A stretch of 64,000 nt of DNA from the IMG/VR virus record IMGVR_UViG_3300035191_000065; one strand, written 5' to 3'. Of this stretch, positions 1 to 64,000 are shown in pieces. The notes beneath the pieces are model-generated. The model worked only from the letters and a program-made list of their open reading frames with translations, was not told where the DNA came from and made no database searches. The stretch comes from an uncultured virus (IMG/VR IMGVR_UViG_3300035191_000065) (Duplodnaviria > Heunggongvirae > Uroviricota > Caudoviricetes). Numbering within the stretch: position 1 is the stretch's first letter; each line of letters starts with the position of its first letter. The translations under genes were made by a program, and so were the position numbers.

Positions 1-12
1 GCTCAGGGCGAC

Positions 13-2529
13 ATGATGGAGGTCATGAACCGCTACGACTGGGAATCGGGCGACTATGACGTCTCGGTGCTCAGAGTGCAGCCACAGAACTGGCACGGGC
101 GAAACATCCAGGGCTACATCGCCTCATTTCCGCACTCGATCGACGAGGCTTTCATCCGTGAGCACTTCGGCGGTGGCGTCTACGACCTCAAAATTCGTGG
201 GCCGAATCCGAGGGCCGGAACGTCCAAGGGTTTCCTCGATGGAACCAGGGTAAAAATAAGTGGTGAACCTATCGTGAGCGCGATGGACAAACACCTCGCT
301 TTCGATGATGGCGGCATCATGCTCAGCAATCCGCAGGGTGGTCCTCCGTCTCAAGCGCAGATACGGGAGGCACAGATGGCGAGAAGAGGAGGTAGAAGAG
401 CACAAGCGGCGTGGGAAGATGAGGAAGGCGGCGGGAGGGGTAACGGCGAAGACCCTGAGATGGTTCGGATGAGCTTCGATCGTCTCGGCAAGCTGGCTGA
501 CTCTGCTTCGGAGGAGGCAAAGCAACTCCGTGAGCGCCTAATCGATGAGGCGACCAGAAAGGTAGGCGGTGAAGGTCTTTCATCAGAAGCGCTCTTGATG
601 ATCAAAGAGTCTGCTGACCGAGCGATTGAGAGTGAGAGAGCCGCCGCAGAGCGTCTTCGGAAGACAGAACAGCAGCATCGCCAGGATTTCGAGCGTATGA
701 TCGCCAAGGTCAGTAATCAGAACCACGGTATCCCGCCTGAAATGCTCGCGAGTCTGACCGAGCAGCATCGCTCCGAGATCAACGCGCTCAACGAGTCAAG
801 ACTCACTCAGCTCACTCAGCTTCAGGACCGTCACGAACAAGAGGTGAACGCGCTGAGAGAAAGATATGAGCGCGAGATCACAAACCTACAGGAGAGAAAT
901 CGAGACGAGGTCGATCGAGTACGAAGCGAGCTTCAGGGTCGTCTCGACAGAGAGCAAGAACAGTTCAAGCGAGAGATGGAGCGAGAGCGAGACAACAACC
1001 GCAAGGAGGTAGAGCGCCTGAAGGAAGAGGCTGATCGTCGTTACAACGATGCAGAGACTCAAGCCAAGCAGCGTTACGAGAAGCTGAACGACGACTGGCA
1101 ACGTCGTTTCGATCAGGAGCAAGACCGGGCTAGAGCCGCTTTGGACCAGGCACAGGAAAGAGCACGCACTGAGCGAGATACGGCTGATCGAAACAATCAG
1201 ATGCAGCTCGACCACATGAAGTCTCTTCACGAGACGCAGGTTACCCAGCTCACAGGCTCTCTTGGCAACCAGGTCGAACAAGAGCGTACTCGTGGTGAAG
1301 CTGCTATCGCGAGTCTGAAGGCCCAGCACGAAGCCGCGATTTCTCAGCTTAACACGCAGCTCGACATGTCGGTCAAGCTCCAGGAGACGAGCTATAAGGC
1401 TCAAATCGATTCCCTGCAGCAGGAGTTGGCTCGCGCCAGGGCCGATCTCGACGCGACAAAGCAGAAGGTGGCCGATCAGGGAGACTTGGTCACTCAGGCG
1501 CAGAAGCTCAAGACGGTTGGTGAATCTCTGTCTGGTGTGCTTGGTCTTGGCGGTGCTTCGGTGGGTGCTGGGGCTCTATCTGCCGACGTCGACCTGGAAC
1601 CAAAGCAGGAAGAGCCGAAGACGTGGTGGGGCAAGGTCATGCAGTTCTCCGAGTCCAACGTCGGAGAAAGCGTGTTTGAGTTCCTGAAGAACATGGCGGC
1701 TGGTGCTGCTGGTATGCATCCTGGTGCGCCCATGCCCGGCATGATGCCTGGTCTCCCGGGTCAGGTTCAGCCAAGTTATGGACCGCCACCTGGGGCTGTA
1801 TACGGAATGCCCCATCAGCCGGCGCCCGGTCCTTCCTATGGACCACCTCCTCAGCCAACCTATTCGCCGCCGCCACAAGCTCAGCCATACTCCCATCAGG
1901 TGATGGTCGATGAGGAAGAGTATGAAGAGGAGGTCATGGAGCCCGGTGGTGGTGTCGTGACAGGATCTTTTGTCGACGACGAAGTCGAGGAGGCAGGGCC
2001 GGGACCGGAACCGGCTCCTCAAATTCGCAGTCAGGTTGACTCAGAGGGGGTGGTGAGGGCGACAGTTCCACCGGCGACGTCGAGTTATTCGATGGGAACG
2101 TCTCCCGAGTCGAAAAGTCCTCAGATCACCCCAGAGGAAATGGAACGAATTCATTCGCCATCGACTCCGGAGTCGCCAAGATCTGCGCCGGCCGCTCCAG
2201 CGGCTCAGCCTCAACCAGTGGTCTCCCCTGCCCAGCCACAGCAACCTCCCATCTCGACAGAGAAGATTCCGCCAGATGTTGCAGAGCAGATGAAAGCCAT
2301 GATCTCAGGTCTCGAAGAGTCGATGACAAACGGTGTTCCGCCGAATGTTCTCGCAGGGACCATCATGCAGGTCGCTCCCCCCGAGCAGTTGCGGCCATTT
2401 GCTCAGACACCAATCCAGCAATTGGTGGCTGACATCCAGCAGGTCATCCCTGAGAGCATGCTGGCGTCCTACCAGGGTCGTAAGTACCTCTCTGCTCTTC
2501 AGGTCGAGCTGTCCAAGCTGATCGGCTAA
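13..2529 (+). CDS. Large coiled-coil protein with Pro/Gln-rich C-terminal region, function unknown
   Basis: 838-aa ORF; long E/R/Q heptad-rich segment, then PG/YGPPP low-complexity region. Start lies at the window edge. Confidence 0.8.
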   Translation: MMEVMNRYDWESGDYDVSVLRVQPQNWHGRNIQGYIASFPHSIDEAFIREHFGGGVYDLKIRGPNPRAGTSKGFLDGTRVKISGEPIVSAMDKHLAFDDGGIMLSNPQGGPPSQAQIREAQMARRGGRRAQAAWEDEEGGGRGNGEDPEMVRMSFDRLGKLADSASEEAKQLRERLIDEATRKVGGEGLSSEALLMIKESADRAIESERAAAERLRKTEQQHRQDFERMIAKVSNQNHGIPPEMLASLTEQHRSEINALNESRLTQLTQLQDRHEQEVNALRERYEREITNLQERNRDEVDRVRSELQGRLDREQEQFKREMERERDNNRKEVERLKEEADRRYNDAETQAKQRYEKLNDDWQRRFDQEQDRARAALDQAQERARTERDTADRNNQMQLDHMKSLHETQVTQLTGSLGNQVEQERTRGEAAIASLKAQHEAAISQLNTQLDMSVKLQETSYKAQIDSLQQELARARADLDATKQKVADQGDLVTQAQKLKTVGESLSGVLGLGGASVGAGALSADVDLEPKQEEPKTWWGKVMQFSESNVGESVFEFLKNMAAGAAGMHPGAPMPGMMPGLPGQVQPSYGPPPGAVYGMPHQPAPGPSYGPPPQPTYSPPPQAQPYSHQVMVDEEEYEEEVMEPGGGVVTGSFVDDEVEEAGPGPEPAPQIRSQVDSEGVVRATVPPATSSYSMGTSPESKSPQITPEEMERIHSPSTPESPRSAPAAPAAQPQPVVSPAQPQQPPISTEKIPPDVAEQMKAMISGLEESMTNGVPPNVLAGTIMQVAPPEQLRPFAQTPIQQLVADIQQVIPESMLASYQGRKYLSALQVELSKLIG

Positions 2530-2556
2530 CCTAATTTTCGTCCATCCTCAAGACGC

Positions 2557-2586
2557 TTGACATTTAAACTTAATATGATGTACTTC
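2557..2586 (+). promoter_or_regulatory. Candidate sigma70-type promoter for the structural block
   Basis: TTGACA at 2557-2562 in an AT-rich intergenic gap; -10 is weak (TACTTC at 2581). Palindrome CATCCTCAAGACG lies directly upstream. Confidence 0.5.
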
Positions 2587-2633
2587 TAAAGCGACCCTCC
2601 TGTCAGACGTATAAGCCGGCCCCGGCGTCAAAT

Positions 2634-3269
2634 TTGGCAGGTATTTTTAAAGCCGGAGTGTGGCCGGTGGCCGGAAACCAGACCGTAAATGTGATGAAAT
2701 ACCGCGGAACTCCGCAAACAGTGCGTGAGATGTTCCGCATTGCTGACGGTGAGCGCGGTCAGAAGTCGTTCGCTCTTCGTGAGCGAGTCGAAGATATCAT
2801 TCGATACGTTCGTCCCCGAGATTACTGGAGCGAAATCCTTGCGGTTTACTACTGGACATGTGGCCCGCAGTTCCGGTACACGCGAGACCCTCGAAAGGTC
2901 GAGCAGGTCAAGGATCCTCTGCGAATCTTGTGGGAGATCGACAACTACGGCTCGACGCTCATCGACTGCGATGAGTTTGCTACGTTCTTGAGAGCCTCAA
3001 TTGGTTCAATCGGTGGGAGAAGTCGAATAGTCACCGTCGGATTTCGTCCGACGAACGGTAAATCGCCGAATCCAAGGCTGTTTGAGGACCCCGCCTTTCG
3101 TCTGATGTCATCACCGCATCCAAGGCTTCCTGGACCATTCACTCATGTCTTCGCTCAGGCGGCGAAGGGGAGTGGTGGTTGGGTGACAGTCGACCCGGTC
3201 GCTGGACCTCGAACCCCGCGGATGCATCAGCGAGTCAAGCAATACAGGATCTATGAGTCAAGCGACTGA
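2634..3269 (+). CDS. Transglutaminase-like (papain-fold) cysteine protease candidate
   Basis: Motifs in catalytic order: IDCDE (Cys), FTHVF (His), WVTVDP (Asp). TTG start uncertain. Confidence 0.7.
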   Translation: MAGIFKAGVWPVAGNQTVNVMKYRGTPQTVREMFRIADGERGQKSFALRERVEDIIRYVRPRDYWSEILAVYYWTCGPQFRYTRDPRKVEQVKDPLRILWEIDNYGSTLIDCDEFATFLRASIGSIGGRSRIVTVGFRPTNGKSPNPRLFEDPAFRLMSSPHPRLPGPFTHVFAQAAKGSGGWVTVDPVAGPRTPRMHQRVKQYRIYESSD

Positions 3270-3286
3270 AAACGTCGGAGGAAACG

Positions 3287-4177
3287 ATGAGCGAGTGGGA
3301 TGCTCTTGATGAAGACATGACAAGCTACGGAGCAAACGGAAATGGAAACGATGACGATGTTGAATACGTCGGCACCGTCGAAGAAGATGTGAGTGCTGCT
3401 CCGCATGTTCAGGCACCCCGCCGCCCCGTTCGCCGCGTTGTGCCTCAGCGGCCGAGGTTTCAACAGGCTGCGACTCTTGGTGCGGAATCAGCTCCAATTC
3501 GAAGGGGCAATGGAGATAAAGGTGGGCAGATGTACTACTACGACATGGAGAATGGCGCCCGCTTCGCCATGAACGGTGAAGCAGCGCAAAGAGCCGCTGG
3601 TTCTCCAGTGGTGAATGTTGGTGGCCGAGCTGCTCGAAGGGTGCAGCCTGGCACTTACGTCACCTATGGACCTTCGATCGGCCCGAGCGGATTGTATGGC
3701 GGCGGCATGGGCAACGACGGCGACATGGGGATGGGTACCAACGGATCACGAGCTGGCGGAATCATGGAAGGCATCGGCTCTATCCTGGCTCCGCTCTCTG
3801 AGCTGGGAGTCGGTATCGCCACAACGGTCACGGGTCATCAGCGAGCGGAGGCCGAGATGGAGCTGGAAGCTCAGCTTCGTCGCGAGCAAATGGAAGCTGA
3901 GTCTGAGGCTCGTGACATGGCGTTCCAGACCGAGCAGCTCGCCCGTCAGCAGGAGCATGAGCTTCGTCTTGAGGAGCTGTCGCAGCGTGCAGAAGAGCTT
4001 CGGGCTCTTCGTGAGACGGAAGCTGCTGTGTCGTCTGCGCCGTCAACGACAGCGGCTCCGATCGTCACTCAGCAGGGTACCTCACCGGTCGTTTGGATTT
4101 TTCTCGCGCTCGTTCTCGCAGGCGGCGTCGGTGGCGTGTTCTGGTACATGTCCAAGAAGAAAGACGAAGAGGAGTAG
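3287..4177 (+). CDS. Membrane-anchored putative virion protein (GMG motif, coiled coil, C-terminal TM)
   Basis: GGAGG RBS; internal GMGTNG; C-terminal hydrophobic helix followed by KKKDEEE. Confidence 0.75.
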   Translation: MSEWDALDEDMTSYGANGNGNDDDVEYVGTVEEDVSAAPHVQAPRRPVRRVVPQRPRFQQAATLGAESAPIRRGNGDKGGQMYYYDMENGARFAMNGEAAQRAAGSPVVNVGGRAARRVQPGTYVTYGPSIGPSGLYGGGMGNDGDMGMGTNGSRAGGIMEGIGSILAPLSELGVGIATTVTGHQRAEAEMELEAQLRREQMEAESEARDMAFQTEQLARQQEHELRLEELSQRAEELRALRETEAAVSSAPSTTAAPIVTQQGTSPVVWIFLALVLAGGVGGVFWYMSKKKDEEE

Positions 4178-4186
4178 GCGGCTTCG

Positions 4187-4678
4187 ATGAGCTTCGTCTT
4201 CGTAGGTGCCCCTGATGGGGGCGATGTCGGCATGGGAACGACGGCCGGAGACTACGCCAGTGCAGCCGCTGGCGCTGTTGGAAGTACGGTCGGTGCGATC
4301 TTTGGTGCGATCAACACCATCGACCAGATTCGTTACCAGCAGGGTGCCTACGCTGAGGGGCGCGAATCCGGAATGTCGTCGATGCTCGACGACATGGCAA
4401 GGCAACAGTATTTCGATGAAAGAGCGAACGCTGAGCGTGATGCTATCAACGAGGCTCGTAGAGGCATCGCGAGTGAGTATTCCGCACAGGAGCGGGAACT
4501 TGCTGAAGAGATCAGCCGTGAACAAGCGGCTGCGTTCGCTCGCGAGGCTCAAGCCCGCGTCGGTGGAACATTTGGAGGGAGTCGGCCTACTCCCATGTGG
4601 GTCTGGGCTGTCGTTGGAGTCGGAGTGACAGGGGTTGTCATCGGCGGCGTGTGGCTCGTCTCCAAGATGAAGGATTAA
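4187..4678 (+). CDS. Membrane-anchored putative virion protein
   Basis: N-terminal GMGT motif, helical middle, C-terminal TM. Confidence 0.75.
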   Translation: MSFVFVGAPDGGDVGMGTTAGDYASAAAGAVGSTVGAIFGAINTIDQIRYQQGAYAEGRESGMSSMLDDMARQQYFDERANAERDAINEARRGIASEYSAQERELAEEISREQAAAFAREAQARVGGTFGGSRPTPMWVWAVVGVGVTGVVIGGVWLVSKMKD

Positions 4679-4686
4679 GGTAAACG

Positions 4687-5316
4687 ATGTCCTATCATTA
4701 CTACGGTCCTGGCTTGGGTTCTCTCGGATTTTCGGACCCAAGAGGAGCTTGTACGCAGGGCTCTGTGACGGGTCAGAAACGTTGTTTCAGGCCGAGAGAG
4801 GCATCCACCGCCAGTCGAATGAGCTGTGTTGAGATACCCAGTGACACTGGTCAGGTCGGAAGGCTGAACGAGGCGTGTCAGCATTACTGCTGTCCATCCA
4901 CTCCTACTCTTATCCTCGGCGAAGCTGTCAGAGAAGAAGAAGAGTCGACCGTAGCGGCTCAGCCAGGGGCTGCCCCATCTCAGGATACAGGGGGTATCGT
5001 CGATTGGGTCAAGGGAGCCATTGGTATGCCTACAGGTCAACAGGTTCCAGCGGCCCCTATGCCAGGTGGCACAGGCGCAAACAAGCCCACTGCCCAGGGC
5101 TTTGCGACGTATGCACAGGAAGCGGCTCTTCGTACAGGCGCAGCCGCCGAGAACGAGGTTCTCCCTATTGAGGAGACTCCTCCGGACTCTGCCGGCCAGC
5201 AAGCTGCCGAAGAACAGACCTGGATAGAGCGATACCAGACCCATATCACACTGGCCTCGACGGCGATCGGCCTCGGAACCTTCCTTGTTTGGCTGGTCAT
5301 AAGGAAGAAAGACTAG
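4687..5316 (+). CDS. GLG-leader protein with Cys-rich CCP module and C-terminal TM
   Basis: MSYHYYGPGLGSLG leader; six Cys ending in HYCCPS; TM then RKKD. Confidence 0.75.
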   Translation: MSYHYYGPGLGSLGFSDPRGACTQGSVTGQKRCFRPREASTASRMSCVEIPSDTGQVGRLNEACQHYCCPSTPTLILGEAVREEEESTVAAQPGAAPSQDTGGIVDWVKGAIGMPTGQQVPAAPMPGGTGANKPTAQGFATYAQEAALRTGAAAENEVLPIEETPPDSAGQQAAEEQTWIERYQTHITLASTAIGLGTFLVWLVIRKKD

Positions 5317-5324
5317 GTAGAATC

Positions 5325-5987
5325 ATGACTTACGAATATATGACCGGGATGGGGACCGTCGAGGAGGCGGAAAGACTCTCTGCGCAGGCACGCACCGCTT
5401 ACGATTCAGGGAACTACTCAGAAGCAATTCGTCTTCTGGAACAAGCGGAGCGCGAAGACCCGGCAACTCCTCAGAACTACGCTCTACGTCGAGCACAGGC
5501 TCTTGCTCGTGCGAATCGATGTGATGAGGCGCGTCGCGTTCTCGATGGATTTCGTTCTCGATTTTCCAGCGACCCAGCTTTTTCACAATATGAGCGCTTG
5601 GTAGGGGCTTCGTGCCCTACTACTGGTGCTCCGGCAACAGCAGCAGGTGAACCGGCCCCAACAGCAGAAAAGCAGACGTGGTGGCCTACCGACGTCGGTG
5701 CGATGTTTGAGACGGTCGCAACGAAACTTGGTATCGGGGGTCAGGCAAATCAAGAGGCACAGGGCGTTGCCATGGAAACCGCGGCCAACCTCACAGGTCA
5801 GGTGATGGTTCCCGGCGCGGGTGCTGCAGCAGCCACGGAAACCCTTCCTCCTCCTGGTCCTTCGCCCGCTGCTGTAACAGCTCCTATGCCTTCTGTCGGG
5901 TCAACGATCGCTCCTTACATCGTCGGAGGGCTGCTTGTCTTCGGTTTCGCTGGTGTCGGTATTTGGTTGCTCGTGAGGAAAAAGTAG
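5325..5987 (+). CDS. GMG-leader protein with TPR-like repeats and C-terminal TM
   Basis: Start reassigned to MTYEYMTGMG; AYDSGNYSEAIRLLEQA is TPR-like; Ala/Pro/Thr linker; TM then RKK. Confidence 0.75.
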   Translation: MTYEYMTGMGTVEEAERLSAQARTAYDSGNYSEAIRLLEQAEREDPATPQNYALRRAQALARANRCDEARRVLDGFRSRFSSDPAFSQYERLVGASCPTTGAPATAAGEPAPTAEKQTWWPTDVGAMFETVATKLGIGGQANQEAQGVAMETAANLTGQVMVPGAGAAAATETLPPPGPSPAAVTAPMPSVGSTIAPYIVGGLLVFGFAGVGIWLLVRKK

Positions 5988-6521
5988 ATGTCTTACGAGT
6001 ATATGACTGGCCTGGGGACGAACGGCGACATCGATAACCCAGACATGGATTTCGCGACGCCAGAGGATCTGGTGTCCGCTGGAATGGGTCTTCGTCCGAT
6101 GCCGCCAGAGCTTCAGGGTGGTAGGGAGTCTTCGGGCGATACAAGCATCTACTCGGGGATCGCTAATCTGTTCTCCGGGCTCGCTCAGCAGTTTGCGAGC
6201 AATACGGCGACTGAGGTTACGGGGTCTTCAACTGGAGCGCCCGGTGGAAAGCAGCCAAGCGGCGCAACGCCGACTGGGGCAGCTCCAGCGCCCAGCGGAA
6301 AGGGCGCTCCAACGACGACAACTCCTGCACCAGCTCAGTCAACGACAGCTTCAGCGGATGAGGGAGAGGCGGCGTCAGAAGAAACGCCTTCTCCAACATC
6401 GACTGCGGCTCCCCTCGTGGTTCAGCCACAGAGGTCATATGTCCCCTACATCGTGATAGGGGGCTTGGTGCTGACGTTCGGGATCGTTGGCATTTGGCTG
6501 CTGACTCGGAAAAAGGATTAG
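5988..6521 (+). CDS. GLG-leader protein with Ser/Thr/Pro/Ala-rich stalk and C-terminal TM
   Basis: MSYEYMTGLGTNG leader; TM is similar to that of the preceding gene (PYIV.GGL). Confidence 0.75.
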   Translation: MSYEYMTGLGTNGDIDNPDMDFATPEDLVSAGMGLRPMPPELQGGRESSGDTSIYSGIANLFSGLAQQFASNTATEVTGSSTGAPGGKQPSGATPTGAAPAPSGKGAPTTTTPAPAQSTTASADEGEAASEETPSPTSTAAPLVVQPQRSYVPYIVIGGLVLTFGIVGIWLLTRKKD

Positions 6522-6529
6522 AGGGAACA

Positions 6530-6997
6530 ATGGCACCACCAAAGAGCATCGTAAAAGCTCCGCCCCGTGAGGAAAGGTACCGCCAGCGCCTTGGATTCAA
6601 GGGCGTCAATGTCATCAACGGTGCCGCGCCGACTGGCCGACTCCCGAAGGTGATCGGAAGCGGAATCTTCGGCTACGAGGGCGAAGACAACGGGATCTTC
6701 AGCGGCGACACTGAACCGCCGAGCAACACTGGCATTTTCTTCGATGACTATGCTCGATATGACTACGAGGTTGCTGCACCGGACATGCAGTGGAATATGC
6801 TCAGACGTCCGGGTCGTCCGCTCTATCCGGGGTCGTCCTCCTACGGCATCGTCCTGGAGGGGCCGAGCATGGGCACCACGGAGGCGCCTGCTCAGCAGGG
6901 AACAACGTTCGGCGCCAAGCTCTTCTGGCTGGGTGCGGGGGCGGCTGCAGCTCTTGGTATTCAGATGCTCATCAAGAAGTATCGAGAAGAAGAGTAG
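6530..6997 (+). CDS. Membrane-anchored protein with three GIF motifs
   Basis: ATG after GAGGG; GSGIFG, NGIFSG, TGIFFD; SMGT; C-terminal TM then KKYREEE. Confidence 0.7.
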   Translation: MAPPKSIVKAPPREERYRQRLGFKGVNVINGAAPTGRLPKVIGSGIFGYEGEDNGIFSGDTEPPSNTGIFFDDYARYDYEVAAPDMQWNMLRRPGRPLYPGSSSYGIVLEGPSMGTTEAPAQQGTTFGAKLFWLGAGAAAALGIQMLIKKYREEE

Positions 6998-7006
6998 GAG
7001 CAGCCG

Positions 7007-7378
7007 ATGGCATCGAAGCTTGCACGAAAACCAGTCAGCGTCCCGATGTATTTTGTCAGGCCGCACGTGAAGCCTGGCGATTACTACCTGCTCATCAACC
7101 CAGTTTCTGGTAGGCGGATGTGGGTCTACCCGAGGCACATGGGTGAGCGTCAGTATGCTGTGACCTCGGCGCTCGGGACTGATGGGGGTACTGAGTCCTC
7201 AGGGCTCAACGTCAGCGAGTGGATGAGCTGGCTTCAGCAGCGGCCTCAGGAGCTGGTGCAGGAGGCTCAGGAAACGCGAGCCGAGCTGGAACGTGCACAG
7301 CGCCTCATGAAGATCGCCATAGGTGCGAGCATTGTGACGTCGGTCTTGGCGATAACAGTTTTTCTGACGAAGGATTGA
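7007..7378 (+). CDS. Small membrane-anchored protein
   Basis: AGGAG RBS; ALGT motif; C-terminal TM. Confidence 0.7.
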   Translation: MASKLARKPVSVPMYFVRPHVKPGDYYLLINPVSGRRMWVYPRHMGERQYAVTSALGTDGGTESSGLNVSEWMSWLQQRPQELVQEAQETRAELERAQRLMKIAIGASIVTSVLAITVFLTKD

Positions 7379-7380
7379 TC

Positions 7381-7647
7381 ATGTCGAACAACTTCCAACA
7401 GACGGCGGAGAACATCGACCAGATCACTGACTTCATCGTGGCACAGGCCATGGAAACTGCATCACAGGTCCAGCAAGGGGCGCAGCAGATTCAGGCTCAG
7501 AGCCAGGCGATCCCTTCTCAGCCACCTGTGCAAGCAACGACGAATGTATCAGGCCCATTTACGTCGTCGGGTCTGTTCTGGTTTGGCCTCGGCGCGGTGG
7601 CTGCGCTGGGCCTTTCTTACTACCTCACGAAGAGAAGAGGAGAGTGA
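7381..7647 (+). CDS. Small Gln-rich membrane-anchored protein
   Basis: Start reassigned to MSNNFQQ; TM LFWFGLGAVAALG resembles that of the 6530 gene. Confidence 0.7.
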   Translation: MSNNFQQTAENIDQITDFIVAQAMETASQVQQGAQQIQAQSQAIPSQPPVQATTNVSGPFTSSGLFWFGLGAVAALGLSYYLTKRRGE

Positions 7648-7651
7648 AACC

Positions 7652-8515
7652 ATGTACGAGTACGTAAGAAGGCCGGGCGGTTTGGGCGCTTCGAAGAACA
7701 GCCACGAATACGTTCCCGTCCCGGGCGGTTTGGGCTGGATGCCCACCTTTACCTCATTTGGTCAGACATTCCGTGGCCCTTCGTGTCAAACGCCGGATGG
7801 CTCAGGGACCGTGACCTGTGGTCGAACAGCAGAAAGCACCTTCATGGCCAATGAAGGCTGCAGGCCCATGAACCTCGACACCGAACTGGGCGGTTCCACT
7901 CGAATTTGCTTCACGGGTACAGGTCCAACGACGGAGGCAAACGCTGGCTTGGTCTGGTGTTGTCCTCCTGGTCGCCCCCGTGCAACGCCGGGTGAGGGCG
8001 CGGCTGTGACTCAGGCTGGAGCGTCCCGTGCTGACATTCGTGAGCTTCAGCAGTGGCTGGAGTCCATCAACTGTTCTGTCGGCACACACGGCATCGATGG
8101 AATCTGGGGTCCTGATACAGCGACGGCCGTTCGGTGTGCTGAGGCTCAGGGGAACGCGACTGTGATCGCTGCGAACTTCCCCTTCGTCGCCACGATGAGG
8201 CAGACTCCAACCGGACAGGCGCGTCCTGCAGACTTCGTTTTTCAGCCTCCTGTTGTGGGAACAAAGACACCGGAGCAGGTTGCTGCGGGCCAGACCATCA
8301 TCCCTGGTGGTCGTGTGGCAAGCACTGGAACCACACCGGGGACAACACCGGTCACTCAGGCCGGAATGGTCGCGGGTGGCATGCCTTGGTGGGGCTGGAT
8401 GGGCCTGCTCGGAGGCGTCGGCGCTCTCGCGCTGGGTGGTCTTTACCTTTACCGAAAGGGAGAGGAAGAAGACGTGCTGCGTGAAGAGTCTGAGCTGGCC
8501 GCGCTCGGATACTAA
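7652..8515 (+). CDS. GLG-leader protein: CCPP module, peptidoglycan-binding (PG_binding_1-like) domain, TM
   Basis: MYEYVRRPGGLG; VWCCPPG; IRELQQWL...GIDGIWGPDTATAV; TM and acidic tail. Confidence 0.8.
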   Translation: MYEYVRRPGGLGASKNSHEYVPVPGGLGWMPTFTSFGQTFRGPSCQTPDGSGTVTCGRTAESTFMANEGCRPMNLDTELGGSTRICFTGTGPTTEANAGLVWCCPPGRPRATPGEGAAVTQAGASRADIRELQQWLESINCSVGTHGIDGIWGPDTATAVRCAEAQGNATVIAANFPFVATMRQTPTGQARPADFVFQPPVVGTKTPEQVAAGQTIIPGGRVASTGTTPGTTPVTQAGMVAGGMPWWGWMGLLGGVGALALGGLYLYRKGEEEDVLREESELAALGY

Positions 8516-8537
8516 GGGCAAAGAGTAGGAGCTAAAA

Positions 8538-9335
8538 ATGTACGAATATGTAAGGAAGCCCGGTGGTTTGGGCATGGGAGCGCTCGGGTGGTCGTACAAC
8601 TGGGAAATCCCGATGAGTCGGGAAATCGCTCGGAGCATCCCTTGTGAGGGAGGTGGCACGATTGCCTGTGCTACTACCGGCGAACAGGGCTTCATGGTGA
8701 GCCAGGGGTGCCAGGTCACGTATCCTGAGCAGGGAGGTGGCACCGGGGCTTGCCGAACATCATCGGGAGCTTCTGGAAACACCTGGTGCTGTCCGCCAGG
8801 GCGCCCTGGTGCCGGAGAGCCCAGCACGATCGTCCAGCAGGCAGTGAGCCGTGATCAGATTCGTCAGATGCAGAACTGGCTTGTCCAGCAAGGCTGTTCT
8901 GTCGGCTCAACGGGTGCTGATGGTGTCTGGGGGCCGAACACGCGCAGTGGTGTCGAATGCGCAGTGGGCCAGACGAGCTGGACCAACGTGGCCGGGCGCT
9001 TCCCGTTCCTCAGCACACTGATGGCCGATCCTTCCGGAGCGGCTCGTCCATCCGGAATGATCTTTGACCCCGGTGCGACCGGGTCGAAGACCCCTGAACA
9101 GGGCGGCGTTCGCTATGCAAGCGGAGGAGCTGCAGCAACCACCACGACAGGCGCCCCGGGTGCTCCTGCTATTCAGCAGGCTGGCATCGTTCCTGGCGGA
9201 ATGCCTTGGTGGGGCTGGCTCGCCATTCTCGGAGGCGTTGGTCTTCTCGCAGCCGGCGGATACTACCTCTACAAGAGGGGCGAGGAAGAAGAAGCCGAGC
9301 TGGAAGAGGCTGAGCTGGCCGCGCTCGGATATTAG
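8538..9335 (+). CDS. Paralog of the preceding gene (CCPP, PG-binding, TM)
   Basis: MYEYVRKPGGLG; TWCCPPG; GADGVWGPNT; same ELAALGY C-terminus. Confidence 0.8.
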   Translation: MYEYVRKPGGLGMGALGWSYNWEIPMSREIARSIPCEGGGTIACATTGEQGFMVSQGCQVTYPEQGGGTGACRTSSGASGNTWCCPPGRPGAGEPSTIVQQAVSRDQIRQMQNWLVQQGCSVGSTGADGVWGPNTRSGVECAVGQTSWTNVAGRFPFLSTLMADPSGAARPSGMIFDPGATGSKTPEQGGVRYASGGAAATTTTGAPGAPAIQQAGIVPGGMPWWGWLAILGGVGLLAAGGYYLYKRGEEEEAELEEAELAALGY

Positions 9336-9344
9336 GAGGTCGTC

Positions 9345-9764
9345 ATGTACGAGTACACCACCAGAAGTCGTCGGGGCATGATGGGCCTGGGAACAGAGCC
9401 TGAGGAGCAGGTTGGTTCCATTCAGAGTGCCATACTCGAAAACGGCTGTTCTCTTCCGCGGTTTGGCCGCGACAGCCGATGGGGCTCAGAGACCGAGGCG
9501 GGTACTCGTTGTCTCGCGGAGCGCCGCGGTTGGGATTTCGTTCTCCAGAGCTGGCCCTGGGTCGCTCAGAGGATGACAATTCCCCAACAACAGGGAGTGG
9601 CGCAGCAGGTCGCCTCTGTCGTTCCCCGAGTCACAGGAAACGGTCAGACTCCAGCATGGCTTCCATGGGCCGCTGCCGGTGTCGGTCTCGTCGGCATCAT
9701 CATGATCGGCTCCTATGTCACAGCAAAAATGGAAGAGGAGCGAGAAAGAAGAGGTCAATTCTGA
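9345..9764 (+). CDS. GLG-leader protein: PG-binding-like domain and TM
   Basis: MYEYTTR...GLGT; IQSAILENGCSLPRFGRDSRWGSET; AGGAGG RBS. Confidence 0.75.
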   Translation: MYEYTTRSRRGMMGLGTEPEEQVGSIQSAILENGCSLPRFGRDSRWGSETEAGTRCLAERRGWDFVLQSWPWVAQRMTIPQQQGVAQQVASVVPRVTGNGQTPAWLPWAAAGVGLVGIIMIGSYVTAKMEEERERRGQF

Positions 9765-10246
9765 TGTATACAAGAGCCCGTCAAGGCCTTGGCTGGACCG
9801 GTGGTTTTACCGTTCCAGGTCAGGAACATCGTTTCTCTCAGCAAACGTGCTCAGGTCCAGCCGCGAACCCAATGGACCCGAGCAGTGACCTCATCTGTGG
9901 TCGCTCCGCCGAGATTCAATACTTGCAGCGCATCGGATGTAGAACAGTTGGCTTCCAAGGAAACCACCACTGCTATACCGATGAGGGTAACCAGGGAGTT
10001 TTCTACTGCTGCCCGCCTGGAGTCCTCGACGCTGAGCTGGCCCGAGCAGCAGCGATTCCTGCACCCAGAGATGGACAGCAGGTGGCGGCGTCCATGATCC
10101 CTGCTGCTGCAACCGCAGCGGGCGCCGGTATCGGCATGGGCATCGGAACCGTCCTAGTGACGGTGGGTGTCATGGGTATCGGTGGATATCTCGTCTGGCG
10201 ATGGGCGAAGAATCGCCAGGAGGAGATGGAGCTGGAGGGATACTGA
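9764..10246 (+). CDS. GLG-leader protein: CCPP module and TM
   Basis: TGATG-coupled start MYTRARQGLGW; FYCCPPG; TM and acidic tail. Confidence 0.75.
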   Translation: MYTRARQGLGWTGGFTVPGQEHRFSQQTCSGPAANPMDPSSDLICGRSAEIQYLQRIGCRTVGFQGNHHCYTDEGNQGVFYCCPPGVLDAELARAAAIPAPRDGQQVAASMIPAAATAAGAGIGMGIGTVLVTVGVMGIGGYLVWRWAKNRQEEMELEGY

Positions 10247-10584
10247 TGTACATCTACACGACGAAGGGTCGACAGCTCTCTCCTCTGAGCACCCTCGTTC
10301 CCTACAATCCTGCTCGACCTCTCCTTCCTCAGGGAATGGGAACGAACGGAGACCAGGTCACGCAGACGGCGTCTATGGTGACGGATCAGGCGACTCGGTT
10401 CAATTTTTGGGTAAAGGTCGCTCTTGCGATGGCGGTTGGTGCCGTCGGCTTTGCTCTTTACAACAAGCTTAGAAGTGAGCCGATGTACCCGAATATGCTG
10501 GCCCCATGGCCGGCGATTGGGCCGACGTTCGCCTATGCGGACGGTATTGGTAGAGCGTTCTCGCTCGTTCCCTTCGTTGTGTGA
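10246..10584 (+). CDS. Small GMG-motif membrane protein
   Basis: TGATG-coupled start MYIYTT; GMGTNG; one TM. Confidence 0.7.
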   Translation: MYIYTTKGRQLSPLSTLVPYNPARPLLPQGMGTNGDQVTQTASMVTDQATRFNFWVKVALAMAVGAVGFALYNKLRSEPMYPNMLAPWPAIGPTFAYADGIGRAFSLVPFVV

Positions 10585-10592
10585 GGTGTGAC

Positions 10593-11276
10593 ATGTATAT
10601 GCGGACAAGAACACGTCGGCCTTTGATGAGCCTTGGGGCACTCGGTTCCAATGGGGCATGGAGCTGGATCGGCCAATCATGCCGTGGAAGTGCCGACTTC
10701 CCGATGGCTGATGGCGAGGTCGCCTGCGTTCCTTCCGGGCAGGAGGGTCGAGCAGACAGTCGGGCTTGTGTTGGAGTGCAGGTTGGTGGTGAGCCCTATT
10801 GCGCTCAGCCAGACGCCACAGACGCTGGTGCGTACTACTGCTGCCCTCGACGTGACAAGGTGCGCGAGCTTCAGATGGCTATTCTTCGAGCAGGCTGTAG
10901 GCTGCCGACCTACGGCGCAGATGGTCTCTTCGGGTCCGAAACGCGTTCCGGGATCAACTGTTTGGCGCAGGCTGTCGGATGGGGAAGTATCGTTGGGCGA
11001 TATCCTGTTGTGCTTTCTTTGGTGGAGGTGCCGGAGGAATTTCGTCCACGGCCTGTAGCGGCAGCAGCGCCAGTCGCAACGCAACCCTCGCAGCCGATTC
11101 AGCCTACACCGGCCCGTTCTGAGTGGAACGCAACTTGGACCATTTTGGCAGTGGGTGTTGGTGGTATCGGTCTTTTCATCTTGATGCAGTACCTGATGAG
11201 CGGCCGAGGTGTCGGCGACGTGGACATTGAAGAGAGAGAGGCACGCTGGGTCGAGGCACCGACAGGCGCCTATTAA
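10593..11276 (+). CDS. Leader protein: CCP module, PG-binding domain, TM
   Basis: MYMR...SLGALGSNG; YYCCPR; VRELQMAIL...GADGLFGSET. Confidence 0.75.
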   Translation: MYMRTRTRRPLMSLGALGSNGAWSWIGQSCRGSADFPMADGEVACVPSGQEGRADSRACVGVQVGGEPYCAQPDATDAGAYYCCPRRDKVRELQMAILRAGCRLPTYGADGLFGSETRSGINCLAQAVGWGSIVGRYPVVLSLVEVPEEFRPRPVAAAAPVATQPSQPIQPTPARSEWNATWTILAVGVGGIGLFILMQYLMSGRGVGDVDIEEREARWVEAPTGAY

Positions 11277-11294
11277 AGAGGTTAAACATTTAAA

Positions 11295-12227
11295 ATGTAC
11301 GAATACCGAAGAACACCTGGTGGGCTTGGCGCTTTGGGCACAAACGGCGAAGGCCGTGATGGAGCCGATCTCCTTCGCGACGTTCAGACAGGTGTTCTCT
11401 CTCGGGGACAAGCCAGAGACGTCTGTTTTAACCTCGCCCCTGACAGGATCGGCACTGACTTTACGGAATGTCGACGACTATTTACGGCAGCAGAGGCGTG
11501 TCGAGTAGATTCAGGCGGCGCCCCATGCAGCAATTTTGAAGTTGCAACATATTGCAACGTGATGAGTCCTCCTAATATCCCCGGTGACTGTGATTACTAC
11601 TTGACCTTTGCAGAAGCTCTGAGCCCTGAAGAAATGAATCGACTTCCGGCGCCCACGGCCGAAGAAATCGTAGAGGCAGAGGGTCTTCTGACGAGATTTG
11701 CGGAGAATGTTGCTGCCGCTGGAAGAAGGATTGCTCGCACTGTTTTGCCGCCCGACCCTCAGGTAGAGGCAGTGCAGAACGCAGTCATTGCTGCTGGATG
11801 TACTCTCCCCCGCTATGGGGTCGATGGTCGATGGGGCGATGAGACCGAGGCCGGCGTCCGATGCCTTGCTGCTCGCCAGAGCTGGCAACAGGTCGTTCAG
11901 CAGTTCCCGACTGTCGCTCAGAGGATGACCGTTCCATCCGGCCCTCCTCCCGTTACGACTACACCAACGACGTTCCCGACGGGTGTCGCTACCGTAGTGA
12001 AGCCATCGTTTTCTCCGCTACCTGTGCCTCCCAGCGTCGCGCAGCAACCGCCGCGAGTTCAAACCGCGTCGATGGGGCCTTCGATTCCGACAACCGGACT
12101 TCCATCCTGGGTCCCGTGGGCTGCTGCAGGCTTTGGTCTTCTGGGGATCATCGTCCTTGGTGCCTACATGACTCGAAAGAAGGAAGAAGAGTTCGAGTTC
12201 GAGGAGGAGCGCTATGGGCGGTTTTAG
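11295..12227 (+). CDS. GLG-leader protein: Cys-rich domain, PG-binding domain, Pro/Thr stalk, TM
   Basis: MYEYRRTPGGLGALGTNG; GVDGRWGDET; TM similar to that of the 9345 gene. Confidence 0.8.
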   Translation: MYEYRRTPGGLGALGTNGEGRDGADLLRDVQTGVLSRGQARDVCFNLAPDRIGTDFTECRRLFTAAEACRVDSGGAPCSNFEVATYCNVMSPPNIPGDCDYYLTFAEALSPEEMNRLPAPTAEEIVEAEGLLTRFAENVAAAGRRIARTVLPPDPQVEAVQNAVIAAGCTLPRYGVDGRWGDETEAGVRCLAARQSWQQVVQQFPTVAQRMTVPSGPPPVTTTPTTFPTGVATVVKPSFSPLPVPPSVAQQPPRVQTASMGPSIPTTGLPSWVPWAAAGFGLLGIIVLGAYMTRKKEEEFEFEEERYGRF

Positions 12228-12651
12228 GCAGATGTACGGCCTCGGTTGGTCGGACGTCGTCGGTCATCCGATGTGTCCTGACTATCCGGGCTACGAGCAG
12301 CGCTGTTTTCGAACGACGACCGTTGATGGTCAGCCGCCCGAGCAAGATTTCGCTCGTGCTCAGGGGTGCGCTCCGATCAATCAGCCTTGCAGCACCTCAC
12401 CGGCTGGAAACCCGGGTCTCGTCTGGTGCTGTCCTCCTGGTTGGCCGCGTCCACCGGGGTCGCCTCCTCTGGAACCGGGTCAGACGCCGCCTGCGCCGCC
12501 TGCGCCACCGGGTATCGGTCGATGGTTTCAGCAGTCATCGAGCCGGTGGTGGTTCTGGCTTGGAGCACTTGGTCTCGCTGGCATCGCCTTTTTTGGCTAC
12601 AAGGAGTACGAGGCGAAGCGAGAAGAGCTGGAACTCGAAGAGGAGTTCTGA
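12214..12651 (+). CDS. GLG-leader protein: CCPP module and TM
   Basis: MYGLGW (alternative start 12232); VWCCPPG; acidic tail. Confidence 0.75.
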   Translation: MGGFRQMYGLGWSDVVGHPMCPDYPGYEQRCFRTTTVDGQPPEQDFARAQGCAPINQPCSTSPAGNPGLVWCCPPGWPRPPGSPPLEPGQTPPAPPAPPGIGRWFQQSSSRWWFWLGALGLAGIAFFGYKEYEAKREELELEEEF

Positions 12652-12654
12652 TCC

Positions 12655-13107
12655 ATGTACGAATACAACCCCAGAGGGATGGGCTGGTCGCAGGTCAATG
12701 AACCTCCAACGTTCGGTCAGATCTTCAGCGGAGAGAGGACACAGAAGCAGTGCTTGGAGTTTCCAGGGGGGAATCAATACTGTTTCGTGGAGCCGGATGA
12801 ATACCAGTTCGCTTATGACAGAGCTTGTGAGCGAATTGGGTGGCCTTGCAACACCGCGGAGAATAATGCTGGTGCCGTCTGGTGCTGTCCTCCTGGATTC
12901 CCAGACTTCCCAGTGCAGCCCGCCGAGCCAGCTCCGGTAGAGCCAGAACCGCAACCGCAGCCTCAGCCAGTGCCTACTTCTCCTCAGCCTCCAGCTTTGC
13001 CGCAGGTGGCATCTGCCTCGATGTTTGGTCCGGTCGTGGCGTTGTTGGCTCTCGGGGTCGGCGGCTGGTTTGGGTATCGGTATTTGAAGAGAGAGGGGCA
13101 CATCTGA
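12655..13107 (+). CDS. GMG-leader protein: CCPP module, PQ stalk, TM
   Basis: MYEYNPRGMGW; VWCCPPG. Confidence 0.75.
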   Translation: MYEYNPRGMGWSQVNEPPTFGQIFSGERTQKQCLEFPGGNQYCFVEPDEYQFAYDRACERIGWPCNTAENNAGAVWCCPPGFPDFPVQPAEPAPVEPEPQPQPQPVPTSPQPPALPQVASASMFGPVVALLALGVGGWFGYRYLKREGHI

Positions 13108-13760
13108 TGTACGAGTACAACAGAAGACCTGGCGGTCTCGGTGCTCTCGGCTGGTCTGTGATGAGCAGTTGGGATTTGGCCCCGCTCTTTGGTCGTCCTC
13201 AGTGTATGTGTACGACGGATGACGTAGGAAGACAGTATCCTCCGGACGAAGTTTGCTTCATGGAGGATCCACAGAACGCTGGTGAAGTTTATCCTCCAGA
13301 CCTCAACGTCGCCAACCTCTACGGCTGCGTTCAGAATATGCAGACGTTTCTCACCGGAGATGAGCCGAAGCGCTGTGAGACTGCTTCTGGTAACCCCGGT
13401 TTTTGCTTTTGCTGCCCGAGTGGAACACCGCGGGCCGATCCCGAGACTCCGGAGGCCGCTCAGATTCGTGAGGAGGAGGCACAGCTCCCTTTGCCGCCCG
13501 AGATTCCCGGTCTTCCGACGGTGGAACCTCCTACGACTACGCAGCCGCCTGTTCAGTCTCCGACGAAAGAGCTTCCTCCTGAAGGATCGACACCGACAGC
13601 GAGGATCACGACGACGCCGATCACTGGCATCGGAAAGATTCTGTCCGATCCAAAGGTTTGGGTTGCTGTAGGCATCCTGGGGACGGCGGCTTATCTCGGC
13701 AAGCGCTACTTCGACCGGAAGCGAGAAGAGCGCATGCTGTTCTCAGAGGAGATGGGCTGA
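13107..13760 (+). CDS. GLG-leader protein: CCP module, Pro/Thr stalk, TM
   Basis: TGATG-coupled start MYEYNRRPGGLGALGW; CFCCPSG. Confidence 0.75.
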   Translation: MYEYNRRPGGLGALGWSVMSSWDLAPLFGRPQCMCTTDDVGRQYPPDEVCFMEDPQNAGEVYPPDLNVANLYGCVQNMQTFLTGDEPKRCETASGNPGFCFCCPSGTPRADPETPEAAQIREEEAQLPLPPEIPGLPTVEPPTTTQPPVQSPTKELPPEGSTPTARITTTPITGIGKILSDPKVWVAVGILGTAAYLGKRYFDRKREERMLFSEEMG

Positions 13761-14434
13761 TGTACGAGTACTCGACAGGGCTCGGGCTCGTCGGCCCCGG
13801 CTGGACGGATATTTCTGGTAACCCCCCCTGCTCAGAAGTTGTTGGAGGGGGTGTCACTCGATGCTTCGAGAATACGGCAGATGCAGGGGCGTGTGCTCGT
13901 GAGGGGGGATGCGTTCCTTCTGCCAGAGGGCAGACGTGTTCGGTTGAGGGAGTGGCTGGTTCGACGTGGTGCTGTCCACCCCACTGGCCTCGTCCTTTCC
14001 TGGCATGTCCTACTCAGGCTGGTGGGCGGATAGAGCCTTCGGTAGCGACGTGTCAGTCCCATCGCGTCGACAGGAACAGCCTGACGACGTCTCGTTCACG
14101 GGTCATTTGGGATATTCAATCGCGTCTTTGCTCAATGGGTATTGATCCGGGTCCGATTGATGGTGTTGGGGAAGCAACGTCATTCGCAGCGGCTATTCGG
14201 GCATCCCAAGCGCGCGGTGGTATTCCGCAGACAGGGACCCCGGATCAAGCGACTCTCTTTCGGATGGGGTTCTCTGCGGCTGATGCTCAGAGGATGGCCG
14301 GAACTCTTGTACCGGCCGGACCAGGAGGTGGATTCGATCTTGGCATTCAGCTCCCATGGGCTCTTGTGATTGGGACCTCTGCAGCGGCCATGTTCATGCT
14401 TTACGCCGCATGGAAGTTCAAGAAGAGGTCGTGA
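13760..14434 (+). CDS. GLG-leader protein: CCPP module, PG-binding domain, TM
   Basis: TGATG-coupled start MYEYSTGLG; TWCCPPH; IQSRLCSMGIDPGPIDG...AIRASQARGGIPQTG. Confidence 0.78.
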   Translation: MYEYSTGLGLVGPGWTDISGNPPCSEVVGGGVTRCFENTADAGACAREGGCVPSARGQTCSVEGVAGSTWCCPPHWPRPFLACPTQAGGRIEPSVATCQSHRVDRNSLTTSRSRVIWDIQSRLCSMGIDPGPIDGVGEATSFAAAIRASQARGGIPQTGTPDQATLFRMGFSAADAQRMAGTLVPAGPGGGFDLGIQLPWALVIGTSAAAMFMLYAAWKFKKRS

Positions 14435-14706
14435 TGGAGCGAAACTTCGGACCAATTGCTGCTGCTGCCTATCCGATCCTCATCGGTGGTTCGTTGATTT
14501 TTGCCGGTATGGCCTTTGGTGCGTTTCAACAGAACGGAACGACGGAAGTTCAGGACCAGCAGCAGCAGATTGAGGAGCAGCGACGACGTGCAGCGGCGGC
14601 TCAGTCGCAAGCAATGTACGGGCTGCTCGTTCCGATGGGGATGATCGCAATCCCAGCGACAGCCATCCTGGGGATGTATTTTATCCTAAGGAAGAGAGAG
14701 CGATAG
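14434..14706 (+). CDS. Small two-TM protein
   Basis: Coupled start MERNFG; two hydrophobic helices around a Q/R-rich coil. Confidence 0.7.
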   Translation: MERNFGPIAAAAYPILIGGSLIFAGMAFGAFQQNGTTEVQDQQQQIEEQRRRAAAAQSQAMYGLLVPMGMIAIPATAILGMYFILRKRER

Positions 14707-15003
14707 ATGCAGCCAAATCCATGGTGGGTCCCTGCTCTGTTGTATGGCGTTCCGTTGGTTGTTGGTACGGGATGGGCTGGCTATGCCATATCGCGTTCAG
14801 TGTCCGAGGGAGAGAGGGAGAGGCTGGAGCAACAGAGGCAACAGGCTATTCGACAAGAAGAGCAAGCCCGTGTTGCGCAATTGCAGACGCAAATGATGAT
14901 CGAGCAGATGCGCCCATGGATGTGGGCATCTGTTCCGGCGATGGTGCTCATTGGGGCGTACCTCTTGCACAAGTCTAAGCAGGAGGAGGTGGAGGAGCTG
15001 TGA
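14707..15003 (+). CDS. Small two-TM protein, same architecture as the preceding gene
   Basis: MQPNPWW; TM, Q/E/R coil, TM, acidic tail. Confidence 0.7.
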   Translation: MQPNPWWVPALLYGVPLVVGTGWAGYAISRSVSEGERERLEQQRQQAIRQEEQARVAQLQTQMMIEQMRPWMWASVPAMVLIGAYLLHKSKQEEVEEL

Positions 15004-15404
15004 GGCCCGGAGTTAATTACGGCGCGATCGCGACCAATGGAATGTACAGCGTTTGGGATTGGACGACCGGGAAGTACAAATACTATCAGGCTCCAGAGCC
15101 TGATCGTCCCAAGTACGGTGAGGAAGTCCCGCCGCCGCCTTTTTCGCCAGCGCTCGGAAGCGCTCTCGGCGAAGCCCCAGATACCTCGGGCCACAGTCTT
15201 CCACCAAGGGCGAAGTATGTTGGAACAGGCTCTCTCGCAATGGGTGAAATTGTTTCCGAGGTGAGCACCCAGACACCGATCAATCCATGGCTGTGCGTTG
15301 GGTTAGCGATCGTCGTTCCGACGGCACTTCTCTGGCTGACAACCAGACTTGATAATCGTCCTCAGGACGAAAGATTCGGTACCTTCGAGTCGGAGATGGA
15401 GTAG
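15000..15404 (+). CDS. Membrane-anchored protein
   Basis: GTG start overlapping the previous stop; ALGSALG; C-terminal TM. Confidence 0.7.
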   Translation: MRPGVNYGAIATNGMYSVWDWTTGKYKYYQAPEPDRPKYGEEVPPPPFSPALGSALGEAPDTSGHSLPPRAKYVGTGSLAMGEIVSEVSTQTPINPWLCVGLAIVVPTALLWLTTRLDNRPQDERFGTFESEME

Positions 15405-15406
15405 AC

Positions 15407-16159
15407 ATGGCTCGCAGTAGGCGGCGCGTCCAAGTGCGCGATATTCTCAATGACCCGATCGAACGACGCGAACTGATGATCAGGACGATCATCGCAACGC
15501 AGGCTCGTGAGGGGATCACCGTCACTCGCGAGCGAGCTGAAGAGGTCTATGACAAGATTCAGCGAGAGCTGCGTCATCAGCGTCCGAACCCAGGTTCGCC
15601 CATCGAGCGAAACGACGCAAGGTCGGCGCAGGCTGCAGCGAAAACGTTCAAGCGCTTTCACTCGCGCAAGAAACTTGAACCGGTCTTCCCTTTTCACGGG
15701 CAGGAGCACTCGGTATTCGAGCTGGAAGGTGTTGACTGGCCTGAGCAGGTGAGCTTACTCGGTGTCGCAATGCGAACGCTCTATGAGAGTGACAAATGGC
15801 ACCAGCGCGGTGAGACCGTCGAGTACTACCACGATCACGATCGAAACGTTGTGAAGTTCATGGTTCCTTCAGATGAGGGAGGCGCACTCGAACCAGTGCA
15901 GCTTCCTTACGGTTGGCCAGAAGAGGTGATGCTCATCGGAGAGTGTATTGGATTCGTCGTTCGGCCCCTGGATACTGGAGAGATCACCGAGGGTACGATG
16001 AAGGGAAAGAACGTTTTGGTCGCGTCACCTGACGGGTGGGTTGATCCGCGGCGACCGAACCGAGTTTTCTTGGCGATCATCAACCTGGACGGAGGAGGAG
16101 TCGAGAGTGTCATAGACGGCCCCAACCTCCGCATCACCTCACATGGGATCGAGGGGTGA
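15407..16159 (+). CDS. Soluble hypothetical protein with two regions joined at RPNP
   Basis: 250-aa ORF with GGAG RBS; basic helical N-terminal part and a beta-rich C-terminal part. Confidence 0.75.
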   Translation: MARSRRRVQVRDILNDPIERRELMIRTIIATQAREGITVTRERAEEVYDKIQRELRHQRPNPGSPIERNDARSAQAAAKTFKRFHSRKKLEPVFPFHGQEHSVFELEGVDWPEQVSLLGVAMRTLYESDKWHQRGETVEYYHDHDRNVVKFMVPSDEGGALEPVQLPYGWPEEVMLIGECIGFVVRPLDTGEITEGTMKGKNVLVASPDGWVDPRRPNRVFLAIINLDGGGVESVIDGPNLRITSHGIEG

Positions 16160-16160
16160 T

Positions 16161-16502
16161 ATGAGCTACGAGTACACAACAAAAAGCTCGATGGGTGGCG
16201 CTGCTGGTGGTCAGTCTGGTGGGAGTGTCACTCTTCGTGTAGCACCGTGCGGGCAGCGTGCTCCAAACCGGGAGCTTCAGGCCGAGCTGGACGAGTGGTA
16301 TCCGGGGATTATGCCTCGTGTTGTAGGTCGTCTCGATATCAACTGTTACGTGGGCTCGACACAAAGCTATCGATTCTCTTACGCCACAAGTCCTCATAAG
16401 GCATACCGCGTTAGGATCATTGGGCACCTGCGCGACATAAAACAGGTGGAGAACTTCAAGGGCGGCACCCACAAGGTGTTTGACGTCGTTCAAAAGTCAT
16501 AA
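16161..16502 (+). CDS. YEY-leader soluble protein
   Basis: Start reassigned to MSYEYTTKSSMGG; no TM. Confidence 0.7.
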   Translation: MSYEYTTKSSMGGAAGGQSGGSVTLRVAPCGQRAPNRELQAELDEWYPGIMPRVVGRLDINCYVGSTQSYRFSYATSPHKAYRVRIIGHLRDIKQVENFKGGTHKVFDVVQKS

Positions 16503-16514
16503 AGGAGATTGGCG

Positions 16515-16868
16515 ATGCTGGGATATTGGGAAGAAGCTGTTGGGATGGGGCAACCGGAGACCTCGATGGGGAACTTCGGACTTGTCCTGGCGCAGTTCGC
16601 GCTCGGCGGAGCTGCTGCTGCCATCGTTTCTCCAATGGACCGCAAGTACGCCGTCATTGAGGGCGGCGTCGCTGCTGTTGCGCTGGCACAAGCCGCTCAG
16701 GCGATTGTTCCGATGAGTGGGGTCCTGTTCTGGTTGCGAACGTTTGCTATTCCATCTGGTGCAGGTGCGGTCGTCGGGATTTGGCAACAGAAGCAATGGG
16801 AGCGAGAGCTGAGGGCAAGCTACGAGCTGGATCGAGCGCAGCGTCTTGCTTCTCGCGCAAGGGCGTAG
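16515..16868 (+). CDS. GMG-motif multi-TM protein
   Basis: MLGYWEEAVGMG; hydrophobic Gly/Ala-rich helices. Confidence 0.7.
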   Translation: MLGYWEEAVGMGQPETSMGNFGLVLAQFALGGAAAAIVSPMDRKYAVIEGGVAAVALAQAAQAIVPMSGVLFWLRTFAIPSGAGAVVGIWQQKQWERELRASYELDRAQRLASRARA

Positions 16869-16877
16869 GAGGGGACG

Positions 16878-17381
16878 ATGTACGAGTACACTCCAGCGAC
16901 TTACGAGTCGATGATGGGATTCGGACTTGGTACAAATGGCAACGGCGCTGAGCCGGTGGCAGTTACCGTTCCTGGTTTGCAGCTCGAAGATCAGGCTTTT
17001 GTTGATACGGGCGTTCCAGCTCCTGCAGACAACGGAACGAGGGCTCTTGCCATCGGAGCTGGCGTCGGGGCACTCGCTCTTCTCCTGCTTGGGATCGTCG
17101 TGATTGGAATTGCCATGCCGTTCGCGCTCGGAGCTGCTGGTGCAGCGATTACCGGAGCGAAGGGATACAAGAAGGAGGCGGCGAAGAAGGGTGCCATCTA
17201 CGGCGGTCTTGCTGGTATTGGCGCGGGCATCGTGCTGACCATCGTCTCTGCTGGCCTCGAAAGTGTGAGTCAGGGCAGCGGTCGTTACGTTGGAGGCTCT
17301 GGTCTCGTTCCTTTCGCTGTCGGACTCTACATCGGCTACAAGCAGAAAGAACGTTTGCGTGAAGAAGGCGCAATCGATTAA
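16878..17381 (+). CDS. GLG-leader multi-TM protein
   Basis: MYEYTP...GFGLGTNG; 3-4 hydrophobic helices; GGAGG RBS. Confidence 0.75.
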   Translation: MYEYTPATYESMMGFGLGTNGNGAEPVAVTVPGLQLEDQAFVDTGVPAPADNGTRALAIGAGVGALALLLLGIVVIGIAMPFALGAAGAAITGAKGYKKEAAKKGAIYGGLAGIGAGIVLTIVSAGLESVSQGSGRYVGGSGLVPFAVGLYIGYKQKERLREEGAID

Positions 17382-17391
17382 GGAGGAGAGC

Positions 17392-17601
17392 ATGTCTTAC
17401 GAGTATCAGAGGGTGCAGGGTGGGCTAGGTGCAGCAGCACCTACTCGTGTGAGAACACATGCCCCCGTGCCGCCCGCTAGAGCTGTTTCGCTTTGTGCAT
17501 CATACGAAGAAGAATTGCGTTTGCGAGAACATGAGTTGCATTTGGCGACGCTGGAGCATCGAGCAGCACAGTTGCGCCTGCAGCGCTGCCGTCAGGGATA
17601 G
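17392..17601 (+). CDS. GLG-leader small coiled-coil peptide
   Basis: AGGAGG RBS then MSYEYQRVQGGLG. Confidence 0.7.
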   Translation: MSYEYQRVQGGLGAAAPTRVRTHAPVPPARAVSLCASYEEELRLREHELHLATLEHRAAQLRLQRCRQG

Positions 17602-17701
17602 AGTCAGATAAAAGCTCGCGCTCGTCTCTCCGATTTTCTGAGTTCCTGCCTACTTAAGGGTTCTTTTTAAAGAAAAAACGTCTTGAAGACGTTAAATACG
17701 C

Positions 17702-17731
17702 TTGACATCGTCCTCAGGACGAACGTAGTCT
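17702..17731 (+). promoter_or_regulatory. Sigma70-type promoter upstream of the core/capsid operon
   Basis: TTGACA-N18-TAGTCT with an AT-rich upstream tract; bracketed by two palindromes. Confidence 0.6.
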
Positions 17732-17824
17732 TGTAATCGTCTCGGTAAGCCTGTCCCAGCCCCATAGGATGGTGCCGAGAGAAAACCCAATCCCTCTCAG
17801 ACCTGAACAAGGGACAGGCTTAGT

Positions 17825-20800
17825 ATGGCCAAGGGCTACGTGCTGAACACACCAAAACGCAAGAATCCCAGCAATGGGACGCGGCGCGGTGTGACCATGG
17901 TCAACCCCAGACCGCGCGCCAGTGCGTCTCGGTGGGGCCATGAGAGCATCCTTCCCCGCAGGTATTCTCGTCGTGAACGGACTCGGGCAGCATGGGAGAA
18001 CCCCTCGCCGCGAAGGAGTAGCAGGCGCTCCTCGAATCCGGTTCAGGGCAGGATCGTCGAGAGTGGAAAGTCTCCCAAGGCTCGGAAGAACTCCTCGACC
18101 AAGCAAGTGAGCGGTCGTGTGGTTCCTAATAAAAAGGCTGGATCATATGCTCGCAGAGCGAATACCGGCCGGAGAAAAAGTGTTTCCAAGAACACCGTCT
18201 CCGGCCGCGTCGTGAAGACGTCGCGTAGCGCATCTGCGAGCAAACGAGCTTCGAGCGCAAGCCCGAAGAGGAACTCCACGCGGTCGCGGCCCCAGTCCCG
18301 CAATGCCGCAGGGAAGAAGAAGTCAGTGGCAACCAAAAAGAGAGCCACGAAGCGCAAGCCCCGGAAGGTGACCGTGAAGGTTCCGGCGAAGCGCACTCGT
18401 ACAGGTAGGGTCGTCCGCAAGGCGTATACCTACAAGCGAGCAGCAAAGCCGAAGCGCAAGACGGCGACCCGGAGAAAGACGACGACTCGTCGTCGTAACC
18501 CGGCCCCGAAGCGCAACACCCGAACGGGCCGCATGGTCTCGAACAAGAAGAAGCGCATCACGGCGAACAAGACGGTTCGTTGGCGGACAGACGTCCACCC
18601 CGGCACCAAGAAGCGCGGCATCCTGGGTACGCCCATGACGATGGCTGAGCGCAAGAAGTGGACCTCTCGTGGGTTCCAGCGCGCGAAGCAGAAAGCTGAG
18701 CGTGCTCAGCGTGTCAAGGCGACGGCGGGGAAGAAACGAGCGCCAGGTGTCAAGGGCGCAGCGGCGAAGGGTCACTGGAGGCAGGGTGTCATCCACCCCG
18801 TCACCGGTCGGCTCGTCGGCGGTCGGCCCATGTCTGAGCGCGACAGCAAGCTGTTCAAGACCGACGGAACGACTCGCAAGGGAGTCGGGCCGGCGGCAGT
18901 CAACGCAGCGTATGGGCTCAAGCCCAGCGCGGCAAAAAAGGCGAAACCAACCAGGAGGAAGACCGTGGCAGCGAAGCCCAAGAAGCGGAAGACGACCGCG
19001 AAGAAGCGCCGCCGCACGACTGGGAAGCGCTACCGCGTGCGAAAGCCCAGTGGCGGCACCTATCTGCGCCGGTACCCGACCAAGCGTCGGAAGACCGCCA
19101 AGAAGAAGACCGCCCGTCGGGGCAAGACCGTCACGGTCAAAGTCCCCGCCAAGCGCTCTCGAAGCGGAAAGATCTTGCGCAAGGCCTACAGCTACAAGCG
19201 AAAGGCCACGACCACCAAGAAGCGCAAGCCGGCCAAGCGCAAGACCGCCAAGCGGAAGACCGCTCGTCGGTACCGCGTCCGCAAGCCGGGCGGCGGCACC
19301 TACATGCGCCGCTATCCGACCAAGCGTCGGAAGGCGACCAAGAAGCGCGCCACCAAGAAGACCACGCGCAGGCCGCGTCGGTACCGCGTCCGCAAGCCGG
19401 GCGGCGGCACCTACATGCGCCGCTACCCGACCAAGCGTCGGAAGGCGACCAAGAAGCGCGCCACCAAGAAGGCCAAGCGCGGCAAGGCCCGTCGGTACCG
19501 CGTCCGCAAGCCGGGCGGCGGCACCTACATGCGCCGCTACCCGCGTCGCAAGGCCAAGGGTCGCAAGCGCACCTACTCCCGCAAGCGTTCGAACGGTCGC
19601 CGCAAGGGCAAGATCGTTCGCGTGAAGGGCTACACCCGCGCCGACGGCGTGAGGGTGAAGGGCTACTCCTACCGTCTCAAGAAGACGGGAAGCCGCAAGG
19701 GCAAGATCACCCGCAACCCCTACAAGCGGTCCAAGGTCCGCGTGCATCCCTACAGCTACACGCGCCGGAAGCCGCGTCGGAAGCGCGTGAAGGTCCCCGG
19801 TGGCCGCAGGAACCAGTGGTATCCGCACCACTACGGTGGCAAGTGGATCTCGCAGGCAAAGGCCAAGAAGCTCGGCCTCCTCACCAAGCGTGAGCAGCGA
19901 GCCATGATGCGAAATGGTGGCCACGCCGCCATGGTCACGAACCCCGAAGCACTCGCCATGCTCCCGACGAGCGAGCAGCTCATGTCGGTCGGCAAGGCAG
20001 CGGGTCTCGGATTCATCGGCTTTGGCGCCGCGGTCGCTGCTGGTCGCGCTCTGACGAACGTCACCTCGATCTCTCAGCACCTCGGCAACTGGACCTCGGT
20101 CGTCGGAAACGTCGCAGCCGGTCTCGGCTTCTGGGCTCTCGCATCCTTGATGCCGGAGAACGAGAAGCTGCAGGCGATGAAGCCCTTCGTCGCAGCCGGT
20201 GCTGGTATGGCCGCGATCGTCAACATCATGCTGAACCTCGTCGCGTCCAGGACGATCCCGTCCGACTACGCTGCTTGGGTCATGCCTGGTGCTGGCGCTG
20301 CTGAGGCCGCACCAGCCGCAATCGTCGAGCCTGCCAACGGTATGCTCCCGATCGCTCCGCAGGCGATGGTCACCAACGGCAACGGCCTCGTGAACGGCAA
20401 CGGCAACGGCCTCGTGAACGGCAACGGCAACGGCCTCGTGAACGGCAACGGCATGCCGCCCGAGCTGGAGGCTGAGGGGACCGCTGGATTCGGTCAGATC
20501 GACATCTACGAGGCAGCCCTCGACGGTGTCGGTGGGATCGAGGAAGAGCTGGAGCTGGAGCTGGACCGCATGAGCGGTATGGGCGGCGACCAGGGCGGCA
20601 TCTTCGAAGGCGGCAAGGCGGGTGTTCTCTCTGGGATGGACGGTACCGGCGAGTACCTCGAAGTTCCCATGAGCGAGTACCTGGAAGTCCCGATGAGTGG
20701 GATGGGAGCCATGGTCGAAGAGGCTTTCGCCGGTGGCGGAAGCGGCGGTGTCAGCGAGTACCTCGAAGTTCCGATGAGTGAGTACCTGGAAGTCCCGATG

Positions 20801-21340
20801 TCGGGCATGGGCGCTCAGGTCGAGGAAGCCTACGCTGGGATGGGAGCCATGGTCGAAGAGGCATACGCCGGCACCGGCGAGTACCTCGAAGTTCCCATGA
20901 GCGGCATGGGTGCGATGGTCGAAGAGGCCTACGCGGGCATGGGCCAGGAGCCCTCCGTCGCGGCCGTCGAACAGAGCATCCGAACGCGTCCGCTGATGCC
21001 TGGCTTCAAGCAGGCCGTCGCCAAGATGGTCCGGGAGCGCATCGCTGCCGGTCTTCCTCTCGATGACGCGTTCTACTCGAAGCTCGGCCGAGCAGCCGCT
21101 GGCCTCGCTCGCAAGAAGTTCGCTCAGCGGGTTCGCCAGGTATCGGGTCGACCAGGTCACCTCCCGATGGAACCCTGGAAGCCCCCGCTGCTTCGCAGGT
21201 CGGCTCCCATGTACCGACGTCCCGTCCACGACCCGGCGCCCGGTCGAGTCCCTGGCGTGGCAGAGCCGATTCCGACTCACGGCCCCAAGGGCGGTGACGA
21301 GGGGATCTTCACAAGCGGTGAGGAAGAGGGAATCTTCTAG
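17825..21340 (+). CDS. Giant Lys/Arg-rich putative DNA-condensing core protein or polyprotein, with membrane segment and acidic repeat tail
   Basis: About 690 aa of K/R-rich sequence with repeated NP/N motifs, three hydrophobic helices, NG repeats, EYLEVPMS/GMG repeats; strong C/G third-position bias. Confidence 0.75.
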   Translation: MAKGYVLNTPKRKNPSNGTRRGVTMVNPRPRASASRWGHESILPRRYSRRERTRAAWENPSPRRSSRRSSNPVQGRIVESGKSPKARKNSSTKQVSGRVVPNKKAGSYARRANTGRRKSVSKNTVSGRVVKTSRSASASKRASSASPKRNSTRSRPQSRNAAGKKKSVATKKRATKRKPRKVTVKVPAKRTRTGRVVRKAYTYKRAAKPKRKTATRRKTTTRRRNPAPKRNTRTGRMVSNKKKRITANKTVRWRTDVHPGTKKRGILGTPMTMAERKKWTSRGFQRAKQKAERAQRVKATAGKKRAPGVKGAAAKGHWRQGVIHPVTGRLVGGRPMSERDSKLFKTDGTTRKGVGPAAVNAAYGLKPSAAKKAKPTRRKTVAAKPKKRKTTAKKRRRTTGKRYRVRKPSGGTYLRRYPTKRRKTAKKKTARRGKTVTVKVPAKRSRSGKILRKAYSYKRKATTTKKRKPAKRKTAKRKTARRYRVRKPGGGTYMRRYPTKRRKATKKRATKKTTRRPRRYRVRKPGGGTYMRRYPTKRRKATKKRATKKAKRGKARRYRVRKPGGGTYMRRYPRRKAKGRKRTYSRKRSNGRRKGKIVRVKGYTRADGVRVKGYSYRLKKTGSRKGKITRNPYKRSKVRVHPYSYTRRKPRRKRVKVPGGRRNQWYPHHYGGKWISQAKAKKLGLLTKREQRAMMRNGGHAAMVTNPEALAMLPTSEQLMSVGKAAGLGFIGFGAAVAAGRALTNVTSISQHLGNWTSVVGNVAAGLGFWALASLMPENEKLQAMKPFVAAGAGMAAIVNIMLNLVASRTIPSDYAAWVMPGAGAAEAAPAAIVEPANGMLPIAPQAMVTNGNGLVNGNGNGLVNGNGNGLVNGNGMPPELEAEGTAGFGQIDIYEAALDGVGGIEEELELELDRMSGMGGDQGGIFEGGKAGVLSGMDGTGEYLEVPMSEYLEVPMSGMGAMVEEAFAGGGSGGVSEYLEVPMSEYLEVPMSGMGAQVEEAYAGMGAMVEEAYAGTGEYLEVPMSGMGAMVEEAYAGMGQEPSVAAVEQSIRTRPLMPGFKQAVAKMVRERIAAGLPLDDAFYSKLGRAAAGLARKKFAQRVRQVSGRPGHLPMEPWKPPLLRRSAPMYRRPVHDPAPGRVPGVAEPIPTHGPKGGDEGIFTSGEEEGIF
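19022..19545 (+). repeat. Coding repeats of RRYRVRKPGGGTYMRRYP
   Basis: Near-identical nucleotide copies at 19265, 19376 and 19490; a diverged copy near 19028. Confidence 0.9.
20375..20452 (+). repeat. Tandem coding repeat (NGNGNGLV)n
   Basis: aacggc(aacggc)aacggcctcgtg repeated three times. Confidence 0.9.
20645..20945 (+). repeat. Coding repeats EYLEVPMS and GMGAMVEEAYA
   Basis: Five EYLEVPM units and four (M/Q)VEEA(F/Y)A units. Confidence 0.9.
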
Positions 21341-21528
21341 CTGATCGTCATCATGGTCTCGGGGATAGGGACGTGCACCCCGAAAAGCGGTTTCTCCGAC
21401 CGCCTTCCCCGAGGCCTTGAACATTATTTCGGAGTGTTTGGCCCCGCGGAGAGGGGTAGCAGGTAAGACAGCGGGACGACCACCCGCTAGGCCCGCAAGG
21501 GCTGAATCAAAACGGGAGGAGAAAAGAC
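21341..21528 (+). other. Structured intergenic RNA / 5' leader of the candidate capsid gene
   Basis: Consecutive hairpins: cccc/gggg 21442-21456, agcggg/cccgct 21470-21488, gccc-GCAA-gggc 21491-21502. Confidence 0.5.
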
Positions 21529-22176
21529 ATGCCTGCAATCGTTGGCGTCATCGAGCGTCTGCATCAGCCCCTGTACGACACCCTCTGCCGAGGCGTGTCG
21601 GACGCGACCACGAACATCGGCCCGAACGGTCAGCCGGTGAGCACCCAGACCCGTCTGTTCTCGGGGACAAACCTCGGTAACAGGGCCTGGACCAACATGA
21701 AGATCGCCGGTCAGCTCGTCGCCGACCGGACCTTCAAGATCAAGGCGCTCCGCTGCCTCACGCACTTCCGTGCGGGTGAGCTGACGTCCGGCTTGGTCGG
21801 ATCGCCGGCCTACTACGTCCACAGGCTGTACCTGCAGTGCCAGGCCCAGCTCTTCTGGACGGTCGCCATCGGCGACAAGCCGCAGTTCGTGTCGGGCACC
21901 CACTACGTGCCCATGGCAGCCGGCATCTACGGCGACATCGGTGGGGACACCTCGCTTGTCCTCATCAACAACGGCGTGCCCAGCCACTCGGCTCTGCTTC
22001 GCCTCGGTCGCCCGATCGCCGTCCCGCCCCGCCAGGGTATCGAAGTTCTCGCAGAGGTCTTCCCCATGGCGAACACCGCGGACCACGACCTGGTGCAGGC
22101 ACTGAATCTCGAAGACGACATCGCCAAGGATATCAAGTACTTCCTTGACGGTCTCGGAACTCGCGAGGTTCAGTAG
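21529..22176 (+). CDS. Candidate major capsid protein (single jelly-roll type)
   Basis: 215 aa, beta-strand-like pattern, no TM, strongest C/G codon bias in the window, GGGAG RBS, flanked by hairpins, directly after the core gene. The fold is inferred. Confidence 0.55.
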   Translation: MPAIVGVIERLHQPLYDTLCRGVSDATTNIGPNGQPVSTQTRLFSGTNLGNRAWTNMKIAGQLVADRTFKIKALRCLTHFRAGELTSGLVGSPAYYVHRLYLQCQAQLFWTVAIGDKPQFVSGTHYVPMAAGIYGDIGGDTSLVLINNGVPSHSALLRLGRPIAVPPRQGIEVLAEVFPMANTADHDLVQALNLEDDIAKDIKYFLDGLGTREVQ

Positions 22177-22368
22177 GGATTTCAAGGGGTTAGAGCCCCT
22201 TAGAGTCTCTGACGCGAAAAAGTGAGGTGACGCCCCTCTCGTCCTGGTGACGGGAGGGGCTGATACCCATCATTGTCCTGGCCGGTCTGTGCGGCAATCT
22301 TAACATCGTTCCGGCCAGAGGCGGCTCGCAATGAGCTGTTACCCCGTTCATGACGGGAGGTTGGAAGG
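22177..22368 (+). other. Structured intergenic RNA (attenuator/stabiliser-like hairpins)
   Basis: aagggg/cccctt 22184-22201; 12-bp stem 22232-22260; ctggccgg/ccggccag 22278-22318; two more small stems, the last covering GGGAGG. Confidence 0.55.
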
Positions 22369-23139
22369 ATGCCAAACAACAACGGAAAGCGGCGAGTTAT
22401 TGCACCTGAGGTCGCGTTCGAACTGCGCAAGCTTCAGGGGCAGATCGATGAGGCTGTTGTCGAAAACCAGCGCCTTTCTGCCGAGCTGGCGGATGAACGG
22501 AAGGCTCGCGAGACGCTGGAGCGCCAAGAAGTTCACATCGACGACATGCCTGGCAAGCAACTCCCGTACAAGTATCAGATCAACATCAACCTGCCAGGTG
22601 GGTCTCAGGCTCCCGTGACGGGGACGGTGAACGTCAGCCGAGACGGTCCATTCATCGCCCGAAGACTGTTTGCTTCGCTCATCTACACCGAAGCCCCATC
22701 GTTGGAGGTGATCGGTCTCGGAACAGCGGACTATACCGACTTTATCGGTCGGTTTGCACCTGTCACTTCGAGGGTTGAGTACTTCAACTGGGCACGTGAC
22801 GCAGCTCAGCTTGCGTTCAGTACCGGTACACCTCCATTCGATGGCTACATAGCGCCGCCTCTCGATTTCGAGTGGCAGTACAGCGATGGCGGAAGCGAGC
22901 GAAACCGTCAGGACAAGCCTATCAGCGGGGATATCCTGTTTCGCCGTGACGACGACGGATATTTCATGAACAATGAAATCTTCGCTGCCGGCACGACGAT
23001 CAGCTTCATCTGCAACCCCCTCAGAGCTGTTCCAATCCTTTCGATCGGGTCGGGTGAAGAAATCGATTCAGGTCCCGTCAACCTTCAGCTCAAGATTACA
23101 TTCGACGGCTTCAAGGTGCTGCAGCCGCTGGAGATGTAG
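22369..23139 (+). CDS. Candidate minor capsid protein (N-terminal coiled coil and beta domain)
   Basis: Beta-rich; ends LKITFDGFK, echoing IKYFLDGLG of the preceding gene. Confidence 0.5.
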   Translation: MPNNNGKRRVIAPEVAFELRKLQGQIDEAVVENQRLSAELADERKARETLERQEVHIDDMPGKQLPYKYQININLPGGSQAPVTGTVNVSRDGPFIARRLFASLIYTEAPSLEVIGLGTADYTDFIGRFAPVTSRVEYFNWARDAAQLAFSTGTPPFDGYIAPPLDFEWQYSDGGSERNRQDKPISGDILFRRDDDGYFMNNEIFAAGTTISFICNPLRAVPILSIGSGEEIDSGPVNLQLKITFDGFKVLQPLEM

Positions 23140-23142
23140 TCG

Positions 23143-23829
23143 ATGGGTGGCGGACGAAAAAAGCGCCACGGTATTCCGATCGGGCCATTGGTCAGGCGCG
23201 ACCACAAAGAACCCGGTGTGATCAATCCCCAGGTTCGGGAGAAGGTCTATGGACTGGACCCGGATATGCTCAGGGCGAAGCCTATCAGCGGCGGCAAAAA
23301 AGATGCCCGTCGTGTCAGGCTGGTTAAGGACTTCTATTCCCGTCTTCAAGACGAGCAGATAGTCTTCGTCGATCTCACCGACGAGGTCGAGTTCAGCACA
23401 GTCCCTCTGGGGCGGCGATTCCCCATACTCAGCTTCAATGTGCCTTCCGATCGGACCCTCGTCATCGACAACATGTACTTCTTCGCCAAAGCTGCTTTCG
23501 GTCTTGGTGAGCTGCTCCCCCCCGGGGTCATCGAGGGGTCGGTTCAATGCTTCTTCGAGATAGGTGAGGTAGTGCCAGTCGAAATTCGTTCGACAAGGGT
23601 GCAGCCGCTTTTGCCTGCTGAAGACAGAGCTTACTTCCCGTTTTTGGGTGATCGCGTTGGTTCCCGTGAGGTGGAGTTCTCTCTTTATGCGAAGTCAGGG
23701 CGAGAGGTGGAAGCCTACTATATCAACAGGGCAGTCTCGCCAGTTCCCATTGGCACCGTTGGCTTTCGTGTTGAGGGATGGCTCATCGACTCGAACATTA
23801 TCGAGGAGATCTTGGAGCAGCAACGATGA
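23143..23829 (+). CDS. Candidate minor capsid/vertex protein
   Basis: Basic N-terminus, beta-rich domain ending VGFRVEGWL. Confidence 0.45.
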   Translation: MGGGRKKRHGIPIGPLVRRDHKEPGVINPQVREKVYGLDPDMLRAKPISGGKKDARRVRLVKDFYSRLQDEQIVFVDLTDEVEFSTVPLGRRFPILSFNVPSDRTLVIDNMYFFAKAAFGLGELLPPGVIEGSVQCFFEIGEVVPVEIRSTRVQPLLPAEDRAYFPFLGDRVGSREVEFSLYAKSGREVEAYYINRAVSPVPIGTVGFRVEGWLIDSNIIEEILEQQR

Positions 23830-24722
23830 CACAGCCTCAATTCATGCAAGAACAAATGGCGATGGCATCTCCTGAGCAAGAAAGGGAGATGCGCGACACC
23901 ATTGCGAAGGTTCGCGCAGTCATTGCACGCTTTCACAAGCTTCGCCGCAAGAACAACGAGCGCGCTGCAGGGATGCGAGCAGCGATGATGACGCCGCAGC
24001 AGGTCCAGATGGTTCTGCGTTCGAATCGAGACCCTCAGATGGAGCAGAGAGCTGTCGAACAGCTTCGGCAGTTCTTGTCGGTGCTCAGGGGTCACGAGCC
24101 GTCTCGCCAAGAGATGCAAGCCGGTATTCCAGAAGGTCTTGAAGAACAGCTCCCCATGGGGGGAGTGCCATTCGCCGTGGCGGCAGTGGCGATCTCAATC
24201 GGCGCTGGTGTCTTCTCTGTGTTCGACTATCTGACAACCATCGAGGAGGGGAACCAGCAGCAGACGGCCACGCCTCTAGAGAGAGGGCTCCAGGCACTCA
24301 GTGACAACATCTGGGGCGTCGCGGCTGTTGGAGCCGTCGGCCTCGGTGGTCTTGTGTACTACCGGACCACCAAAGCGGCGGAGCAGAAGCGAGAGGTCGA
24401 GCTGGAGCGTGTTCGCGTGATGGGAAAGGCCGTCGGCAAGGCCATGCGCGAAGAGTCGGAGCTGCGGAAAAATCCAGAAGAAGAAACTCTGACGGAGAAG
24501 GTCACTGGCTTTGTCAAAAACGCTCTTTTCCCGCCCGAAAGAAATCCGGGACTCAGCCCTGGCGAGAAGCTCGCCGCTCAGCTCGAAAACCTGTCAGATG
24601 ATGAGCAAGACAGGTTCTTCGCAACCGTGAACGGCGAGAAGATCGAAGAGCTGGAAGAGGAAGAGCCTGAAGAGAATCCAGCTCCTGAGGAGAATGACGA
24701 GGAGGAAGAGAGCGAAGAATAA
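23826..24722 (+). CDS. Two-TM protein with NP-punctuated acidic tail
   Basis: Start reassigned to MTQPQF; PMGG before TM1; RKNP, ERNP, EENP. Confidence 0.75.
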   Translation: MTQPQFMQEQMAMASPEQEREMRDTIAKVRAVIARFHKLRRKNNERAAGMRAAMMTPQQVQMVLRSNRDPQMEQRAVEQLRQFLSVLRGHEPSRQEMQAGIPEGLEEQLPMGGVPFAVAAVAISIGAGVFSVFDYLTTIEEGNQQQTATPLERGLQALSDNIWGVAAVGAVGLGGLVYYRTTKAAEQKREVELERVRVMGKAVGKAMREESELRKNPEEETLTEKVTGFVKNALFPPERNPGLSPGEKLAAQLENLSDDEQDRFFATVNGEKIEELEEEEPEENPAPEENDEEEESEE

Positions 24723-24875
24723 GACCCGAGTGTTGCGGGGTGTTATCAAGGGTGTCCTGGGTCAATATACGAGACCAGGGTGCTTAAATAAAAGAAGGAG
24801 GGTAACCTTGAGTCTTATGGGGCCGGCCCCTGACACCCTTGCTAATGCTTCGCAGCATCGGAGAGTTACGAAGTA

Positions 24876-26366
24876 ATGTCCAAGCGTCAGACAACATTTA
24901 CGCCACCACGGGGAGAGGATGGAACCTTTCTACCTCGTGAGTTGTGGAGCAAGAAGGATCAGCGCACGTTCGACCGCCTGAAAAGGGAAGGTGCGTTCAA
25001 GAATCCAGTCGTCAAGAAGAAGGGAAAGCGCCGCAAGACGACTAAGGACGTTTGGATTCCTCCTCAGGATCCTGAGACCGGACAGTTCCTTCCCATGGAT
25101 GAGTGGAGCGCTTCCGAGCGGAGGGCCTATGAGAGTGCTCTTGAAGAGGGCATCGTTCCGGGCACCAAGGTCAGGCGCAGTAAGGAATCCGGTCAGTTTG
25201 TTTCCAAGTCAGGGAAACGTCGCCGAAAGAAGACCTCGAAGTCCGAGCGCCGTGAGACTCGTCGGCGAACTGAGCGTCTTGACGACGATATCCGTAAGGA
25301 TATTCGTCGACTAGAAGCCCTGGTTGCTGAAGCCCTGATCGACCGGAATGAAGATGAAGAAGAGACGGTGCGTGAAGTCATCGTCGTGCCCCAGAGGCGC
25401 AAGCGCAAGAAGGTTGAGCGTGTCTTTGTGGTGCCGGACCAGGTCCATGCGGACGAACAGGAATATGAAGACAGGCAGCTCTCCCTGGATATTGATGAGG
25501 TAGGAATCGCTCCGGAGGCTTGCGATCCCTGTCAGTTCAAAATTTTAGAGGAGACACAGAGAGTTGGTCGTCTGTGCGAGGCGAGTCTTCAGGACGTTCG
25601 CCCAATGGTGCGGAATCGAGAGCTGGCAGAACGACGTTTGAGCCGGGCGATGATGTACAACCGCCCGCGGACGCTTGCTCAACGTTTCGTCGAGATTGTT
25701 GACTTTTTCAAGGAAAGGCCGCTTATCGCGCTGCTTGGCGCAGGAGCGATGGTGCTGTTGGGTTATGCGATTTACCGCATCGTCAAGACAGCGCAGAGTA
25801 GCTTCTCTTCTGGGGCTCAAATCGTCAATGGCGTCATGCACTTCCCCGGCGAAGCTCCGTACCAGATTACTCAGGACGACATGCTCTGGCTGGCGCGCTC
25901 CATCTGGGGAGAGGTCAGCAGGACACCGTCGGCCTGGAGTCAGAGCGATGTTCAGCAGGGTGCGTCGGCGGTGTTGTGGGCCTACGCGAACCACTACATG
26001 ACAGTTGGGCAGAAGCGTCAGCTTTATCCGACACTTGGGTCATTCGTTCAGGCCTATTCGCAGCCAATTAACCCGGCGTGGGTAGATCCAAACTCTGGGC
26101 GCTGTCCGAGTAGCCCCGACATGTGTACTCCAGAGAGAGTTGCTTTTCGGCGTGCGCTTCGATCGAAGCCCTGGACGGATTTTCCACCTGCGCTGACGAA
26201 TCTAGTGCAGCGGTTCGTCGCTGGCCAGGTGCCGAATCCTATCGGAACGAGGACTGACTTCCGTGCGGCCGGAACGGGTCTGGAGGGCTCGGCCGATGCC
26301 GTGAACGTGGCTGGAAACATCTTTATCACAGCGGACAACGCACGACGACGATCGGCGGTGGCTTGA
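24876..26366 (+). CDS. Modular protein: basic repeats, TM, SleB/Hydrolase_2-like cell-wall hydrolase domain
   Basis: DDMLWLARSIWGE matches the D..LAR.I..E catalytic helix pattern; C-terminal VAGNIF. Confidence 0.6.
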   Translation: MSKRQTTFTPPRGEDGTFLPRELWSKKDQRTFDRLKREGAFKNPVVKKKGKRRKTTKDVWIPPQDPETGQFLPMDEWSASERRAYESALEEGIVPGTKVRRSKESGQFVSKSGKRRRKKTSKSERRETRRRTERLDDDIRKDIRRLEALVAEALIDRNEDEEETVREVIVVPQRRKRKKVERVFVVPDQVHADEQEYEDRQLSLDIDEVGIAPEACDPCQFKILEETQRVGRLCEASLQDVRPMVRNRELAERRLSRAMMYNRPRTLAQRFVEIVDFFKERPLIALLGAGAMVLLGYAIYRIVKTAQSSFSSGAQIVNGVMHFPGEAPYQITQDDMLWLARSIWGEVSRTPSAWSQSDVQQGASAVLWAYANHYMTVGQKRQLYPTLGSFVQAYSQPINPAWVDPNSGRCPSSPDMCTPERVAFRRALRSKPWTDFPPALTNLVQRFVAGQVPNPIGTRTDFRAAGTGLEGSADAVNVAGNIFITADNARRRSAVA

Positions 26367-27196
26367 TGCAGTACGACGCCGACATCGTTGAGTACGAGTG
26401 GAACGAGAATCCTCGATTCTTCAGTGTCGCGCGTGACTTCATTGATCACCTTAAAGAAAGGCCGCTGCTGCTCGCGGCCGGTGGCCTGAGCGTGGCCATT
26501 CTCATCGGTGGTGTCATCTACACCGCTGTCGTAACGACGGGAGACAACGTTGTCATCTACGTCGCCGAGGGAGATGGTGCTGGCGAGTTCCGACACGTTG
26601 GCGAGCGAATCGCGGCGAACATTGGAGCGGCTCTCTATCCAGCTCGAAACGCGCAAGATGTTCTCGATGCGGTGAGGCGTTATCGCAGAATCAAGAATCT
26701 CATCATGGTGGGCCACGGGACGACGACACAGTACATGCGCCCTGGCCACTCTGGAATTCGTGTCGGAGACGATCAGCTCCCGACGTGGATGTCTCATCGA
26801 ACGTTTGCTCGCGAGGTTGGGCCTCGAATGGCAGCAGGCGGCTGGATTGGCTGGGCTGGTTGCTCCTCTGCGAGTAATCCAGGCGAGTCCGGATGGAGCA
26901 GCGCTTCCTACGAAGATGGAGGAGAGCGAAGCTTCATTGCTCAGGTGCGAGATGAGATGGCCCAGACACCAGGCGTGCTCTGGGGTATTGAGCACGGTGG
27001 GCATACTGCCCCCGGTCACGTTTCTGCAAATCCAGGAGCACGCGAGTGCCCTGTTTCGCGCTCAGCCATCGGGCAGCCCTGCGAATCGGTTATGGAAGAG
27101 ACATGGGGATCAGGGGCAAACTACAACTCTTGGGTCAGCGCATTCCAAGGAGTGCCGGCTGAAACTTGGATATCGACTGGGGCGGTCGTGGTGTAG
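26363..27196 (+). CDS. Membrane-anchored protein with clan CD-like (caspase/C80/DUF4347-type) His-Gly...Cys domain
   Basis: IKNLIMVGHG and IGWAGCSSA, each after a hydrophobic strand; N-terminal ENP and TM. Confidence 0.5.
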   Translation: MMQYDADIVEYEWNENPRFFSVARDFIDHLKERPLLLAAGGLSVAILIGGVIYTAVVTTGDNVVIYVAEGDGAGEFRHVGERIAANIGAALYPARNAQDVLDAVRRYRRIKNLIMVGHGTTTQYMRPGHSGIRVGDDQLPTWMSHRTFAREVGPRMAAGGWIGWAGCSSASNPGESGWSSASYEDGGERSFIAQVRDEMAQTPGVLWGIEHGGHTAPGHVSANPGARECPVSRSAIGQPCESVMEETWGSGANYNSWVSAFQGVPAETWISTGAVVV

Positions 27197-27205
27197 GGGG
27201 CGACG

Positions 27206-27790
27206 ATGAGAGAAAATCCAGTCGAAGTCCTGACGCTCATCAATCCATCGGAAGAGACCTGGAAAGTTCGTCCTGGGGATGTTGCCTTGGCGGTGGGCGT
27301 CGGCGCGATCGCACTCGGGCTGTATTACCGTCGTCGACAGCAGCAAGCTCAAACGCCGCAGCCTCCTCTGGGCGATGCGATGTCTCAGACGCCGATCTGG
27401 GCGAAGGGCCTGCTGTTGGGCGGTTTGGCCTGGTTCGTCTTCTACCTCTACACGAGAAAAGAGGACGAACGAGAGATTGAAGAGAATCTCGGCGACGACG
27501 AGCTGGAGGAAAATGTCCGCTCAGATCGCTACGTCGTCAAGGTCGTCGGAGAGAGGGTGCTCTACCCTCAGCCAGGAAGCAAATACCACCCTGGCGGCTA
27601 TCCTCTGAGATCTGCTCAAGATTTTGCTAGAATTGGATCACAGACTGGAAAAACGAGAAAAATCTTTCGCGGAGGACCGCGAGGGAAACATATTCGCACG
27701 TATAGAGATGGCCAACGCGTCTGGCCGAGGACAGCGGCACAGGCGAAAACGCTGCTCCCGAGGGAGCGGCCTCGGGAGTTCATGAACTAA
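27206..27790 (+). CDS. Two-TM protein with NP/EEN motifs and basic C-terminal domain
   Basis: MRENP, LINP, two TM segments, IEENL, LEENV. Confidence 0.7.
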   Translation: MRENPVEVLTLINPSEETWKVRPGDVALAVGVGAIALGLYYRRRQQQAQTPQPPLGDAMSQTPIWAKGLLLGGLAWFVFYLYTRKEDEREIEENLGDDELEENVRSDRYVVKVVGERVLYPQPGSKYHPGGYPLRSAQDFARIGSQTGKTRKIFRGGPRGKHIRTYRDGQRVWPRTAAQAKTLLPRERPREFMN

Positions 27791-27803
27791 GGAGGGTGCC
27801 GCG

Positions 27804-28334
27804 ATGGCGACCGCAAGAAAAAATGCTCGAAAGAAGACAGTTCGCCGGAACACGGGCCGCAAGCCCGCGAGGAAGAACCCGGCGAAGAAGAAGGGGCTAA
27901 CCTGGGGCAAGGACGTCAAGGGCCACCCCGTGACGGGGAAGCCTTGCGCTGGCCGACCGATGTCGCAGCGCGACCAGAAGCTCTTCACCAAGATGGGCAA
28001 GAGACGCGCAGGCGTTACGCCGACCATGGTGAAGGAGGCCTACGGTCTCAAGAAGACGGCCACTCGCAAGGCCGCGCCGAAGCGCAAGAGAACCACCAAA
28101 AAGGCCGCGCCGAAGCGCAAGACGGCCGCAAAGCGCGCCACGCCGAAGCGTCGCAAGGGCTCGTCCGTGACGGTCAGGGCTTGTCCGACGCGTTGTCAGC
28201 GCTATGTCGTGGTGGATGGAAGCATGCGCTACCAGTCCTCGCACAAGCTGCTGACCTCGGCACGGAAGAAGCAGGCTGCGCTGGAGGCGAAGTATCCGCG
28301 CAAGGTCTTCAGGATCGTCGATACGAAGGGCTAG
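27804..28334 (+). CDS. Small Lys/Arg-rich DNA-binding protein, partial paralog of the giant core protein
   Basis: AAGGAGG RBS; RKNP; HPVTG...GRPMS.RD.KLF...AYGLK shared with the 17825 gene. Confidence 0.75.
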   Translation: MATARKNARKKTVRRNTGRKPARKNPAKKKGLTWGKDVKGHPVTGKPCAGRPMSQRDQKLFTKMGKRRAGVTPTMVKEAYGLKKTATRKAAPKRKRTTKKAAPKRKTAAKRATPKRRKGSSVTVRACPTRCQRYVVVDGSMRYQSSHKLLTSARKKQAALEAKYPRKVFRIVDTKG

Positions 28335-28338
28335 GACC

Positions 28339-28869
28339 ATGAACGCTGCTAGAAATTCTCTGGCGGCGCTCGCTGGGCTCTCCGGTCTTTCTGGGATGCT
28401 CACCGACGTTGCCAAGGCGCCAATCACACGATGGCGACAATCTTCTACCACTCACAAAGTCCTCGCTGCTGGCGCCGGAGCCGGGTTGGCCTACTACCTT
28501 CACAAGAGGGGCATGGCGAACGCGGCGGTGGCAGTCGCAGGGGTTGCGGGAGCCTATGCGGTCTCGATGGTCATGCACTATCCGACCGTCGCACAGGCTC
28601 CGCAGAACGGAGCCGCTCTACCCAACGGTCAAACCGTTGCTGGCGCGCTCCCACCGGCTCAGATGCAGGCCATGAATCAACAGGCCCAGGCCATGATGAA
28701 TGGCGGTGCTCTGCCCAACGGCAACGGCGTCCCTCCTAACGGAGGTGCTCCAGCAATGTCCGGTGGAATCATGCCGGTTTCTCAGACGCCGGGAGCGGCT
28801 GGTCCGATCCCGAGAGCCTCGGGCGGCAACCCCAACAGCAAGTGGTCGCTGCTCGATATGGAGATGTAG
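28339..28869 (+). CDS. Membrane protein with PNG repeats
   Basis: Hydrophobic Ala/Gly helices, then repeated (Q/P)NG motifs. Confidence 0.7.
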   Translation: MNAARNSLAALAGLSGLSGMLTDVAKAPITRWRQSSTTHKVLAAGAGAGLAYYLHKRGMANAAVAVAGVAGAYAVSMVMHYPTVAQAPQNGAALPNGQTVAGALPPAQMQAMNQQAQAMMNGGALPNGNGVPPNGGAPAMSGGIMPVSQTPGAAGPIPRASGGNPNSKWSLLDMEM

Positions 28870-29415
28870 TTGCCAGGACAACCGAAGCAGAAGGCCGGGG
28901 GCTGGGCCAAAACGATGTTTGGGTCCATGCTCGATGAGCTGATTGGAAGCGGTGCTCAGAAGGTCGTCGAGACAGCGAGACAGGTCGCGCCGAAGTGCGC
29001 TTTCTGCTATTCGCCGACGATCGTCAAGTGCCAGGCTTGTGGTCGGTTCGTCTGTCGTGTTCACGTGTTCGTCAACGCCGTGGCCGTCGACCGCTACAAT
29101 GTCATCTGTGCCGATTGCATCTCTCACCACTTCGAATTTGTGACCGTCGAACCTCCGCCACACTACGCCAACTATCAGAACCAACACGCACAGCAAGAAG
29201 AGGCTCGTTGGCCATATCCAGAGCAACCCTGGGATATTCTGGGGGTCGACTGGTACGCCAAGGAGGAGGATATCGAAGCTGCTCGGAAGCAGAAGGCTCG
29301 TCAGGTTCATCCGGACCATGCGAGAGACGAGCAAGATCGTGTTCAGCGCGAAAAGGCGATGAAGAAGGTCAACGCTGCTGCCGAGCATATGCTGCGTCAC
29401 AGAAGGGGTCAGTGA
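28870..29415 (+). CDS. Zinc-finger (B-box-like) and DnaJ-domain protein
   Basis: CAFC-x7-CQAC-x4-C-x2-H...CADC; PWDILGV...ARQVHPD. Start may be the ATG at 28915. Confidence 0.8.
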   Translation: MPGQPKQKAGGWAKTMFGSMLDELIGSGAQKVVETARQVAPKCAFCYSPTIVKCQACGRFVCRVHVFVNAVAVDRYNVICADCISHHFEFVTVEPPPHYANYQNQHAQQEEARWPYPEQPWDILGVDWYAKEEDIEAARKQKARQVHPDHARDEQDRVQREKAMKKVNAAAEHMLRHRRGQ

Positions 29416-29867
29416 TGCATCCATTTTTGCAAGTCGCTCTCGGAGCCGGCTTGGGGTACGCCGTCGTGAAGCTCCTCACCAAGGGAGACGAGACGGCGAT
29501 GCTCGAAGAAGAGCTTGCGCTCGAAGGCGCGGTGGCAAACCCGCGGCGTTACGAGACTCGCAGCTCTCGCACTTCTCGCAAGGCTGCCAGCAGCCGATGC
29601 ATCTCCAGAAAGGGAGGCAAGTGCCGGTGGCCGGTTGGTGATCAGTATCACCAGCGCAAAGCCCTAACCTACGTCCAGGCAGGAAGGTGTTCCGAGACGG
29701 AGTTCCCGACCTGCGCCGATGTGGTCAACTGGATCGCGAAGTATGGATCCGGCGAGGCAAAGCAAGCGGCGAAGCAAGAGAAGGCGGCGATGCTCAGGAG
29801 TGCGAGGCGTGCTCGAAGCCGACGTGAGCGGACACGAGCGAGGCGAAGTCGCAGGAGCTACAGGTAG
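29415..29867 (+). CDS. TM, NP motif and Arg-rich protein
   Basis: TGATG-coupled start MHPFLQ; VANPRR; Arg-rich tail. Confidence 0.7.
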   Translation: MHPFLQVALGAGLGYAVVKLLTKGDETAMLEEELALEGAVANPRRYETRSSRTSRKAASSRCISRKGGKCRWPVGDQYHQRKALTYVQAGRCSETEFPTCADVVNWIAKYGSGEAKQAAKQEKAAMLRSARRARSRRERTRARRSRRSYR

Positions 29868-29872
29868 TCCCT

Positions 29873-30193
29873 GTGACCTATGCAGCGCCAAAGACGGAGA
29901 AACAGCAGCAGCCTGAGAAGACGATGCTCGTCGTCGTCAAGCTGCAAGACTCTCCTGTTCGTGGGAAGGTCTGGCGCGTCTGTGTTTTCGTCAATGGTAT
30001 TCGCCTGTTCCGTCCGGGTTTCCAGAAGCGGAAGCCGGCGATCAAGCTTGCTGCCATGATGGTGCAGCAGGGCCTTCTCCACGGGTGGAACGTTTCATGG
30101 AGGGTGCTCAACGAGCAAGGGACGCCAGAGAACCTCAATCTCGCTGCCCTCGGCAGTAAGATGGAGCGTGGCGAGAAGAAGCAGGAGTCCTGA
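29873..30193 (+). CDS. Hypothetical basic protein
   Basis: 106-aa ORF filling the gap in the operon. Confidence 0.6.
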   Translation: MTYAAPKTEKQQQPEKTMLVVVKLQDSPVRGKVWRVCVFVNGIRLFRPGFQKRKPAIKLAAMMVQQGLLHGWNVSWRVLNEQGTPENLNLAALGSKMERGEKKQES

Positions 30194-30195
30194 GG

Positions 30196-30573
30196 ATGCC
30201 GACGGCAGTAGAAAGTCCAGTGGTACCTTGGATGTATCCGCGTCCAGTCAGTCAGCTTCCGACGAGTCGAGTCAATGGTCGCGTGGCTGAGAAATTGCCT
30301 GGTGAAACGCTTCAGCTCGATCAGGAGATCCATCAGCCTTTGTGGGGCACAGTCTCTCGTGGCATCGGAGGCGGAGCTGTTATTGCGAGTCCGAGCGCTC
30401 ATTACCCTGTCGTGCTTCCCTTTGGGGGGTGCTGTGGACTCGGGACGAACGGAGAGAACGGGGCAACCCAGAACGGTTCTGGGACGATTCCCTTCTTTGG
30501 GATACTCGCTGCGATGTTTGTTGGAGGTCTCGCAATCCTCTGGCTGACACGCAAAGAGGAGATTGTAATATGA
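30196..30573 (+). CDS. GLG-motif protein with C-terminal TM
   Basis: CCGLGTNG; TM then RKEE. Confidence 0.7.
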   Translation: MPTAVESPVVPWMYPRPVSQLPTSRVNGRVAEKLPGETLQLDQEIHQPLWGTVSRGIGGGAVIASPSAHYPVVLPFGGCCGLGTNGENGATQNGSGTIPFFGILAAMFVGGLAILWLTRKEEIVI

Positions 30574-30974
30574 ACGCTGTGAAACAGCTCAAGCAGGTTC
30601 ACTTGTCAAGGCTGAGCCCCGTCATGTGGACGCTGCAGACTGGGTACCCAAGGCCCGAGATCGCTGTTCCAATTCAGGAGATCAACGGCGGTATGGGAAT
30701 GGGTGAGGCCGATCCGGCGAACAGCGACGGCCGCTACGTCGCGACGCCGATCAACCCCAAGGCGAGCCCCTTGTGGTCGAATATCTACCGTCTCGGTGCG
30801 GCGGGCGCGCTGAGCAGGGTGGCACCCTATGGCCCGGACGCTTTCGGTACCGATAATGGAAACGGCGAGATGCAGCCGTCGACCTTTGGGGCGCTGTGGC
30901 CTTTCTTTCTCGCTTTCGGTGGGATGGCGTTGCTGACTTACTTCGGAACGAGGCGGAGCTATCCGCGGGACTGA
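30570..30974 (+). CDS. GMG-motif protein with C-terminal TM
   Basis: Start reassigned to MNAVKQ after GAGGAG; GGMGMG; TM. Confidence 0.7.
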   Translation: MNAVKQLKQVHLSRLSPVMWTLQTGYPRPEIAVPIQEINGGMGMGEADPANSDGRYVATPINPKASPLWSNIYRLGAAGALSRVAPYGPDAFGTDNGNGEMQPSTFGALWPFFLAFGGMALLTYFGTRRSYPRD

Positions 30975-31195
30975 TGCCAGACCATGAGAAAATCGCTGGA
31001 AAGGAGCTTCGTTCTGCTGTCCATCATCTGAACGAGGCCCTCCTGCGACTTGCTCACGCTCTTGGAAACTACACTTATGTCCCGGATGTCGATGCAAGTG
31101 GTATCCTCGAAGTAAAAGAGGCCCTTGAGGGCGAACTCATACCGAAGTGCGCGAGGTTCCTTGAGGGTAAAGCGACCGACGAGTCGCCGAACTAG
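30974..31195 (+). CDS. Small hypothetical protein
   Basis: TGATG-coupled start MPDHEK. Confidence 0.55.
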   Translation: MPDHEKIAGKELRSAVHHLNEALLRLAHALGNYTYVPDVDASGILEVKEALEGELIPKCARFLEGKATDESPN

Positions 31196-31273
31196 GAGCC
31201 GAGCGTATGATCACCAAGGTCTTCAATCACAGATTCAACCGAGCCGCACTTGGTGTGGCGAGTGGAGTGAGCC

Positions 31274-32005
31274 ATGTCAGATAATTCGGGACAGTACAGG
31301 AGCGACATTTTTCGAGTTGGCACCCTCTCTGGTCTTGCTGGAAACCTGTACGCAGGTTCTGACTTCCGAAACCCTCCTTTGAATATTTCGGGAGAGTCGG
31401 GCACCTTGGACTTCAATCCAGGGGTTGGAAACAGGGTTATTCTTTACATCGCGGATTTGATTTCAGAAGAGACCCGGGAACAGCCAAATCTTTTCGATTT
31501 CGGCATCTACGTGGCCTGGTCATACTTTGGTAGGCTCAAAGGTGGCAGGGATCGCCCTGATGCTGACATAAATGGAGAGACGACATACAGGAATTTTATG
31601 GACGGCTTCGATCCATCAGTTTCTCCCTCTCTTCTGGATATGAGAAAACAATGGTGGCAAGAGGCAAAGGTCGATTACTTTGACGCTCAGACTCTTCAGG
31701 TTGAGGATTGGGGACTTCAACGAGGGGAGATGAGGTATAACTATTACAAGTTCCCGCTTGACAACAACTTCTTTTATGATGAAGGCCCGGGTCCGGACAG
31801 AGGAGCACGAAGCCCAAATATTTTTAGGGTTATATCAATGACCGCAAAGGCCGATTTTATGAGGGTTTTTTGGTACGACAACAAAAATTTCTTGTTCCCC
31901 GGGTACACCAACCAAGACCGCGTCGATATCTGGGCTATGCGAGGTCATGACGCACCTGGGTCCCCGCTTCTTGGAGCCCATATTCCGATACCAGAAGAGG
32001 ATTAA
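31274..32005 (+). CDS. Hypothetical protein
   Basis: 243-aa ORF with GGAG RBS; locally more AT-rich. Confidence 0.7.
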   Translation: MSDNSGQYRSDIFRVGTLSGLAGNLYAGSDFRNPPLNISGESGTLDFNPGVGNRVILYIADLISEETREQPNLFDFGIYVAWSYFGRLKGGRDRPDADINGETTYRNFMDGFDPSVSPSLLDMRKQWWQEAKVDYFDAQTLQVEDWGLQRGEMRYNYYKFPLDNNFFYDEGPGPDRGARSPNIFRVISMTAKADFMRVFWYDNKNFLFPGYTNQDRVDIWAMRGHDAPGSPLLGAHIPIPEED

Positions 32006-32014
32006 AGCCAAAGC

Positions 32015-33172
32015 GTGGCTTTGGTCACGAGGAGCTGCGCGATGCCTGTTATTGTCCCCGAAGAGAATCCCACCACCGGAACCGGCGTTTACTACCCAGC
32101 CTGCGGCCCACACTCTCTTTTCGCCTACCATGGCATCATGGGAAAAGTTGATGAGGAGGACTACAACCCCAGGCTCGTTTATGGCCCTCAGGAGCTGATA
32201 GCCACTGAAAACGCTTTTCGCACGATTTGGGAGCAAGGAGCTGTCTATTCGAACGCGGAGAGGCAGCGACTCGGCATTGGCGACCAACGATCCATGTTTT
32301 TTGGGATGGACCGGGCGGCTGGTGATGATGAGTACGTCTTCCTGAACATCTGCAAGCCTCATGACGCGGGGAAATGGGGATATCACCTCGTTTTTGACCC
32401 CTACAGGCTCATCGAGGAAGGGGCGCTCGTTGGATTCGATGACCTTCAAGGTCTCTATATGAGCGTCGCAGACGGCCTCCGTATCGAAGATCGGAACGAT
32501 GAGCGAACCTGGACGCCCGAGCAGCTCGAAGCCTTTCAGGAGGACGCTAGGTTCATCCAAAACGTCTGGAGGATAAAAGGGGGGGAGGCTGAGGACTGGC
32601 TCGAATGGGTTCAGGGTGCTCGTGAGTCTTCTCCTGTCAATGCAGCAGCCCTGCGCTACGTGGATCGTGAGGTCGGCGGGGGCGGTCATAGAAACATTAT
32701 TCGGTGGCTCTCAACGAACAAGGTTTCCGCGATTGGTTATGCGGAGATTGTAATGCCAAAGGTGCTTTCACTCGACTGGTTGGTTGGTGTCATATTCCGC
32801 AAAAATTGGATAAGAATAGACGACTTCATAGAGCACTACGGCCCTCCTGGGACTGAGCCGCCTGAAGCGTTGGATTTTCATTTTGCTCATTGGGTTAGCG
32901 AGAGGACGGGTCATCCAGCGCGCTGTGCTCGTTGTGGTGGTTGGATGTATTTGGCTCCACTTGATCTTCCAGAAAGCGCCTCATCGTGGGGTCCGCGTGT
33001 CTATCACGACAGAATGAGGGTTCCGGGATTTGACAATCCTATTCGCGTGATGGAGTGCAAGTCGTGCGGAGCAGCCTTCGCAGTCCCCCCTGGTTACAAG
33101 GAAGGTCCGTTCGAGATAGAAGAGTTTGTTGGAGAGTTCGAGGATTTGGAGCACGAGCCGTATCGGTGGTGA
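32015..33172 (+). CDS. Hypothetical protein; possible ADP-ribosyltransferase-like fold and C-terminal Zn ribbon
   Basis: EENP; LFAYHG; AEIVMP; CARC...CKSC. Confidence 0.55.
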   Translation: MALVTRSCAMPVIVPEENPTTGTGVYYPACGPHSLFAYHGIMGKVDEEDYNPRLVYGPQELIATENAFRTIWEQGAVYSNAERQRLGIGDQRSMFFGMDRAAGDDEYVFLNICKPHDAGKWGYHLVFDPYRLIEEGALVGFDDLQGLYMSVADGLRIEDRNDERTWTPEQLEAFQEDARFIQNVWRIKGGEAEDWLEWVQGARESSPVNAAALRYVDREVGGGGHRNIIRWLSTNKVSAIGYAEIVMPKVLSLDWLVGVIFRKNWIRIDDFIEHYGPPGTEPPEALDFHFAHWVSERTGHPARCARCGGWMYLAPLDLPESASSWGPRVYHDRMRVPGFDNPIRVMECKSCGAAFAVPPGYKEGPFEIEEFVGEFEDLEHEPYRW

Positions 33173-33173
33173 G

Positions 33174-33881
33174 ATGGCGGTGACGTTCCAGGAGTTTTGC
33201 GATGGTGAGCTTGTCGAGGTCGAGATAACTCGTGGTGGTGACCTCGTTCTCCATGGCTACGACAGCCTCGAAGAAGATGCCGTCCTCAACGAGATGGGCT
33301 ACGAAGCTTCTCGGTGTCTCTACCTGGTGCAGCAGTGGGAAAGGGAGCCGATAACAGTCATCGTCAAGATGCTTTATCTGGACCTCGATCTCTCTCTCTT
33401 GCTTGCGGTAGACTGGGTTCGCCATGCGATAGGGCATCTCGATGAGCAGGAGGTCAGTGACCTTCGACGGGCTGAGACCTTTGCTCTCCTGGAGTCGATA
33501 GAGAACGTCGCCCACGACCATATCGACAGGCTCGAAGCATCGGATATCTGGAAAAGGCACGTGGCGATTCGTGAAGGTCGATTCGACTTTTATCCGTCAA
33601 TAGACGTCGTTGAAGTAGCGAAGGCCGCGGGCTACGCCATGAAGGCATCGAGTACAGTCGCCGCAATCAAGACTGACACTCTGACCTATCAGTACCAACA
33701 GGCGATGGAATTTATTAGGAATTCTCTGGGGGGGTGCGCACTGAGGTCGCGTAATAGCGTGGGTTTCAATAACATCAGTGGGCAGAAGCGGGAAGCCCTC
33801 TGGCAAATCAAGCGCTTCGTCGATGTGATGGAGGCAAAGCAGGAGGGAGAGCCCTATCCTCCCCTGGAGGAAACGGAATAG
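33174..33881 (+). CDS. Helical hypothetical protein, Imm5-like pattern
   Basis: LLLAVDWVRHAI and REALWQIKRF resemble Imm5-like motifs. Confidence 0.5.
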   Translation: MAVTFQEFCDGELVEVEITRGGDLVLHGYDSLEEDAVLNEMGYEASRCLYLVQQWEREPITVIVKMLYLDLDLSLLLAVDWVRHAIGHLDEQEVSDLRRAETFALLESIENVAHDHIDRLEASDIWKRHVAIREGRFDFYPSIDVVEVAKAAGYAMKASSTVAAIKTDTLTYQYQQAMEFIRNSLGGCALRSRNSVGFNNISGQKREALWQIKRFVDVMEAKQEGEPYPPLEETE

Positions 33882-33883
33882 CG

Positions 33884-34318
33884 ATGAGACACCACGCAGC
33901 AGGCATTCTCCCCTTGGCCCAGAACACTGGACGCTTCATGGTGACCAGGCGATCTCTGGCCGTCTCGGAGCCTGTAACGTGGTCCTTCCCGTGTGGGATG
34001 TCTCAATTCAACTTTGATGTGAACCGTAGGGAAACGCCCTATGAGACCGCGGTGCGGGAGTTTGTGGAGGAGACTTTCACTGATCCTCGTCATGTCTTCC
34101 CGCTCGGCAAGATGATGAACCAGGACGGAACGATCTTTCACGTCTTCCTCGGCATTTTCGGTCAGGAGTTTACTCCTCGGCTCAACTGGGAGAATGATTG
34201 CTTCCGATGGCTCGACCTCGGGAGCCTCTATATCCTCGAAGGCAAGCACCACGAGTTCGACCGCTTCCTGATGCATCCTGGGACGTTTGAGACGCTCAAG
34301 AATTTTCGGGAGGCGTAA
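33884..34318 (+). CDS. Nudix hydrolase
   Basis: WSFPCG...ETPYETAVREFVEET. Confidence 0.85.
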   Translation: MRHHAAGILPLAQNTGRFMVTRRSLAVSEPVTWSFPCGMSQFNFDVNRRETPYETAVREFVEETFTDPRHVFPLGKMMNQDGTIFHVFLGIFGQEFTPRLNWENDCFRWLDLGSLYILEGKHHEFDRFLMHPGTFETLKNFREA

Positions 34319-34845
34319 TGGAACAATGGCGTCGGAATCCAGCGTATTGGGGTGCGGCCGGCGCCGGGGTGCTTCCCATGGCCGAGGACACCGGACGTTT
34401 TCTGGTGCCCCTGCGGTCTCATCGGGTCTATGAGCCACTGACATGGAGCACCATCGGCGGCAAGCTCGACACAACGCCAGAGTCCACAGAGCCTTACTAC
34501 GATGACGAGGAGGGGGAGTGGATCGAGCCCGATCCTGAAGACGCCGAGCTTGAGAATCCTGAGGACGCAGTATATCGGGAGTTCGAGGAGGAGACAGGTT
34601 ATTCACTTCCGATGGAGCTGATCGATCTCTACGTCTTCGAGGATCCGGAGGTCGGCTTCACCTACTACAACTTCCTCGGAATCATTCCGTTTGAGTTCGA
34701 GCCTCATATCACCTGGGAGACCGAGCGCTGGGCGTGGCTCACCTTCGATGAGCTGCTCGCCATCGAGCCCAAGCACTTCGGGCTCGCTGCTCTCCTCGAA
34801 GACGAGGACAGCATCGAGACGATCCAGGAGTACCTCGATGAGTAA
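34318..34845 (+). CDS. Nudix hydrolase, tandem paralog with N-terminal RRNP
   Basis: WSTIGG...ENPEDAVYREFEEETG. Confidence 0.85.
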   Translation: MEQWRRNPAYWGAAGAGVLPMAEDTGRFLVPLRSHRVYEPLTWSTIGGKLDTTPESTEPYYDDEEGEWIEPDPEDAELENPEDAVYREFEEETGYSLPMELIDLYVFEDPEVGFTYYNFLGIIPFEFEPHITWETERWAWLTFDELLAIEPKHFGLAALLEDEDSIETIQEYLDE

Positions 34846-35263
34846 GCGCTACGTCTACATGCTGGCGTGTCCAGACGAGCCGTGGTGGCCCATAGAGGAG
34901 AGCCCAGGCGTGCTGATCAACGACATGCAGGAGGGCTCTGTCGAGGTCACCTATCAGACGATGCAGCGACACTGCCGAGGTCTCGTCGACTGGATGCTCT
35001 GGAAGGGCGTCGTCGACGAGCGATACGGCATGGTCGAGAAGCTGGAGCGGTCGTCGTGGATAACCTTCAAGAAGGGGTTCTACGACGGGATGCGTTGCTA
35101 CTTCGTCGACTGGTCAGGTATCGAGTACATCTGGATCGACAAGGAGGCTCTCAAGGCGCGCAGCATCGAGCCTGAGATTCCTCCATGGAAACGAGGTGTC
35201 GATCCGAGGATGGAGCACCTGCCCTCGTTTCCTGGATTAAATGTTGTTTTCTTCAAGAGGTGA
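34838..35263 (+). CDS. Hypothetical protein
   Basis: Start reassigned to MSKRYV after AGGAG. Confidence 0.65.
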   Translation: MSKRYVYMLACPDEPWWPIEESPGVLINDMQEGSVEVTYQTMQRHCRGLVDWMLWKGVVDERYGMVEKLERSSWITFKKGFYDGMRCYFVDWSGIEYIWIDKEALKARSIEPEIPPWKRGVDPRMEHLPSFPGLNVVFFKR

Positions 35264-35268
35264 TCGTC

Positions 35269-36696
35269 ATGGCCCGGAAGCCCACCACCGAACTCATCGA
35301 AGCTGCTGATGCTCTTCAGAATTGGTACGGGCTCAACCAGATTGGTGCAGATGAGGTTCTGGCTTGGTGGGGCAAGGATGGCACTGCCAAATTCGCTCTG
35401 CGCGGCCCTGCGCTTCGCATCGAGCTTCGGGCTTTCATTGACCCCATGTTGAACAACCAAGACCACCTCCTCGATATCTCGATACAGCAGGCGATGGGTC
35501 TCAAGGCGCGGCCTTGGAGGCATGATGATGGGCGAGTTGTCGGCGTAAAGGGCGGCATCGGTCAGACGATGGATAGCCGCAGGGCTCATGTCAGCCAGGT
35601 GATGGACTCTATTAGCGAGTCGATTCAGGCTTTCTTCGAGCAGCGAGACATTGAGGCCGAAGCATTCACGACGCTGATGCCCAAGGAGGGTTCTCCCTGG
35701 GAGTGGAACCAGAAACAGACATATTTCTACAACGCGAAGCGAAAGGAAACCGAAAGCACTGCCAAGCCTGACTGGATCGTTCAGGTTGAGGTGCGGGATG
35801 AGCGCACATCACAGTATGTGAAGGCGCCAGGTGCCGATTTCTGCAGGCTTGCCCCTGTCATATCGGCAGAGCCCGACGGTCCAATGGCTTGTCGGTTTGA
35901 GGATCGGGACCTCGATTTCATCGTCACTCACAGCCTCGACGTTGCGCGCTACGGTGTCGGTTGGAGAAAGATAGCCAGACTCATAAACCACTGTGGTGGT
36001 CTCCTCTACCCATCTATGGCTGTGAGTCAGGTGCCAGGAGCGCGCTTCGGTCCAGTATGTCTCGTCGTCAATCCCATGGTGGTGCTCGAAGGGATGAAAC
36101 CCTATTTCAGGCGTCGAGGCCAATGGCCTGTTGTGACATACACGACAGACGTCTGGACAGAGGTAACGAGAGACTTCCTGAGCAACGCATCCGCCATTCT
36201 GTTCGAGCAGCTCACTGGGCAATGGGAGATTAGCGTCTATGGGCGGTCACACTTTTACGTGCTTGGTCCGCCTCTGCGATTCGATGGCCCCATGGAAAGC
36301 GATATGGTTCTGAACACGAAAAAGCTTTCTGCTGCTCTCACACGGCGTGTCAGGCGCTGGCATCGTGATCTCACAGGCGAAGAGGTTGAGGAGATGCAGC
36401 TCACAGAGGAAGAAGAGCGCTATCCATATCTCGAAGCCAAGGGCAACGGCATCGTCTCGGTAGATGCACTCGTCGCCTGTGTCGCACCAACTCCCCTCAT
36501 GCGTTCGGTGAGAGCATTTCTCGAAGCAATCGACTTCCGGGGCGACGTCATTCCTCTCAAGACCAGTCGAGATGAAGCAAAAGCTCTTTCTGTCGGCCTG
36601 GATTACGGGCTGCTCTACAACTATTCATGGCGTGTGTTCGATGTGGTCATGAAGACGGCTTATGCTCAGAGAAGGGTTGAGCGCGTCGTGACATAG
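35269..36696 (+). CDS. Hypothetical protein; C-terminal domain with H...S...E pattern, possibly ART-like
   Basis: FIVTHS, GGLLYPSMAVS, FGPVCLVV, DVWT, YLEAK; GAGGTG RBS. Confidence 0.55.
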   Translation: MARKPTTELIEAADALQNWYGLNQIGADEVLAWWGKDGTAKFALRGPALRIELRAFIDPMLNNQDHLLDISIQQAMGLKARPWRHDDGRVVGVKGGIGQTMDSRRAHVSQVMDSISESIQAFFEQRDIEAEAFTTLMPKEGSPWEWNQKQTYFYNAKRKETESTAKPDWIVQVEVRDERTSQYVKAPGADFCRLAPVISAEPDGPMACRFEDRDLDFIVTHSLDVARYGVGWRKIARLINHCGGLLYPSMAVSQVPGARFGPVCLVVNPMVVLEGMKPYFRRRGQWPVVTYTTDVWTEVTRDFLSNASAILFEQLTGQWEISVYGRSHFYVLGPPLRFDGPMESDMVLNTKKLSAALTRRVRRWHRDLTGEEVEEMQLTEEEERYPYLEAKGNGIVSVDALVACVAPTPLMRSVRAFLEAIDFRGDVIPLKTSRDEAKALSVGLDYGLLYNYSWRVFDVVMKTAYAQRRVERVVT

Positions 36697-36697
36697 C

Positions 36698-36726
36698 TCG
36701 ACATGAATGCTCGCATCTGCTACCAT
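36698..36726 (+). promoter_or_regulatory. Sigma70-type promoter
   Basis: TCGACA-N17-TACCAT with TGn extension, in an intergenic gap. Confidence 0.6.
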
Positions 36727-36780
36727 CCCATTCACACACGCAAAAATCACAAAACCGAATGATCCAAGGAGCTTACACAG

Positions 36781-37347
36781 ATGTCGCACGATCCCGACGA
36801 CAAGTATCTGATCAAGGGTCCGCAGATCGACGATCCTGAGCCTGTCAATCCCAACGTGCAGCCCCCCGCAAGGGTGCAGATTCGCAAAGGCTTCGATGAG
36901 AAGGGGCGCCCGATCCTTAGCGCGCTCACGACATTGAGCGAAACCCCCGAGGAGCACATCTACCTCGTCTATCGTAGCCCAGTGAAGGATGCGGTCGTCG
37001 AGTGTGACCTTCTTGGTGACCAGGCTGTCATGAACAGTGATGGGAAACTCCCTCCTGTTATTCATATCGAGTGTCCGAGGTGCTCGAAGCCTGATCCTCC
37101 CGGGACTCGTCCTGAGGACTCAAAGAGGAGCATCCTCTCGATTACTTACGGCAACAAGCACTTCGAGATTGAAGACCTGGACCAAAAAGACTGGGGTGTC
37201 GTAACGCTCCCGGATGGACGGCCGGTCATGGGCTCGAAGGGGCAGCCAGCCATCGTGTCGAGGCGCTTGACAATCAAGGAGACGTTCAAGTGCACCTACT
37301 GTGGCAGGCGTTTTAAGATCACAGACAACTTCATGCAAGACGCATAG
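36781..37347 (+). CDS. Zn-ribbon protein
   Basis: CPRC...CTYC; AAGGAG RBS. Confidence 0.7.
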   Translation: MSHDPDDKYLIKGPQIDDPEPVNPNVQPPARVQIRKGFDEKGRPILSALTTLSETPEEHIYLVYRSPVKDAVVECDLLGDQAVMNSDGKLPPVIHIECPRCSKPDPPGTRPEDSKRSILSITYGNKHFEIEDLDQKDWGVVTLPDGRPVMGSKGQPAIVSRRLTIKETFKCTYCGRRFKITDNFMQDA

Positions 37348-37356
37348 GAGGCCGCT

Positions 37357-38109
37357 ATGGCAGATCTTGCGATGACGTTGTGTATCCTGACGCACAACAG
37401 AGTGGACGAGACCGTTCAGCTCATCGATAGCATTCGAGCCATCCCTGGCATCGACCTGGAGATTAGCATCGCTGATCAGGAGAGTGATGCCGAGTCGCGC
37501 CGATGGTTCAGGGACACGGCAGACGTATTCTGCGAGGTCAGCGATCGAGAGCTGTGGGAGTATGGGTTCGGTTCGGCCAAGCAGAAGGCTGTCGACCAGT
37601 CGTCGAACGAGTGGATCATATACGGCGATCCGGGCGAGGTCTGGCACGATAATGGTCTTCTGGTCACCATCGACGACCTTCATAAAAATGTTCCTGCCCT
37701 TAGAGCAATGCGCGGCGAACCGGATAAGGTTCGAGCCGTCGTAGAAGGCAAGCTCGACCCCGGGATACTCACCGATGACAACGGTCGAGTTTTCCGCAAG
37801 TCAGTCATGAAGATGATGGGCTACATACACGAGGCGCCGCTGCACAAGGCGACGGGTGATCTGTGGGCTGTGTGGGCGCGTGAGTACGATCCCATTGCCT
37901 GGGTCGAACATGCAGGCCCGTCGGCTGACGATCCTGTCTTTGCCGAGCGAAAACGCATCCTCTACTGGCACCTGATCCACAAGATCGTGATGAATCCCCA
38001 CCTTCGACTCGGGACCGACTTCCACTGGTGGACCCAGTACTGGCAGGAAGATGTCGAGCCTCACTTCAAGGAGGTGTCTTTCGACGAGTGGCAGAAGGTT
38101 GGAGGGTGA
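37357..38109 (+). CDS. GT2-like glycosyltransferase
   Basis: LCILTHN, IADQESD, FGSAKQ..V, WIIYGDPGE, G.IHE. Confidence 0.7.
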   Translation: MADLAMTLCILTHNRVDETVQLIDSIRAIPGIDLEISIADQESDAESRRWFRDTADVFCEVSDRELWEYGFGSAKQKAVDQSSNEWIIYGDPGEVWHDNGLLVTIDDLHKNVPALRAMRGEPDKVRAVVEGKLDPGILTDDNGRVFRKSVMKMMGYIHEAPLHKATGDLWAVWAREYDPIAWVEHAGPSADDPVFAERKRILYWHLIHKIVMNPHLRLGTDFHWWTQYWQEDVEPHFKEVSFDEWQKVGG

Positions 38110-38110
38110 C

Positions 38111-39550
38111 ATGGGCGACGAAGAAAAAGCATTTCCGATTACGATTTGGTACAGCACCTTGGGGATGGGCGACGGCCACGACTTTGCTACCAGGGGCTAT
38201 CTCCGCGGTCTGATGAGCACGAATTATCAGGGTCTCCGTCTGCCGCCGTCGCTTTCGACAGCGCTGCTTCGGATTGATGGTGAGTCGGACTCAGATATGG
38301 AGGTCTTCGCGCCGCTGATGCGGCCACCTGACCAGGTGCGCATGAAGCCGATGACGCTGGTCAAGGCTGGCGATCCGCGCATCGGAACAAAGAGAATCAT
38401 CGACGGCAAGGACAAACACGGGAATCCAGAGAAGGTCGAGATCGAAATAACAGAAGGATCAATCGATCTCGATGTCGAGCAGCAGTACACAAGCAGCCAA
38501 CGCTTCGAGGTGAGGTGTGTGGTCATTCACCACGATCCTGCATCCATCTGTCGACACTACACGAACTTCGTCAAGAAGGGGCGCCCCCCTGGTGTCGCCT
38601 ATGTCGGGCTCACAGTCTGGGAGACCTCTGAGGTGCCTGAAGCGATCGCAGTCGTGTTAAGCGAGCTGGACCTCATCATTGTTCCGTCGGAGCATGCGAA
38701 AAAAGCTTTCGAGCAGAGCGGAGTTTCGTGCCCCATAGAGGTGGTGCCGCACACCTTCGACGAGGAGAAATGGCCAAGACCGACAGAGGAAGAGCTGCTA
38801 CCCGATCGAGGTCGCGAGAAGTACGTGTTTTACTCCATCGCGACTCCGATCGAACGCAAAAACCTTACTGGTCTAATGCGCTGCTATTTCAAGGCGTTCC
38901 AGGGGCGAGACGACGTCATCCTCAGGATCAAGAGCAGCGGGGAGAAGAGTCAGCTCAAGGAGCTGGCAAAGGAAGCGCTGGAGCAGTCGGGTATCACCGA
39001 GAAGCGTCCACCACTTAGATTTTTCACTGGTCAATGGCCGATCGATCAGATACGCGCCTTCCACCTGGACGGCGATTGCTACGTCTCAGCGACCCGAGGA
39101 GAGGGGTTCGGGCTTCCAGAAATGGAAGCGCGCCTCTGTGGCAGCCGGGTCATCACGACAGGATGGGGAGCAGCCTGCGAGGTGCTCAAGAACGGAACCA
39201 CCTGGCAAAAGTTCGGAGATGAGATGCTTCAGACCTACAGGACGGCGGGCGCCGTCGAGCAGGTCGAAGGAGATTACGGACCAAATCTGCTCGTGGATTA
39301 CGAGCTGACCTCTGTCAAAAATATGCAGGGCATCGGGTGCTATGAGCCCGAGCAGCAATGGGCTGATCCGAAAGATGATTCCTTGGTCGATGCCATGAGG
39401 CTTGCGGCTGAGCAGCGATTCGGCCCTGACAGGCTCGCCTGGGATTCGATGCAGGCGAAGTTCGGGCAACTCGACGTGGGAACGCAGCTCGCACAGGCCC
39501 TTGTGCATGCAAGGGAGACCGCGGAGGAGGAAGCGGACGATGAGTTCTAG
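38111..39550 (+). CDS. GT4 glycosyltransferase
   Basis: VWET, ERKN, GDCYVSATRGEGFGLPEMEA. Confidence 0.85.
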   Translation: MGDEEKAFPITIWYSTLGMGDGHDFATRGYLRGLMSTNYQGLRLPPSLSTALLRIDGESDSDMEVFAPLMRPPDQVRMKPMTLVKAGDPRIGTKRIIDGKDKHGNPEKVEIEITEGSIDLDVEQQYTSSQRFEVRCVVIHHDPASICRHYTNFVKKGRPPGVAYVGLTVWETSEVPEAIAVVLSELDLIIVPSEHAKKAFEQSGVSCPIEVVPHTFDEEKWPRPTEEELLPDRGREKYVFYSIATPIERKNLTGLMRCYFKAFQGRDDVILRIKSSGEKSQLKELAKEALEQSGITEKRPPLRFFTGQWPIDQIRAFHLDGDCYVSATRGEGFGLPEMEARLCGSRVITTGWGAACEVLKNGTTWQKFGDEMLQTYRTAGAVEQVEGDYGPNLLVDYELTSVKNMQGIGCYEPEQQWADPKDDSLVDAMRLAAEQRFGPDRLAWDSMQAKFGQLDVGTQLAQALVHARETAEEEADDEF

Positions 39551-39785
39551 GAAGGATACAGGGTCTCCTCCGGATGAGAGGGACGAAGGTCAGAAGACCG
39601 ATGTGACACTGAAGCTCATCCCGAAGAAGGACAAGCACGGAAACACCTATCACATCGCAAGGACGGACGCTCCGATATTGCTGGACCTGCGCGAATGTAC
39701 AATTTTCGTGTTTACTAGGGACCAGCCGGAGCTTTCCATTCGCAGGACGAAATTAAGTCCTGGTCAAAAAAGGAAAGACTCATGA
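39540..39785 (+). CDS. Small hypothetical protein
   Basis: Start reassigned to MSSRKD after GGAGG. Confidence 0.6.
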   Translation: MSSRKDTGSPPDERDEGQKTDVTLKLIPKKDKHGNTYHIARTDAPILLDLRECTIFVFTRDQPELSIRRTKLSPGQKRKDS

Positions 39786-40912
39786 GAGTGCTTTTCGTGG
39801 GGCCTGTGTCTGGCTACACCAGCTATCCGGTCGTCTCGAAGGGTATCCTCAAAGCCATGCTCGAAGCCGGAATCGAACCGGTTGTTGCGGACGTTACTTG
39901 GGACGGCTCTCCGGATCACACGGAGCCCTGCTTCGACTCAAACGATCAGGTCACCTTCTTGAGTCAAAACGAGGTGATCGATCTTGTGCAGGGGGGGGTC
40001 GTTCCTGTTGACGGGGTTGATAAGTGCGTGGCCGTCAACCCGTCTCATCACCTTATGCGGGTCAAGGAGAACAGTATCAAGATGGCCGGCATGTTCGTCG
40101 GTGATGTCGACGTGCTTCCGGACTCCTGGAAGCAGCTCATGAACCAGCAAGACCTCGTCCTTACGCCGTCGAGCTGGTACAGGTCAGTAATCCAAGACTC
40201 GGGTGTCGAACGGCCGGTCATGGTTCTCAACCATGGTCTATCTCCGGTGTTTCGTCCTCAGGATGATAACTTGTTCGATGAAGAGGTCGTCGGAGAGAAG
40301 TTTGTGTTCCTTCACTTGTGCTCTGCTGTTTTCTTTCCCGAGCGCAAAGGGACGCCCCAGGTCATCGACGCCTTCGAGCAGCTCGTTGAAGCCGGCCAGG
40401 ACGTCATCCTGAGAATCATTTTTGGGATGAAGTCGAAGCCGGTCAGGCAGCTCCTCAAGGCAATTCCCTCAGAGGTCAAGAGTCGGATGCAAATCCACTT
40501 CTTTTCTGGGGCTCGATCCCAGGACGAGATTCGCAAGAGCTATCTTGGGTGCCATGCTGGGGTTTTCCCAAGCCGCGCTGAGGGGTTCGGGATGATTCCC
40601 CTGGAGATGAGAGCATGCGGAGTGCCTGTCATCCAGACCTTTTGCACTGGGCACAGGGATCATATGGATCCAGACGACGCTCCTTTCCGCTGGGGAATCG
40701 TCGAAGTGCCTCACGGCCCGATGATCAAGGCGTGGGGTAAGTTCGGGCTCGCGCCCGAAGTAAGGGCCACGGACGTAAGAGCAGCCATGGAGAGCTGTCT
40801 CAACGGCTATGACAACCTCAGGCAGGCTTCTCGGGACATGGCCGAGGCGGTACAGGCTCAGTGGTCGTGGGAAACCACCTCGGCACCCTTGGTTAAGTGG
40901 CTGTTGAGTTAA
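39782..40912 (+). CDS. GT4 glycosyltransferase
   Basis: ERKG, VFPSRAEGFGMIPLEMRACGVP. Confidence 0.88.
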   Translation: MRVLFVGPVSGYTSYPVVSKGILKAMLEAGIEPVVADVTWDGSPDHTEPCFDSNDQVTFLSQNEVIDLVQGGVVPVDGVDKCVAVNPSHHLMRVKENSIKMAGMFVGDVDVLPDSWKQLMNQQDLVLTPSSWYRSVIQDSGVERPVMVLNHGLSPVFRPQDDNLFDEEVVGEKFVFLHLCSAVFFPERKGTPQVIDAFEQLVEAGQDVILRIIFGMKSKPVRQLLKAIPSEVKSRMQIHFFSGARSQDEIRKSYLGCHAGVFPSRAEGFGMIPLEMRACGVPVIQTFCTGHRDHMDPDDAPFRWGIVEVPHGPMIKAWGKFGLAPEVRATDVRAAMESCLNGYDNLRQASRDMAEAVQAQWSWETTSAPLVKWLLS

Positions 40913-40956
40913 GTCGTGGTCACTCCATAGGCGTAAAATATCCATCCCGCCGATAG

Positions 40957-40986
40957 TCCTCAGGATGAATACATTAATGGTATACT
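40957..40986 (+). promoter_or_regulatory. Extended -10 promoter with a palindrome at the -35 position
   Basis: TG-G-TATACT at 40978-40986; TCCTCAGGA at 40957-40965. Confidence 0.55.
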
Positions 40987-41011
40987 CTCTCCTTTAAAGG
41001 AGGGACATCCT

Positions 41012-41512
41012 ATGGGCGATCTTGAGCAGCAGCTTCTGAATACAAATATCGTTCTGATGGCAGCCGCAGCATGGTTCATCATGTGGGTCATCAGAAAGGT
41101 TTGGAAGGGGATGAAGAGGATCGAGTGGGTCAGAAAACTCATGCCGATCTACCCAGCCATTCTTTGTCAGGGTTTTGTATGGATACCGGGGGCAATGCCG
41201 CCAGGGGAGGATACCCCAACAATAGGAACGCGCATTCTTACTGGTCTCTGGTGTGGCTTCCTTGCTTCTATTGGCTACCAGCTCATCCGTCGCATATTGG
41301 AGCGTCAGGGGGTGGTGCTACCCGAAGACCCAAGCAAACTTGTTCCAAGTATTACGCCAACGCCGCCTCCTGCTCCCGTCGAAGACGATGATGTCGATGG
41401 TGATGAGGTGTCGTCAGATGATCGTGTTACTCCAAAGGAGACGCCGATTCCCAAGAGCGACGAGGACGAGAAGGAGAAGGACAAGGGCAAAGACGGTGAT
41501 GACGAAGACTGA
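41012..41512 (+). CDS. Three-TM membrane protein, holin-like
   Basis: Three hydrophobic helices and a charged tail; AAGGAGG RBS. Confidence 0.55.
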   Translation: MGDLEQQLLNTNIVLMAAAAWFIMWVIRKVWKGMKRIEWVRKLMPIYPAILCQGFVWIPGAMPPGEDTPTIGTRILTGLWCGFLASIGYQLIRRILERQGVVLPEDPSKLVPSITPTPPPAPVEDDDVDGDEVSSDDRVTPKETPIPKSDEDEKEKDKGKDGDDED

Positions 41513-41532
41513 TGCTGCGCCCTCCTACTCGC

Positions 41533-41564
41533 TTGACACTCGATCCCAAGATAGCATATGTTAT
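41533..41564 (+). promoter_or_regulatory. Promoter with operator ATAGCATATGTTAT
   Basis: TTGACA 41533-41538, N18, TATGTT; operator at 41551-41564. Confidence 0.55.
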
Positions 41565-41577
41565 CCCGGAGGGTTTG

Positions 41578-41988
41578 ATGCCATCCGAACAGAACACGAT
41601 TGGCAAGGATATTCCCTTTGAGCTGCCCTGGTGGACGAAGGCGTGGAACTGGTTCCGAAAATGGGGCTGGATACCGGCTGGCTTTGTCATCCTGGTTCTC
41701 GGGTTTGTTCTCGGGGGAGTACTCTTTCGTCGTCGTGACGGAAAAGTCATCACGCCGCTTGACGACATTCGAGAGGCTGTAAGGCAACACGATGAAGAGG
41801 TTGATGCTGAGATTGAAGCAGCCCGCCAAGCTCACGTCGACGAGGTCATCCGCATCGAGCGTGAGCATCAAGAGCAACTCGACAAGCTTACAGAGGACCA
41901 GGAGCGAAGACGCCAGGAGTATCGGAAGAATCCGAAGAGGCTGGCTCGTTGGTTGACCGGGCTCGCGAGGGGCGAAGATGATGGCTAG
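41578..41988 (+). CDS. Single-TM coiled-coil protein, spanin-like architecture
   Basis: Start reassigned to the ATG after GGAGGG; TM then coiled coil. Confidence 0.55.
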   Translation: MPSEQNTIGKDIPFELPWWTKAWNWFRKWGWIPAGFVILVLGFVLGGVLFRRRDGKVITPLDDIREAVRQHDEEVDAEIEAARQAHVDEVIRIEREHQEQLDKLTEDQERRRQEYRKNPKRLARWLTGLARGEDDG

Positions 41989-42385
41989 AGAGGAAGGGGT
42001 TCCCACGCAGTCGGGACTCCCAGGGTTGCCCCCCGAGGAGCAGCTTAAGCACAGCATGGAGGCGGTGCAGCGGATTGCGAAGCGGCCCAATAATCCTCCT
42101 GTGACCTTGAGGCCACCCGACAAGCTGGAGCCGGAGACGCTGGTTCTTGCTGACTTTTCGGCGATGGATCGAGCGTGCCTTCCTATTAAGACCACTCAGG
42201 TGTGCATGGCCCTTGCCGCAACCCTTGCTCGTCGGGTTCAGGGCGCTGGTATCGGCGGACAGGTCCAGGAGATGATCCTCGTCAGGCCCGACGGGCGGTT
42301 GGTTGGTCTTGCTGATTCTTCCAACGGTGAACGCATCGCTCTCGAAGAATTCTGGGAAATTCCAGAACAAGCCAAGAGATCGTAA
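41978..42385 (+). CDS. Hypothetical protein
   Basis: 135-aa ORF overlapping the upstream stop. Confidence 0.6.
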   Translation: MMAREEGVPTQSGLPGLPPEEQLKHSMEAVQRIAKRPNNPPVTLRPPDKLEPETLVLADFSAMDRACLPIKTTQVCMALAATLARRVQGAGIGGQVQEMILVRPDGRLVGLADSSNGERIALEEFWEIPEQAKRS

Positions 42386-42495
42386 CCTAGCGTGAGACCT
42401 AAGGAATGTGCTATGATGCCGGTGCAGGCCACCTGTTGCCACCGCCGGCCCAGGTCTATCAGGTGGCTCATCCTCCTTCCTCGTCAGAGGATGTA

Positions 42496-43650
42496 ATGAC
42501 ATACGCGGTCAATTTGCCCTATAGCGTCACGCGACGACCCAATGGCCCCTCGATGTACTACCCCTGCCCGAGCGCGATTCAGCCGGTTCAGGACCAGCAG
42601 GGGGCTGGCTACTTCATCGACGCGGCTGGTGTCCGTGTCTCGACAGGAAGCGCCCCGCTCGACTTCATCATCAAGTGGGGATTCTGGGTGGGCATGGCGG
42701 CGATCCTCTACAAGAGCTATCGCGTGCTTCGATACGATGAGCCGTTTTTCTTGGGGGCGCCCCGGACTCCAGCGGCTTGGGAAGTGAATCCAGCACGGAC
42801 TGAGGAGCAAGAGGAGCTGAGGGGAGTTCTTCTTGAAGCATATGAACCAGGGATGAGCATTAATAGGCTTGCTGCGTCCTTGGGCATCCCGAGGGCAACG
42901 GTAACAAAATGGCTAAAAGAGGCAGGTGTTTATGTCCCGCGAGGGGTGTCGCCCGAGCTAGAAGAAAAGCGACGACTTCTCATCTCTCTCTACGAGCCAG
43001 AGATGAGCATCAGGGCTTTGGCTAAGGATGTTGGGGTGAATGAGGCAACGGCCAAGAAATGGCTCAAAGAGGAGGGGATTTATGTCCCGAGAAAAGGGAG
43101 AAGGACAAAGAGGAGCCTGCCGAAGTATTCCGAGTATGAGTCGCTGAAGCAAGAGCTTTTTCGCAGGTACACTCCTGGGGCAAGCGTCAGAAAGCTAGCG
43201 CGTGATCTGGGGATTGAACCAGTTACAGCGCTTCGATGGTTACAGGAGACCGAATTCTATCAACCGCCAGATCCGTCGACGCGGGTATTGTCAGAGGGGC
43301 TGCAAGAGAAGCGGCGCCTGCTCATTTCTCTCTACGAGCCAGAGATGAGCATCAGGGCTTTGGCTAAGGATGTTGGGGTGAATGAGGCAACGGCCAAGAA
43401 ATGGCTGGTGCAAGAGGGCATCTATGTTCCGCGAAGGGGTAGATACCCGAAGAAACGATCCAGGAATCCAGAGGGGGAAGAAATGCTGCGAGTGTGCGCT
43501 TGGTGCAAGCGCGTGTGGCGCGATGGCCGGTGGCAGTACGGATTCATTCCTGAGACAGTGCAGCAGACGCACGGGATCTGCGAAGATTGCGAAAGAGTTG
43601 TTTATAGCGCAATAGACGAGGACGAGACTGATGAAAGGGCGCGTCGATGA
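42496..43650 (+). CDS. TM, four HTH repeats and C-terminal Zn finger
   Basis: Four (M/A)S(I/V)..LA...G......A..WL units; CAWC...HGICEDC; NP motifs bound the HTH block. Confidence 0.8.
   Translation: MTYAVNLPYSVTRRPNGPSMYYPCPSAIQPVQDQQGAGYFIDAAGVRVSTGSAPLDFIIKWGFWVGMAAILYKSYRVLRYDEPFFLGAPRTPAAWEVNPARTEEQEELRGVLLEAYEPGMSINRLAASLGIPRATVTKWLKEAGVYVPRGVSPELEEKRRLLISLYEPEMSIRALAKDVGVNEATAKKWLKEEGIYVPRKGRRTKRSLPKYSEYESLKQELFRRYTPGASVRKLARDLGIEPVTALRWLQETEFYQPPDPSTRVLSEGLQEKRRLLISLYEPEMSIRALAKDVGVNEATAKKWLVQEGIYVPRRGRYPKKRSRNPEGEEMLRVCAWCKRVWRDGRWQYGFIPETVQQTHGICEDCERVVYSAIDEDETDERARR
42979..43406 (+). repeat. 86-bp direct repeat (HTH units 2 and 4)
   Basis: 42979-43064 versus 43321-43406, one mismatch. 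Confidence 0.9.
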
Positions 43651-44006
43651 GCTACGAACGGCAGATGAAGCTGAACAAGATGGCTCGTGAGCTGAACGTC
43701 GCCGCTCGGCACGTGGCTCATGGTGTCGGCGCTGGCAACAAGGCCATCGAGACCGCGGAGACCATCAGCCCTGCGCTCGCAGAGCAGACGAAAAGGTTTT
43801 TCGTTGAAAACCTCGGATTGCGCCGCGATGTCATGGCCATCGGGAGCTATATCGGTCAGGTGATGTGGCCCCAGTTCGACGAGGAGATGGATGATGCGGT
43901 GCAGTACGGATACGAAGACGCTTCGAGGTATCCTGGCGGTGGCGACGCTGCTGGTCCTCCTCCTGTGGGGCTCTCAGGCGTGGTGCGAAGACGCGGAGTC
44001 GGGTGA
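43647..44006 (+). CDS. Hypothetical protein
   Basis: MSYE start; 3' end overlaps the next gene. Confidence 0.6.
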   Translation: MSYERQMKLNKMARELNVAARHVAHGVGAGNKAIETAETISPALAEQTKRFFVENLGLRRDVMAIGSYIGQVMWPQFDEEMDDAVQYGYEDASRYPGGGDAAGPPPVGLSGVVRRRGVG

Positions 44007-44391
44007 GTCTGACGAGACGTCCCTGGATGGGGCGATATCGATCTCTGCAGGCGAAGAAGCTCCCTTCGACGGAATACTCTTTCCAATCGAGCTGGCGATC
44101 CAGATGGGCTTTCGCATCGAGACGCTTCAGACCAGGCTGCGTCTCGATGTCGAGCGGGAGCAGCGTTTGTGTCGTGCTCAGATTCATTTCGAGACCAGGC
44201 GCCGTGAGCTGGAAGAAGAGCGGCGCGACTTTCAGATCAACCTCCTCGAAGAGCGGGTGCGTGAGCAGGCCGAGGAGCTGGCGAGGCCGACGCCTTGGTA
44301 TAGACGGTGGGGCTTTGCCTATGGGATGGGGATACTCACGAGCGTGATACTCGTCGCTGGCGGGGTGGTAGCGCTTGTTTCGGTGATGTGA
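43891..44391 (+). CDS. Signal peptide, coiled coil and C-terminal TM protein (possible lysis accessory)
   Basis: N-terminal hydrophobic signal, APFDGILF, coiled coil, PWY then TM. Confidence 0.6.
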   Translation: MMRCSTDTKTLRGILAVATLLVLLLWGSQAWCEDAESGESDETSLDGAISISAGEEAPFDGILFPIELAIQMGFRIETLQTRLRLDVEREQRLCRAQIHFETRRRELEEERRDFQINLLEERVREQAEELARPTPWYRRWGFAYGMGILTSVILVAGGVVALVSVM

Positions 44392-44398
44392 GGTTGTC

Positions 44399-45073
44399 AT
44401 GAGCTACGAATACTCTCCTGGCTTTGCAGGGCTTTTTGATCGTTTCAGAAGGGGAAAGCGTCGTCTGAGAACAGGCGCCGGTATCCCCAACCGCAGCGAG
44501 GGTCGTCACCTGGACATTCAGGGTACCGTGACGACGATAAGGGGAACGCCGGTCACGGGCAGGATTTACGTCCTGAGCGCTGGAAGGAGAATCGCGTTCG
44601 TTACAATTATCAGTGGGCGCTACACCATCTACGATCTTGGTCCGGGCTCTTACCAGCTCGTGCCTGAGGCGACCGGCGTCGATTCGACGCCTCGCAACGT
44701 CACCGTCGGGCTCAGCCCCATTACCGTAAACTTTGTTTCTAGTGATACGGGTGCCGCCACGGAGGGCGGATGGACACCTACAGTCATGACAATGGTGCCG
44801 CTTTCTGATGCACCTGATTTGACCAGCGGAAGTCGCATGGTCATACAGGGAACAGCGACGACGACGCGTGGAACACCTGCTCCTGGAAGGATCGATGTCT
44901 ATCAGGGGGGTCGCAGGATGGGATATACCAACGCCGTCAGTGGTAGATATACGGTCTACGATCTTCCGAGGGGCGACTACAGGATGGTTTTCAGACCGAC
45001 ATCAGGAGGAGAGTCCAGTCGTAATGTGACCGTGGGACACAGCGCAATCACCGTGAATTTTGTGGTGAGTTAG
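44399..45073 (+). CDS. YEY-leader protein with two carboxypeptidase-regulatory/prealbumin-like beta domains
   Basis: MSYEYSPGFAG; duplicated IQGT.TT.RGTP..GRI...SGRYT.YDL..G.Y...RNVTVG...ITVNFV. Confidence 0.75.
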   Translation: MSYEYSPGFAGLFDRFRRGKRRLRTGAGIPNRSEGRHLDIQGTVTTIRGTPVTGRIYVLSAGRRIAFVTIISGRYTIYDLGPGSYQLVPEATGVDSTPRNVTVGLSPITVNFVSSDTGAATEGGWTPTVMTMVPLSDAPDLTSGSRMVIQGTATTTRGTPAPGRIDVYQGGRRMGYTNAVSGRYTVYDLPRGDYRMVFRPTSGGESSRNVTVGHSAITVNFVVS

Positions 45074-45075
45074 CA

Positions 45076-45981
45076 ATGGACAAGCGCACCTGGCTGTCGG
45101 TCGATTGGGACTTCTTCGTAAGAAGCCTTGGAATGTGGGATTGGTCGCACAAGGAGGCGCCTTTTTTTATGGGCGGCTTCATGTGGGAAACCAGGCTCTC
45201 GCCCTTTCTGATGCAGGGCTACGATCTCGTCGGAGAAATGGACCCACAGAAGTGGTCAAGGCCTCGTCCTCAGGATTTCTGGAACGTTCTTGCCGAGGCA
45301 GGCTATGGCTTTGATGACCTGGACTTTTTCGTCGTTGCAGACTCCCATGCAGCGGCTGGTCCGGTGTTTAGTGAGGTGGCCGATCGTCTTGGCGGTCCCG
45401 CTGATGTGCTTGTCAACTTCGACGCTCACCACGATCTTGGGTACTGCGAGTGGGAGCGCATCGAGATGATGATCGAAAAAGGGGAGTGCACCTGCGACAT
45501 GTGGCTCGGTGCTTTGATGATGTGGATGCCTGAGCTTGAGTCTCGTGTCGTCTACCCGAACTGGATGAAAGAGGAGAGCGACCTTGAAGCTCAGTGGAGG
45601 CACATTCGTGAACATGTTCCAAAGAGTGTTTCTGATCGAATCGAGCTTGGCTGGTTCTGGGACAACGGTCAGGTGAGCAACACCGTCATCGAGCCAGATG
45701 AGTATCTGAATGTCGAAGCTCTTTTCGTTTGTCGGTCATCTGCCTGGACGCCTCCGTGGCTCGATCAGCCGTTTCTTCAGTTTTTGGACGGCTTTGAAGA
45801 GCACTCCTACGTTGAACCCTTCAGCCACGACGCTGCCTATGACCGTCCTGTAGACGCCCTGAAGCCCCGTGAAGACTTCTCCATGAAACGGGCCAAAAAG
45901 ATGGCTGAAACCATGAATCTGATGAGAGAAGGAAAGATTCCAGCCGGCATTACTTTCCATCCTGAAGATGAAGAAGATTAG
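45076..45981 (+). CDS. Arginase/deacetylase-fold metallohydrolase (UPF0489-like)
   Basis: LSVDWDFF, DSH, NFDAHHD, CRS..WTPPW.D. Confidence 0.65.
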   Translation: MDKRTWLSVDWDFFVRSLGMWDWSHKEAPFFMGGFMWETRLSPFLMQGYDLVGEMDPQKWSRPRPQDFWNVLAEAGYGFDDLDFFVVADSHAAAGPVFSEVADRLGGPADVLVNFDAHHDLGYCEWERIEMMIEKGECTCDMWLGALMMWMPELESRVVYPNWMKEESDLEAQWRHIREHVPKSVSDRIELGWFWDNGQVSNTVIEPDEYLNVEALFVCRSSAWTPPWLDQPFLQFLDGFEEHSYVEPFSHDAAYDRPVDALKPREDFSMKRAKKMAETMNLMREGKIPAGITFHPEDEED

Positions 45982-45987
45982 ACTTTC

Positions 45988-46016
45988 TTGACATGACATA
46001 GCATGTGCTATACCAT
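45988..46016 (+). promoter_or_regulatory. Sigma70 promoter with operator ATAGCATGTGCTAT in the spacer
   Basis: TTGACA-N17-TACCAT; operator at 45998-46011. Confidence 0.75.
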
Positions 46017-46036
46017 CCAAGCGAAATGGGTGTAGC

Positions 46037-46453
46037 ATGTGCGATAGCGCAGACTTGAAAGAGCGACTGCTGGAACGGTACATCGGCCGAGAGATATCGG
46101 TGCATCTCCAGCGGAATGGAACCGACGTCGTCCACACAGGCATCCTGCAACGTCCCGAAGAAGATATGGGAGGCATCCCCGGCACTTGGATCATCAGGAC
46201 GCCGAGGACAGCTACTCATAATCACGCTGGCCAAGTCGTCGTCATCCCGGAGACGGTCGTCGTCTTCACCATCGAAGACTTCTGGTATCCGCTAATCGCC
46301 GTGGAGACGGTGGCAGAGGCCACAGAGAAGATAAGACAAGAGCAGGCGGCGATGAACGCGCACAAGGAGGAGGGCGACGACGATCAGGGGTCGGCCATCT
46401 GGACGCCTGGCCAAGGAAACCGCGGGGGAAGCACCGGAGGCACGCTCCAATGA
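46037..46453 (+). CDS. Hypothetical protein
   Basis: 138-aa ORF directly after the promoter. Confidence 0.65.
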   Translation: MCDSADLKERLLERYIGREISVHLQRNGTDVVHTGILQRPEEDMGGIPGTWIIRTPRTATHNHAGQVVVIPETVVVFTIEDFWYPLIAVETVAEATEKIRQEQAAMNAHKEEGDDDQGSAIWTPGQGNRGGSTGGTLQ

Positions 46454-46638
46454 GTGGTAACGGAAGAGAATGGACACCTGACGAAATTAAGTCGCTGCGA
46501 AAGCGTCTTGGTCTTACTCAGAAACAGTTCGCTGCCGAGGTAGGCGTTCATGTCGTCACCGTCATCAGGTGGGAGAAGGGGGGCTTCAACCCCTCTGGAT
46601 TAGCGCTGGAGAAGCTGCAACAGCTTGCTGCCCAGTGA
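46450..46638 (+). CDS. XRE/Cro-C1 HTH transcriptional regulator
   Basis: IKSLRKRLGLTQKQFAAEVGVHVVTVIRWEKG. Confidence 0.9.
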   Translation: MSGNGREWTPDEIKSLRKRLGLTQKQFAAEVGVHVVTVIRWEKGGFNPSGLALEKLQQLAAQ

Positions 46639-47090
46639 TACATGTAGCTGATCCTCGGCTGGTTCGGCTTATCGCTCTCAAAAAGAAGACGACTCATCGG
46701 TTTCCAGCCCGGTACAAAAAGGACAGCGACGAGGTTACGCACCCTAAGATCACCGCGGGGAAGCTGCACCGTGTCTATACGCGTGCGCCCTTTGGTAGGG
46801 ACGGGGATCCGAATGCGCAGCCTCTTGTTGAGGTGCTGGTCAGCTCTGTCGAGCTGGAGCCATTGGGCGATATGAACGACACAGAGGCGGTTCGAGAGGG
46901 TTTTGCATCGCTCGATGTTTTTATCGCCTACTGGAATCGTGTCTGGTTTAATCGGGCTCTAAAATTCGAGAACAATCAGTATCACCCTGTATGGGTGATC
47001 TCCTTTGAGCTGAAAAAAATACTACCTGCTGGTGAGAAGTTGATAAATCGGATAGAGTCAAAGATGAGATCTGTTGTAAAAACAAGGTGA
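46635..47090 (+). CDS. ASCH-domain protein
   Basis: KKTTHR, EAVREGF..L..F...W, PVWVISF; GTG start overlapping the upstream stop. Confidence 0.75.
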   Translation: MIHVADPRLVRLIALKKKTTHRFPARYKKDSDEVTHPKITAGKLHRVYTRAPFGRDGDPNAQPLVEVLVSSVELEPLGDMNDTEAVREGFASLDVFIAYWNRVWFNRALKFENNQYHPVWVISFELKKILPAGEKLINRIESKMRSVVKTR

Positions 47091-47231
47091 TAGGGTCAAG
47101 AATTCCCATCGAATCCAGCGGTGTTTTTTCAAAAAATCCGAACAACCTGGCCTGTGTGGTATTATTCCGTGCTTGACGGATGGCCGGCCGGCGCATATTT
47201 GTGTCGGCCGACTTTGTAAAGGAGGTGGGTC

Positions 47232-48221
47232 ATGCAAATGATCCGGAGGTGGGTAGTCGTGGTGTCGTGTGTCATAGCAGCCCTGGCGCTGCTGGTTTTG
47301 ACCCGGTGCTCGGAGCCACCGCAGGAATTGGACGGGGAGCCGGTTGAGGTTGAATCGGAGCCGCTGACTGAGGCGGAAGAGGAAGAGTCCCAAGAACCCG
47401 ATGAGGAGCCGGTGACATCTCGTGACGTGAGAGAGGAGATCCTTGACGGTTTCAGAGACACTTGGTCTGAGAGAATGACAAAGCGAGCGAAGGCTCAGTC
47501 TATAGACGTCTCTCTCCAAATCTTCAGGCTTGGTCAAGAAAAGGGGGTTGATCCTATCCTCTTGGCAGACGAATACGTCGATCTTCTGCACACCACTCTG
47601 GACATGCAGCCTGCATTCGAAAAGGGATGGGACGGCGGCATTCAGCGGGCGATGCTCATTGCGATTGATCTCTACAGAGGAGCACACGAGGCACAGGAGC
47701 AATCGTGCCATGATATCGACGAGAGATTCTCCGAGGACGTCGCGAGCAACAACGTACCCCATGTGAGTCCTTACCATCTTCTCTCAATGGGCTACAGAGA
47801 GTCCAGGCTTGCCAGGCGCATTGAGCTTGGAAAGAAGCTTGGGGGGCGGGGTGAGAGGGGGATGTTCCAGTTCCTACCTCAGTCCAACGGAAAGCGCGGG
47901 TGGATTGAGGGCCGCTTCATGCCGAGGTTCAAGAATAATCAGACCAGGGAGCGCTGCAGCCCCTTCGATCGCCTGTGTGCTACAAGGGGAGCTGCCAACG
48001 CATTGGCATGGATACGCTGTCGGTGCATCGAGCTTTACGATGACCGCTGCACCACCGATGTGTTCATGGCGGGCTACGGAATGAACCGGATGCCCACACC
48101 GGAGGAAGCACGCCATCACAGGGGGCCAGTCAATGCACGTCGCTTTCTTTGCGCTGTCAGGGATGACTGTGACGAGCTTTGGCCAAGAGACCATGACGAT
48201 GACTTCGCCTTGAGTCTCTGA
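47232..48221 (+). CDS. Membrane-tethered lytic transglycosylase (SLT-like), endolysin candidate
   Basis: N-terminal TM; MGYRES, GERGMFQF, AGYG motifs; AAGGAGG RBS. Confidence 0.7.
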   Translation: MQMIRRWVVVVSCVIAALALLVLTRCSEPPQELDGEPVEVESEPLTEAEEEESQEPDEEPVTSRDVREEILDGFRDTWSERMTKRAKAQSIDVSLQIFRLGQEKGVDPILLADEYVDLLHTTLDMQPAFEKGWDGGIQRAMLIAIDLYRGAHEAQEQSCHDIDERFSEDVASNNVPHVSPYHLLSMGYRESRLARRIELGKKLGGRGERGMFQFLPQSNGKRGWIEGRFMPRFKNNQTRERCSPFDRLCATRGAANALAWIRCRCIELYDDRCTTDVFMAGYGMNRMPTPEEARHHRGPVNARRFLCAVRDDCDELWPRDHDDDFALSL

Positions 48222-48406
48222 GCGATACGCCCTGAAAATCCCAGCCATTCCGTGCTCGTAGAGCGCGAGTTTCTTCTTGACAAAATATAGTTCTTGAAGT
48301 TTGCGCGTTACTCGTTCATTCTTGAATGGTATTCACGACTTACGACATTGATTGTCCATCCTGAGGATGAACGATTGGGGAAGAGGGCGCTGGAAGGGGT
48401 CATCCC

Positions 48407-48703
48407 GTGAGTGAAATATCGGACGCAGTGCTCGACGAGGTTTGGTTCTGGGATGGTGATTTTGGTCACCTTCTCGGGTGCGTGGAGGGCCAGGAAGAGA
48501 AGTGGCTCTGCGAGAAGGGAGTCCTCAAGAAGGAGGACGAAGAGCTGCCAGGCGTCAAGGAGCTTCTCGAAGGCGATGTTGTTTTTCGAGTGCGGACAGT
48601 GCATGCTTTAGAGCGTGCCGAAGACCCACGAGAAAAACTGTTTCAATGGTTCTCGGTCAACCCACTGACGGGCGTGCTAACACCACGGCCGGAATGGGGG
48701 TAG
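48407..48703 (+). CDS. Hypothetical acidic protein
   Basis: 98-aa ORF with GTG start. Confidence 0.55.
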   Translation: MSEISDAVLDEVWFWDGDFGHLLGCVEGQEEKWLCEKGVLKKEDEELPGVKELLEGDVVFRVRTVHALERAEDPREKLFQWFSVNPLTGVLTPRPEWG

Positions 48704-48706
48704 ACG

Positions 48707-49111
48707 ATGGCTAATAAGGTGAGTCGATCAGATCGAACGATTGTTTACGCGCTCATTCAGCAAGCTATCGATGACGCGCGTCTTCATATCCAGACTGCAA
48801 CCAGCCTCATTGATGAGCCGGATACCCTCGAAAGCGCCATTCATCGTAACAAACGTGCAGTAGACGCGATCGAGGAGTCGGAGAAAGCCATACAGGAAGC
48901 CGACGACGAAGGGCTCATCACCAAGAAAAAGAAAACGACGTTCGAGAAAGAGCTGGCTCAGGTGCGTCAGCTACTGTGGCGCCTGTCGTGCCGTATCAAT
49001 AAGGCAGCAAAAAAGGTGCATCCGCTCCGCGTGCAATCACGCGATCTCAGACGCAAATTCCTTGCATACAGCTATGAGCCGAAGGAGAATGCTGAAGCAG
49101 TGGGAGGCTGA
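48707..49111 (+). CDS. Hypothetical helical protein
   Basis: 134-aa ORF in the operon. Confidence 0.65.
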   Translation: MANKVSRSDRTIVYALIQQAIDDARLHIQTATSLIDEPDTLESAIHRNKRAVDAIEESEKAIQEADDEGLITKKKKTTFEKELAQVRQLLWRLSCRINKAAKKVHPLRVQSRDLRRKFLAYSYEPKENAEAVGG

Positions 49112-49114
49112 GAC

Positions 49115-49786
49115 GTGTCGTTGAAAAGAACCCTCGCTCAGGTGCCCAAGGTCGTGATGTCTCCCATCGGAATCGCGGCTCTTGCCGGTGCCGGAGTCAT
49201 CGGGTATGTCTTCTGGAGAATGGCACAGGGTGGGGTCCGCCTCCCCCGACGCAATCCTGGCCCAGGTCGAACCGCCGTCATCGGAGATTCCATCGTCGCC
49301 CATCAGTACGGTTTTGTTCGCTACCTCGATCAGAACATTCCAGGGCGATCCTTCACTAACTTTGGCATTGTAGGGCAGGGTACGGCGGCGATCCGTAATG
49401 ATCTACAGACCCGAGTCATCGGACAGGGTTTCGATGAGGTCATCATCGAGGGTGGGCTAAATGACGCCGGCCGACCGAATGCGCTCGACTACATCATCGG
49501 TAACCTCCGAGCGATGGTTCAGGAGGCGAAGGCAGCGGGGCTCAAGGTGGTTCTCGTCACCATGACGCCCTACTACGCGAACAAGTCCTTTGTTGCCCAG
49601 GGGAACGCTATCATTCTTCGTGATGGTCGAAGCTGGGGCGCTGACGTTGTCGTGGATACTCACTCAGCGGTTCGCGATTTCAACGACGATCTTCGCTCCG
49701 ACCTTGCTGCTCCAGATCGGCTGCACCTCAATAGGACTGGCCAGGAAGTAATCGGCCAGGCGATCATGTCGCAGGCATACGCCTGA
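49115..49786 (+). CDS. SGNH/GDSL esterase with N-terminal TM and RRNP
   Basis: IGDSI, G.VGQ, GLND, DRLH blocks. Confidence 0.88.
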   Translation: MSLKRTLAQVPKVVMSPIGIAALAGAGVIGYVFWRMAQGGVRLPRRNPGPGRTAVIGDSIVAHQYGFVRYLDQNIPGRSFTNFGIVGQGTAAIRNDLQTRVIGQGFDEVIIEGGLNDAGRPNALDYIIGNLRAMVQEAKAAGLKVVLVTMTPYYANKSFVAQGNAIILRDGRSWGADVVVDTHSAVRDFNDDLRSDLAAPDRLHLNRTGQEVIGQAIMSQAYA

Positions 49787-49801
49787 TTCTTCACATCGTT
49801 C

Positions 49802-49830
49802 TTGACGTAACATAGCATATGCTATAACGT
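49802..49830 (+). promoter_or_regulatory. Sigma70 promoter with perfect operator ATAGCATATGCTAT
   Basis: TTGACG at 49802; palindrome 49812-49825; TATAAC/TAACGT as -10 candidates. Confidence 0.7.
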
Positions 49831-49853
49831 CGTTCGCATGCGTTATAGGGAGG

Positions 49854-50831
49854 ATGGTCAGCATGGATGCCGTTCCATCCGTCCTATGGACGATTCACAA
49901 CAAGCACAAAAGCAAGATGACACTTTACAAACACCAATTGGTTCATGTCGAGGGAAAGCATAAGTACACCAATCCAGGGGGTTTTGTTCAGAGAGGCGGT
50001 CAGCAGTACGTCATAGCCCGAAGAAATCCAGCTTCTGCTGACATGGCAACCTCATCAGCCGTTAGCTCTGATATCGTGCTCCTCGAACGCAAGCGGAGCA
50101 GGCTTCTCGTTGACACTGGTGTCGTTCTCTTGAAGGGAGATCTCGAAAGGGGCGTCTCCTACGAAGATCCCCGCCTCATACACGGGGAGATTGGCTTCAC
50201 TTACACCTATGTGAGCAAGAGCGGCTATAGCTCGTGGCTCATGGGGCTCCACCGCGGTAATCCTAGTGAGTTCAACAAGCAGATGCGGCCAGATATCTCC
50301 CCGAGTAAGAACGGTTTTCTGTTCAGGGCAGGCGACGACACCGCGATTGTCGTAAGCCGGCCCGATCTCGAAAAAGAGGTGCGACTGTACAAGGTCAAGG
50401 ATATCAAGAGCGCTCTCCGGGGCTTTACTCTCAAAACGTCGAGGATGTGGTGGGAAGATCGTTTTCTTGCCAAAATCACTGTGCCTTCATGGTTGAGGGG
50501 CGAGCGAGGCTCTTTCGGCCACGTGGGGTTTGGGACGATCATTCATCCCCGGGCTGCCGTCATTCATTTTGGGCGAGGTGACGAGACAGGAAAGTACTAC
50601 GTGACTGCGCTTCAGCGGCTGTCGCCGCAGGGTGCTCCTGATGGGCCTCCAGAAATAATCGCAGAGCCGGCGTCGGAACTCCCAGAGGGGGACGTGCCGG
50701 GTGTTATCTACACGCAGATGGCCTGGCTTGAAGGTAAGGAGCTTGTCCTGTGGTCAGGTCACGATGATTCGATGATCGTCGAGACGCGGCTGAAGGCGCC
50801 ACGGTGGGTTGTTGATACGGGGGCGGCGTGA
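49854..50831 (+). CDS. Five-bladed beta-propeller glycosidase/phosphorylase (GH130-like)
   Basis: TNPG, YEDPRL, SKNG, GDVPGVIY, GHDD. Confidence 0.65.
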   Translation: MVSMDAVPSVLWTIHNKHKSKMTLYKHQLVHVEGKHKYTNPGGFVQRGGQQYVIARRNPASADMATSSAVSSDIVLLERKRSRLLVDTGVVLLKGDLERGVSYEDPRLIHGEIGFTYTYVSKSGYSSWLMGLHRGNPSEFNKQMRPDISPSKNGFLFRAGDDTAIVVSRPDLEKEVRLYKVKDIKSALRGFTLKTSRMWWEDRFLAKITVPSWLRGERGSFGHVGFGTIIHPRAAVIHFGRGDETGKYYVTALQRLSPQGAPDGPPEIIAEPASELPEGDVPGVIYTQMAWLEGKELVLWSGHDDSMIVETRLKAPRWVVDTGAA

Positions 50832-51475
50832 TGGAGAAGGAAAGAGAAGAAGTGGGGCAGTGCACGAAACCACACCTGAAAAGGGAGAGCCTGCCTAACG
50901 AAAGACAAGGGGTCACCTGGAAGGTCAAGATTGGGGACTTGAACGGCGTTCAGCTCGGTGAAACGTCGATGCCAGCGGAGGGCGTCTACATCAAGGCATA
51001 CATCAGGACGGGTGAGTACCAGGATGGTGAGCTGGGCGAAGTGTTCATCTCTCCAGACAAGGAAGGATCGTTCATTCAGGGTGTGCTCGATGGTTTTGCT
51101 CTGTTGCTCTCCATTGCTCTCCAGTATGGTGTACCCCTGGAGAAGATAATAGAAAAGTTCATGAACATCCGGTTCGAGCCATCGGGGATGACGAGTGACA
51201 GAGCTGTCCCGATGGCGACTTCGTTTTTTGATCTGATGTTCAAAAAACTAGCGCTGAGGTACCTCGATTCAAAGACTTGCGGCGAGCTTGGTATCGCGGA
51301 TCGAAGCAAGCCTGAAGAAGGAGAAGGGAATGCCGAAGAAGAGTGGCAGAGTAGTGCGGGGCGGGTCACGACGGGGCTCTCAGGGTCGCCGTTCCACGAC
51401 CCGAAAGTCAAGCAACCCCCAGTCTCGGAAGATGTCGAAGGCGGCGCAGATGAGGAAGCTCTCACGGGAGCTTGA
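50828..51475 (+). CDS. Stand-alone TSCPD domain (class II ribonucleotide reductase C-terminal-like)
   Basis: RESLPNERQG.T.K, YIRTGEYQDGELGEVFI, SIALQYGVPLE, RFEPSG. Confidence 0.8.
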   Translation: MMEKEREEVGQCTKPHLKRESLPNERQGVTWKVKIGDLNGVQLGETSMPAEGVYIKAYIRTGEYQDGELGEVFISPDKEGSFIQGVLDGFALLLSIALQYGVPLEKIIEKFMNIRFEPSGMTSDRAVPMATSFFDLMFKKLALRYLDSKTCGELGIADRSKPEEGEGNAEEEWQSSAGRVTTGLSGSPFHDPKVKQPPVSEDVEGGADEEALTGA

Positions 51476-51731
51476 GAAAGAAGAACAGAAGGCTGCGTCT
51501 TCCTCGAAGCAGGCAGCAAAGCTCCGTGAGCGCATCATCAAAATGCGTGACAGGTGCCCTCATGCTCGGCTGGAGAGAGACCCTAGCACAGGTATTGTGA
51601 CCTGTAAGGACTGCTTTGCGGAGGTCGGCTTTCCGAAGCAGCATAGCGTCGAGGTCGAAGAGGAGCACGGCGAGGAGGACAGCGATAGCTTCCAGGACGA
51701 CGACGGCTACTACGAAGACGACGAAGAATAG
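51330..51731 (+). CDS. Basic/coiled-coil protein with CPH...CxxC and acidic tail
   Basis: Start reassigned to MPKKSG; overlaps the low-complexity tail of the upstream gene. Confidence 0.65.
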   Translation: MPKKSGRVVRGGSRRGSQGRRSTTRKSSNPQSRKMSKAAQMRKLSRELEKEEQKAASSSKQAAKLRERIIKMRDRCPHARLERDPSTGIVTCKDCFAEVGFPKQHSVEVEEEHGEEDSDSFQDDDGYYEDDEE

Positions 51732-51740
51732 GGGGCGCGG

Positions 51741-52967
51741 TTGGACGTTATTTACCTGTCCCGCTTCGGCTCTTGCTGCGGCGTGTCGACCTATACCGAG
51801 CAACTTGCTCAGGCTGTAGCAAACGCTAAGCTCGAAGTGAGCGCGCTTGCCTCTGATCATTCCGAGAAGGGAAATGTCTGTCGAGATGCGATACCTAATG
51901 TGCCGTCCATTGTGAGCTGGTCGGAGCAGGGGGCCATTCGCAAGGTGCTCTCAGAGGTATTAGAGCAGCGACCAAGAGTCATCCATATCCAGCATGAATT
52001 CGGTATTTTCAGGGACACCGAAGGACTCTACAATCTCTGCATAGAGATTCGGCGCAGGTCCCCCGAGACCAAACTGGTTCTCACAGCGCACACGGTGCCT
52101 CCGGGGGTGAAGAGCCACAAAGACGCCTTCATACGCCTGATATGCGAGGTGGACGCCGTCATCGTGCATTCCCATCTCGCGAGGACGGTCATGGTGCGTT
52201 ACCCCGGTGCCAACAATATCAAGCATCTACAAGTGATCCCTCATGGAATGATCGGCCCTGTAGAAAGGGTGTCCCGAGAAAAGGCGGAGCAAGAGCTGGG
52301 CATCGAGCCCAAGGATAATCGCTTTACGCTATTGTCTCTCGGCTTCATGACGAGAAACAAAAAACACGTGATGCTCTCTCACCTCATCGCGGCGATTGTC
52401 CAGAGGCGAATGATCGCTCCGAAGGAGATCCTTCTCATTATTGCTGGGATGCCGACGATCGATGAGGAAGGGTGTCGCCTGCTCAACTCGCTCAAGCTCA
52501 CCATCGAGCGACTCAAAATAAAGGACCACGTCAGGCTCATCCCTGAATTTATCCCCTTTGAGAAGCTGCCTATCTATTACGGCGCGGCAGACATTGCTGT
52601 TCACATGTGCGAGCACAGCTTCCATAGCTCGTCTGGGAGCGTTCGCATGGACCTCGCCTACGGGATGCCGGTGTTGGTGCAGAAGGCAGAGCTGACCCAG
52701 GACTTACCTCCAGGAGTGGTCCAGTTTTTCAACCGTCCGAACGACCTTTTGACGCAGTTGCCCGTTCTGGCCAAGCAGCCGGCTCGTCTTCGAGCAATGT
52801 CAGCGGGCGCTCACAATATGGCCGAGCGGAACTCGTGGCGGAAGACGGCGGCGATCCACACGGCCTTGTATCGACAGTTGGCCGGAAAAGACCTCGGTGA
52901 CCCAGGTGGTAGTGTCCGAGCTGCGATATTCCATTCTTGCGGAAGTCTATTAGGAGGCAAGTTTTGA
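51741..52967 (+). CDS. GT4 glycosyltransferase
   Basis: CGVSTYT..L, IHIQHEFG, HTV, IPHG, GF...NK. Confidence 0.85.
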   Translation: MDVIYLSRFGSCCGVSTYTEQLAQAVANAKLEVSALASDHSEKGNVCRDAIPNVPSIVSWSEQGAIRKVLSEVLEQRPRVIHIQHEFGIFRDTEGLYNLCIEIRRRSPETKLVLTAHTVPPGVKSHKDAFIRLICEVDAVIVHSHLARTVMVRYPGANNIKHLQVIPHGMIGPVERVSREKAEQELGIEPKDNRFTLLSLGFMTRNKKHVMLSHLIAAIVQRRMIAPKEILLIIAGMPTIDEEGCRLLNSLKLTIERLKIKDHVRLIPEFIPFEKLPIYYGAADIAVHMCEHSFHSSSGSVRMDLAYGMPVLVQKAELTQDLPPGVVQFFNRPNDLLTQLPVLAKQPARLRAMSAGAHNMAERNSWRKTAAIHTALYRQLAGKDLGDPGGSVRAAIFHSCGSLLGGKF

Positions 52968-54118
52968 AGGTCGCTTTTGTGTCGAGGTGGGGAGTTCAGT
53001 GCGGGATCGCGACCTACACTGATCAGCTCGTAAAGGCCATCATGGATCATGGGCCAGACTGCGAGTGCGCAGCCGAGAATCTCATTGGGATCAAGGAGAT
53101 AAGCGTCGAGTCGAGAATAGCCTTCGACCGCTGCTGGGATGGACGAATCGGATCCCTCGATGGAATCTTTCAATTTTTAAAGAGCACGAGACCCCAGGTC
53201 GTGCACTTTCAGCACGAGTTCGGGCTTTTCGATCACGCCAAGCAACTCATCAACCTCCTGGGGAAGATCAAGGCGCTCCGCATCCCTGTGGTGTTTACCT
53301 GTCACACGGTGATGCCAGCGCCTCATGAAAAGCATTGGTTCTTCAGGGATGTGCTCAACGATGCTCACGCCATTGTCGCGCATAACGAGAGCACACGGGC
53401 AGCTCTCATCAAGGGGTGGAGGCATCCTGCGAACAAGGTCCGCGTCATTCCTCATGGGACGCCAGAAGAGTGCTCGGCTGGGAATCGCATGGAGGCTCGA
53501 AGGGAGCTTTTCCTTCCCGAGGACCCAAACCTGGTCATTGCAATTTCTCTGGGGTTTATTACCCCCGGAAAGATGCAGCACGAGGCGGTTCAGGCGATTG
53601 TCTGGCTCGTACAGGAAGGCCTTCTCGATCCGAGGAGATTCTTGTACATCATCGCTGGTGAGCCGGGTCAGAACGATCAGGGTAACATTGAATACTGTCG
53701 AGCCCTTCACAATATCCTCTACGATGCAAGGGCCTGGAACTATATTCGGATCGTCCCGAGCTTCGTTTCAAGGGAGAAGCTGCCTGTTTGGTACGGGGCC
53801 TCTGACTTCGTCATTACAGGATCGCATGAGACCTTCTTCTCGGTCTCTGGTCGTTCTCACCAAGAGATGGCATTTGGCATGCCTTCCATCTCTTCAAACG
53901 CTCGCCTCCTCTCTGATCTCAATGAGAAGAGGTCGCTCAAATACACGTCCATGCCTCAGCTCAGGTCGCACATCCTCACGATGGTTCGTGACCCGAATGT
54001 CAGGAGGCAGCTCTCTCGCAGGAGTCGGGAATTTGCCGAGGAGACGTCATGGACGAACGTTGCACTGAAGCATATTGAGCTGTACGAGCAGCTCACAGGA
54101 AAGAAGACGGGGAAGTAG
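52964..54118 (+). CDS. GT4 glycosyltransferase, paralog of the preceding gene
   Basis: AGGAGG then TTG; CGIATYT, HFQHEFG, IPHG, GFITPGK. Confidence 0.85.
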   Translation: MKVAFVSRWGVQCGIATYTDQLVKAIMDHGPDCECAAENLIGIKEISVESRIAFDRCWDGRIGSLDGIFQFLKSTRPQVVHFQHEFGLFDHAKQLINLLGKIKALRIPVVFTCHTVMPAPHEKHWFFRDVLNDAHAIVAHNESTRAALIKGWRHPANKVRVIPHGTPEECSAGNRMEARRELFLPEDPNLVIAISLGFITPGKMQHEAVQAIVWLVQEGLLDPRRFLYIIAGEPGQNDQGNIEYCRALHNILYDARAWNYIRIVPSFVSREKLPVWYGASDFVITGSHETFFSVSGRSHQEMAFGMPSISSNARLLSDLNEKRSLKYTSMPQLRSHILTMVRDPNVRRQLSRRSREFAEETSWTNVALKHIELYEQLTGKKTGK

Positions 54119-54119
54119 G

Positions 54120-55913
54120 ATGAAAATCGTCTGTGTGGGTTTTTATGGACATGGCAACGCTGGTGATGAGGCGATCGCTCGTTCTATAGACCGATACCTG
54201 AGAAGACCGTTTCACAATGTGGAGCTGCTCTTCTCGACCGAGATGTCGCCTGAATCAGCAGCCAAGGTTAACGAGAAGAACCCATTCTACAACGATCGAA
54301 ACATCATTTCCGTCTACGACATGGAGACCATTCAGGAGCCTGACATCGTCATCGTCGGCGGCGGTGACCTCTCGGCCATCTACGGGATGACCCAGGTCGT
54401 TAAAGCCATGGAGTCGAACCGGGCCAATCTCATCGCTCGGCTTGGAACGTCGGCCAAGGACGACTTTGTTAAGGGCGGTTCGAAGTCCGTCGACTTGGTT
54501 CGTTCGTCACTCAACATCTTCGACTACATTTCCGTGCGAGATAGGGCCAGCTTCGATGTTGTTGGCTCCATGGGGATTCAGGGCGTACACATGGGTGCAG
54601 ACCTCGCGATCGACTACCCACTGAACACCCAAGGACATGAGCTGCGAAAACCCTATGCGGTGCTGGCGGTGCGTGAGGTGCGTGACGGGGATGCCTCGAA
54701 GCAGATCAAGATTGCTGACACTCTGCTTTCAGCTATGAAACGTGAAGTCAAGGACGTTTTTGTCCTTCCTTTCTGCGCAGCAGACCAGCAGTTCTTGAAG
54801 TCGGGTCCTGCGCGTAGCGACATGAAGATTATCGAGGACGCCTGGACGGACCCAGGCAAGCTCGCCTACATTATCGCTCACGCAGAGCACGTGGTCAGCG
54901 TAGGTCGGCTTCACCCGCTTGTCTTCTCGGTGGGCAATCGTGTTCCATGCTTTGCAGTGACTTATCCATGGCTCAGCGGCTACGACAAGATCAACGGCTT
55001 CATGCACCACGCTGGCCAGGGACACCGGGTTGCCGACTGGGGTTTGCCGCCCGCAGAGATCGGGGCCATGGCCCATGACGCCATCAGGACTCGTCATCGC
55101 GACAAGGAAAGTCTGAATATCTACAGCGGGCACCTAAAGGGGCTCATGTTGGAGTCACTCTGCCCCATCTGGAACGCCATGGAGGCTGGTCACGGACTCG
55201 GGCTCGAACGAGGGATGAAGAAGGGTGAATTCAGGGTTGACGACTACGATGAGTCCTACTTCTACGGCGCCCGCGTCTACAAATCTCCAGAGGGTTTCCG
55301 GGTATACCACCCCACCCGTGGCGACTGGGAGGGCTGGAATGTCATCAGAGACCTCGTCGTCCAGACGATGCGTCCTCAGACTTTGATTGATGTTGGCTGT
55401 GCCCGCGGATGGTTCATCAAGAGGATGATCGATTCCGGAGTAAAGGCCGAGGGGATCGACTCCTCAAGAGCCGCCTGGAAGGAAGCGGCCACGCCAGAGG
55501 TGCAGAAACATATCAAGGTCGGTCAGCTCACCGACCTCGAACACCGGCGATACGATGTCTTGACGGCTTTCGACGTCATGGAACACATCTTCGAGGAGGA
55601 CGTCGAGGACGCCATCCAGGCGATGAAGAACGCCGCTGGGCGCTACATCGTCATGAACATCTGCACCTCTCCAGACAACGAGGGCACCCACAGCATCAAG
55701 AAGGGCGCTCCCATTCCGGACGACCTCGAATGGCTAGCGGTGAGCGGTCACGTCACGATCAGGCATCGCCCCTGGTGGAAAGGTCGTCTAGAGGATGAGG
55801 ACTGGGAGGTCGACGATGAGATCTTCCAGAAGTGGTTCAATCACCCAGGGTTCCAGTTTCCGTCGTGGGGACACAATAACCTGGTTATCCTGAAAAGGCG
55901 CGGAGCAAAATGA
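54120..55913 (+). CDS. Polysaccharide pyruvyl transferase fused to a class I SAM methyltransferase
   Basis: GFYGHGNAGDEAI, VGGGD, SVRD..S, GRLH; then LIDVGCARG and FDVMEHI. Confidence 0.85.
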   Translation: MKIVCVGFYGHGNAGDEAIARSIDRYLRRPFHNVELLFSTEMSPESAAKVNEKNPFYNDRNIISVYDMETIQEPDIVIVGGGDLSAIYGMTQVVKAMESNRANLIARLGTSAKDDFVKGGSKSVDLVRSSLNIFDYISVRDRASFDVVGSMGIQGVHMGADLAIDYPLNTQGHELRKPYAVLAVREVRDGDASKQIKIADTLLSAMKREVKDVFVLPFCAADQQFLKSGPARSDMKIIEDAWTDPGKLAYIIAHAEHVVSVGRLHPLVFSVGNRVPCFAVTYPWLSGYDKINGFMHHAGQGHRVADWGLPPAEIGAMAHDAIRTRHRDKESLNIYSGHLKGLMLESLCPIWNAMEAGHGLGLERGMKKGEFRVDDYDESYFYGARVYKSPEGFRVYHPTRGDWEGWNVIRDLVVQTMRPQTLIDVGCARGWFIKRMIDSGVKAEGIDSSRAAWKEAATPEVQKHIKVGQLTDLEHRRYDVLTAFDVMEHIFEEDVEDAIQAMKNAAGRYIVMNICTSPDNEGTHSIKKGAPIPDDLEWLAVSGHVTIRHRPWWKGRLEDEDWEVDDEIFQKWFNHPGFQFPSWGHNNLVILKRRGAK

Positions 55914-56938
55914 GTGAGACGCCGTTCTTCTCTGTAGTCGTTGCGACATGTCGGCCGGATTATCCTTTCAGGCATCACGACTGGCATGTGCTCGGAAAGA
56001 TCATTGAGAGCTGCCAGAAGCAGACTTTCAAGGATTTCGAGCTGATCGTCGTTGACCTGATGCGCGACTATCGCCACGATTACATGGATCAATGGCGTGA
56101 GAAGGTCGACTTTCCAATTCTGCACATCATCGACAAAGACAGCGTTTTCCGTGACTTGATGCTGACTCGAATCTGCTCTGCAAAAAACACTGGGCTCCTC
56201 TACGCGAGGGGGGAATTTGTCGTCTTTAGCGACGACGGTCAGGACTGGTCCGAGGACGCATTCAGTCGTCTCTACACCTGGGCCAAGTCCGGGGTAGGTG
56301 CTACATGTCGGCTGCATAGAGACAATGGGAGAGGCGCTGTAGAGATCGACTCCAGGTGGATGGCATATAAGATAGAGGGGACGCTGAGGACAAAGCTCGT
56401 GGATGCTCAGCACATTGGCTACCTCGGGGGCACTCTTTCAATGGTGCCAATCGAAACCATGGTTCAGTGCAACGGCTGGGACGAGATGTTCGACGGGAGT
56501 CGACAGCTCGAAGATAGTGACATGGCCAAGCGCCTGGGTGCTACTGGCCTCAAAATGGCGCTCGAAGGTCATCCGAAGGTCATCGAGTTCGCGATGCACA
56601 GTTGTGATGCTCAGGTCTACCGCCATAGCATCAATACAAAGTGCAACGGCGCGTACATTTACCCTCTCTGGGATGAGCGCAAGGATCGAATCAGGGCGAA
56701 TGATAAGCTGCTGACGGACGAGCAACTACACTCTTTCCTGTTCGGTAATTGCTGGAAGCTCGGTGGAAAAGGGGAGTGCACCGTTAGCAAGGACGAGTGC
56801 CAAGGCGAATGGAAACGTCGTTCGCTGATGAACATTTACCAGGATGAGCGGCTTGTGTTTGATCTTGCCGAGCTGAGGGCGGAGCGGTCCTGGGAGACAG
56901 TCGATGAGGACCCGCTGCTGCTGGGAGAGAAACCATGA
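55910..56938 (+). CDS. GT2-like glycosyltransferase
   Basis: FSVVV, QTFKDFELIVVD, KNTGL, FSDD, NGWDE.F, ED.D. Confidence 0.85.
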   Translation: MSETPFFSVVVATCRPDYPFRHHDWHVLGKIIESCQKQTFKDFELIVVDLMRDYRHDYMDQWREKVDFPILHIIDKDSVFRDLMLTRICSAKNTGLLYARGEFVVFSDDGQDWSEDAFSRLYTWAKSGVGATCRLHRDNGRGAVEIDSRWMAYKIEGTLRTKLVDAQHIGYLGGTLSMVPIETMVQCNGWDEMFDGSRQLEDSDMAKRLGATGLKMALEGHPKVIEFAMHSCDAQVYRHSINTKCNGAYIYPLWDERKDRIRANDKLLTDEQLHSFLFGNCWKLGGKGECTVSKDECQGEWKRRSLMNIYQDERLVFDLAELRAERSWETVDEDPLLLGEKP

Positions 56939-57945
56939 AACTGTCTGTAGTGATGCACACTTGCCGTGAGGACAATGATCAGCTTCCAGACTCCGTCCTC
57001 AGGATGATGACAAATGCCATCGTCAACCAAGACTACTCGGGAGAGGTCGAATTGATCATCGTCGACCTGCTCTGGAAGGACCGTAAGGGCCAGGTGCCGC
57101 TCACTCTCAACAGTCGAATGGGGCAAACCATCCCTGTGCTCCATACTCCGGACAAGTCGAGCCCCTTTAAAGACCGTGGGCTGCTTCGCATCGCAACACC
57201 GAAGAACACTGGGCTCATCATGGCCACGGGCACCCACGTCGTCTTTACCGATGACTGCCAGGTAATCCCAGAGAACGCTCTTTCACTCATTGCTGGTTGG
57301 GCTGAACAGGGCGCCGGGTGCACCATGGCCTACGAGAAGCGAGTGCTCGGTGTTGACGGGGAAGATGATCGGGTCACTGGCGTCGATCAGCGGGGAGTGC
57401 ATCTTGGCATTCAAGAAGGTGAAGGTAAGCTCAAGCCAGCGAGAGATATAGGCTTTCTTGGCGGTACGATGTCCATGGTGCCGATGGAGACACTCCGAAA
57501 GGTCAACGGCTGGGACGAAATGTTCGACGGGAGCCGACAGCTCGAAGACGCCGATATGATCGTGCGACTCGCAGCAGCCTCGCAGATGATGGCCTACGAG
57601 AACACGGCTCGTATCATCGAGTACGAGTGTGGGGCCTACGGCGACGTTGTCAACACGCAGCCCATCAAGTGCAACGGCGCCTACGCGCAGTACGTGTGGA
57701 GTCTCGGCCGCACCGAGGCCAACAAGCTCATGGGCGACCAGCTCGACGAGGCCGTCCGGAGGATGTATTGGGAGGACTGCATTCGGTATCGCGAGGGAGA
57801 CAAGTGCTGGCCGCATGACGGTGACTGCACCAAGCTCGGCGAGCTGGATGAACTGGAGGCGGTCTACAAGGACTTGCGCCTCAACTTCGATATCACTCGG
57901 GAGCAGGAGCGCCGGGACGAGATCGTGGAGGCACTGGTCGGATGA
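56935..57945 (+). CDS. GT2-like glycosyltransferase, tandem paralog
   Basis: ELIIVD, KNTGL, FTDD, NGWDEMFDGSRQLED. Confidence 0.85.
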   Translation: MKLSVVMHTCREDNDQLPDSVLRMMTNAIVNQDYSGEVELIIVDLLWKDRKGQVPLTLNSRMGQTIPVLHTPDKSSPFKDRGLLRIATPKNTGLIMATGTHVVFTDDCQVIPENALSLIAGWAEQGAGCTMAYEKRVLGVDGEDDRVTGVDQRGVHLGIQEGEGKLKPARDIGFLGGTMSMVPMETLRKVNGWDEMFDGSRQLEDADMIVRLAAASQMMAYENTARIIEYECGAYGDVVNTQPIKCNGAYAQYVWSLGRTEANKLMGDQLDEAVRRMYWEDCIRYREGDKCWPHDGDCTKLGELDELEAVYKDLRLNFDITREQERRDEIVEALVG

Positions 57946-58610
57946 GCGTTGCGGATCATTACTGGTATCGAGAGGCGGTCGGAGGTCCAAAGGCAAGAGA
58001 CCCGCTTTTCTGGAACGAACTCGGAGCCCTTCAGCTTCGATTTCTCAAGGAGCAGGGTCTTGTTCCTGAGCATAGAGTGCTGGAGGTGGGGAGTGGTCCG
58101 TTTCGAGCAGGACGCTATCTGATGGGCTATCTGAATGAGGGCAATTACTTCGGTTTAGAGAAAGAGTACAAGTTCGTCGCTGCCGGTTTTGAAAGTGAGC
58201 TACTCGTCTTTGACGATTGGAAGGCCAACTTCATGGTCATGGTCAACGACGACTTCGATCTCTCAATGCTGCCTCCATGGGTGTCGATCGACATCGCCAT
58301 CTCGCACTCAGTTTTTACACATCTTGTACCGGATCAGATAGAGAGGTGCATAAGAAACGTAGTCGAGAGGCTCTACCCAGATGGTGTGTTCTTTTCTACG
58401 TTTCATCCGGGGCCTGAAATCGACGTTAGCAGCCCTCTCGACGGGGATCAGGGGTGGCGCAAGGGAGAACGCTGGCTGACCAAGTATCCCATCTCGGTGA
58501 TGAGTGAAATCGCCGAAAAGGCCGGCGCCAAGTTCGGGTATGTTGGTGAGTGGGGCCATCCCGATAACCCGAGTGGATTTCAGATGATGGCTCAATTCAC
58601 GAGGCCCTGA
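57942..58610 (+). CDS. Class I SAM-dependent methyltransferase
   Basis: VLEVGSGPFRAG, SVFTHL. Confidence 0.85.
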   Translation: MSVADHYWYREAVGGPKARDPLFWNELGALQLRFLKEQGLVPEHRVLEVGSGPFRAGRYLMGYLNEGNYFGLEKEYKFVAAGFESELLVFDDWKANFMVMVNDDFDLSMLPPWVSIDIAISHSVFTHLVPDQIERCIRNVVERLYPDGVFFSTFHPGPEIDVSSPLDGDQGWRKGERWLTKYPISVMSEIAEKAGAKFGYVGEWGHPDNPSGFQMMAQFTRP

Positions 58611-59629
58611 TGATTTCTATTATCGTATCCCTGGGCTTCATCAAGCAAGGGAACATGGGCGACCTGAGCCTCGGTGACGAGTTCGATCACCTCGCGCCCA
58701 TCGCCAAAGCTCAGTGCAACTGGGAGCTGGTAATTGTCGATCGAGCATGGCCAACTCGTTTTGGTCGTGTCGAGGAAGCGCTTGGTTCGGTGATAGACCG
58801 AGTTAAGTACGTCCCTTGTAAGCCATCGAGGATGGTCGAGATAGGCTACCGAGCTGTCAACGCTCAGCGCAACTCTGGAGCGATTGTGTCTCAGGGTGAC
58901 CTACTGATGTTCCTTGACGACTTTCTTCTCATCGACCCCTTGGTGGTTGATGAAATTCATTGGACCTTCTACGAACAGGGGCTCGTCTTGTGTCCTGTCA
59001 TCAGAGAGGATGACTACCCCTTGGAGAAGTACGGCGATGCTCTGACCCCGTTTAGCGGACATAACCCGGGCATTTACATGGCGAAGCGTTGCGTGTTCGA
59101 GGAGCTGGGAGGCTTCGACGAGAACTACGACGGGGCTTATGGAGAGGAAGACACGGACTGGCAGAACCGCCTCGATATCTATCTTGAGGTTTTTCACCTT
59201 CCTCATCGTCAGAGGCGGCGCGGGGTCATCTTCCCCCAAACAAAGCATCGGAACGGCAAGTTCCCAGAGCCGAGATTCCCTCCGTGGTCCATCGAAACGG
59301 ATCCGGAGTACCTGAGATGCAACCGGGTCTTTTATCAGCGGATTTCAGGGCCTCGTATCGAGGATCGTGATTGGCAGGGCAACCGCAAGCTCACTGATGA
59401 GGAGAGGTCCAGGTTGAGGGTGGGGAGCTGCAGCCCGGCTTGCGGCGTCTGCAAGCGCGAGGATCGTCCTCTTCAGCTCAAGAGCTACCGGGTGATGGGT
59501 CCTGACGAGCATGTCGTCACCAAGATGAGGATGGTTGCTGAGGGAGGCGTCAAAGTGGGCTCAGGCAGCTTCAATCCCTGGTCGGAGATCCAGAGCAAGC
59601 TGTTCGAGTGGGAGAGCAAGGATGTCTGA
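58610..59629 (+). CDS. GT2/GT7C-like glycosyltransferase
   Basis: ELVIVD, RNSG, FLDD, GGFDENYDGAYGEEDTD. Confidence 0.85.
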   Translation: MISIIVSLGFIKQGNMGDLSLGDEFDHLAPIAKAQCNWELVIVDRAWPTRFGRVEEALGSVIDRVKYVPCKPSRMVEIGYRAVNAQRNSGAIVSQGDLLMFLDDFLLIDPLVVDEIHWTFYEQGLVLCPVIREDDYPLEKYGDALTPFSGHNPGIYMAKRCVFEELGGFDENYDGAYGEEDTDWQNRLDIYLEVFHLPHRQRRRGVIFPQTKHRNGKFPEPRFPPWSIETDPEYLRCNRVFYQRISGPRIEDRDWQGNRKLTDEERSRLRVGSCSPACGVCKREDRPLQLKSYRVMGPDEHVVTKMRMVAEGGVKVGSGSFNPWSEIQSKLFEWESKDV

Positions 59630-60464
59630 AGAAGAGAAAAAAGAGGAAGAGGTCGAGGAGGAGAAATTCGTCTCCTCGATTGATGTTGTCGTGCCGATTA
59701 GCAATGTTATTGAGCGCTTGCCCTACCTGAGGCACTGCCTTCGATCTATTGATGCTCAGGACTACCCAAAGGACCACTACGAGGTCATCGTTGCGTGCAT
59801 TATGGAAGAGGGAGAGAGCCGCGGGGCCATTCGTGATCTTGGAGCGCTCTGCGCCGAGTTTCACGCGACAGTCGTCTTTAAGCCAGAGACGGATCCGGCA
59901 TTTAGTCTCGCCAGGGCCTACAATATCGGCGTTCGACATGGTTCGAGAGAGGCCGTCGCCTGCCTCAACTGCGATGTTTACTTCCACCCGAAACTCTTTT
60001 CCTTTGCAGCGCAGGTGCTGAACAAAGGAAAGATGGCAGTAGTCCCCGTGGCTCGAAGTGATGGAGAACCGGGCATCGGGATGTTCGACGAGGATATCCC
60101 GAGGATGGCTCAGAACGAAGAGGAGTGGGGCTTCTTCGCGGACAGGCTAGACTGTCGGCGTGACGGCATGGGGAACGCCTTCTATCCGCGCTCCTTTTTC
60201 GAGAAGGCTCACGGCTTTGACGAGCGGCTCTACGGCTGGGGTGCCGAAGACTACGACCTCGCCACACGGGCTGAGAGGGCCATCGGGCAGGTACATCTCC
60301 TCGACCTCGGGTGCCCCAAGGGTATCCACATCATGCACCCTGCGAGTCCTACTCGGGAGAGTGAGATGACGGAGAGAAATCGAAAGATCGTCTTCTCATC
60401 GCAGAGCCTGGTGCGGAACCCTGAGTCCTGGGGTGACGTTCTTGTGCCTGACGATGATTTCTGA
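59622..60464 (+). CDS. GT2/GT7C-like glycosyltransferase
   Basis: VVVP, CLRSI..QDYP, GFDERLYGWGAEDYD. Confidence 0.85.
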   Translation: MSEEEKKEEEVEEEKFVSSIDVVVPISNVIERLPYLRHCLRSIDAQDYPKDHYEVIVACIMEEGESRGAIRDLGALCAEFHATVVFKPETDPAFSLARAYNIGVRHGSREAVACLNCDVYFHPKLFSFAAQVLNKGKMAVVPVARSDGEPGIGMFDEDIPRMAQNEEEWGFFADRLDCRRDGMGNAFYPRSFFEKAHGFDERLYGWGAEDYDLATRAERAIGQVHLLDLGCPKGIHIMHPASPTRESEMTERNRKIVFSSQSLVRNPESWGDVLVPDDDF

Positions 60465-60516
60465 CCGGGCTGTCAATATCGTCCTGTAAGATGGGGAAAT
60501 CCAGGGAGAGTCACTC

Positions 60517-61503
60517 GTGCATCTTGGTCCGATACAGCTCATCGCCTACATCACAGGGCGATGCAATCTAAAATGCGAATTTTGTCGTCGACAGCGCGGG
60601 GAACTGAAAACGGCGATACCTGAGGTGACGCCAGCTATCCTGAAAAGGGCCTTCGACATGTTCCCCTCGATTACGGGTGTGTCAGTAGCAGGCTTCGGAG
60701 AACCGCTGTTGGCGTCCTGCTTCTCGGATTCGGTCAACTACTGTTTCGAGCGAGGAAAAAACGTTGTTCTGAGCACCAATGGTCTTGCCTGGAAAAAGCA
60801 CATAGACGATGTTCCGTGGGCTCGATTGCTTCAGGTGTCGCTTTCGGTCAACGAGATCGACCGTGAGCTTTACCAGGAGACTACTGGGGTCGACGGGCTA
60901 CCTCGTGTCATCCAGGCGGCGAAGTTCTACAAGGAGCAAGGCGCCAAGCTTGGAATGACCTTTGTCGTCGGTAAGCACAACTGGAGCCGCATGAAGCAGT
61001 ACATGCATTTCGCCAAGCGCCTGGAGGCCGACTTCATCGCCTTCTTCAACACGCTCCCCCATCATGACGGCGAAGAGAAAGCGGAATGGTTCCGTTCGAG
61101 AGTCCTGACGACGAATGATACAGAGTATTTGCGAGCGGAAGAGGATATTAGGAAGGTGGCTCCTCGCATTGGTCTGACGGTTCATACTTGGCCCACGCTG
61201 GTGAGGTCTCCAGATACATGTGAAATCGGATGTTCGAGTCCTTTTAATATGTTGGGAGTCGATGGGCTTGGCAACATCACAGGATGTTGCCGGATACTGC
61301 CTCCAAGGGCCGAGTACGGAAACCTCGATGACGGTCCTGGCCTGTGGACTGAGTCGGAGCACCTGAAGTGGCTCCGAGGGATGATTCAGGGCGAAAGCGA
61401 GTTGCAGTTCCCCTGTACTGACTGTTTCGGTGCCTACTACCCGAGGGCTGACTGGTTTATGAGGGCAACGCGATGTGTGTATGGGGATCAATTACCACGC
61501 TGA
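60517..61503 (+). CDS. Radical SAM protein with SPASM/twitch-like C-terminus
   Basis: CNLKCEFC, GFGEPLL, STNG, C..PF...G....CC, C..C. Confidence 0.9.
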   Translation: MHLGPIQLIAYITGRCNLKCEFCRRQRGELKTAIPEVTPAILKRAFDMFPSITGVSVAGFGEPLLASCFSDSVNYCFERGKNVVLSTNGLAWKKHIDDVPWARLLQVSLSVNEIDRELYQETTGVDGLPRVIQAAKFYKEQGAKLGMTFVVGKHNWSRMKQYMHFAKRLEADFIAFFNTLPHHDGEEKAEWFRSRVLTTNDTEYLRAEEDIRKVAPRIGLTVHTWPTLVRSPDTCEIGCSSPFNMLGVDGLGNITGCCRILPPRAEYGNLDDGPGLWTESEHLKWLRGMIQGESELQFPCTDCFGAYYPRADWFMRATRCVYGDQLPR

Positions 61504-62333
61504 TTATGCATCACCCCCTGAGGCCGATAAGGTGCCTGCTTGGGGCTCTTCAATCGCTCGAAGAGTCGACGACCATGGATCTGCGAGTCGAAGTTGTCGT
61601 TCAGGGAGCAGGCAACGGTGGGCGCCTGCCCGACCTTCCTGATCGGTCGGAATTTTCTTATGAGCTTCGGTACTTGATACGATCGGAAAACGTTGGAAAT
61701 TCACTGCCCTGCTTCGAGTCATCCTCAAGATGTAAGACGGATCTTTGGTCTAAGCTTGACGACGACACGGTTATTCCGACGATGGGTTGGGATCGGCTGC
61801 GGGCTTGCCTGATGTTGGAGCGGGAGCTTGGTGATTTCAGGGTTGGAGCTGCTGGCTTTGGTCACTGGGACAGCGTTCCGAGACTCATGAAGGTGTCCAA
61901 GGGGCACCTCTATCGGGTTCCGGGGCATCACGTTGAACGTGATCTCGAAAAGACGAGGTACGCCATTTGTGACATCTGTGGCAATGGCGCCGTTATCTAT
62001 CTTCCAGAGGTTTTTCGAAGCGGCTGCAACTTTGATCCGCAGCACTTTGTCGCGAGTGAGCACATCGACCTGGCTTTGCAGATGCTGAAGCAGGGCTATC
62101 TTGCGATTCATATCACTGATCCGCTGGCGCCTCATCAGAAAAAACGTTGTAGCCCTCCTGAGTATGAAGCTGTGAGACTCGGCGACCAGCAAAAAAGGGA
62201 AGCATGGCAGAAGCTGGTTGATAAATGGGGCCTGAACGATGTCGGTCTTTACAAGAACGTTTTCGGCAAGTTCCCCGATGGCACAGAAGAGGTCTTTCGG
62301 GCCGGTGGCCCCGAGGTGAGTGAGGAGTTTTGA
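61473..62333 (+). CDS. GT2-like glycosyltransferase
   Basis: ENVG, KLDDD, FDP.HF...EH.D; paralogous to the N-terminus of the next gene. Confidence 0.7.
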   Translation: MCVWGSITTLIMHHPLRPIRCLLGALQSLEESTTMDLRVEVVVQGAGNGGRLPDLPDRSEFSYELRYLIRSENVGNSLPCFESSSRCKTDLWSKLDDDTVIPTMGWDRLRACLMLERELGDFRVGAAGFGHWDSVPRLMKVSKGHLYRVPGHHVERDLEKTRYAICDICGNGAVIYLPEVFRSGCNFDPQHFVASEHIDLALQMLKQGYLAIHITDPLAPHQKKRCSPPEYEAVRLGDQQKREAWQKLVDKWGLNDVGLYKNVFGKFPDGTEEVFRAGGPEVSEEF

Positions 62334-62336
62334 GCA

Positions 62337-63995
62337 ATGGCACAGCCTTTCTTGACGACAATCGTTCTCTACCATCCGAGACGGCCGCTAAACTGCCTGC
62401 TCAATACCCTCGGCGCCCTGGAGTTTGCAACCAAGAAGCCTCACCGTGTCGAGCTGGTTGTCCAGGGTCCCCTTCAAAAAGGTATTTCTCTTCCAAGGGC
62501 GAGCGAGTTCAAGTTCGAGCTGGTCGTTGATCATAAAGAGAAGAACGTTGGTCTGTCTTTGCCGCTTCACGAGAGCATCGAGCGTCTTGAGAGTCCGTGG
62601 TGGGCCAAGGTCGATGACGACATCACGATCCCCAAGTGGGGATGGGACTTGCTCATCAGGGCAATCGAGGCTGAGCGGAAGAGAGGAGAGTTCGATGTAG
62701 GTGCTGGGTTTATCTCTCCTGGTGATATTCCGTCCAGATTGTTTCGTAAAGAAAATGGCCAATTGGTTTTTTATAACGGAACTCACGCAACACGGAAGCT
62801 TAGCGGTTTTGCCAACTACGAAATCTGCGATTATTCTGGCATGGGTGTGACTGTTATTCCTGTAGAAACATTCAAAAGGGGCATCTGCCCAGACCCACGA
62901 TATTTTGTTTCTGGAGAGAATATTGACTTCGCATATCAGATGTGGATGGCGGGTGTTCAGTACGCTCATATGATGAACCCCACATGTGTACATCACAAGC
63001 ATATTTGTACAAATGCTGAGTACAACCAAGACCGGTGGTCATCGGAGATGATTTGGCGCTCATGTCAGATCTTTTACAACAAGTGGCACCTGAAAAACGC
63101 GCCCCTGTGGAACGCCTGTGGACACAACCTCGAAGAAGAGGTGCCTGAGATCGATTGCGTAGAGGGGGACGAGACCCAGAGCTTCAAGGATAACCTCAAA
63201 CCCGTAGACAGCTTTGGTGAATGCGTCGAGGGGCCGCGGATCATCGGAATCATCGGTAGAAGCTTTTGCGGGAGCACTTTACTCAGCCGTCTGATGGCGG
63301 CTATCGACGGTGTCGGCGCAGCGGGAGAGCTGCACTGGGTCCATGATGCACCGCTCATTGGTGACGTGAAGACGAAAGCTGGATGGCCCGTCACTCGTAG
63401 GTGCGTAAAATGCGGAGAGAAGTGCCGTGTTTTCAGCGAGAGCTTCATCGCCAGCCCCCCGAAAAAGAAGGATCTCTACCGTGAGGTTGCGGAGAGGATG
63501 GGGGTGGACACTCTTGTTGTCTCTGACAAGCTGACGGGTCATTACAGCCAGTGCTGCGCCAGAAACAATGTTGATGGCATTGTTTTGTTCAAGCGGCCGG
63601 AGGCGGCAGCTCTCAGCGACATGAGAAACGAAGGTCAGACGGTCGAGCAGGCCGTCGCCGGCTATGCTGGAATGTACGACGGTATGCTTCGTTGGGCGCC
63701 TCAGTACTGTCGTCGGCTTCTCTTTGTTAACTACGAAGAGTTGGCTGAAGATCCCTGGGGAATGACAGAAAAAGTTCGCAAGGCTCTTGGAATCCCTGGT
63801 GAGCTGCCGGAGGAGAAGGACTACGCAGCGGTCGAGTATCATGCGGTCGGTGGAAATCCCAAGGCGCACAAGAGAGAAGATATCTCCGTAGACGATCGCT
63901 GGAAAACTGAGCTAAGTGCGAGGGAAAGGGGGTTCATTGCTAACAGCCGCGCTAATGCGATCTTCAAAAAGCTCATGCAAAAGAGAACCCGTTAA
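62337..63995 (+). CDS. GT2-like glycosyltransferase fused to a sulfotransferase domain
   Basis: KNVG, KVDDD; then IIGRSFCGSTLL (PAPS-binding loop), GE, DK, R.P, YEEL..DP. Confidence 0.8.
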   Translation: MAQPFLTTIVLYHPRRPLNCLLNTLGALEFATKKPHRVELVVQGPLQKGISLPRASEFKFELVVDHKEKNVGLSLPLHESIERLESPWWAKVDDDITIPKWGWDLLIRAIEAERKRGEFDVGAGFISPGDIPSRLFRKENGQLVFYNGTHATRKLSGFANYEICDYSGMGVTVIPVETFKRGICPDPRYFVSGENIDFAYQMWMAGVQYAHMMNPTCVHHKHICTNAEYNQDRWSSEMIWRSCQIFYNKWHLKNAPLWNACGHNLEEEVPEIDCVEGDETQSFKDNLKPVDSFGECVEGPRIIGIIGRSFCGSTLLSRLMAAIDGVGAAGELHWVHDAPLIGDVKTKAGWPVTRRCVKCGEKCRVFSESFIASPPKKKDLYREVAERMGVDTLVVSDKLTGHYSQCCARNNVDGIVLFKRPEAAALSDMRNEGQTVEQAVAGYAGMYDGMLRWAPQYCRRLLFVNYEELAEDPWGMTEKVRKALGIPGELPEEKDYAAVEYHAVGGNPKAHKREDISVDDRWKTELSARERGFIANSRANAIFKKLMQKRTR

Positions 63996-64000
63996 GATGC

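What the first reader, a model, noticed from the sequence alone, without database searches (positions are those of the whole stretch)
2634..3269. Transglutaminase-like Cys-His-Asp enzyme heads the GLG-leader operon: candidate maturation protease or cross-linker
Seen: DCDE, THV and VDP motifs; it is the first gene after a TTGACA promoter and immediately precedes the leader family. Established: adenovirus protease, poxvirus I7 and ASFV pS273R are cysteine proteases that mature virion proteins at Gly-containing motifs. Inference: this enzyme cuts at or ligates G(L/M)G motifs. The giant core protein also has many GMG sites in its tail.
Basis: partly seen in the sequence, partly recalled or inferred. 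Interest (0 to 1): 0.8.

Follow-up and report, generated by a model that had tools for sequence, protein, structure and literature searches.

The report
Viral transglutaminase-fold enzyme beside tagged proteins
A large uncultured bacterial virus encodes a well-conserved cysteine enzyme of the transglutaminase fold right next to some twenty membrane proteins that all start with the same short tag, which suggests, but does not prove, that the enzyme trims or handles this tag when the virus particle is built.

Summary
The ORF at 2634-3269 is real. It encodes a soluble protein of about 200 aa with the transglutaminase (papain-like) fold. Asp-Cys-Asp (C112), His171 and Asp187 are invariant in 26 aligned relatives. 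Twelve relatives carry an intein inserted exactly at that cysteine.

The window is the end of a 183-kb uncultured virus record. No terminase, portal or HK97 capsid gene was recognised in it. The closest characterised relative is gp34, a virion structural protein of the membrane-containing Salisaeta phage SSIP-1 (hhalign probability 98.9).

The gene is followed by about 17 otherwise unrelated, mostly tail-anchored proteins that begin M(S/T)YEY...G(L/M)G. The same pairing recurs in 17 related loci (56 tagged ORFs on the enzyme's strand, 1 on the other) and in 63 metagenome loci (99 against 0). Membrane-anchored relatives of the enzyme carry a G(L/M)G just after their own catalytic domain.

The TTGACA "promoter" is a lone hexamer, and the gene does not clearly head an operon.

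A tag-directed cysteine peptidase is the best reading (about 0.4). No cleavage has been shown. Cell-wall peptidase, cross-linker and other acyl-transfer roles remain open. This scan has already noted the same system on other genomes.

The parts
2634..3269 (+). ORF for the transglutaminase-fold Cys-His-Asp enzyme (211 aa from TTG; likely start GTG 2658 or 2667)
2964..2972 (+). Asp111-Cys112-Asp113 codons; C112 is the predicted nucleophile at the N-terminal end of helix 112-125
   Evidence: intein inserted at this site in 12 of 225 relatives
3144..3146 (+). His171 codon (first residue of strand 171-178)
3192..3194 (+). Asp187 codon (just after strand 182-186)
2557..2562 (+).
1..2529 (+). Upstream coiled-coil and proline-rich protein (909 aa in the full record). 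A gene of 800-890 aa holds this place in relatives.
3287..4177 (+). First gene after the enzyme: tail-anchored protein with GMG at residues 140 and 148 (..DMGMGTNG). An internal MYYY start at 3530 is possible.
4187..6521 (+). Four tagged tail-anchored genes (4187, 4687, 5325, 5988): MSFVF..GMG, MSYHY..GLG, MTYEYMTGMG, MSYEYMTGLG
   Evidence: TPR repeats in 5325
7652..14434 (+). Ten tagged genes (7652, 8538, 9345, 9764, 10246, 10593, 11295, 12655, 13107, 13760), most with a C-terminal membrane helix. 13760 has PG_binding_1 above the cut-off; 7652 and 8538 have it weakly.
16161..17601 (+). Three further tagged genes (16161 without a G[LM]G, 16878, 17392)
17825..21340 (+). Giant protein of 1171 aa: very basic N-terminal ~690 aa, a hydrophobic stretch, and an acidic repeat tail with 8 G[LM]G (..EYLEVPMSGMGAMVEEAYAGMG..)
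22369..23139 (+). Highly conserved 256-aa protein with a long N-terminal helix and a jelly-roll sandwich; candidate capsid protein
44399..45073 (+). Distant tagged gene (MSYEYSPGF..) with a CarboxypepD_reg-like domain, no membrane helix and no G[LM]G

Best explanation
The ORF encodes a soluble, catalytically competent cysteine enzyme of the transglutaminase (papain-like) fold. It is a core late gene of a lineage of large uncultured bacterial viruses distantly related to the membrane-containing phage SSIP-1.

Most likely it is a cysteine peptidase whose substrates are the virus's own tagged proteins. It would recognise the N-terminal M(S/T)YEY...G(L/M)G tag, and the G(L/M)G repeats in the tail of the giant basic protein, and cut at or next to the glycine motif during particle assembly or maturation. 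This would parallel the way adenovirus protease or the T4 prohead protease trims leaders.

Shown here: the fold, the conserved Cys-His-Asp residues, the tag family, and the conserved pairing of enzyme and tags. Inferred: that the enzyme is a peptidase rather than a transferase, that the tag is its substrate, and that the tag is cut at all.
For: Enzyme.
- D111, C112, D113, H171 and D187 are invariant in 26 of 26 sequences.
- Of 225 retrieved relatives, 201 have DCD, 7 have DCE, and 12 have an intein inserted between D and C, so the catalytic Cys is the intein's +1 residue. The remaining 5 are fragments or a frameshifted copy.
- 21 of 26 members of A1 match Pfam Transglut_core at E<=0.01.
- The AlphaFold model has pLDDT 82.6 and pTM 0.81. 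C112 sits at the N-terminal end of a helix, and H171 and D187 sit on or after neighbouring strands.
- The top structural matches are all transglutaminase-fold proteins: 3kd4 Z 13.2 (2.9 A over 144 residues), TG2 Z 9.5, 3isr Z 9.2, PNGase Z 8.6, LapG Z 8.4.

Link to the tags.
- In the window, 16 ORFs match the strict tag pattern on the + strand and none on the - strand. Synonymous codon differences in the tag show that selection acts on the protein.
- Tagged ORFs on the enzyme's strand against the other strand: 56 against 1 in the window plus 17 related loci, and 99 against 0 in 63 metagenome loci.
- The first tagged ORF starts within 700 nt of the enzyme gene in 20 of 36 loci that have at least 1.5 kb downstream.
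- The tagged proteins carry unrelated domains: TPR, PG_binding_1, CarboxypepD_reg.
- 35 longer relatives of the enzyme were analysed, many of which end in a membrane helix plus basic tail like the tagged proteins. After the catalytic domain they show 25 G[LM]G against 7.8 expected, and 11 of the 25 lie 82-93 residues after the DCD.
- SSIP-1 gp34 is annotated as a virion structural protein. It is a homologue (hhalign probability 98.9, E 1.4e-17, triad aligned) with RGMG before its membrane anchor.
- Apart from an M23 peptidase, no other peptidase family was recognised in the 109 proteins of the record scanned with Pfam.
- Transglutaminase-fold enzymes that remove leaders are known. Lasso-peptide B proteins remove the leader peptide (PMC10368454, abstract only); that they have the transglutaminase fold is recalled and rests on the search terms, not on that abstract.
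Against: - There is no evidence of cleavage: no proteomics and no N-terminal data. The SSIP-1 paper that may hold N-terminal sequences is not in the library.
- All co-occurring loci belong to one lineage with conserved gene order, so the pairing may reflect shared ancestry only.
- The window protein itself scores below the Pfam cut-off (14.7 against 23 bits, E 0.04), and Foldseek against the PDB gave no match at E<=0.001.
- The spacing between Met and G[LM]G varies from 3 to 24 residues, and the residue after the motif is not conserved across the lineage. In the near clade the motif extends to G[LM]G-TNG or G[LM]G-W[ST], which fits a docking or sorting signal as well as a cut site.
- Two tagged proteins (16161, 44399) have the MSYEY start but no G[LM]G.
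- The same fold also serves cross-linking, deamidation, N-acetyl transfer, deglycosylation and cell-wall cleavage.
Confidence: 0.4

Rival explanations
1. Virion-associated or lysis-associated cell-wall peptidase. The enzyme would cut peptide stems or cross-links of the host's peptidoglycan at entry or exit, as the phage-encoded transglutaminase-fold pseudomurein endoisopeptidases PeiP and PeiW do. Under this reading the tags are an unrelated sorting signal.
For: - PeiP (8z4f, Z 7.5, 4.0 A over 129 residues) and PeiW (8jx4, Z 7.4) are among the structural matches, and psiM2 endoisopeptidase appears in the viral library (E 0.13).
- PMC10318531 (passages read) describes family C71 as cleaving pseudomurein and as present in viruses.
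- SSIP-1 gp34 is a virion structural protein.
- Several neighbouring tagged proteins have peptidoglycan-binding domains.
- Membrane-containing phages such as PRD1 carry wall-degrading enzymes in the virion (recalled).
Against: - There is no Pfam match to C71 (PF12386) or to NlpC/P60 at E<=1.
- The enzyme has no wall-binding domain, no signal peptide and no membrane helix.
- The record already encodes an M23 peptidase and a protein with a weak Hydrolase_2-like C-terminal part (under the bar).
- This reading does not explain the G[LM]G placed just after the catalytic domain of membrane-anchored relatives.
Confidence: 0.2
2. The tag is an uncleaved sorting or assembly signal for the viral membrane or particle. 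The enzyme has a different target, either a host protein or another viral protein, and uses other transglutaminase-fold chemistry: deamidation, N-acyl transfer, deglycosylation, or removal of a C-terminal residue.
For: - Arylamine N-acetyltransferases, PNGase, protein glutaminase and vasohibin all appear among the structural matches at Z 4-8.6.
- The virus encodes at least 8 glycosyltransferase-like genes.
- Six tagged proteins end in an acidic tail closed by Tyr or Phe. This recalls the vasohibin substrate (recalled).
- The tag has conserved residues on both sides of G[LM]G in the near clade.
Against: - No sequence match to any of those families.
- Adjacency to the tagged genes is conserved, and relatives carry their own G[LM]G, which points to the tag.
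- Each of these alternative chemistries is unsupported speculation.
Confidence: 0.15
3. True transglutaminase. The enzyme would cross-link viral proteins through Gln-Lys isopeptide bonds to harden the particle or fix membrane proteins to the capsid.
For: Animal transglutaminases 2 and 3 and factor XIII are strong structural matches (Z 9.4-9.5). The triad is the same.
Against: - The tag holds no conserved Gln or Lys.
- Most bacterial members of Pfam Transglut_core that have been characterised are proteases rather than cross-linkers (recalled).
- The best match is a putative protease (3kd4, Z 13.2).
Confidence: 0.1

Closest known systems
[quoted passage not shown]
   Same: Homologous catalytic domain (hhalign probability 98.9, E 1.4e-17) with DCD, His and Asp aligned. 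It is preceded by a coiled-coil protein and followed by small proteins with C-terminal membrane helices, some of which carry G[LM]G. It is probably also the best match in the viral structure library: I1ZBG7, 304 aa like gp34, E 1.4e-7, though that identity was not verified.
   Different: gp34 has 304 aa with its own C-terminal membrane anchor and an RGMG before it; the window protein is soluble and has no such motif. SSIP-1 is 44 kb, against 183 kb here. No other SSIP-1 protein matched the record by phmmer at E<0.01. The function of gp34 is unknown; it is annotated only as 'structural protein'.
Pfam Transglut_core (PF01841) superfamily, e.g. BDI_1141 (3kd4), Cytophaga putative cysteine protease (3isr), TgpA (6g4h)
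   Same: Same fold, with Cys-His-Asp in the same order and on the same secondary-structure elements. 21 of 26 family members match the profile.
   Different: The window protein itself is below the curated cut-off. It has an insertion at about residues 139-168 with low model confidence, present only in its near clade. The closest solved structures have no known substrate.
LapG / BTLCP (MEROPS C93)
   Same: A transglutaminase-fold cysteine protease that removes an N-terminal module from a membrane- or surface-anchored protein at a small-residue motif (recalled). Structural match Z 8.4 (4.4 A over 136 residues).
   Different: No PF06035 match for the window protein; 1 of 59 relatives has a weak hit below the cut-off. 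LapG is periplasmic, calcium-dependent and cuts at a di-alanine (recalled). The window protein has no signal peptide.
Lasso-peptide leader peptidase (B / B2 protein)
   Same: A Cys-His-Asp enzyme of the transglutaminase fold whose job is to cut a short N-terminal leader (PMC10368454, abstract; fold assignment recalled and from the search listing).
   Different: No PF13471 match. No RRE/B1 or lasso cyclase partner was recognised in the window. The substrates here are whole proteins, not peptides.
Adenovirus protease and its (M/I/L)XGG-X / (M/I/L)XGX-G sites; T4 prohead protease with the capsid targeting sequence
   Same: The working model is the same: one virus-encoded protease and a short shared motif on many particle proteins. 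Motifs such as MTGLG, MTGMG and MMGLG resemble the adenoviral consensus (consensus recalled).
   Different: The fold and catalytic order differ (adenain is clan CE; recalled), so this is analogy only. No cleavage is shown here.

Membership tests
Transglutaminase-like superfamily (Pfam PF01841, papain-like fold) | Profile match to PF01841 | tested here: inconclusive
   The window protein scores E 0.04, 14.7 bits against a cut-off of 23, with residues 66-188 on profile positions 16-108 of 108. 21 of 26 aligned relatives match at E<=0.01, best 1.4e-11. 41 of 59 hand-picked representatives match at E<=1e-3.
Transglutaminase-like superfamily (Pfam PF01841, papain-like fold) | Transglutaminase core fold | tested here: met
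   AlphaFold model pLDDT 82.6. VIA-align: 3kd4 Z 13.2 (2.9 A, 144 residues), TG2 Z 9.5, 3isr Z 9.2. The 35 matches with Z>=5 are transglutaminase-fold proteins.
Transglutaminase-like superfamily (Pfam PF01841, papain-like fold) | Cys-His-Asp residues, with Cys at a helix N-terminus and His and Asp on neighbouring strands | tested here: met
   C112, H171 and D187 are invariant in 26 of 26 sequences. Helix 112-125 and strands 171-178 and 182-186.
Transglutaminase-like superfamily (Pfam PF01841, papain-like fold) | Triad geometry (S-N and N-O distances) in three dimensions | not testable with these tools
SSIP-1 gp34-like viral enzymes | Homology of the catalytic domain, with the triad aligned | tested here: met
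   hhalign probability 98.9, E 1.4e-17, 142 columns.
SSIP-1 gp34-like viral enzymes | C-terminal membrane anchor | tested here: not met
   The highest 19-residue hydropathy mean in the window protein is 0.77. gp34 and many longer relatives end in a membrane helix plus basic tail. The window protein belongs to a soluble sub-branch.
BTLCP / LapG (C93, PF06035) | Profile match to PF06035 | tested here: not met
   No hit at E<=1. One of 59 relatives (P0217) scores 23.6 bits against a cut-off of 27.
BTLCP / LapG (C93, PF06035) | Periplasmic location (signal peptide) | tested here: not met
   No hydrophobic N-terminal segment.
Pseudomurein endoisopeptidase (C71, PF12386) | Profile match and N-terminal wall-binding repeats | tested here: not met
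   No hit at E<=1. The single globular domain covers residues 24-208. Fold similarity only, Z 7.4-7.5.
Lasso-peptide B/B2 leader peptidase (PF13471) | Profile match and a neighbouring B1/RRE and lasso cyclase | tested here: not met
   No hit at E<=1. None of the 63 window proteins scanned shows such partners.
Adenain-type viral maturation proteases (clan CE) | Clan CE fold with His-Glu/Asp-Cys order | tested here: not met
   The order here is Cys-His-Asp and the fold is transglutaminase-like. No clan CE protease appears among the 50 rows shown.

The most novel reading that the evidence does not exclude
A large and widespread lineage of uncultured, probably tailless and membrane-containing bacterial viruses uses a previously undescribed maturation code. 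A short N-terminal tag, M(S/T)YEY...G(L/M)G, marks some twenty unrelated membrane and core proteins for the particle. A dedicated transglutaminase-fold cysteine peptidase is packaged with them (as gp34 is in SSIP-1) and cuts at the glycine motif. In membrane-anchored forms it would also release itself. This would be a bacterial-virus counterpart of the adenovirus protease system, built on a different protease fold.
Probability: 0.3. Interest if true: 0.8.

Novelty: new variant of a known kind. Interest (0 to 1): 0.6.

Why it matters
Maturation by a dedicated protease is well known in tailed phages, adenoviruses and giant viruses, but as far as I recall it has not been described for membrane-containing tailless bacterial viruses. 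Full-text searches found no paper that links a transglutaminase-like enzyme with double jelly-roll or Varidnaviria phages, or that discusses SSIP-1 gp34.

If the enzyme cuts the tag, it would define a new protease-substrate code. It would make the proteins of a large uncultured virus group readable, because the tag would predict virion proteins. It would also provide a new sequence-specific cysteine peptidase. The intein placed at the catalytic cysteine independently marks the site as essential.

If the enzyme is instead a wall peptidase or a cross-linker, the finding is ordinary.

Tried and rejected
- Complex prediction of the enzyme (residues 18-211, alignment A1) with the first 40 residues of 15 tagged proteins (A3) gave no verdict: score 0.01 against a mark of 0.32, and the controls were not run. 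This says nothing either way.
- tblastn of the enzyme against 50,697 phage records found no match at E<=1e-5 and only chance-level hits at E<=10. SSIP-1 gp34 is seen only by profile comparison.
- phmmer of 25 SSIP-1 late proteins against all 1,539 ORFs of the record found nothing at E<0.01.
- hhalign of the candidate capsid protein (A4) against SSIP-1 gp45 and gp46 was negative.
- BLASTP of the upstream protein against SSIP-1 ORF33 gave coiled-coil-type similarity only (E 0.022).
- A profile search of solved structures by sequence gave only weak Rad4 transglutaminase-domain hits (E 0.7-0.8).
- Foldseek against the PDB gave nothing at E<=0.001, although the list is dominated by transglutaminase-fold entries.
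- NCBIfam gave no family for the enzyme, gp34 or four neighbours.
- Pfam on 38 + 71 proteins and PHROGs on 45 proteins of the record recognised no terminase, portal, HK97 capsid protein or FtsK-type packaging ATPase. A Walker-A scan found only an AAA ATPase and one doubtful site. The virus type therefore stays inferred.
- The jelly-roll model of 22369-23139 matches capsid proteins of PBCV-1, HCIV-1, HHIV-2, STIV and P23-77 only at Z 5.6-7.9, which is under the level that the tool calls safe.
- The Atlas look-up of the 496-aa protein (24876) did not point to a capsid protein. It gave a weak cell-wall-hydrolase-like C-terminal part.
- Host assignment failed. The six genome-contig hits lie on short contigs of metagenome bins from six unrelated groups, so they are probably mis-binned viral DNA.
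- No closer relatives were found in IMG/VR.
- The idea that the shared start is a DNA-level signal (promoter or ribosome site) was rejected, because the tag is spelt with different synonymous codons.
Full report
**Observation**

The + strand ORF 2634-3269 (211 aa from TTG) is present as described. Its product holds DCDE at residues 111-114, THV at 170-172 and VDP at 186-188. Gene callers in public data start it at GTG 2658 (P0001, 203 aa, 100% identical). GTG 2667, preceded by GGAG, fits the N-termini of relatives best (inference).

The TTGACA at 2557-2562 is real, but the promoter scan finds no partner hexamer. The 18 kb scanned holds 4 promoter-like sites against 5.3 expected by chance, and none is near 2557. 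A same-strand gene ends at 2529. The gene therefore precedes the tagged genes but does not clearly head an operon.

**Where the window lies**

The window is identical (0 mismatches over 62,056 bases) to the reverse complement of the first 62 kb of an IMG/VR virus record, and it runs 1,944 bases beyond that record's end. The record has 182,770 bases and CheckV rates it 95% complete.

Pfam on 38 window proteins and 71 further proteins of the record, and PHROGs on 45 proteins, recognised the following:
- an integrase, SSB, a helicase, a PD-(D/E)XK nuclease and DNA methylases;
- an AAA ATPase and an M23 peptidase;
- two NUDIX hydrolases and many glycosyltransferases.

They recognised no terminase, portal or HK97-type capsid protein.

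The strongly conserved 256-aa protein at 22369-23139 (70 homologues) folds into a long helix plus a jelly-roll sandwich (pLDDT 77.2). Its best structural matches are capsid proteins of PBCV-1 (Z 7.9, 4.0 A over 125 residues), HCIV-1 (Z 6.5), HHIV-2 (Z 6.3), STIV and P23-77 VP17 (Z 5.6). All are below Z 8, so a tailless, membrane-containing virion is likely but not shown.

**The enzyme**

Homologues.
- 76 homologues were found at E<=1e-3 among 168 candidates.
- 522 cluster representatives were found at E<=1e-3, of which 89 are at E<=1e-10.
- Several sources name their copy a transglutaminase-like putative cysteine protease.

Conservation of the catalytic residues.
- In an alignment of 26 sequences reaching down to 35% identity, D111, C112, D113, H171 and D187 are invariant.
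- Of the 225 retrieved proteins, 201 have DCD and 7 have DCE.
- Twelve have an intein inserted exactly between D and C (..DC|intein..N|CD..), so the enzyme's cysteine is the intein's +1 residue.
- The other 5 are fragments or a frameshifted copy.
- Inteins usually sit in the most conserved sites of essential proteins (recalled). This marks the cysteine as functionally important.

Family assignment.
- The window protein alone misses the Pfam cut-off for Transglut_core (E 0.04, 14.7 against 23 bits).
- 21 of 26 aligned relatives match at E<=0.01.
- 41 of 59 representatives match at E<=1e-3. I picked these 59 from the 149 listed, favouring long ones.

Fold.
- The AlphaFold model (pLDDT 82.6, pTM 0.81) puts C112 at the N-terminal end of helix 112-125, H171 at the start of strand 171-178, and D187 just after strand 182-186. 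This is the layout of the transglutaminase core.
- VIA-align gives 3kd4 Z 13.2 (2.9 A over 144 residues), TG2 Z 9.5, 3isr Z 9.2, PNGase Z 8.6, LapG Z 8.4, PeiP Z 7.5, PeiW Z 7.4 and vasohibin Z 6.8.
- Foldseek against the PDB gave no match at E<=0.001, but its list is of the same fold.

The protein has no membrane helix (highest 19-residue hydropathy mean 0.77), no G[LMF]G, and cysteines only at residues 76 and 112.

**The closest characterised relative**

Earlier notes of this scan pointed to SSIP-1, and I tested that lead.
- SSIP-1 gp34 (304 aa, annotated 'structural protein') matches the family profile with hhalign probability 98.9 and E 1.4e-17. DCD, His and Asp are aligned.
- gp34 ends in a membrane helix and has RGMG before it.
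- The best match in the viral structure library is a 304-aa protein (I1ZBG7, E 1.4e-7). It is probably the same protein, but this was not verified.
- No other SSIP-1 protein is detectably related to the record.

The kinship between the two viruses therefore rests on this enzyme and on gene order.

**The tagged family**

In the window.
- Sixteen + strand ORFs match the strict pattern, and none on the - strand. The pattern is an ATG start, M[SATM]?[YF], and G[LMF]G within the first 28 residues.
- Counting looser forms (10246, 10593, 16161, 44399), about 17 genes between 4187 and 17601, plus 44399, begin M(S/T)YEY.
- The tag is written with different synonymous codons, so selection acts on the protein.
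- Most of these proteins end in a membrane helix followed by a charged tail.
- Their middle parts are unrelated: TPR repeats, PG_binding_1, a CarboxypepD_reg-like domain, or nothing recognisable.
- G[LM]G is enriched at the N-termini. It is also enriched in the acidic repeat tail of the 1171-aa protein, whose first ~690 residues are extremely basic (8 against 1.13 expected).

In related DNA.
- In 11 viral loci with enzyme homologues of 30-41% identity and 6 contigs of metagenome bins (35-47%), 15 of 17 loci carry at least one strictly defined tagged ORF. Together with the window, the count is 56 on the enzyme's strand against 1 on the other strand.
- In 63 metagenome loci (31-79% identity), the count is 99 against 0.
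- Of 36 loci with at least 1,500 bases downstream of the enzyme gene, 30 have a tagged ORF there. In 20 of them it starts within 700 bases.
- Eight loci missed the strict pattern. I inspected six of them (L003, L024, L052, L054/L055, L065). In each, the next gene shows a looser form such as ..YYGPGGGLASVSGLG, MNGYYKPGVGLG or MNSYYTQRAGLAA.

These counts are not independent:
- at least two metagenome loci are the same contigs as viral loci, judging by equal contig lengths;
- L038 and L041 are near-duplicates;
- all loci share gene order, with a gene of 800-890 aa, the enzyme, then the tagged genes.

**A link beyond neighbourhood**

Relatives longer than 235 aa often end in a membrane helix plus basic tail like that of the tagged proteins. 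In the 35 long relatives without an intein, the part after the catalytic domain holds 25 G[LM]G against 7.8 expected. These fall in 18 of the 35 proteins, and 11 of the 25 sites lie 82-93 residues after the DCD. That position is right where the catalytic domain ends. The enzyme thus shares both the membrane and the motif with its neighbours. This fits self-release or docking at the same motif.

**Mechanism**

The best-supported reading is a cysteine peptidase that recognises the tag and cuts at or beside G(L/M)G during assembly. I put this at about 0.4.

Precedents are lasso-peptide B proteins, which remove the leader peptide (PMC10368454, abstract; their transglutaminase fold is recalled), and LapG (recalled). 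Adenovirus protease and the T4 prohead protease are functional analogues only.

Points against:
- nothing shows cleavage;
- the distance from Met to the motif varies from 3 to 24 residues, and the residue after it is not conserved across the lineage;
- in the near clade the motif extends to G[LM]G-TNG or G[LM]G-W[ST], as a docking signal might;
- two MSYEY proteins lack G[LM]G.

Rivals are a wall peptidase like PeiP/PeiW (0.2), an uncleaved sorting tag with the enzyme acting elsewhere (0.15), and a true cross-linker (0.1). The cross-linker is weakened because the tag has no conserved Gln or Lys.

**Novelty**

Four searches returned no relevant paper:
- 'transglutaminase-like' + 'double jelly-roll' + 'phage';
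- 'transglutaminase' + 'Varidnaviria';
- 'SSIP-1' + 'gp34';
- a five-term search on transglutaminase-like, virion, bacteriophage, cysteine protease and membrane-containing.

The 2012 SSIP-1 paper is not held, and its protein tables may bear directly on the question. The enzyme is a new member of a known superfamily. The enzyme-plus-tag arrangement would be a new variant of virus maturation by a dedicated protease. This scan has described the same system before on other genomes, so this window adds one more instance. It also adds the intein observation, the count over 80 loci and the linker-motif statistic.

Noticed in passing
proteins P0098, P0099, P0102, P0105, P0106, P0110, P0111, P0122, P0128, P0150, P0196, P0206 (relatives; site corresponds to window 2964-2969): Twelve of 225 relatives of the enzyme carry an intein, some with a LAGLIDADG homing endonuclease. 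It is inserted exactly between the Asp and the catalytic Cys of the DCD motif.
   Followed up: yes
window 7652-8515, 8538-9335, 9345-9764, 9764-10246, 10593-11276, 11295-12227: Six tagged tail-anchored proteins end in a long acidic tail closed by Tyr or Phe (..LAALGY..ELEGY..RRGQF..RYGRF..PTGAY). Close relatives do the same. This may be a second shared signal, at the C-terminus.
   Followed up: no
window 17825-21340: A 1171-aa protein. Its first ~690 residues are extremely basic, with repeats such as RRYRVRKPGGGTYMRRYPTKRRK. These are followed by a hydrophobic stretch, NGNGLV repeats and an acidic tail of EYLEVPMSGMG repeats. It is a possible DNA-condensing core protein.
   Followed up: partly
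window 37357-63995: A long block of sugar-modifying genes: at least 8 glycosyltransferase-like proteins, a pyruvyl transferase fused to a methyltransferase, a radical SAM protein, a GDSL lipase and a weak sulfotransferase-like protein. This is unusual in size for a bacterial virus.
   Followed up: no
window 22369-23139: A very conserved 256-aa protein (60-70% identical across many contigs) with a predicted long N-terminal helix and a jelly-roll. It weakly resembles capsid proteins of membrane-containing viruses (Z up to 7.9).
   Followed up: partly
L019:589-11869 and L018:14129-15730 (record G001, outside the window): Four paralogous large proteins (655, 1617, 1460 and 534 aa) start with the same MSNIF(V/I)TDI(I/V)G.. 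N-terminus. They are possibly host-recognition spikes or fibres.
   Followed up: no
L017:2383-4143 (record G001, outside the window): A 587-aa protein with a Cas12f1-like TNB domain and transposase PHROG hits, i.e. a TnpB-like gene inside the virus record.
   Followed up: no
window 33884-34845: Two adjacent NUDIX hydrolase genes.
   Followed up: no
window 42406-43650: A 414-aa protein with several tandem helix-turn-helix motifs that match dozens of HTH families.
   Followed up: no
window 62057-64000: The window runs 1,944 bases beyond the end of the nearest held virus record, so that record is slightly shorter than the assembly the window came from.
   Followed up: partly

Follow-up and report, generated by a model that had tools for sequence, protein, structure and literature searches.

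The locus analyzed here, a window of 64,000 nucleotides (nt) from an uncultured virus, raises the question of what is achieved by a short leader, YEY followed by GLG or GMG, that stands at the start of one gene after another. A six-frame scan of the window for M[ST]?YEY returned 13 sites (at 5325, 5988, 7652, 8538, 9345, 11295, 12655, 13107, 13760, 16161, 16878, 17392, and 44399), all on the + strand and each heading an open frame of 69 to 310 amino acids (aa); these are the very genes that the initial annotation had listed. G[LMF]G follows YEY within 12 residues in 11 of them, 16161 and 44399 being exceptional, as had been claimed, and the sequences of the listed variant leaders likewise agree with their earlier description. 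For comparison we used record G001, a 183-kb virus contig (182,770 bases) that contains 99% of the window's words. Its + strand holds the same 13 M[ST]?YEY starts only, and 13 of the 14 YEY triplets in its three + frames are tagged starts. The lone minus-strand hit in G001 is an unrelated Cys-rich ORF. More specifically, composition predicts 0.03 proteins with YEY within residues 2 to 6 among the 243 predicted G001 proteins, compared with 13 observed, and 200 resamplings of these proteins gave a mean of 0.035 and a maximum of 1 with YEY near the start, which bears out the enrichment at N termini. Because a Shine-Dalgarno core (GGAG, GAGG, or AGGA, 5 to 13 nt upstream) precedes 12 of the 13 tagged starts (background, 20%) and an upstream in-frame stop lies at most four codons away for 7 of the 13, the starts are real, as annotated.

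The tagged genes, all on the + strand, encode varied cargo. The gene at 5325..5987 begins MTYEYMTGMG and encodes a TPR cargo (TPR_19, E 2.8e-7) with a C-terminal anchor, and that at 5988..6521 (MSYEYMTGLGTNG) a low-complexity cargo, without a paralogue, that is likewise anchored. A tandem-duplicated tag (YEYVRRPGGLG...HEYVPVPGGLGW) opens 7652..8515, the product of which has a Cys module, a PG-binding-like domain, a C-terminal anchor, and an acidic tail; all four features recur in 8538..9335 (MYEYVRKPGGLG). A PG-binding-like domain and a C-terminal anchor are found in 9345..9764 (MYEYTTRSRRGMMGLG) and, together with an acidic tail, in 11295..12227 (MYEYRRTPGGLGALGTNG), while a Cys module and a C-terminal anchor are found in 12655..13107 (MYEYNPRGMGW) and, with a weak anchor, in 13107..13760 (MYEYNRRPGGLGALGW). 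The product of 13760..14434 (MYEYSTGLG) combines a Cys module, PG_binding_1 (PF01471; 24.8 bits, cut-off 23), and a C-terminal anchor. The remaining genes are 16161..16502 (MSYEYTTKSSMGG; soluble, without an anchor), 16878..17381 (MYEYTPATYESMMGFGLGTNG; several membrane helices), 17392..17601 (MSYEYQRVQGGLG; 69 aa with a helical C-terminal half, without an anchor), and the outlying 44399..45073 (MSYEYSPGFAG), whose unanchored beta-sandwich cargo matches CarbopepD_reg_2 at E 2e-7 and 31.4 bits, below the 32.2-bit cut-off. Untagged multi-helix proteins are also encoded in the block, at 4187, 14434, and 16515.

The initial annotation described the cargo as otherwise unrelated. When leader and anchor were trimmed, BLASTP placed seven of the 13 (7652, 8538, 9345, 11295, 12655, 13107, and 13760) in one cluster with a common Cys/PG-binding core, which the untallied variants 9764, 10593, and 12232 join, so the description fails for these seven; it stands for the other six, which matched no other tagged cargo. 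The tag is therefore attached to no fewer than seven cores with no relationship to one another, which rules out common ancestry of entire genes as its explanation.

Most tagged proteins had been said to end in a membrane helix followed by K/R, and this is so for 10 of the 13 (17-residue Kyte-Doolittle means of 1.2 to 2.45; absent from 16161, 17392, and 44399). A few are soluble, most have a single C-terminal membrane helix, and none has an export-type N-region: over the first 36 residues, the best 12-residue Kyte-Doolittle mean is at most 0.98 in all 13, in agreement with the reported lack of a Sec signal. The block also encodes roughly a dozen anchored proteins that carry no tag; with 3 of the 13 tagged proteins unanchored, we rejected the tag as a general membrane-insertion signal. 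The same two observations weigh against a related reading, namely, that the tag is a non-classical export signal sending N-terminal domains across the host membrane, by a virus-encoded or other route, to an outside-N/inside-C topology. Although K/R right after the helix and rarely before it is the positive-inside pattern of an outside N terminus, bacterial tail-anchored proteins likewise end in a helix plus basic residues. The even Cys counts of the cargo (6, 8, or 10, with no CxxC spacing), its PG-binding-like domains, and the multi-helix proteins of the block would suit export; however, searches with Pfam and PHROGs returned no known secretion component, and we know of no precedent, among C-terminally anchored proteins, for post-translational export of folded domains of 100 to 280 aa without a hydrophobic signal. 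We consider export improbable. The earlier argument that Cys-rich and PG-binding domains should face outward is weakened as well, in that an outward position does not require export: a tail-anchored protein that faces the cytoplasm would come to lie on the exterior of a vesicle that the membrane pinches off inward.

In five syntenic metagenome loci, 22 of the 26 coding-strand YEY triplets belong to M..YEY ORF starts, and the opposite strand of these loci has no YEY starts. Together with the 13 starts here, this upholds the view of a virus-specific leader: the tag is genuine, and it is specific to the lineage of this virus. An independent test set comprised 19 IMG/VR loci chosen solely by similarity to gene 2634 (29 to 41% identity). 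These distant viral loci carry a looser tag, M-S/T/A-Y...G-L/M/F-G: M[STA]Y ORFs number 65 downstream of the gene on the same strand versus 9 upstream and 4 on the opposite strand, and at least one downstream ORF is present in 15 of the 19 loci. G[LMF]G occurs within 25 residues in 30 of the downstream ORFs and a C-terminal helix in 42, whereas neither occurs in any upstream or opposite-strand M[STA]Y ORF. Large uncultured viruses of bacteria, forming a broad clade, use a wider tag, M-S/T/A-Y...(G)-L/M-G, of which the YEY tag is the version found here. The host, judged from the tmRNA, is a bacterium. No terminase, portal, HK97 capsid, FtsK-type ATPase, or gp21-type protease was found in G001, which may be a fragment because the window reaches beyond its end by about 1.9 kb and the contigs that carry relatives are 252 to 290 kb long.

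Gene 2634 (2634..3269, +), which heads the block and had been singled out earlier, encodes a transglutaminase-like Cys-His-Asp enzyme, a candidate trimming protease: the enzyme accompanies tagged genes in 24 of 24 related loci (5 close and 19 distant), and the tagged block is always downstream of it. By Atlas features it matches Transglut_core clusters with a score of 0.95. Of its 76 homologues, 22 have a precomputed PF01841 assignment, among them some at 62 to 65% identity; the direct PF01841 match (15.3 bits, E 0.0024) is below the cut-off. D111-C112-D113, H171, and D187 are invariant in 28 of 28 family sequences, and the product is 72 to 80% identical across the syntenic loci.

The codons of the tag vary synonymously in the 13 genes (Glu of YEY: GAG 8, GAA 5; second Tyr: TAC 9, TAT 4; Gly codons of the leaders also variable), and constraint therefore acts on the protein; the DNA upstream of the tagged genes is not conserved. 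Ten orthologues and paralogues of 8538, at 44 to 79% identity, share invariant Y2, E3, Y4, G9, L11, and G17. Likewise, the first 14 residues are better conserved than the remainder in seven of eight orthologue sets (e.g., 68% versus 34% identity for 5325, whose orthologues retain the tag), and the tag is invariant where the remaining protein has diverged to about 40% identity. These comparisons support the conclusion that purifying selection maintains the tag, and does so on seven or more protein cores that are unrelated to one another. They also bear on whether the tag has any common function, or is instead a gene-duplication relic or a translation-initiation feature. Seven of the 13 proteins are indeed paralogous, and the first Tyr is encoded by TAC in 34 of 35 cases versus 66% genome-wide. 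Six tagged proteins, however, are unrelated to the rest, and our reading of the leader sequences ascribes the TAC bias to avoidance of TATGAR, i.e., of an out-of-frame ATG just past the start. The variation of the other codons, the unconserved upstream DNA, the invariance of the tag in diverged proteins, and the retention of M-S-Y across the wide clade with Ser codons of both boxes (AGC/AGT 41, TCG/TCC 10) all speak against a relic, a reading that we disfavor and rate as very improbable.

Not every copy has been kept. The gene at 4687..5316 (+; C-terminal anchor) begins MSYHYYGPGLG, whereas its orthologues begin MSYEYYGPGLG and MSYEYAMSGLS; 9764..10246 (+; Cys module, C-terminal anchor) begins MYTRARQGLGW, its orthologues MSNYEY or MYEY; and 10593..11276 (+; Cys module and PG-binding-like domain) begins MYMRTRTRRPLMSLGALGSNG, an orthologue MYEYMRTRGGLG. 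Because the tag has decayed in some orthologue sets (YHY in 4687; no EY in 9764 and 10593), it is dispensable for at least some proteins. Variant forms also occur in 10246..10584 (+), a membrane protein with MYIY...GMGTNG (the latter at residues 30 to 35), and in 12232..12651 (+), where a shortened MYGLGWS precedes a Cys module, a C-terminal anchor, and an acidic tail. Two neighbors are 3287..4177 (+), which is untagged but anchored, has GMGTNG in its interior, and is 32 to 39% identical in all five close loci, and 15407..16159 (+), a soluble conserved protein within the block (65 to 70% identity in loci L015, L016, and L019; AF2 model unusable, pLDDT 46) with profile matches downstream of the enzyme gene in 8 of the 19 distant loci.

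The term N-terminal leader holds for the starts of the 13 genes but is too narrow, as copies also occur in tandem (7652), fourfold in P0147, and internally in a 1171-aa protein (17825..21340, +). The N-half of the last is rich in repeats and very basic; hydrophobic segments lie near residues 725 to 810 and are followed by GIF motifs and by the tag-like repeats EYLEVPMSGMG and VEEAYAGMG, which are letter-perfect in L015, L016, and L019 and vary in copy number. Such tandem and internal copies are more readily understood as a multivalent docking motif than as a propeptide cut once. YEY...GLG might accordingly be an uncut multivalent docking handle through which the membrane proteins, along with the basic 1171-aa protein, attach to a partner that itself repeats, e.g., a capsid lattice, the enzyme having another role such as cell-wall cutting at entry. 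The repeated copies and their changing number would agree with this, as would the separation of YEY from GLGW by about 30 residues (two 9764 orthologues) and the occurrence of G[LM]GTNG far from the N terminus in 3287 and 30196. A highly conserved single jelly-roll protein (21529..22176, +; 83 to 92% identical in relatives) also follows the block. Its model (AF2 pLDDT 70.8, pTM 0.73) has mostly viral jelly-roll capsid proteins as its top Foldseek rows (best E 1.6e-3) and an SPV1 capsid chain as its top VIA match (Z 7.6, rmsd 3.5, 127 aligned); with likeness at the fold level only and Z below 8, it is a possible capsid protein. The partner itself is nevertheless hypothetical, a docking handle does not account for why an enzyme with an intact Cys-His-Asp site accompanies the tag without exception (24 of 24 loci), and the glycine-flanked end of the tag resembles viral cleavage sites as given in PMC4246237. 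We regard an uncut handle as unlikely but worth keeping in view.

The tag is a short linear element, read at the protein level, that marks the products of one late gene block. The reading we prefer, with about an even chance of being right, is that it labels proteins to be built into the particle or into the particle membrane and is probably trimmed at G-L/M-G by the enzyme. A viral partner would recognize the aromatic-acidic head YEY and gather the tagged proteins into a membrane patch or a particle under construction, and the neighboring 2634 enzyme would trim the tag at its small-hydrophobic-small end. We infer the virion location of the tagged proteins, their recognition by a partner, and their cleavage; the scheme would resemble the loading and trimming of T4 internal proteins and the trimming of adenovirus precursors. 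The enzyme could alternatively be a cell-wall peptidase used at entry, in which case its linkage to the block would reflect only a common place in the particle. A further role for a viral enzyme would be to modify the tag as a sequon, by Tyr glycosylation or by cross-linking through the transglutaminase-like protein, whose fold family contains true transglutaminases. K and Q lie beside GG in many leaders (e.g., YEYNRKQGGLG), but several have neither (e.g., YEYMTGLG); genes for glycosyl-, methyl-, and pyruvyl-transferases are numerous (glycosyltransferases at 37 to 64 kb), but they lie at least 20 kb away and none is linked to the tag. Modification appears quite improbable to us.

Labeling followed by trimming has partial counterparts in known systems. 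In phage T4, the head protease removes the capsid targeting sequence (CTS) of the internal proteins after loading. PMC3012670 describes the CTS as the only feature that these proteins have in common; like the tag, it is a short N-terminal peptide shared by diverse, fast-changing phage proteins, and it loads them into the forming particle, a role that is only proposed for the tag. The two are not alike in sequence. T4 cargo is soluble and enters a tailed-phage head via the scaffold core, whereas the cargo here is mostly membrane anchored, and in place of the gp21-type protease and HK97-type head of T4, neither of which was found, the candidate enzyme is transglutaminase-like.

The adenovirus protease (AVP) is a cysteine protease that trims many particle proteins, including a histone-like core protein, at (M/I/L)XGG-X or (M/I/L)XGX-G (PMC4246237). 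The leaders MTGLG, MTGMG, MMGLG, and MSGMG match the second form, although Met occupies the required P4 position in only 9 of 29 leaders, and the very basic 1171-aa protein with its repeated sites would be the counterpart of the core protein. AVP belongs to a different protease clan from the 2634 product (Peptidase_C5 was not found in G001), and here the host is bacterial and cleavage putative. LapG is a transglutaminase-like C-H-D protease (BTLCP, Peptidase C93) that is encoded near its substrate and cuts an N-terminal piece off LapA at a pair of small residues, between two alanines about 108 residues in (PMC3032545); the candidate site here is G-L/M-G near the start. LapG is also periplasmic, c-di-GMP regulated, and has one substrate versus dozens here; its PF06035 has no match in G001, the nearest C93 signal for 2634 being one Atlas cluster with 26% C93 members.

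Lastly, SSIP-1 is described in PMC6356626 as a cultured phage with an internal membrane. Its genome is 44 kb, compared with at least 183 kb here; it has no M-S-Y or YEY starts, its proteins other than gp34 gave no tblastn match, and the jelly-roll, 15407, and 8538 profiles did not match it. Its gp34, which has a C-terminal helix that 2634 lacks, matches the 2634-family profile at E 7.7e-20 with the Cys-His-Asp triad kept, and in tblastn it hits the distant loci at E values as low as 4e-16. This protein is annotated as a virion structural protein in the SSIP-1 record, and after it come small proteins with C-terminal anchors, several of which have GMG or GLG in their first 35 residues.

The initial annotation had placed an N-terminal M(S/T)YEY...G(L/M)G tag on 13 genes of the window (named here by their start positions: 5325, 5988, 7652, 8538, 9345, 11295, 12655, 13107, 13760, 16161, 16878, 17392, and 44399), and we found that all 13 starts do read M(S/T)YEY. 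They are the sole M(S/T)YEY words on that strand of the nearest viral contig record (G001; 182,770 bases) and leave only one of its 14 YEY triplets outside; G[LMF]G is reached within 12 residues in 11 of the 13 tagged proteins. The tag is enriched at N-termini over chance, with 0.03 proteins carrying YEY at residues 2 to 6 expected (n = 243) and a maximum of one in 200 resamplings. The tagged starts are genuine: a Shine-Dalgarno core lies 5 to 13 nt upstream in 12 of 13 (versus a 20% background), and seven have an in-frame stop at most four codons upstream. Because Glu and the second Tyr are each encoded by both of their codons, the Gly codons are varied, and the upstream DNA differs, the constraint acts on the protein and not on the DNA; on the same grounds the motif was rejected as an RNA-level or promoter element. 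TAC encodes the first Tyr of 34 of 35 tags, versus 66% TAC genome-wide, which we read as avoidance of TATGAR, since that would place an ATG out of frame next to the ribosome-binding site; if this is correct, it is a further argument that the tagged ATGs are used. A literature search, which was not exhaustive, returned no paper on a YEY motif in phage.

The late block (window 2,634-22,176) is unidirectional and starts with gene 2634 (2634..3269, + strand), coding for the putative transglutaminase-like enzyme. It comprises approximately 27 small genes, nearly all of whose products have one terminal membrane helix with K/R after it and, in many cases, an acidic tail, together with the soluble conserved protein 15407, a 1,171-aa protein (17825..21340, + strand), and the very conserved protein 21529 (215 aa). 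The cargo behind the tag had been described as otherwise unrelated, and this stands for six of the 13 proteins: 5325 (TPR), 5988, 16161, 16878, 17392, and 44399 (beta-sandwich). It does not stand for the other seven, which after trimming of tag and anchor form one paralogous set with a Cys module (WCCPPG type) and/or a PG-binding-like module; this set also takes in 9764, 10593, and 12232, and the six match nothing in it. For PG_binding_1 (PF01471; cut-off, 23 bits), 13760 scored above the cut-off (24.8 bits), and 7652 (21.1 bits) and 8538 (16.8 bits) scored below it.

By predicted topology, 10 of 13 tagged proteins and about 23 of 30 listed block proteins are tail-anchored, having one helix close to the C-terminus and lacking an N-terminal signal. 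The C-terminal helices of the 13 tagged proteins have Kyte-Doolittle values of 1.2 to 2.45 over 17 residues. Since an anchor is missing in three tagged proteins, and the tag in about a dozen anchored ones, the tag is neither a membrane-insertion signal nor required for block membership. The earlier claim that these proteins have no hydrophobic Sec signal held by hydropathy, used here in place of a predictor: the best 12-residue Kyte-Doolittle mean within the first 36 residues ranged from -0.11 to 0.98 in the 13 tagged proteins. We looked on an export signal as less probable than the docking motif discussed below. Three kinds of known leader were rejected separately. Some leaders carry RR (YEYNRRPGGLG), as in a Tat signal, and none has a hydrophobic stretch after it (reading and hydropathy only). 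For a double-glycine bacteriocin leader, PF03412 (C39) was unmatched in G001 and Pfam scans returned no ABC transporter. Pilin-type and sortase-type signals were dropped by reading, as the Gly is not followed by a hydrophobic stretch and the sequences run on beyond the basic cluster.

Other short motifs were seen in the block. An untagged anchored protein (window 6530-6997) has three GIF motifs (GSGIFGYEG, DNGIFSGD, and NTGIFFDD), which, like the GIF repeats of the 1,171-aa protein, would be a second short motif common to the block. Many acidic tails at window 7652-13760 end in Gly or a small residue with an aromatic residue last (LGY twice, EGY, GAY, GRF, and EEF), and the 1,171-aa protein ends in the same style (...GIF); the tails of orthologues end differently (LGI, LGM, AGL, RY, and DW). 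Such aromatic-ended tails may be a third, C-terminal motif.

The tag is maintained in relatives. Orthologues of 8538 from metagenomes (40 to 74% identity) all keep it, and Y2, E3, Y4, G9, L11, and G17 are invariant in a 10-sequence alignment. Synteny with window 1-22,000 is seen in five metagenome loci; in these, identity is 72 to 80% for the enzyme, 65 to 70% for 15407, 83 to 92% for 21529, and only ~30 to 60% for the membrane proteins, and 22 of the 26 coding-strand YEY triplets lie in ORFs beginning M..YEY, while the opposite strand has no YEY triplet. In seven of eight orthologue sets, conservation is higher over the first 14 residues than over the remainder. Within these sets YEY and GLGW lie up to ~30 residues apart, and the tag decays in some (YHY in 4687; no EY in 9764 and 10593). 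A profile search with the 8538 family against 1.84 billion representatives returned 366 proteins at E ≤ 0.001, most of them matching through the PG-binding-like part of multi-repeat proteins (profile positions ~90 to 150); family members that span the N-terminus begin MYEY, MYEF, or MYGY, and by reading none of 21 fetched members starts with a hydrophobic stretch. An IMG/VR scan for 8538 relatives gave one weak locus, without tags, and an IMG/VR DNA pattern scan (ATG-TAY-GAR-TAY...GGN-GGN-YTN-GG) gave three single matches, judged to be chance. Among the readings considered, a modification sequon ranks after the export signal, and a motif with no function ranks after the sequon.

As a strictly N-terminal leader, the tag was borne out at the 13 starts but also occurs inside the 1,171-aa protein. 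This protein has an extremely basic N-terminal half containing repeats (e.g., RYRVRKPGGGTYMRRYPTKRRK), then hydrophobic segments around residues 725 to 810, and beyond them NG repeats, acidic tag-like repeats (EYLEVPMSGMG and VEEAYAGMG), and GIF motifs, up to the end ...EEEGIF. In three relatives (49 to 57% identical) the tag-like repeats are letter-perfect and differ in copy number, and the protein looks like a membrane-anchored genome-condensing protein. Among the 8538-family members, P0147 has four tandem tag copies, and G[LM]GTNG occurs five times, in block proteins only, with two or three occurrences far from the N-terminus.

The enzyme encoded by 2634 appears to be transglutaminase-like. 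Its direct match to PF01841 is below the 23-bit cut-off (15.3 bits, E = 0.0024), and a Pfam scan gave no match at E ≤ 0.01; homologues at 62 to 65% identity carry PF01841, and its Atlas features (score, 0.95; 177 shared) correspond to a transglutaminase-like core. A Cys-His-Asp triad (C112, H171, and D187) is invariant in all 28 aligned sequences and is kept in gp34, its homologue in phage SSIP-1. To measure linkage between enzyme and tag, we used 19 IMG/VR loci retrieved with gene 2634 as sole query (29 to 41% identity; contigs of 34 to 298 kb) and counted ORFs of at least 60 aa beginning M[STA]Y. Same-strand DNA downstream of the enzyme (184 kb) held 65 such ORFs, 30 of them showing G[LMF]G by residue 25 and 42 with a C-terminal helix, versus nine upstream on the same strand (173 kb) and four on the opposite strand (357 kb), none of which had either feature. 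An M[STA]Y ORF is present in 15 of the 19 distant loci, where typical starts are MSYAGLGQ, MSYHGLGQ, and MSYMRGMGT, with Ser from both codon boxes; within the 10-kb flanks, the 15407 family lies downstream of the enzyme in eight and the 21529 family in two. That such tags follow the enzyme at loci found through 2634 indicates that YEY...GLG is the local dialect of a wider tag, one that always accompanies this enzyme. Complex prediction of the 21529 jelly roll, 2634, and residues 1 to 40 of the 8538 family scored 0.00 and was uninformative either way.

We propose that the tag selects proteins for the particle and that its G-L/M-G end is the trimming site of the 2634 enzyme, to which we assign about an even chance of being right. 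Because most tagged proteins lack an export signal and their helix comes last, they would be tail-anchored by default, with the N-terminal domain in the cytoplasm. Membrane formation in PRD1-type phages is said to proceed by pinching into the cell, and if the viral membrane were pinched off in this manner here, its cytoplasmic face would end up on the outside of the viral vesicle. In that arrangement the Cys-rich and PG-binding domains would point outward and would not encounter the cell wall until the following infection, and no new secretion route would be needed. The tag would pick the particle cargo, including the three soluble tagged proteins, and the enzyme would remove it by cutting at the G-L/M-G end. 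The main rival is a docking motif that is never cut. The tandem and internal tag copies and the decay in some orthologues speak against a simple propeptide, as does an adenain-type site scan, in which 29 of 35 YEY-lineage leaders have G-L/M/F-G but only nine of these 29 have Met at P4; the 1,171-aa protein has MSGMG repeats of the adenain-type form. We consider a docking motif unlikely and retain selection followed by trimming as the working proposal.

Regarding the virus itself, 99% of the window's words are common to G001, on whose minus strand the window lies, extending ~1.9 kb beyond its end. G001 codes for a tmRNA and 31 tRNAs, which argues for a bacterial host, and for an integrase, SSB, methylases, an M23 peptidase, and nucleotide enzymes. 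Terminase, portal, HK97-type capsid, and FtsK-type ATPase were not found in G001 by Pfam, PHROGs, or direct family searches; since relatives of its proteins are located on contigs of 252 to 290 kb, G001 may be a fragment, and these absences prove nothing. Sequencing runs containing the DNA comprised 17 DNA and no RNA runs among those listed. GenBank phage searches with 8538, 2634, 21529, 15407, P0080, and P0065 gave no useful match, the best for the AAA ATPase being only ~33% identity to mycobacteriophage ATPases, and PDB sequence searches with 2634, 15407, and 21529 gave no significant match. The fold predicted for 15407 from four sequences was unusable (pLDDT 46). For 21529, a single jelly roll was predicted (pLDDT 70.8, pTM 0.73). 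Viral jelly-roll capsid proteins made up most of the top Foldseek rows (best E = 1.6e-3), and a wide structural search ranked an SPV1 capsid chain first (Z = 7.6, weak at Z < 8; rmsd, 3.5; 127 aligned), followed by capsid proteins of HCIV-1, HHIV-2, FLiP, and P23-77, with tailed-phage cement proteins scoring about equally. These matches of the modeled fold make a tailless particle with an internal membrane plausible. A GTDB genome scan with the jelly-roll profile gave only two weak loci, both without tags.

SSIP-1 is a tailless icosahedral phage with a membrane and two capsid protein types, from a hypersaline site (PMC6356626 and PMC6260650). The 2634-family profile matched its gp34 at E = 7.7e-20, and tblastn with gp34 in turn matched the distant loci (E down to 4e-16); the SSIP-1 record annotates gp34 as a structural protein, and downstream of it lie small proteins with a C-terminal anchor, several of which have GMG or GLG within residues 1 to 35. 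Other SSIP-1 late proteins, including the capsid proteins and packaging ATPase, were unmatched by tblastn, possibly as too distant, and the jelly-roll profile did not match SSIP-1. No other SSIP-1 protein matches; gp34/2634 is a module common to both viruses and not a sign of membership of one family.

Several further features were observed. The 31 tRNA genes and the tmRNA gene, whose tag peptide ends ...LARAA, form an island (G001 160001-182770; loci L012 and L013) that suggests the host is bacterial and the genome very large. Window 37357-63995 holds a long series of glycosyltransferase, methyltransferase, pyruvyl-transferase, and related genes plus a GDSL lipase, and appears to be a virus-encoded glycan-building set. 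Four large paralogues (534 to 1,617 aa) with the common start MSNIF(V/I)TDI... lie at 50899-68642 of oriented G001 (L009-L010), adjoined by two proteins of 476 to 479 aa; one paralogue and one neighbor have weak PHROG matches to virion structural/tail-fiber families, and the group may be spikes or fibers. Two DnaJ-domain proteins are virus-encoded (window 28915-29415; L010 15918-16745). A 587-aa protein with a Cas12f1-like TNB (TnpB-type) domain (L008 2383-4146) lies apart from the tyrosine integrase (L010 14349-15404).

More tentatively, and rather improbable as a whole, the 180- to 300-kb contigs could represent a clade of very large tailless internal-membrane bacterial viruses that mature like adeno-, pox-, and asfarviruses: a transglutaminase-fold particle protease would trim glycine-ended tags, with YEY as the address, off dozens of virion membrane proteins and cut a membrane-anchored, protamine-like genome-condensing protein at repeated sites. 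If true, membrane-containing phages would thereby gain their first known system of maturation protease and targeting tag. A broader literature search, judged by title or abstract, returned nothing on this clade among uncultivated jelly-roll phages with an internal membrane. The tag is short, easily recognized, and conserved over a broad clade of uncultured viruses (24 loci, drawn from different metagenomes), and offers a simple signature for finding the clade and its membrane proteome in metagenomes; being tied to one conserved enzyme with a homologue in a cultured phage, it can be tested at the bench. It opens the questions of how tail-anchored proteins are selected for a viral membrane, of a maturation protease in bacterial viruses of such build, and of whether a 10- to 20-residue tag could load foreign proteins onto such particles.

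Shared address tags on T4 particle proteins and glycine-site maturation proteases of eukaryotic viruses are known already; neither was met in the consulted portions of reviews of membrane-containing bacterial viruses, within a limited literature search. Among the proteases, that of adenovirus cuts at (M/I/L)XGX-G, and also at (M/I/L)XGG-X (PMC4246237); unlike here, it is a clan CE enzyme, and Peptidase_C5 (PF00770) had no match at E ≤ 1 in G001, a record that may be incomplete. LapG, a transglutaminase-like protease, removes the N-terminus of LapA (PMC3032545); it differs in that its family, Peptidase C93/BTLCP (PF06035), likewise had no match at E ≤ 1 in G001. The precedent for an address tag is the T4 capsid targeting sequence (PMC3012670). 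In T4, such a sequence directs cargo to the core of the prohead, and the head protease afterwards cleaves it off; a head protease and an HK97-type capsid were not found here by Pfam or PHROGs. The likeness lies in the tag itself, a short N-terminal peptide common to unrelated phage proteins, which in the present virus is carried by at least seven unrelated cores.

Follow-up and report, generated by a model that had tools for sequence, protein, structure and literature searches.

The gene and its surroundings

We analysed a window of 64 kb (the whole stretch of DNA, 64,000 nucleotides). At 17825..21340 on the plus strand lies the 1171-codon open reading frame that a sequence-only reading had claimed there. 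Its parts, and the neighbouring genes that bear on it, are:

5325..17601, plus strand: 12 genes (context); their products start with M(x)YEY..G[LM]G and mostly carry a hydrophobic anchor at the C-terminus
17825..21340, plus strand: whole ORF, 1171 aa plus stop, with 32 homologues
17825..19894, plus strand: polycationic arm, residues 1-690 (255 K+R, 12 D+E)
18569..18964, plus strand: small conserved module HP.TG...G.PM[ST]..[ED]R.K[LW][FT], two copies (residues 249-290 and 324-380)
19028..19546, plus strand: four RYRVRKP.GGTY..RRYP units and the second V.V.VPAKR...RKAY.YKR unit (from motif positions and the DNA tandem repeat)
19592..19924, plus strand: conserved basic juxtamembrane module, residues 590-700 (from the alignment of relatives)
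19940..20332, plus strand: NP...LP..EQL motif and three Gly/Ala-rich hydrophobic stretches, then W818/P821 (from hydropathy and alignment)
20375..20452, plus strand: NGNGLV repeat (24 bp x 3.3 at 100% identity), which relatives lack or have in varied form
20453..20965, plus strand: acidic region, residues 877-1047 (2 K+R, 34 D+E; from composition and alignment)
20987..21274, plus strand: conserved C-terminal module (from alignment and helix prediction)
21293..21337, plus strand: acidic C-terminal tip, ending EGIF-COOH (from the family table)
21529..22176, plus strand: 215-aa single jelly-roll protein, probable major capsid protein, 74-92% identical across loci (context)
27804..28334, plus strand: 176-aa basic protein (32% K+R) that carries the arm's HPVTG module (context)

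The 1171-residue gene is real and conserved. It has 32 metagenomic homologues, all at E <= 1e-62, and the matches at E <= 1e-3 number 34 among 1.84 billion representatives. Full-length relatives share the N-terminus MA.GY.LNTP, which supports the start at 17825. If the frame were no gene at all, but a chance opening in GC-rich repetitive DNA, this might account for its low-complexity sequence and for the overlapping antisense frame (18323..21538, 1071 aa). But the 32 homologues share conserved non-repetitive blocks and differ by frame-preserving indels, GC3 is 0.79, and the synteny is conserved, so a chance frame is effectively refuted. We prefer to read the antisense frame as a side effect of the GC-rich coding sequence. 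Transcription has thin support, a single identical 227-nt contig from one RNA library. (Stretches of the gene that lack RNA cover do not count as evidence of silence.) Other RNA-library contigs match at 19212-19263, most of them at 19220-19261, with up to 4 mismatches over 31-42 bases. They probably stem from basic repeats of other organisms, so we set them aside as evidence of expression.

Searches of reference collections gave no confirmed relatives. Pfam, scanned with the full protein and with each half, yielded no family at E <= 0.01 (noise only, up to E = 5), a PHROGs scan found no match, and a search of PDB sequences with the family's profile returned noise (E = 0.17). Neither the DNA nor the protein of the gene matched a phage collection. 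A single-protein search of IMG/VR found no relative, and profile searches gave 40 pattern matches in IMG/VR and 58 in GTDB genomes, none of which was confirmed. In the ESM atlas, residues 690-1171 reached a top score of 0.84, but every cluster was unnamed and gave no usable lead. We found no description of the protein or of its viral lineage in the open PMC and bioRxiv literature. The genome of this lineage is at least 64 kb, and relatives lie on contigs of 252-292 kb.

The surroundings of the gene are conserved in all 11 metagenome loci. The sequence-only reading had proposed looking for homologues upstream of relatives of the gene at 21529, and this is where they are: the 215-aa gene lies 130-260 bp downstream of the homologue in 10 of the 10 loci that extend that far. 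The structural model of the 215-aa protein is a jelly roll (pLDDT 82.9 from 50 diverse sequences; 11 close sequences gave pLDDT 33). Its closest structure is the SPV1 capsid protein (Foldseek E = 1e-3, probability 0.96-1.0; VIA Z 8.0 over 134 residues), followed by the capsid proteins of HHIV-2, STIV, P23-77, HCIV-1 and FLiP, all of them viruses with a membrane, at Z 5.1-6.2, and these capsid matches are modest, as a best VIA Z of 7-8 is common. No sequence similarity to SPV1 was detected. As modelled, the jelly-roll fold is solid and the virus type is not, and the protein is probably the major capsid protein. In profile comparisons, the two conserved genes that follow (256 and 228 aa) resembled neither the 215-aa family nor one another, and the 64-kb window showed no second capsid protein that we could recognise. 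Nor was a packaging ATPase found among the window proteins scanned against Pfam and PHROGs; the genome extends past the window.

The first 31 kb encode a set of small membrane proteins, many with C-terminal anchors. A strongly hydrophobic 19-residue window (Kyte-Doolittle mean of at least 1.6) is present in 22 of the 41 proteins in 0-31 kb, versus 7 of the 36 in 31-64 kb. Neighbouring proteins also have peptidoglycan-binding matches, which point to a bacterial host.

Basic arm, hydrophobic core and acidic tail

The sequence-only reading described about 690 residues of extreme Lys/Arg content, and the counts bear it out: residues 1-690 contain 120 Lys and 135 Arg versus 4 Asp and 8 Glu. Only 3 of the 77 window proteins exceed 20% K+R, and in composition the arm is as expected of a protamine-like core protein. 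The repeat modules it listed are also present, with V.V.VPAKR at residues 182 and 436 and RYRVRKP.GGTY at 402, 482, 519 and 557. The last 2.5 RYRVRKP.GGTY..RRYP units correspond to a tandem repeat in the DNA (19265-19543; 111 bp x 2.5 copies, 95% identity). The second copy of the HPVTG module is common to the arm and the 176-aa protein (BLASTP, 56% identity over 57 aa, E = 9e-17). In the juxtamembrane module, N631, P632, Q664, W665, P667, W674 and L686 are nearly invariant.

Among relatives, the sequence and length of the arm differ and its strong basicity is always kept. Net charge ranges from +14 to +243 among the 43 tabulated family members, and length from 97 to 718 residues (about 7-fold) in complete-looking relatives. 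The distant members P0181 and P0184-P0192 have unrelated basic N-terminal parts (with AKKAS-type repeats in P0181), after which the hydrophobic, acidic and C-terminal GIF parts are the same. The order of basic arm, hydrophobic core and acidic tail is kept even in these relatives with unrelated arms, which would suit a membrane-anchored protein that binds nucleic acid electrostatically. Histone H1 tails, protamines and adenovirus protein VII bind DNA electrostatically. Judging from its composition and the conservation of that composition, the arm (about 700 residues, +243) would bind double-stranded DNA electrostatically and partly neutralise it; what is conserved in it would be charge, and neither sequence nor length.

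The protein had also been called self-neutralising. This fails, and we rejected neutralisation of the arm by the tail, because the charges are too unequal: +243 for the arm versus about -26 for everything after the last hydrophobic stretch. The separation of NP and GMG motifs fared better. All 7 NP dipeptides (2.5 expected) lie at residues 14-706 and the GMG motifs at 918-1038, so the linear order is as described, but NP is over-represented about 2-fold across the whole window and is not special to this gene.

The hydrophobic stretches lie at residues 722-745, 756-777 and 786-808. Only 786-808 reaches our threshold, a Kyte-Doolittle mean of at least 1.6 over 19 residues; the other two are at about 1.5 or less. 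Thus the three stretches of the sequence-only reading are there, while three membrane helices are plausible only, and the "membrane hairpin" of its title is at odds with its own three helices. The number of spans, two or three, decides on which sides of the membrane the arm and tail fall; the opposite sides envisaged by the sequence-only reading would call for an odd number. The NP...LP..EQL motif, the intramembrane N762 and N800, and W770 are invariant. From its hydropathy and its invariant Gly, Asn and Trp residues, we predict that this Gly/Ala-rich core (722-808) inserts into the viral membrane, where it probably packs with itself.

Gly-rich hydrophobic stretches with invariant polar residues could instead belong to an entry device, in which Gly-zipper-like helices form a pore or tube for DNA exit or the polycation binds anionic polymers of the cell envelope; the peptidoglycan-binding domains of neighbouring proteins would agree with this. 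But with an arm that varies about 7-fold in length and keeps charge alone, bulk charge neutralisation fits better than a defined receptor or pore function, and we regard an entry device as very unlikely.

After the core comes a perfect DNA repeat (20374-20453; 24 bp x 3.3 copies, 100% identity), and then the acidic region, with the invariant block G.IDxYEAAL.G..GIE.ELE.E and one GIF. The acidic repeats were found as described, with EYLEVPMS five times and GMG six times (all at residues 918-1038), and there are further repeats of EEA[YF]AG (four) and GIF (three). The array of EYLEVPMS, GMG and VEEAYAGMG spans residues 942-1041. The C-terminal module consists of a predicted-helical part, PLMPGF..AV...V..RI..G.P.D..FY..LG.A, and then PWK..LLR.SAPMY..P. 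The tail is net negative in all 43 tabulated family members, by 9-31. The C-terminal end is G-[IV]-[FL] in 32 of these 43, and in 7 more it is followed by one additional residue. SSB and T7 gp2.5 have acidic C-terminal tips ending in Phe, and here the C-terminal module and its acidic, Phe-ending tip may dock on another virion protein. (A complex prediction for the 215-aa protein with residues 1041-1171 gave no answer, score 0.00, and is neutral on binding.)

Of the 77 window proteins, 12 contain the pattern E[YF]-x(1-9)-G[LMF]G and the other 65 lack it. It stands at residue 3-4 in 11 proteins and has three internal copies in the 1171-residue protein. The proposed echo of the leader is therefore borne out, as this type of pattern is found in the neighbours' N-terminal tags and the 1171-residue tail only. 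Tags are strongly biased to one strand (13 on plus and 0 on minus in the window; 32 and 1 in related loci). The acidic tail would act as a multivalent array, made of the short linear motifs EY..VP..G[ML]G, VEEAYAGMG and [DE]GIF. As these are of the same kind as the tags, the same partner may read both the tail and the N-termini of at least 12 mostly tail-anchored neighbours. Candidates for this partner are a surface of the capsid or of a scaffold, and a protease that processes these proteins.

With a protease as partner, the protein might be a processed polyprotein (which the sequence-only reading had proposed in less specific form) or assembly hub, cut by a virus-encoded maturation protease where the tags and the tail repeats end in G[LM]G. 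Cleavage would set the DNA-binding arm free and yield a membrane piece, a C-terminal domain and short acidic peptides, and the neighbours' tags would be removed in the same step. (T4 capsid-targeting sequences and adenovirus precursor proteins are removed or trimmed during maturation.) Thirteen window proteins do carry a tag right at their N-terminus, relatives conserve these tags, and within the family the tails repeat the same pattern 3-11 times. At several sites the sequence is M-x-G-[LM]-G, including M-S-G-M-G in the acidic tail, which resembles the consensus of the adenovirus cysteine protease, (M/I/L)XGX-G or (M/I/L)XGG-X. Also, in the product of ORF 26363-27196 the membrane anchor is followed by an invariant G-H and W-A-G-C (a putative His/Cys motif), as might be seen in a His/Cys protease. 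But this protein gave only noise against PDB sequences, no protease family (and none like adenain) was detected in the 64-kb window, and many tags, with PGGLG, depart from the adenovirus consensus. Overall, we think a processed polyprotein or hub of this kind unlikely.

A candidate link between viral DNA and membrane

Most likely, the 1171-residue protein ties viral DNA to the lipid membrane of the particle, in an undescribed membrane-containing bacterial virus with a jelly-roll capsid. We put slightly better than even chances on the fuller description: a virion protein with a DNA-binding polycationic arm, a viral-membrane anchor and a multivalent acidic docking tail. We infer from the position of the gene that the protein belongs to the virion. 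The sequence-only reading had proposed a linker of DNA, membrane and capsid. The conserved, structural-looking viral module and the order of arm, core and tail agree with this; the connection to the capsid is presumed.

The protein could also be missing from the particle and act in the infected cell, where it would tether the host nucleoid or replicating viral DNA to the cytoplasmic membrane, at a site of assembly or replication. An arm with a charge of +243 must remain cytoplasmic, the membrane anchor is conserved, and packaging machinery was not seen nearby. But the gene is fixed just upstream of a capsid-like gene, within the module of small membrane proteins, and it shares its tail motif with the proteins of that module. 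This makes a role confined to the cell improbable, in our view.

Some observations count against our preferred reading, the DNA-to-membrane virion protein. The hydrophobic stretches are weakly hydrophobic (two of the three are under the usual threshold), and a packaging ATPase, a protease and a second capsid protein were not recognised in the 64-kb window. Also, the membrane of the PRD1 virion is pinched off the cell membrane. If the virion membrane formed here as it does in PRD1, then the +243 arm, being unable to cross, would face the capsid and not the DNA.

Known systems and significance

Several known systems resemble parts of this arrangement. The adenovirus proteins VII, V and mu are very basic and condense double-stranded DNA inside a jelly-roll icosahedral capsid, and their precursors are trimmed at Gly-containing sites. 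The analogy that had been drawn with these core proteins holds as a functional likeness, in strong basicity and a jelly-roll setting, but not as homology (0 Pfam families). The adenovirus proteins are small and soluble, lack a membrane anchor or an acidic motif array, and belong to a double jelly-roll virus of a eukaryotic host. In the Sphaerolipoviridae (P23-77, HHIV-2 and HCIV-1), single jelly-roll capsid proteins overlie an internal membrane with many small membrane proteins, and their capsid proteins are among the fold matches of the 215-aa protein (Z 5.2-6.2). However, we recognised no ATPase and two-capsid-protein block of their type in the window. Genomes of this family and of other internal-membrane phages are about 17-31 kb.

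SPV1 (Portogloboviridae), the source of the capsid structure that the 215-aa protein matches best, is reported to have a protein shell, lipid and protein-coated DNA (PMC8459092). It differs from the lineage here in its genome of about 20 kb and its archaeal host. The main text of a review of membrane phages (PMC6356626) does not contain "condens*", "DNA-binding", "basic protein", "nucleoprotein" or "histone".

The histone H1-like nucleoid proteins Hc1 and Hc2 of Chlamydia, the C-terminal tails of histone H1, and protamines are, like the arm, low-complexity polycations rich in Lys, Arg, Ala, Pro and Thr. But they are soluble, without membrane and acidic parts, and true protamines are much richer in Arg. 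The Hc2 profile (PF07382) did not match the 1171-residue protein, and its 176-aa paralogue scored E = 4.5 (7.8 bits, versus a cut-off of 40). As for the tags, the capsid-targeting sequences of T4 internal proteins and the cargo peptides of encapsulins are likewise short peptides at protein termini, and they address or dock their carriers in an assembly. The motif sequences here differ from these and from the SSB and T7 gp2.5 tips, and one type of motif serves both as an N-terminal tag on many proteins and as an internal repeat in one.

More tentatively, the 1171-residue protein may organise a new kind of bacterial virus particle, with a large genome, DNA condensed on the membrane by an anchored polycation, and proteins addressed by motifs. 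Condensation of DNA by a membrane-anchored polycation contrasts with naked packing. Sorting into such a particle would rely on M-YEY...G[LM]G, borne by at least 12 proteins with tail anchors, on the repeats of the 1171-residue tail, and on the [DE]GIF tips.

Known membrane-containing phages are small. If our reading is correct, then a conserved protein that fuses a polycation to an anchor and a motif array, encoded next to a jelly-roll capsid gene in a genome of 64 kb or more, would represent a different design for a bacterial virion. With no relatives in IMG/VR or PHROGs, this lineage would be invisible to current phage-finding pipelines and to standard viral catalogues. The common tag provides a directly testable hypothesis for how dozens of proteins could be addressed to the virion membrane. 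Finally, the family is a clear example of a protein arm in which conservation can act on charge and not on sequence.

The 1171-residue protein and its family

The open reading frame on which we focused is:

17825..21340, + strand: 1171 amino acids; basic arm (residues 1-690), hydrophobic core, acidic tail

Its protein has no cysteines. Residues 1-690 contain 120 lysines and 135 arginines but just 12 acidic residues, in agreement with the K/R-rich arm of about 690 residues that the sequence-only reading described. The repeat modules it listed were all located as well: V.V.VPAKR...RKAY.YKR units start at residues 182 and 436, RYRVRKP.GGTY units lie at residues 402, 482, 519, and 557, and EYLEVPMS occurs five times, GMG six times, EEA[YF]AG four times, and GIF three times. 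The acidic region (residues 877-1047) has 34 acidic versus 2 basic residues. At the DNA level, two of the repeats still show up as tandem arrays, one of 111-bp units (2.5 copies, 95% identity) and one of 24-bp units (3.3 copies, 100%), so these repeats are recent. Their copy numbers are uncertain, because the assembly of this gene from an independent DNA run breaks at the tandem repeats. Third-position GC is 0.79. The antisense frame of 1071 amino acids opposite the gene is the usual by-product of such a coding sequence.

Residues 690-1171 match 32 proteins, all metagenomic and unnamed (666-1119 amino acids; E from 1e-62 to 0). By these alignments, this is a real, conserved gene. The family is narrow, as just 34 of 1.84 billion representatives reached E <= 1e-3 in an exhaustive profile search. 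We found no sequence match to the protein in Pfam, PHROG, or PDB, and no relatives in IMG/VR or in GTDB genomes.

Features of the family in the alignment
N-terminal motif MA.GY.LNTP...VNP: conserved
Basic region: variable in sequence and length
Basic juxtamembrane module: conserved
NP...LP..EQL motif: invariant
Hydrophobic core: invariant Gly, Asn762, Trp770, and Asn800
Acidic block IDxYEAAL.G..GIE.ELE: invariant
EY..P.G / VEEAYAGMG units: variable in copy number
C-terminal helical module: conserved
Acidic tip: GIF end

More distant relatives (371-688 amino acids) have the same domain order, with unrelated basic N-terminal parts (one has AKKAS repeats). Selection on the arm keeps its charge, not its sequence. 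Across 43 family members, the charge of the N-terminal part ranges from +14 to +243, while everything beyond the membrane core is net negative in every member, by 9-31 (about 18-27 in the 32 close homologues). These charges do not balance, so the proposal that the protein is self-neutralising is untenable. The C-terminus is G-[IV]-[FL] in 32 of the 43 members, and seven more have one extra residue.

A shared motif and the membrane topology

Neighbouring proteins carry an N-terminal tag, M(x)YEY followed by G[LM]G. In the window, 13 + strand genes start with M(x)YEY, versus none on the - strand, with G[LM]G about 2-12 residues later. Twelve of the 13 lie at 5.3-17.6 kb (5325-17601), just upstream of our gene; the other is at 44399-45073. 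Related metagenome loci have 32 such starts on the + strand and 1 on the - strand. The tag has the look of an N-terminal address or propeptide used across the family.

The acidic tail had been said to echo this leader, and it does. Of 77 proteins from the window, 12 contain the pattern E[YF]-x(1-9)-G[LMF]G: at residue 3-4 in 11 of them, and internally, three times, in the 1171-residue protein. (Shuffling the tail 2000 times gave an average of 0.11 occurrences, with a maximum of 3.) Two other genes have related motifs:

7652-8515, + strand: tagged protein with a second copy, EYVPVPGGLG
6494-6997, + strand: conserved, 167 amino acids; three GIF motifs in an acidic stretch, then a C-terminal hydrophobic anchor

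As motifs go, EYVPVPGGLG forms a bridge from the tag to the tail unit EYLEVPMSGMG, and GIF is the same motif that is found in the tail and at the C-terminus of the 1171-residue protein. The tail is thus assembled from short motifs that also label the other membrane proteins of the module.

Three hydrophobic helices had been proposed for the core. There are indeed three Gly/Ala-rich hydrophobic stretches (722-745, 756-777, and 786-808), but only 786-808 exceeds a Kyte-Doolittle mean of 1.6. An arm with a charge of +243 must be confined to the side of synthesis. Three spans would place the tail opposite the arm, and two spans would place them on the same side. Provided that the tail and the N-terminal tags have a common reader, the same-side hairpin would be more coherent, because the tagged tail-anchored proteins keep their N-termini cytoplasmic. 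A same-side hairpin would be the opposite of the topology expected by the sequence-only reading. The side of the membrane on which the DNA lies would depend on how the membrane is acquired.

Genomic context and a jelly-roll neighbour

All 77 delimited genes in the window are on the + strand, and it contains no tRNA. It had no match in the phage collection that we searched. The features around our gene are:

17602-17824: AT-rich intergenic region upstream, with a 17-base palindrome (17677-17693) and a TTGACA-like hexamer; may be regulatory
21529..22176, + strand: 215 amino acids, capsid-like, preceded by a GGAGG ribosome-binding site
22369-23139, + strand: strongly conserved (48-72% identity across loci)
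23143-23829, + strand: strongly conserved (42-72% identity across loci)
26363-27196, + strand: 277 amino acids, N-terminal membrane segment
27804-28334, + strand: 176 amino acids, 32% K+R

We found 11 metagenome loci with the gene, and these are syntenic with the window over 4.6-33 kb. In all 10 loci that reach far enough, the 215-residue gene (74-92% identity) is 130-260 bp downstream. Contigs of 251,882, 269,630, and 291,722 bp have recorded homologues of both proteins, so the genome may exceed 64 kb. Several wetland metagenome runs hold near-identical DNA. Contigs from three metatranscriptome libraries, differing at 0-1 positions, match 21346-22300, which takes in the jelly-roll gene and the spacer before it, and one identical 227-nt contig from an RNA library lies within our gene (20082-20308).

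A model of the 215-residue protein from a deep alignment is confident (pLDDT 82.9) and shows a jelly-roll. Its best match is the SPV1 capsid protein (Foldseek E about 1e-3, probability 0.96-1.0; VIA Z 8.0 over 134 residues), followed by capsid proteins of HHIV-2, STIV, P23-77, HCIV-1, and FLiP (Z 5.1-6.2). Since a best VIA Z of 7-8 is common, we accept the modelled fold and treat the type of virus as only a lead. The products of 22369-23139 and 23143-23829 matched no known family, and profile comparison revealed no resemblance between the two or of either to the jelly-roll protein; both are candidates for further capsid protein genes.

The 176-residue protein may be a second DNA-binding component: it has a 57-residue module (HPVTG...GRPMS.RD.KLF...AYGL) in common with the arm (56% identity, E = 9e-17). 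In the product of 26363-27196, which had no match in Pfam or PDB sequence searches, invariant G-H-(G/S)-T and W-A-G-C-S blocks follow hydrophobic strands. By eye, these resemble a His/Cys protease dyad, which is a lead.

Proteins with a strongly hydrophobic segment are concentrated in the first part of the window (22 of 41 at 0-31 kb versus 7 of 36 at 31-64 kb). Within 3287-14434, many of the tagged proteins, and of those encoded next to them, end in a single hydrophobic segment (a tail-anchored layout). A paralogous tagged family (7544-8512, 8538-9332, 11295-12227, and 13658-14434) gave matches of weak to moderate strength to peptidoglycan-binding or endolysin-like families (PF01471, E = 3.2e-5 and 4.3e-4; phrog_1493, E = 1.3e-4). 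Together with the GGAGG site, these matches suggest that the host is a bacterium with a peptidoglycan cell wall.

The region 37357-63995 is dense in enzymes of the sugar/modification type: several GT1/GT2/GT4 glycosyltransferases, a pyruvyl transferase-methyltransferase fusion, a radical SAM protein, a sulfotransferase-like protein, a GDSL lipase, and two NUDIX hydrolases. This set is unusual phage cargo.

A proposed role in the virion

Basic proteins that condense DNA are already known from viruses. In open PMC and bioRxiv, we found no description of a bacterial jelly-roll virus in which one protein combines polycation, membrane anchor, and tag-like motif array. A term search of the main text of one review of membrane-containing phages (PMC6356626) gave zero occurrences of condens*, DNA-binding, basic protein, nucleoprotein, or histone.

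The window's lineage is a virus that the catalogues do not recognise. The most economical reading is that the 1171-residue protein is a virion protein. Its polycationic arm would bind DNA, its core would sit in the viral membrane, and its tail would offer a multivalent array of acidic motifs, along with a docking tip at the C-terminus, to the reader of the tags.
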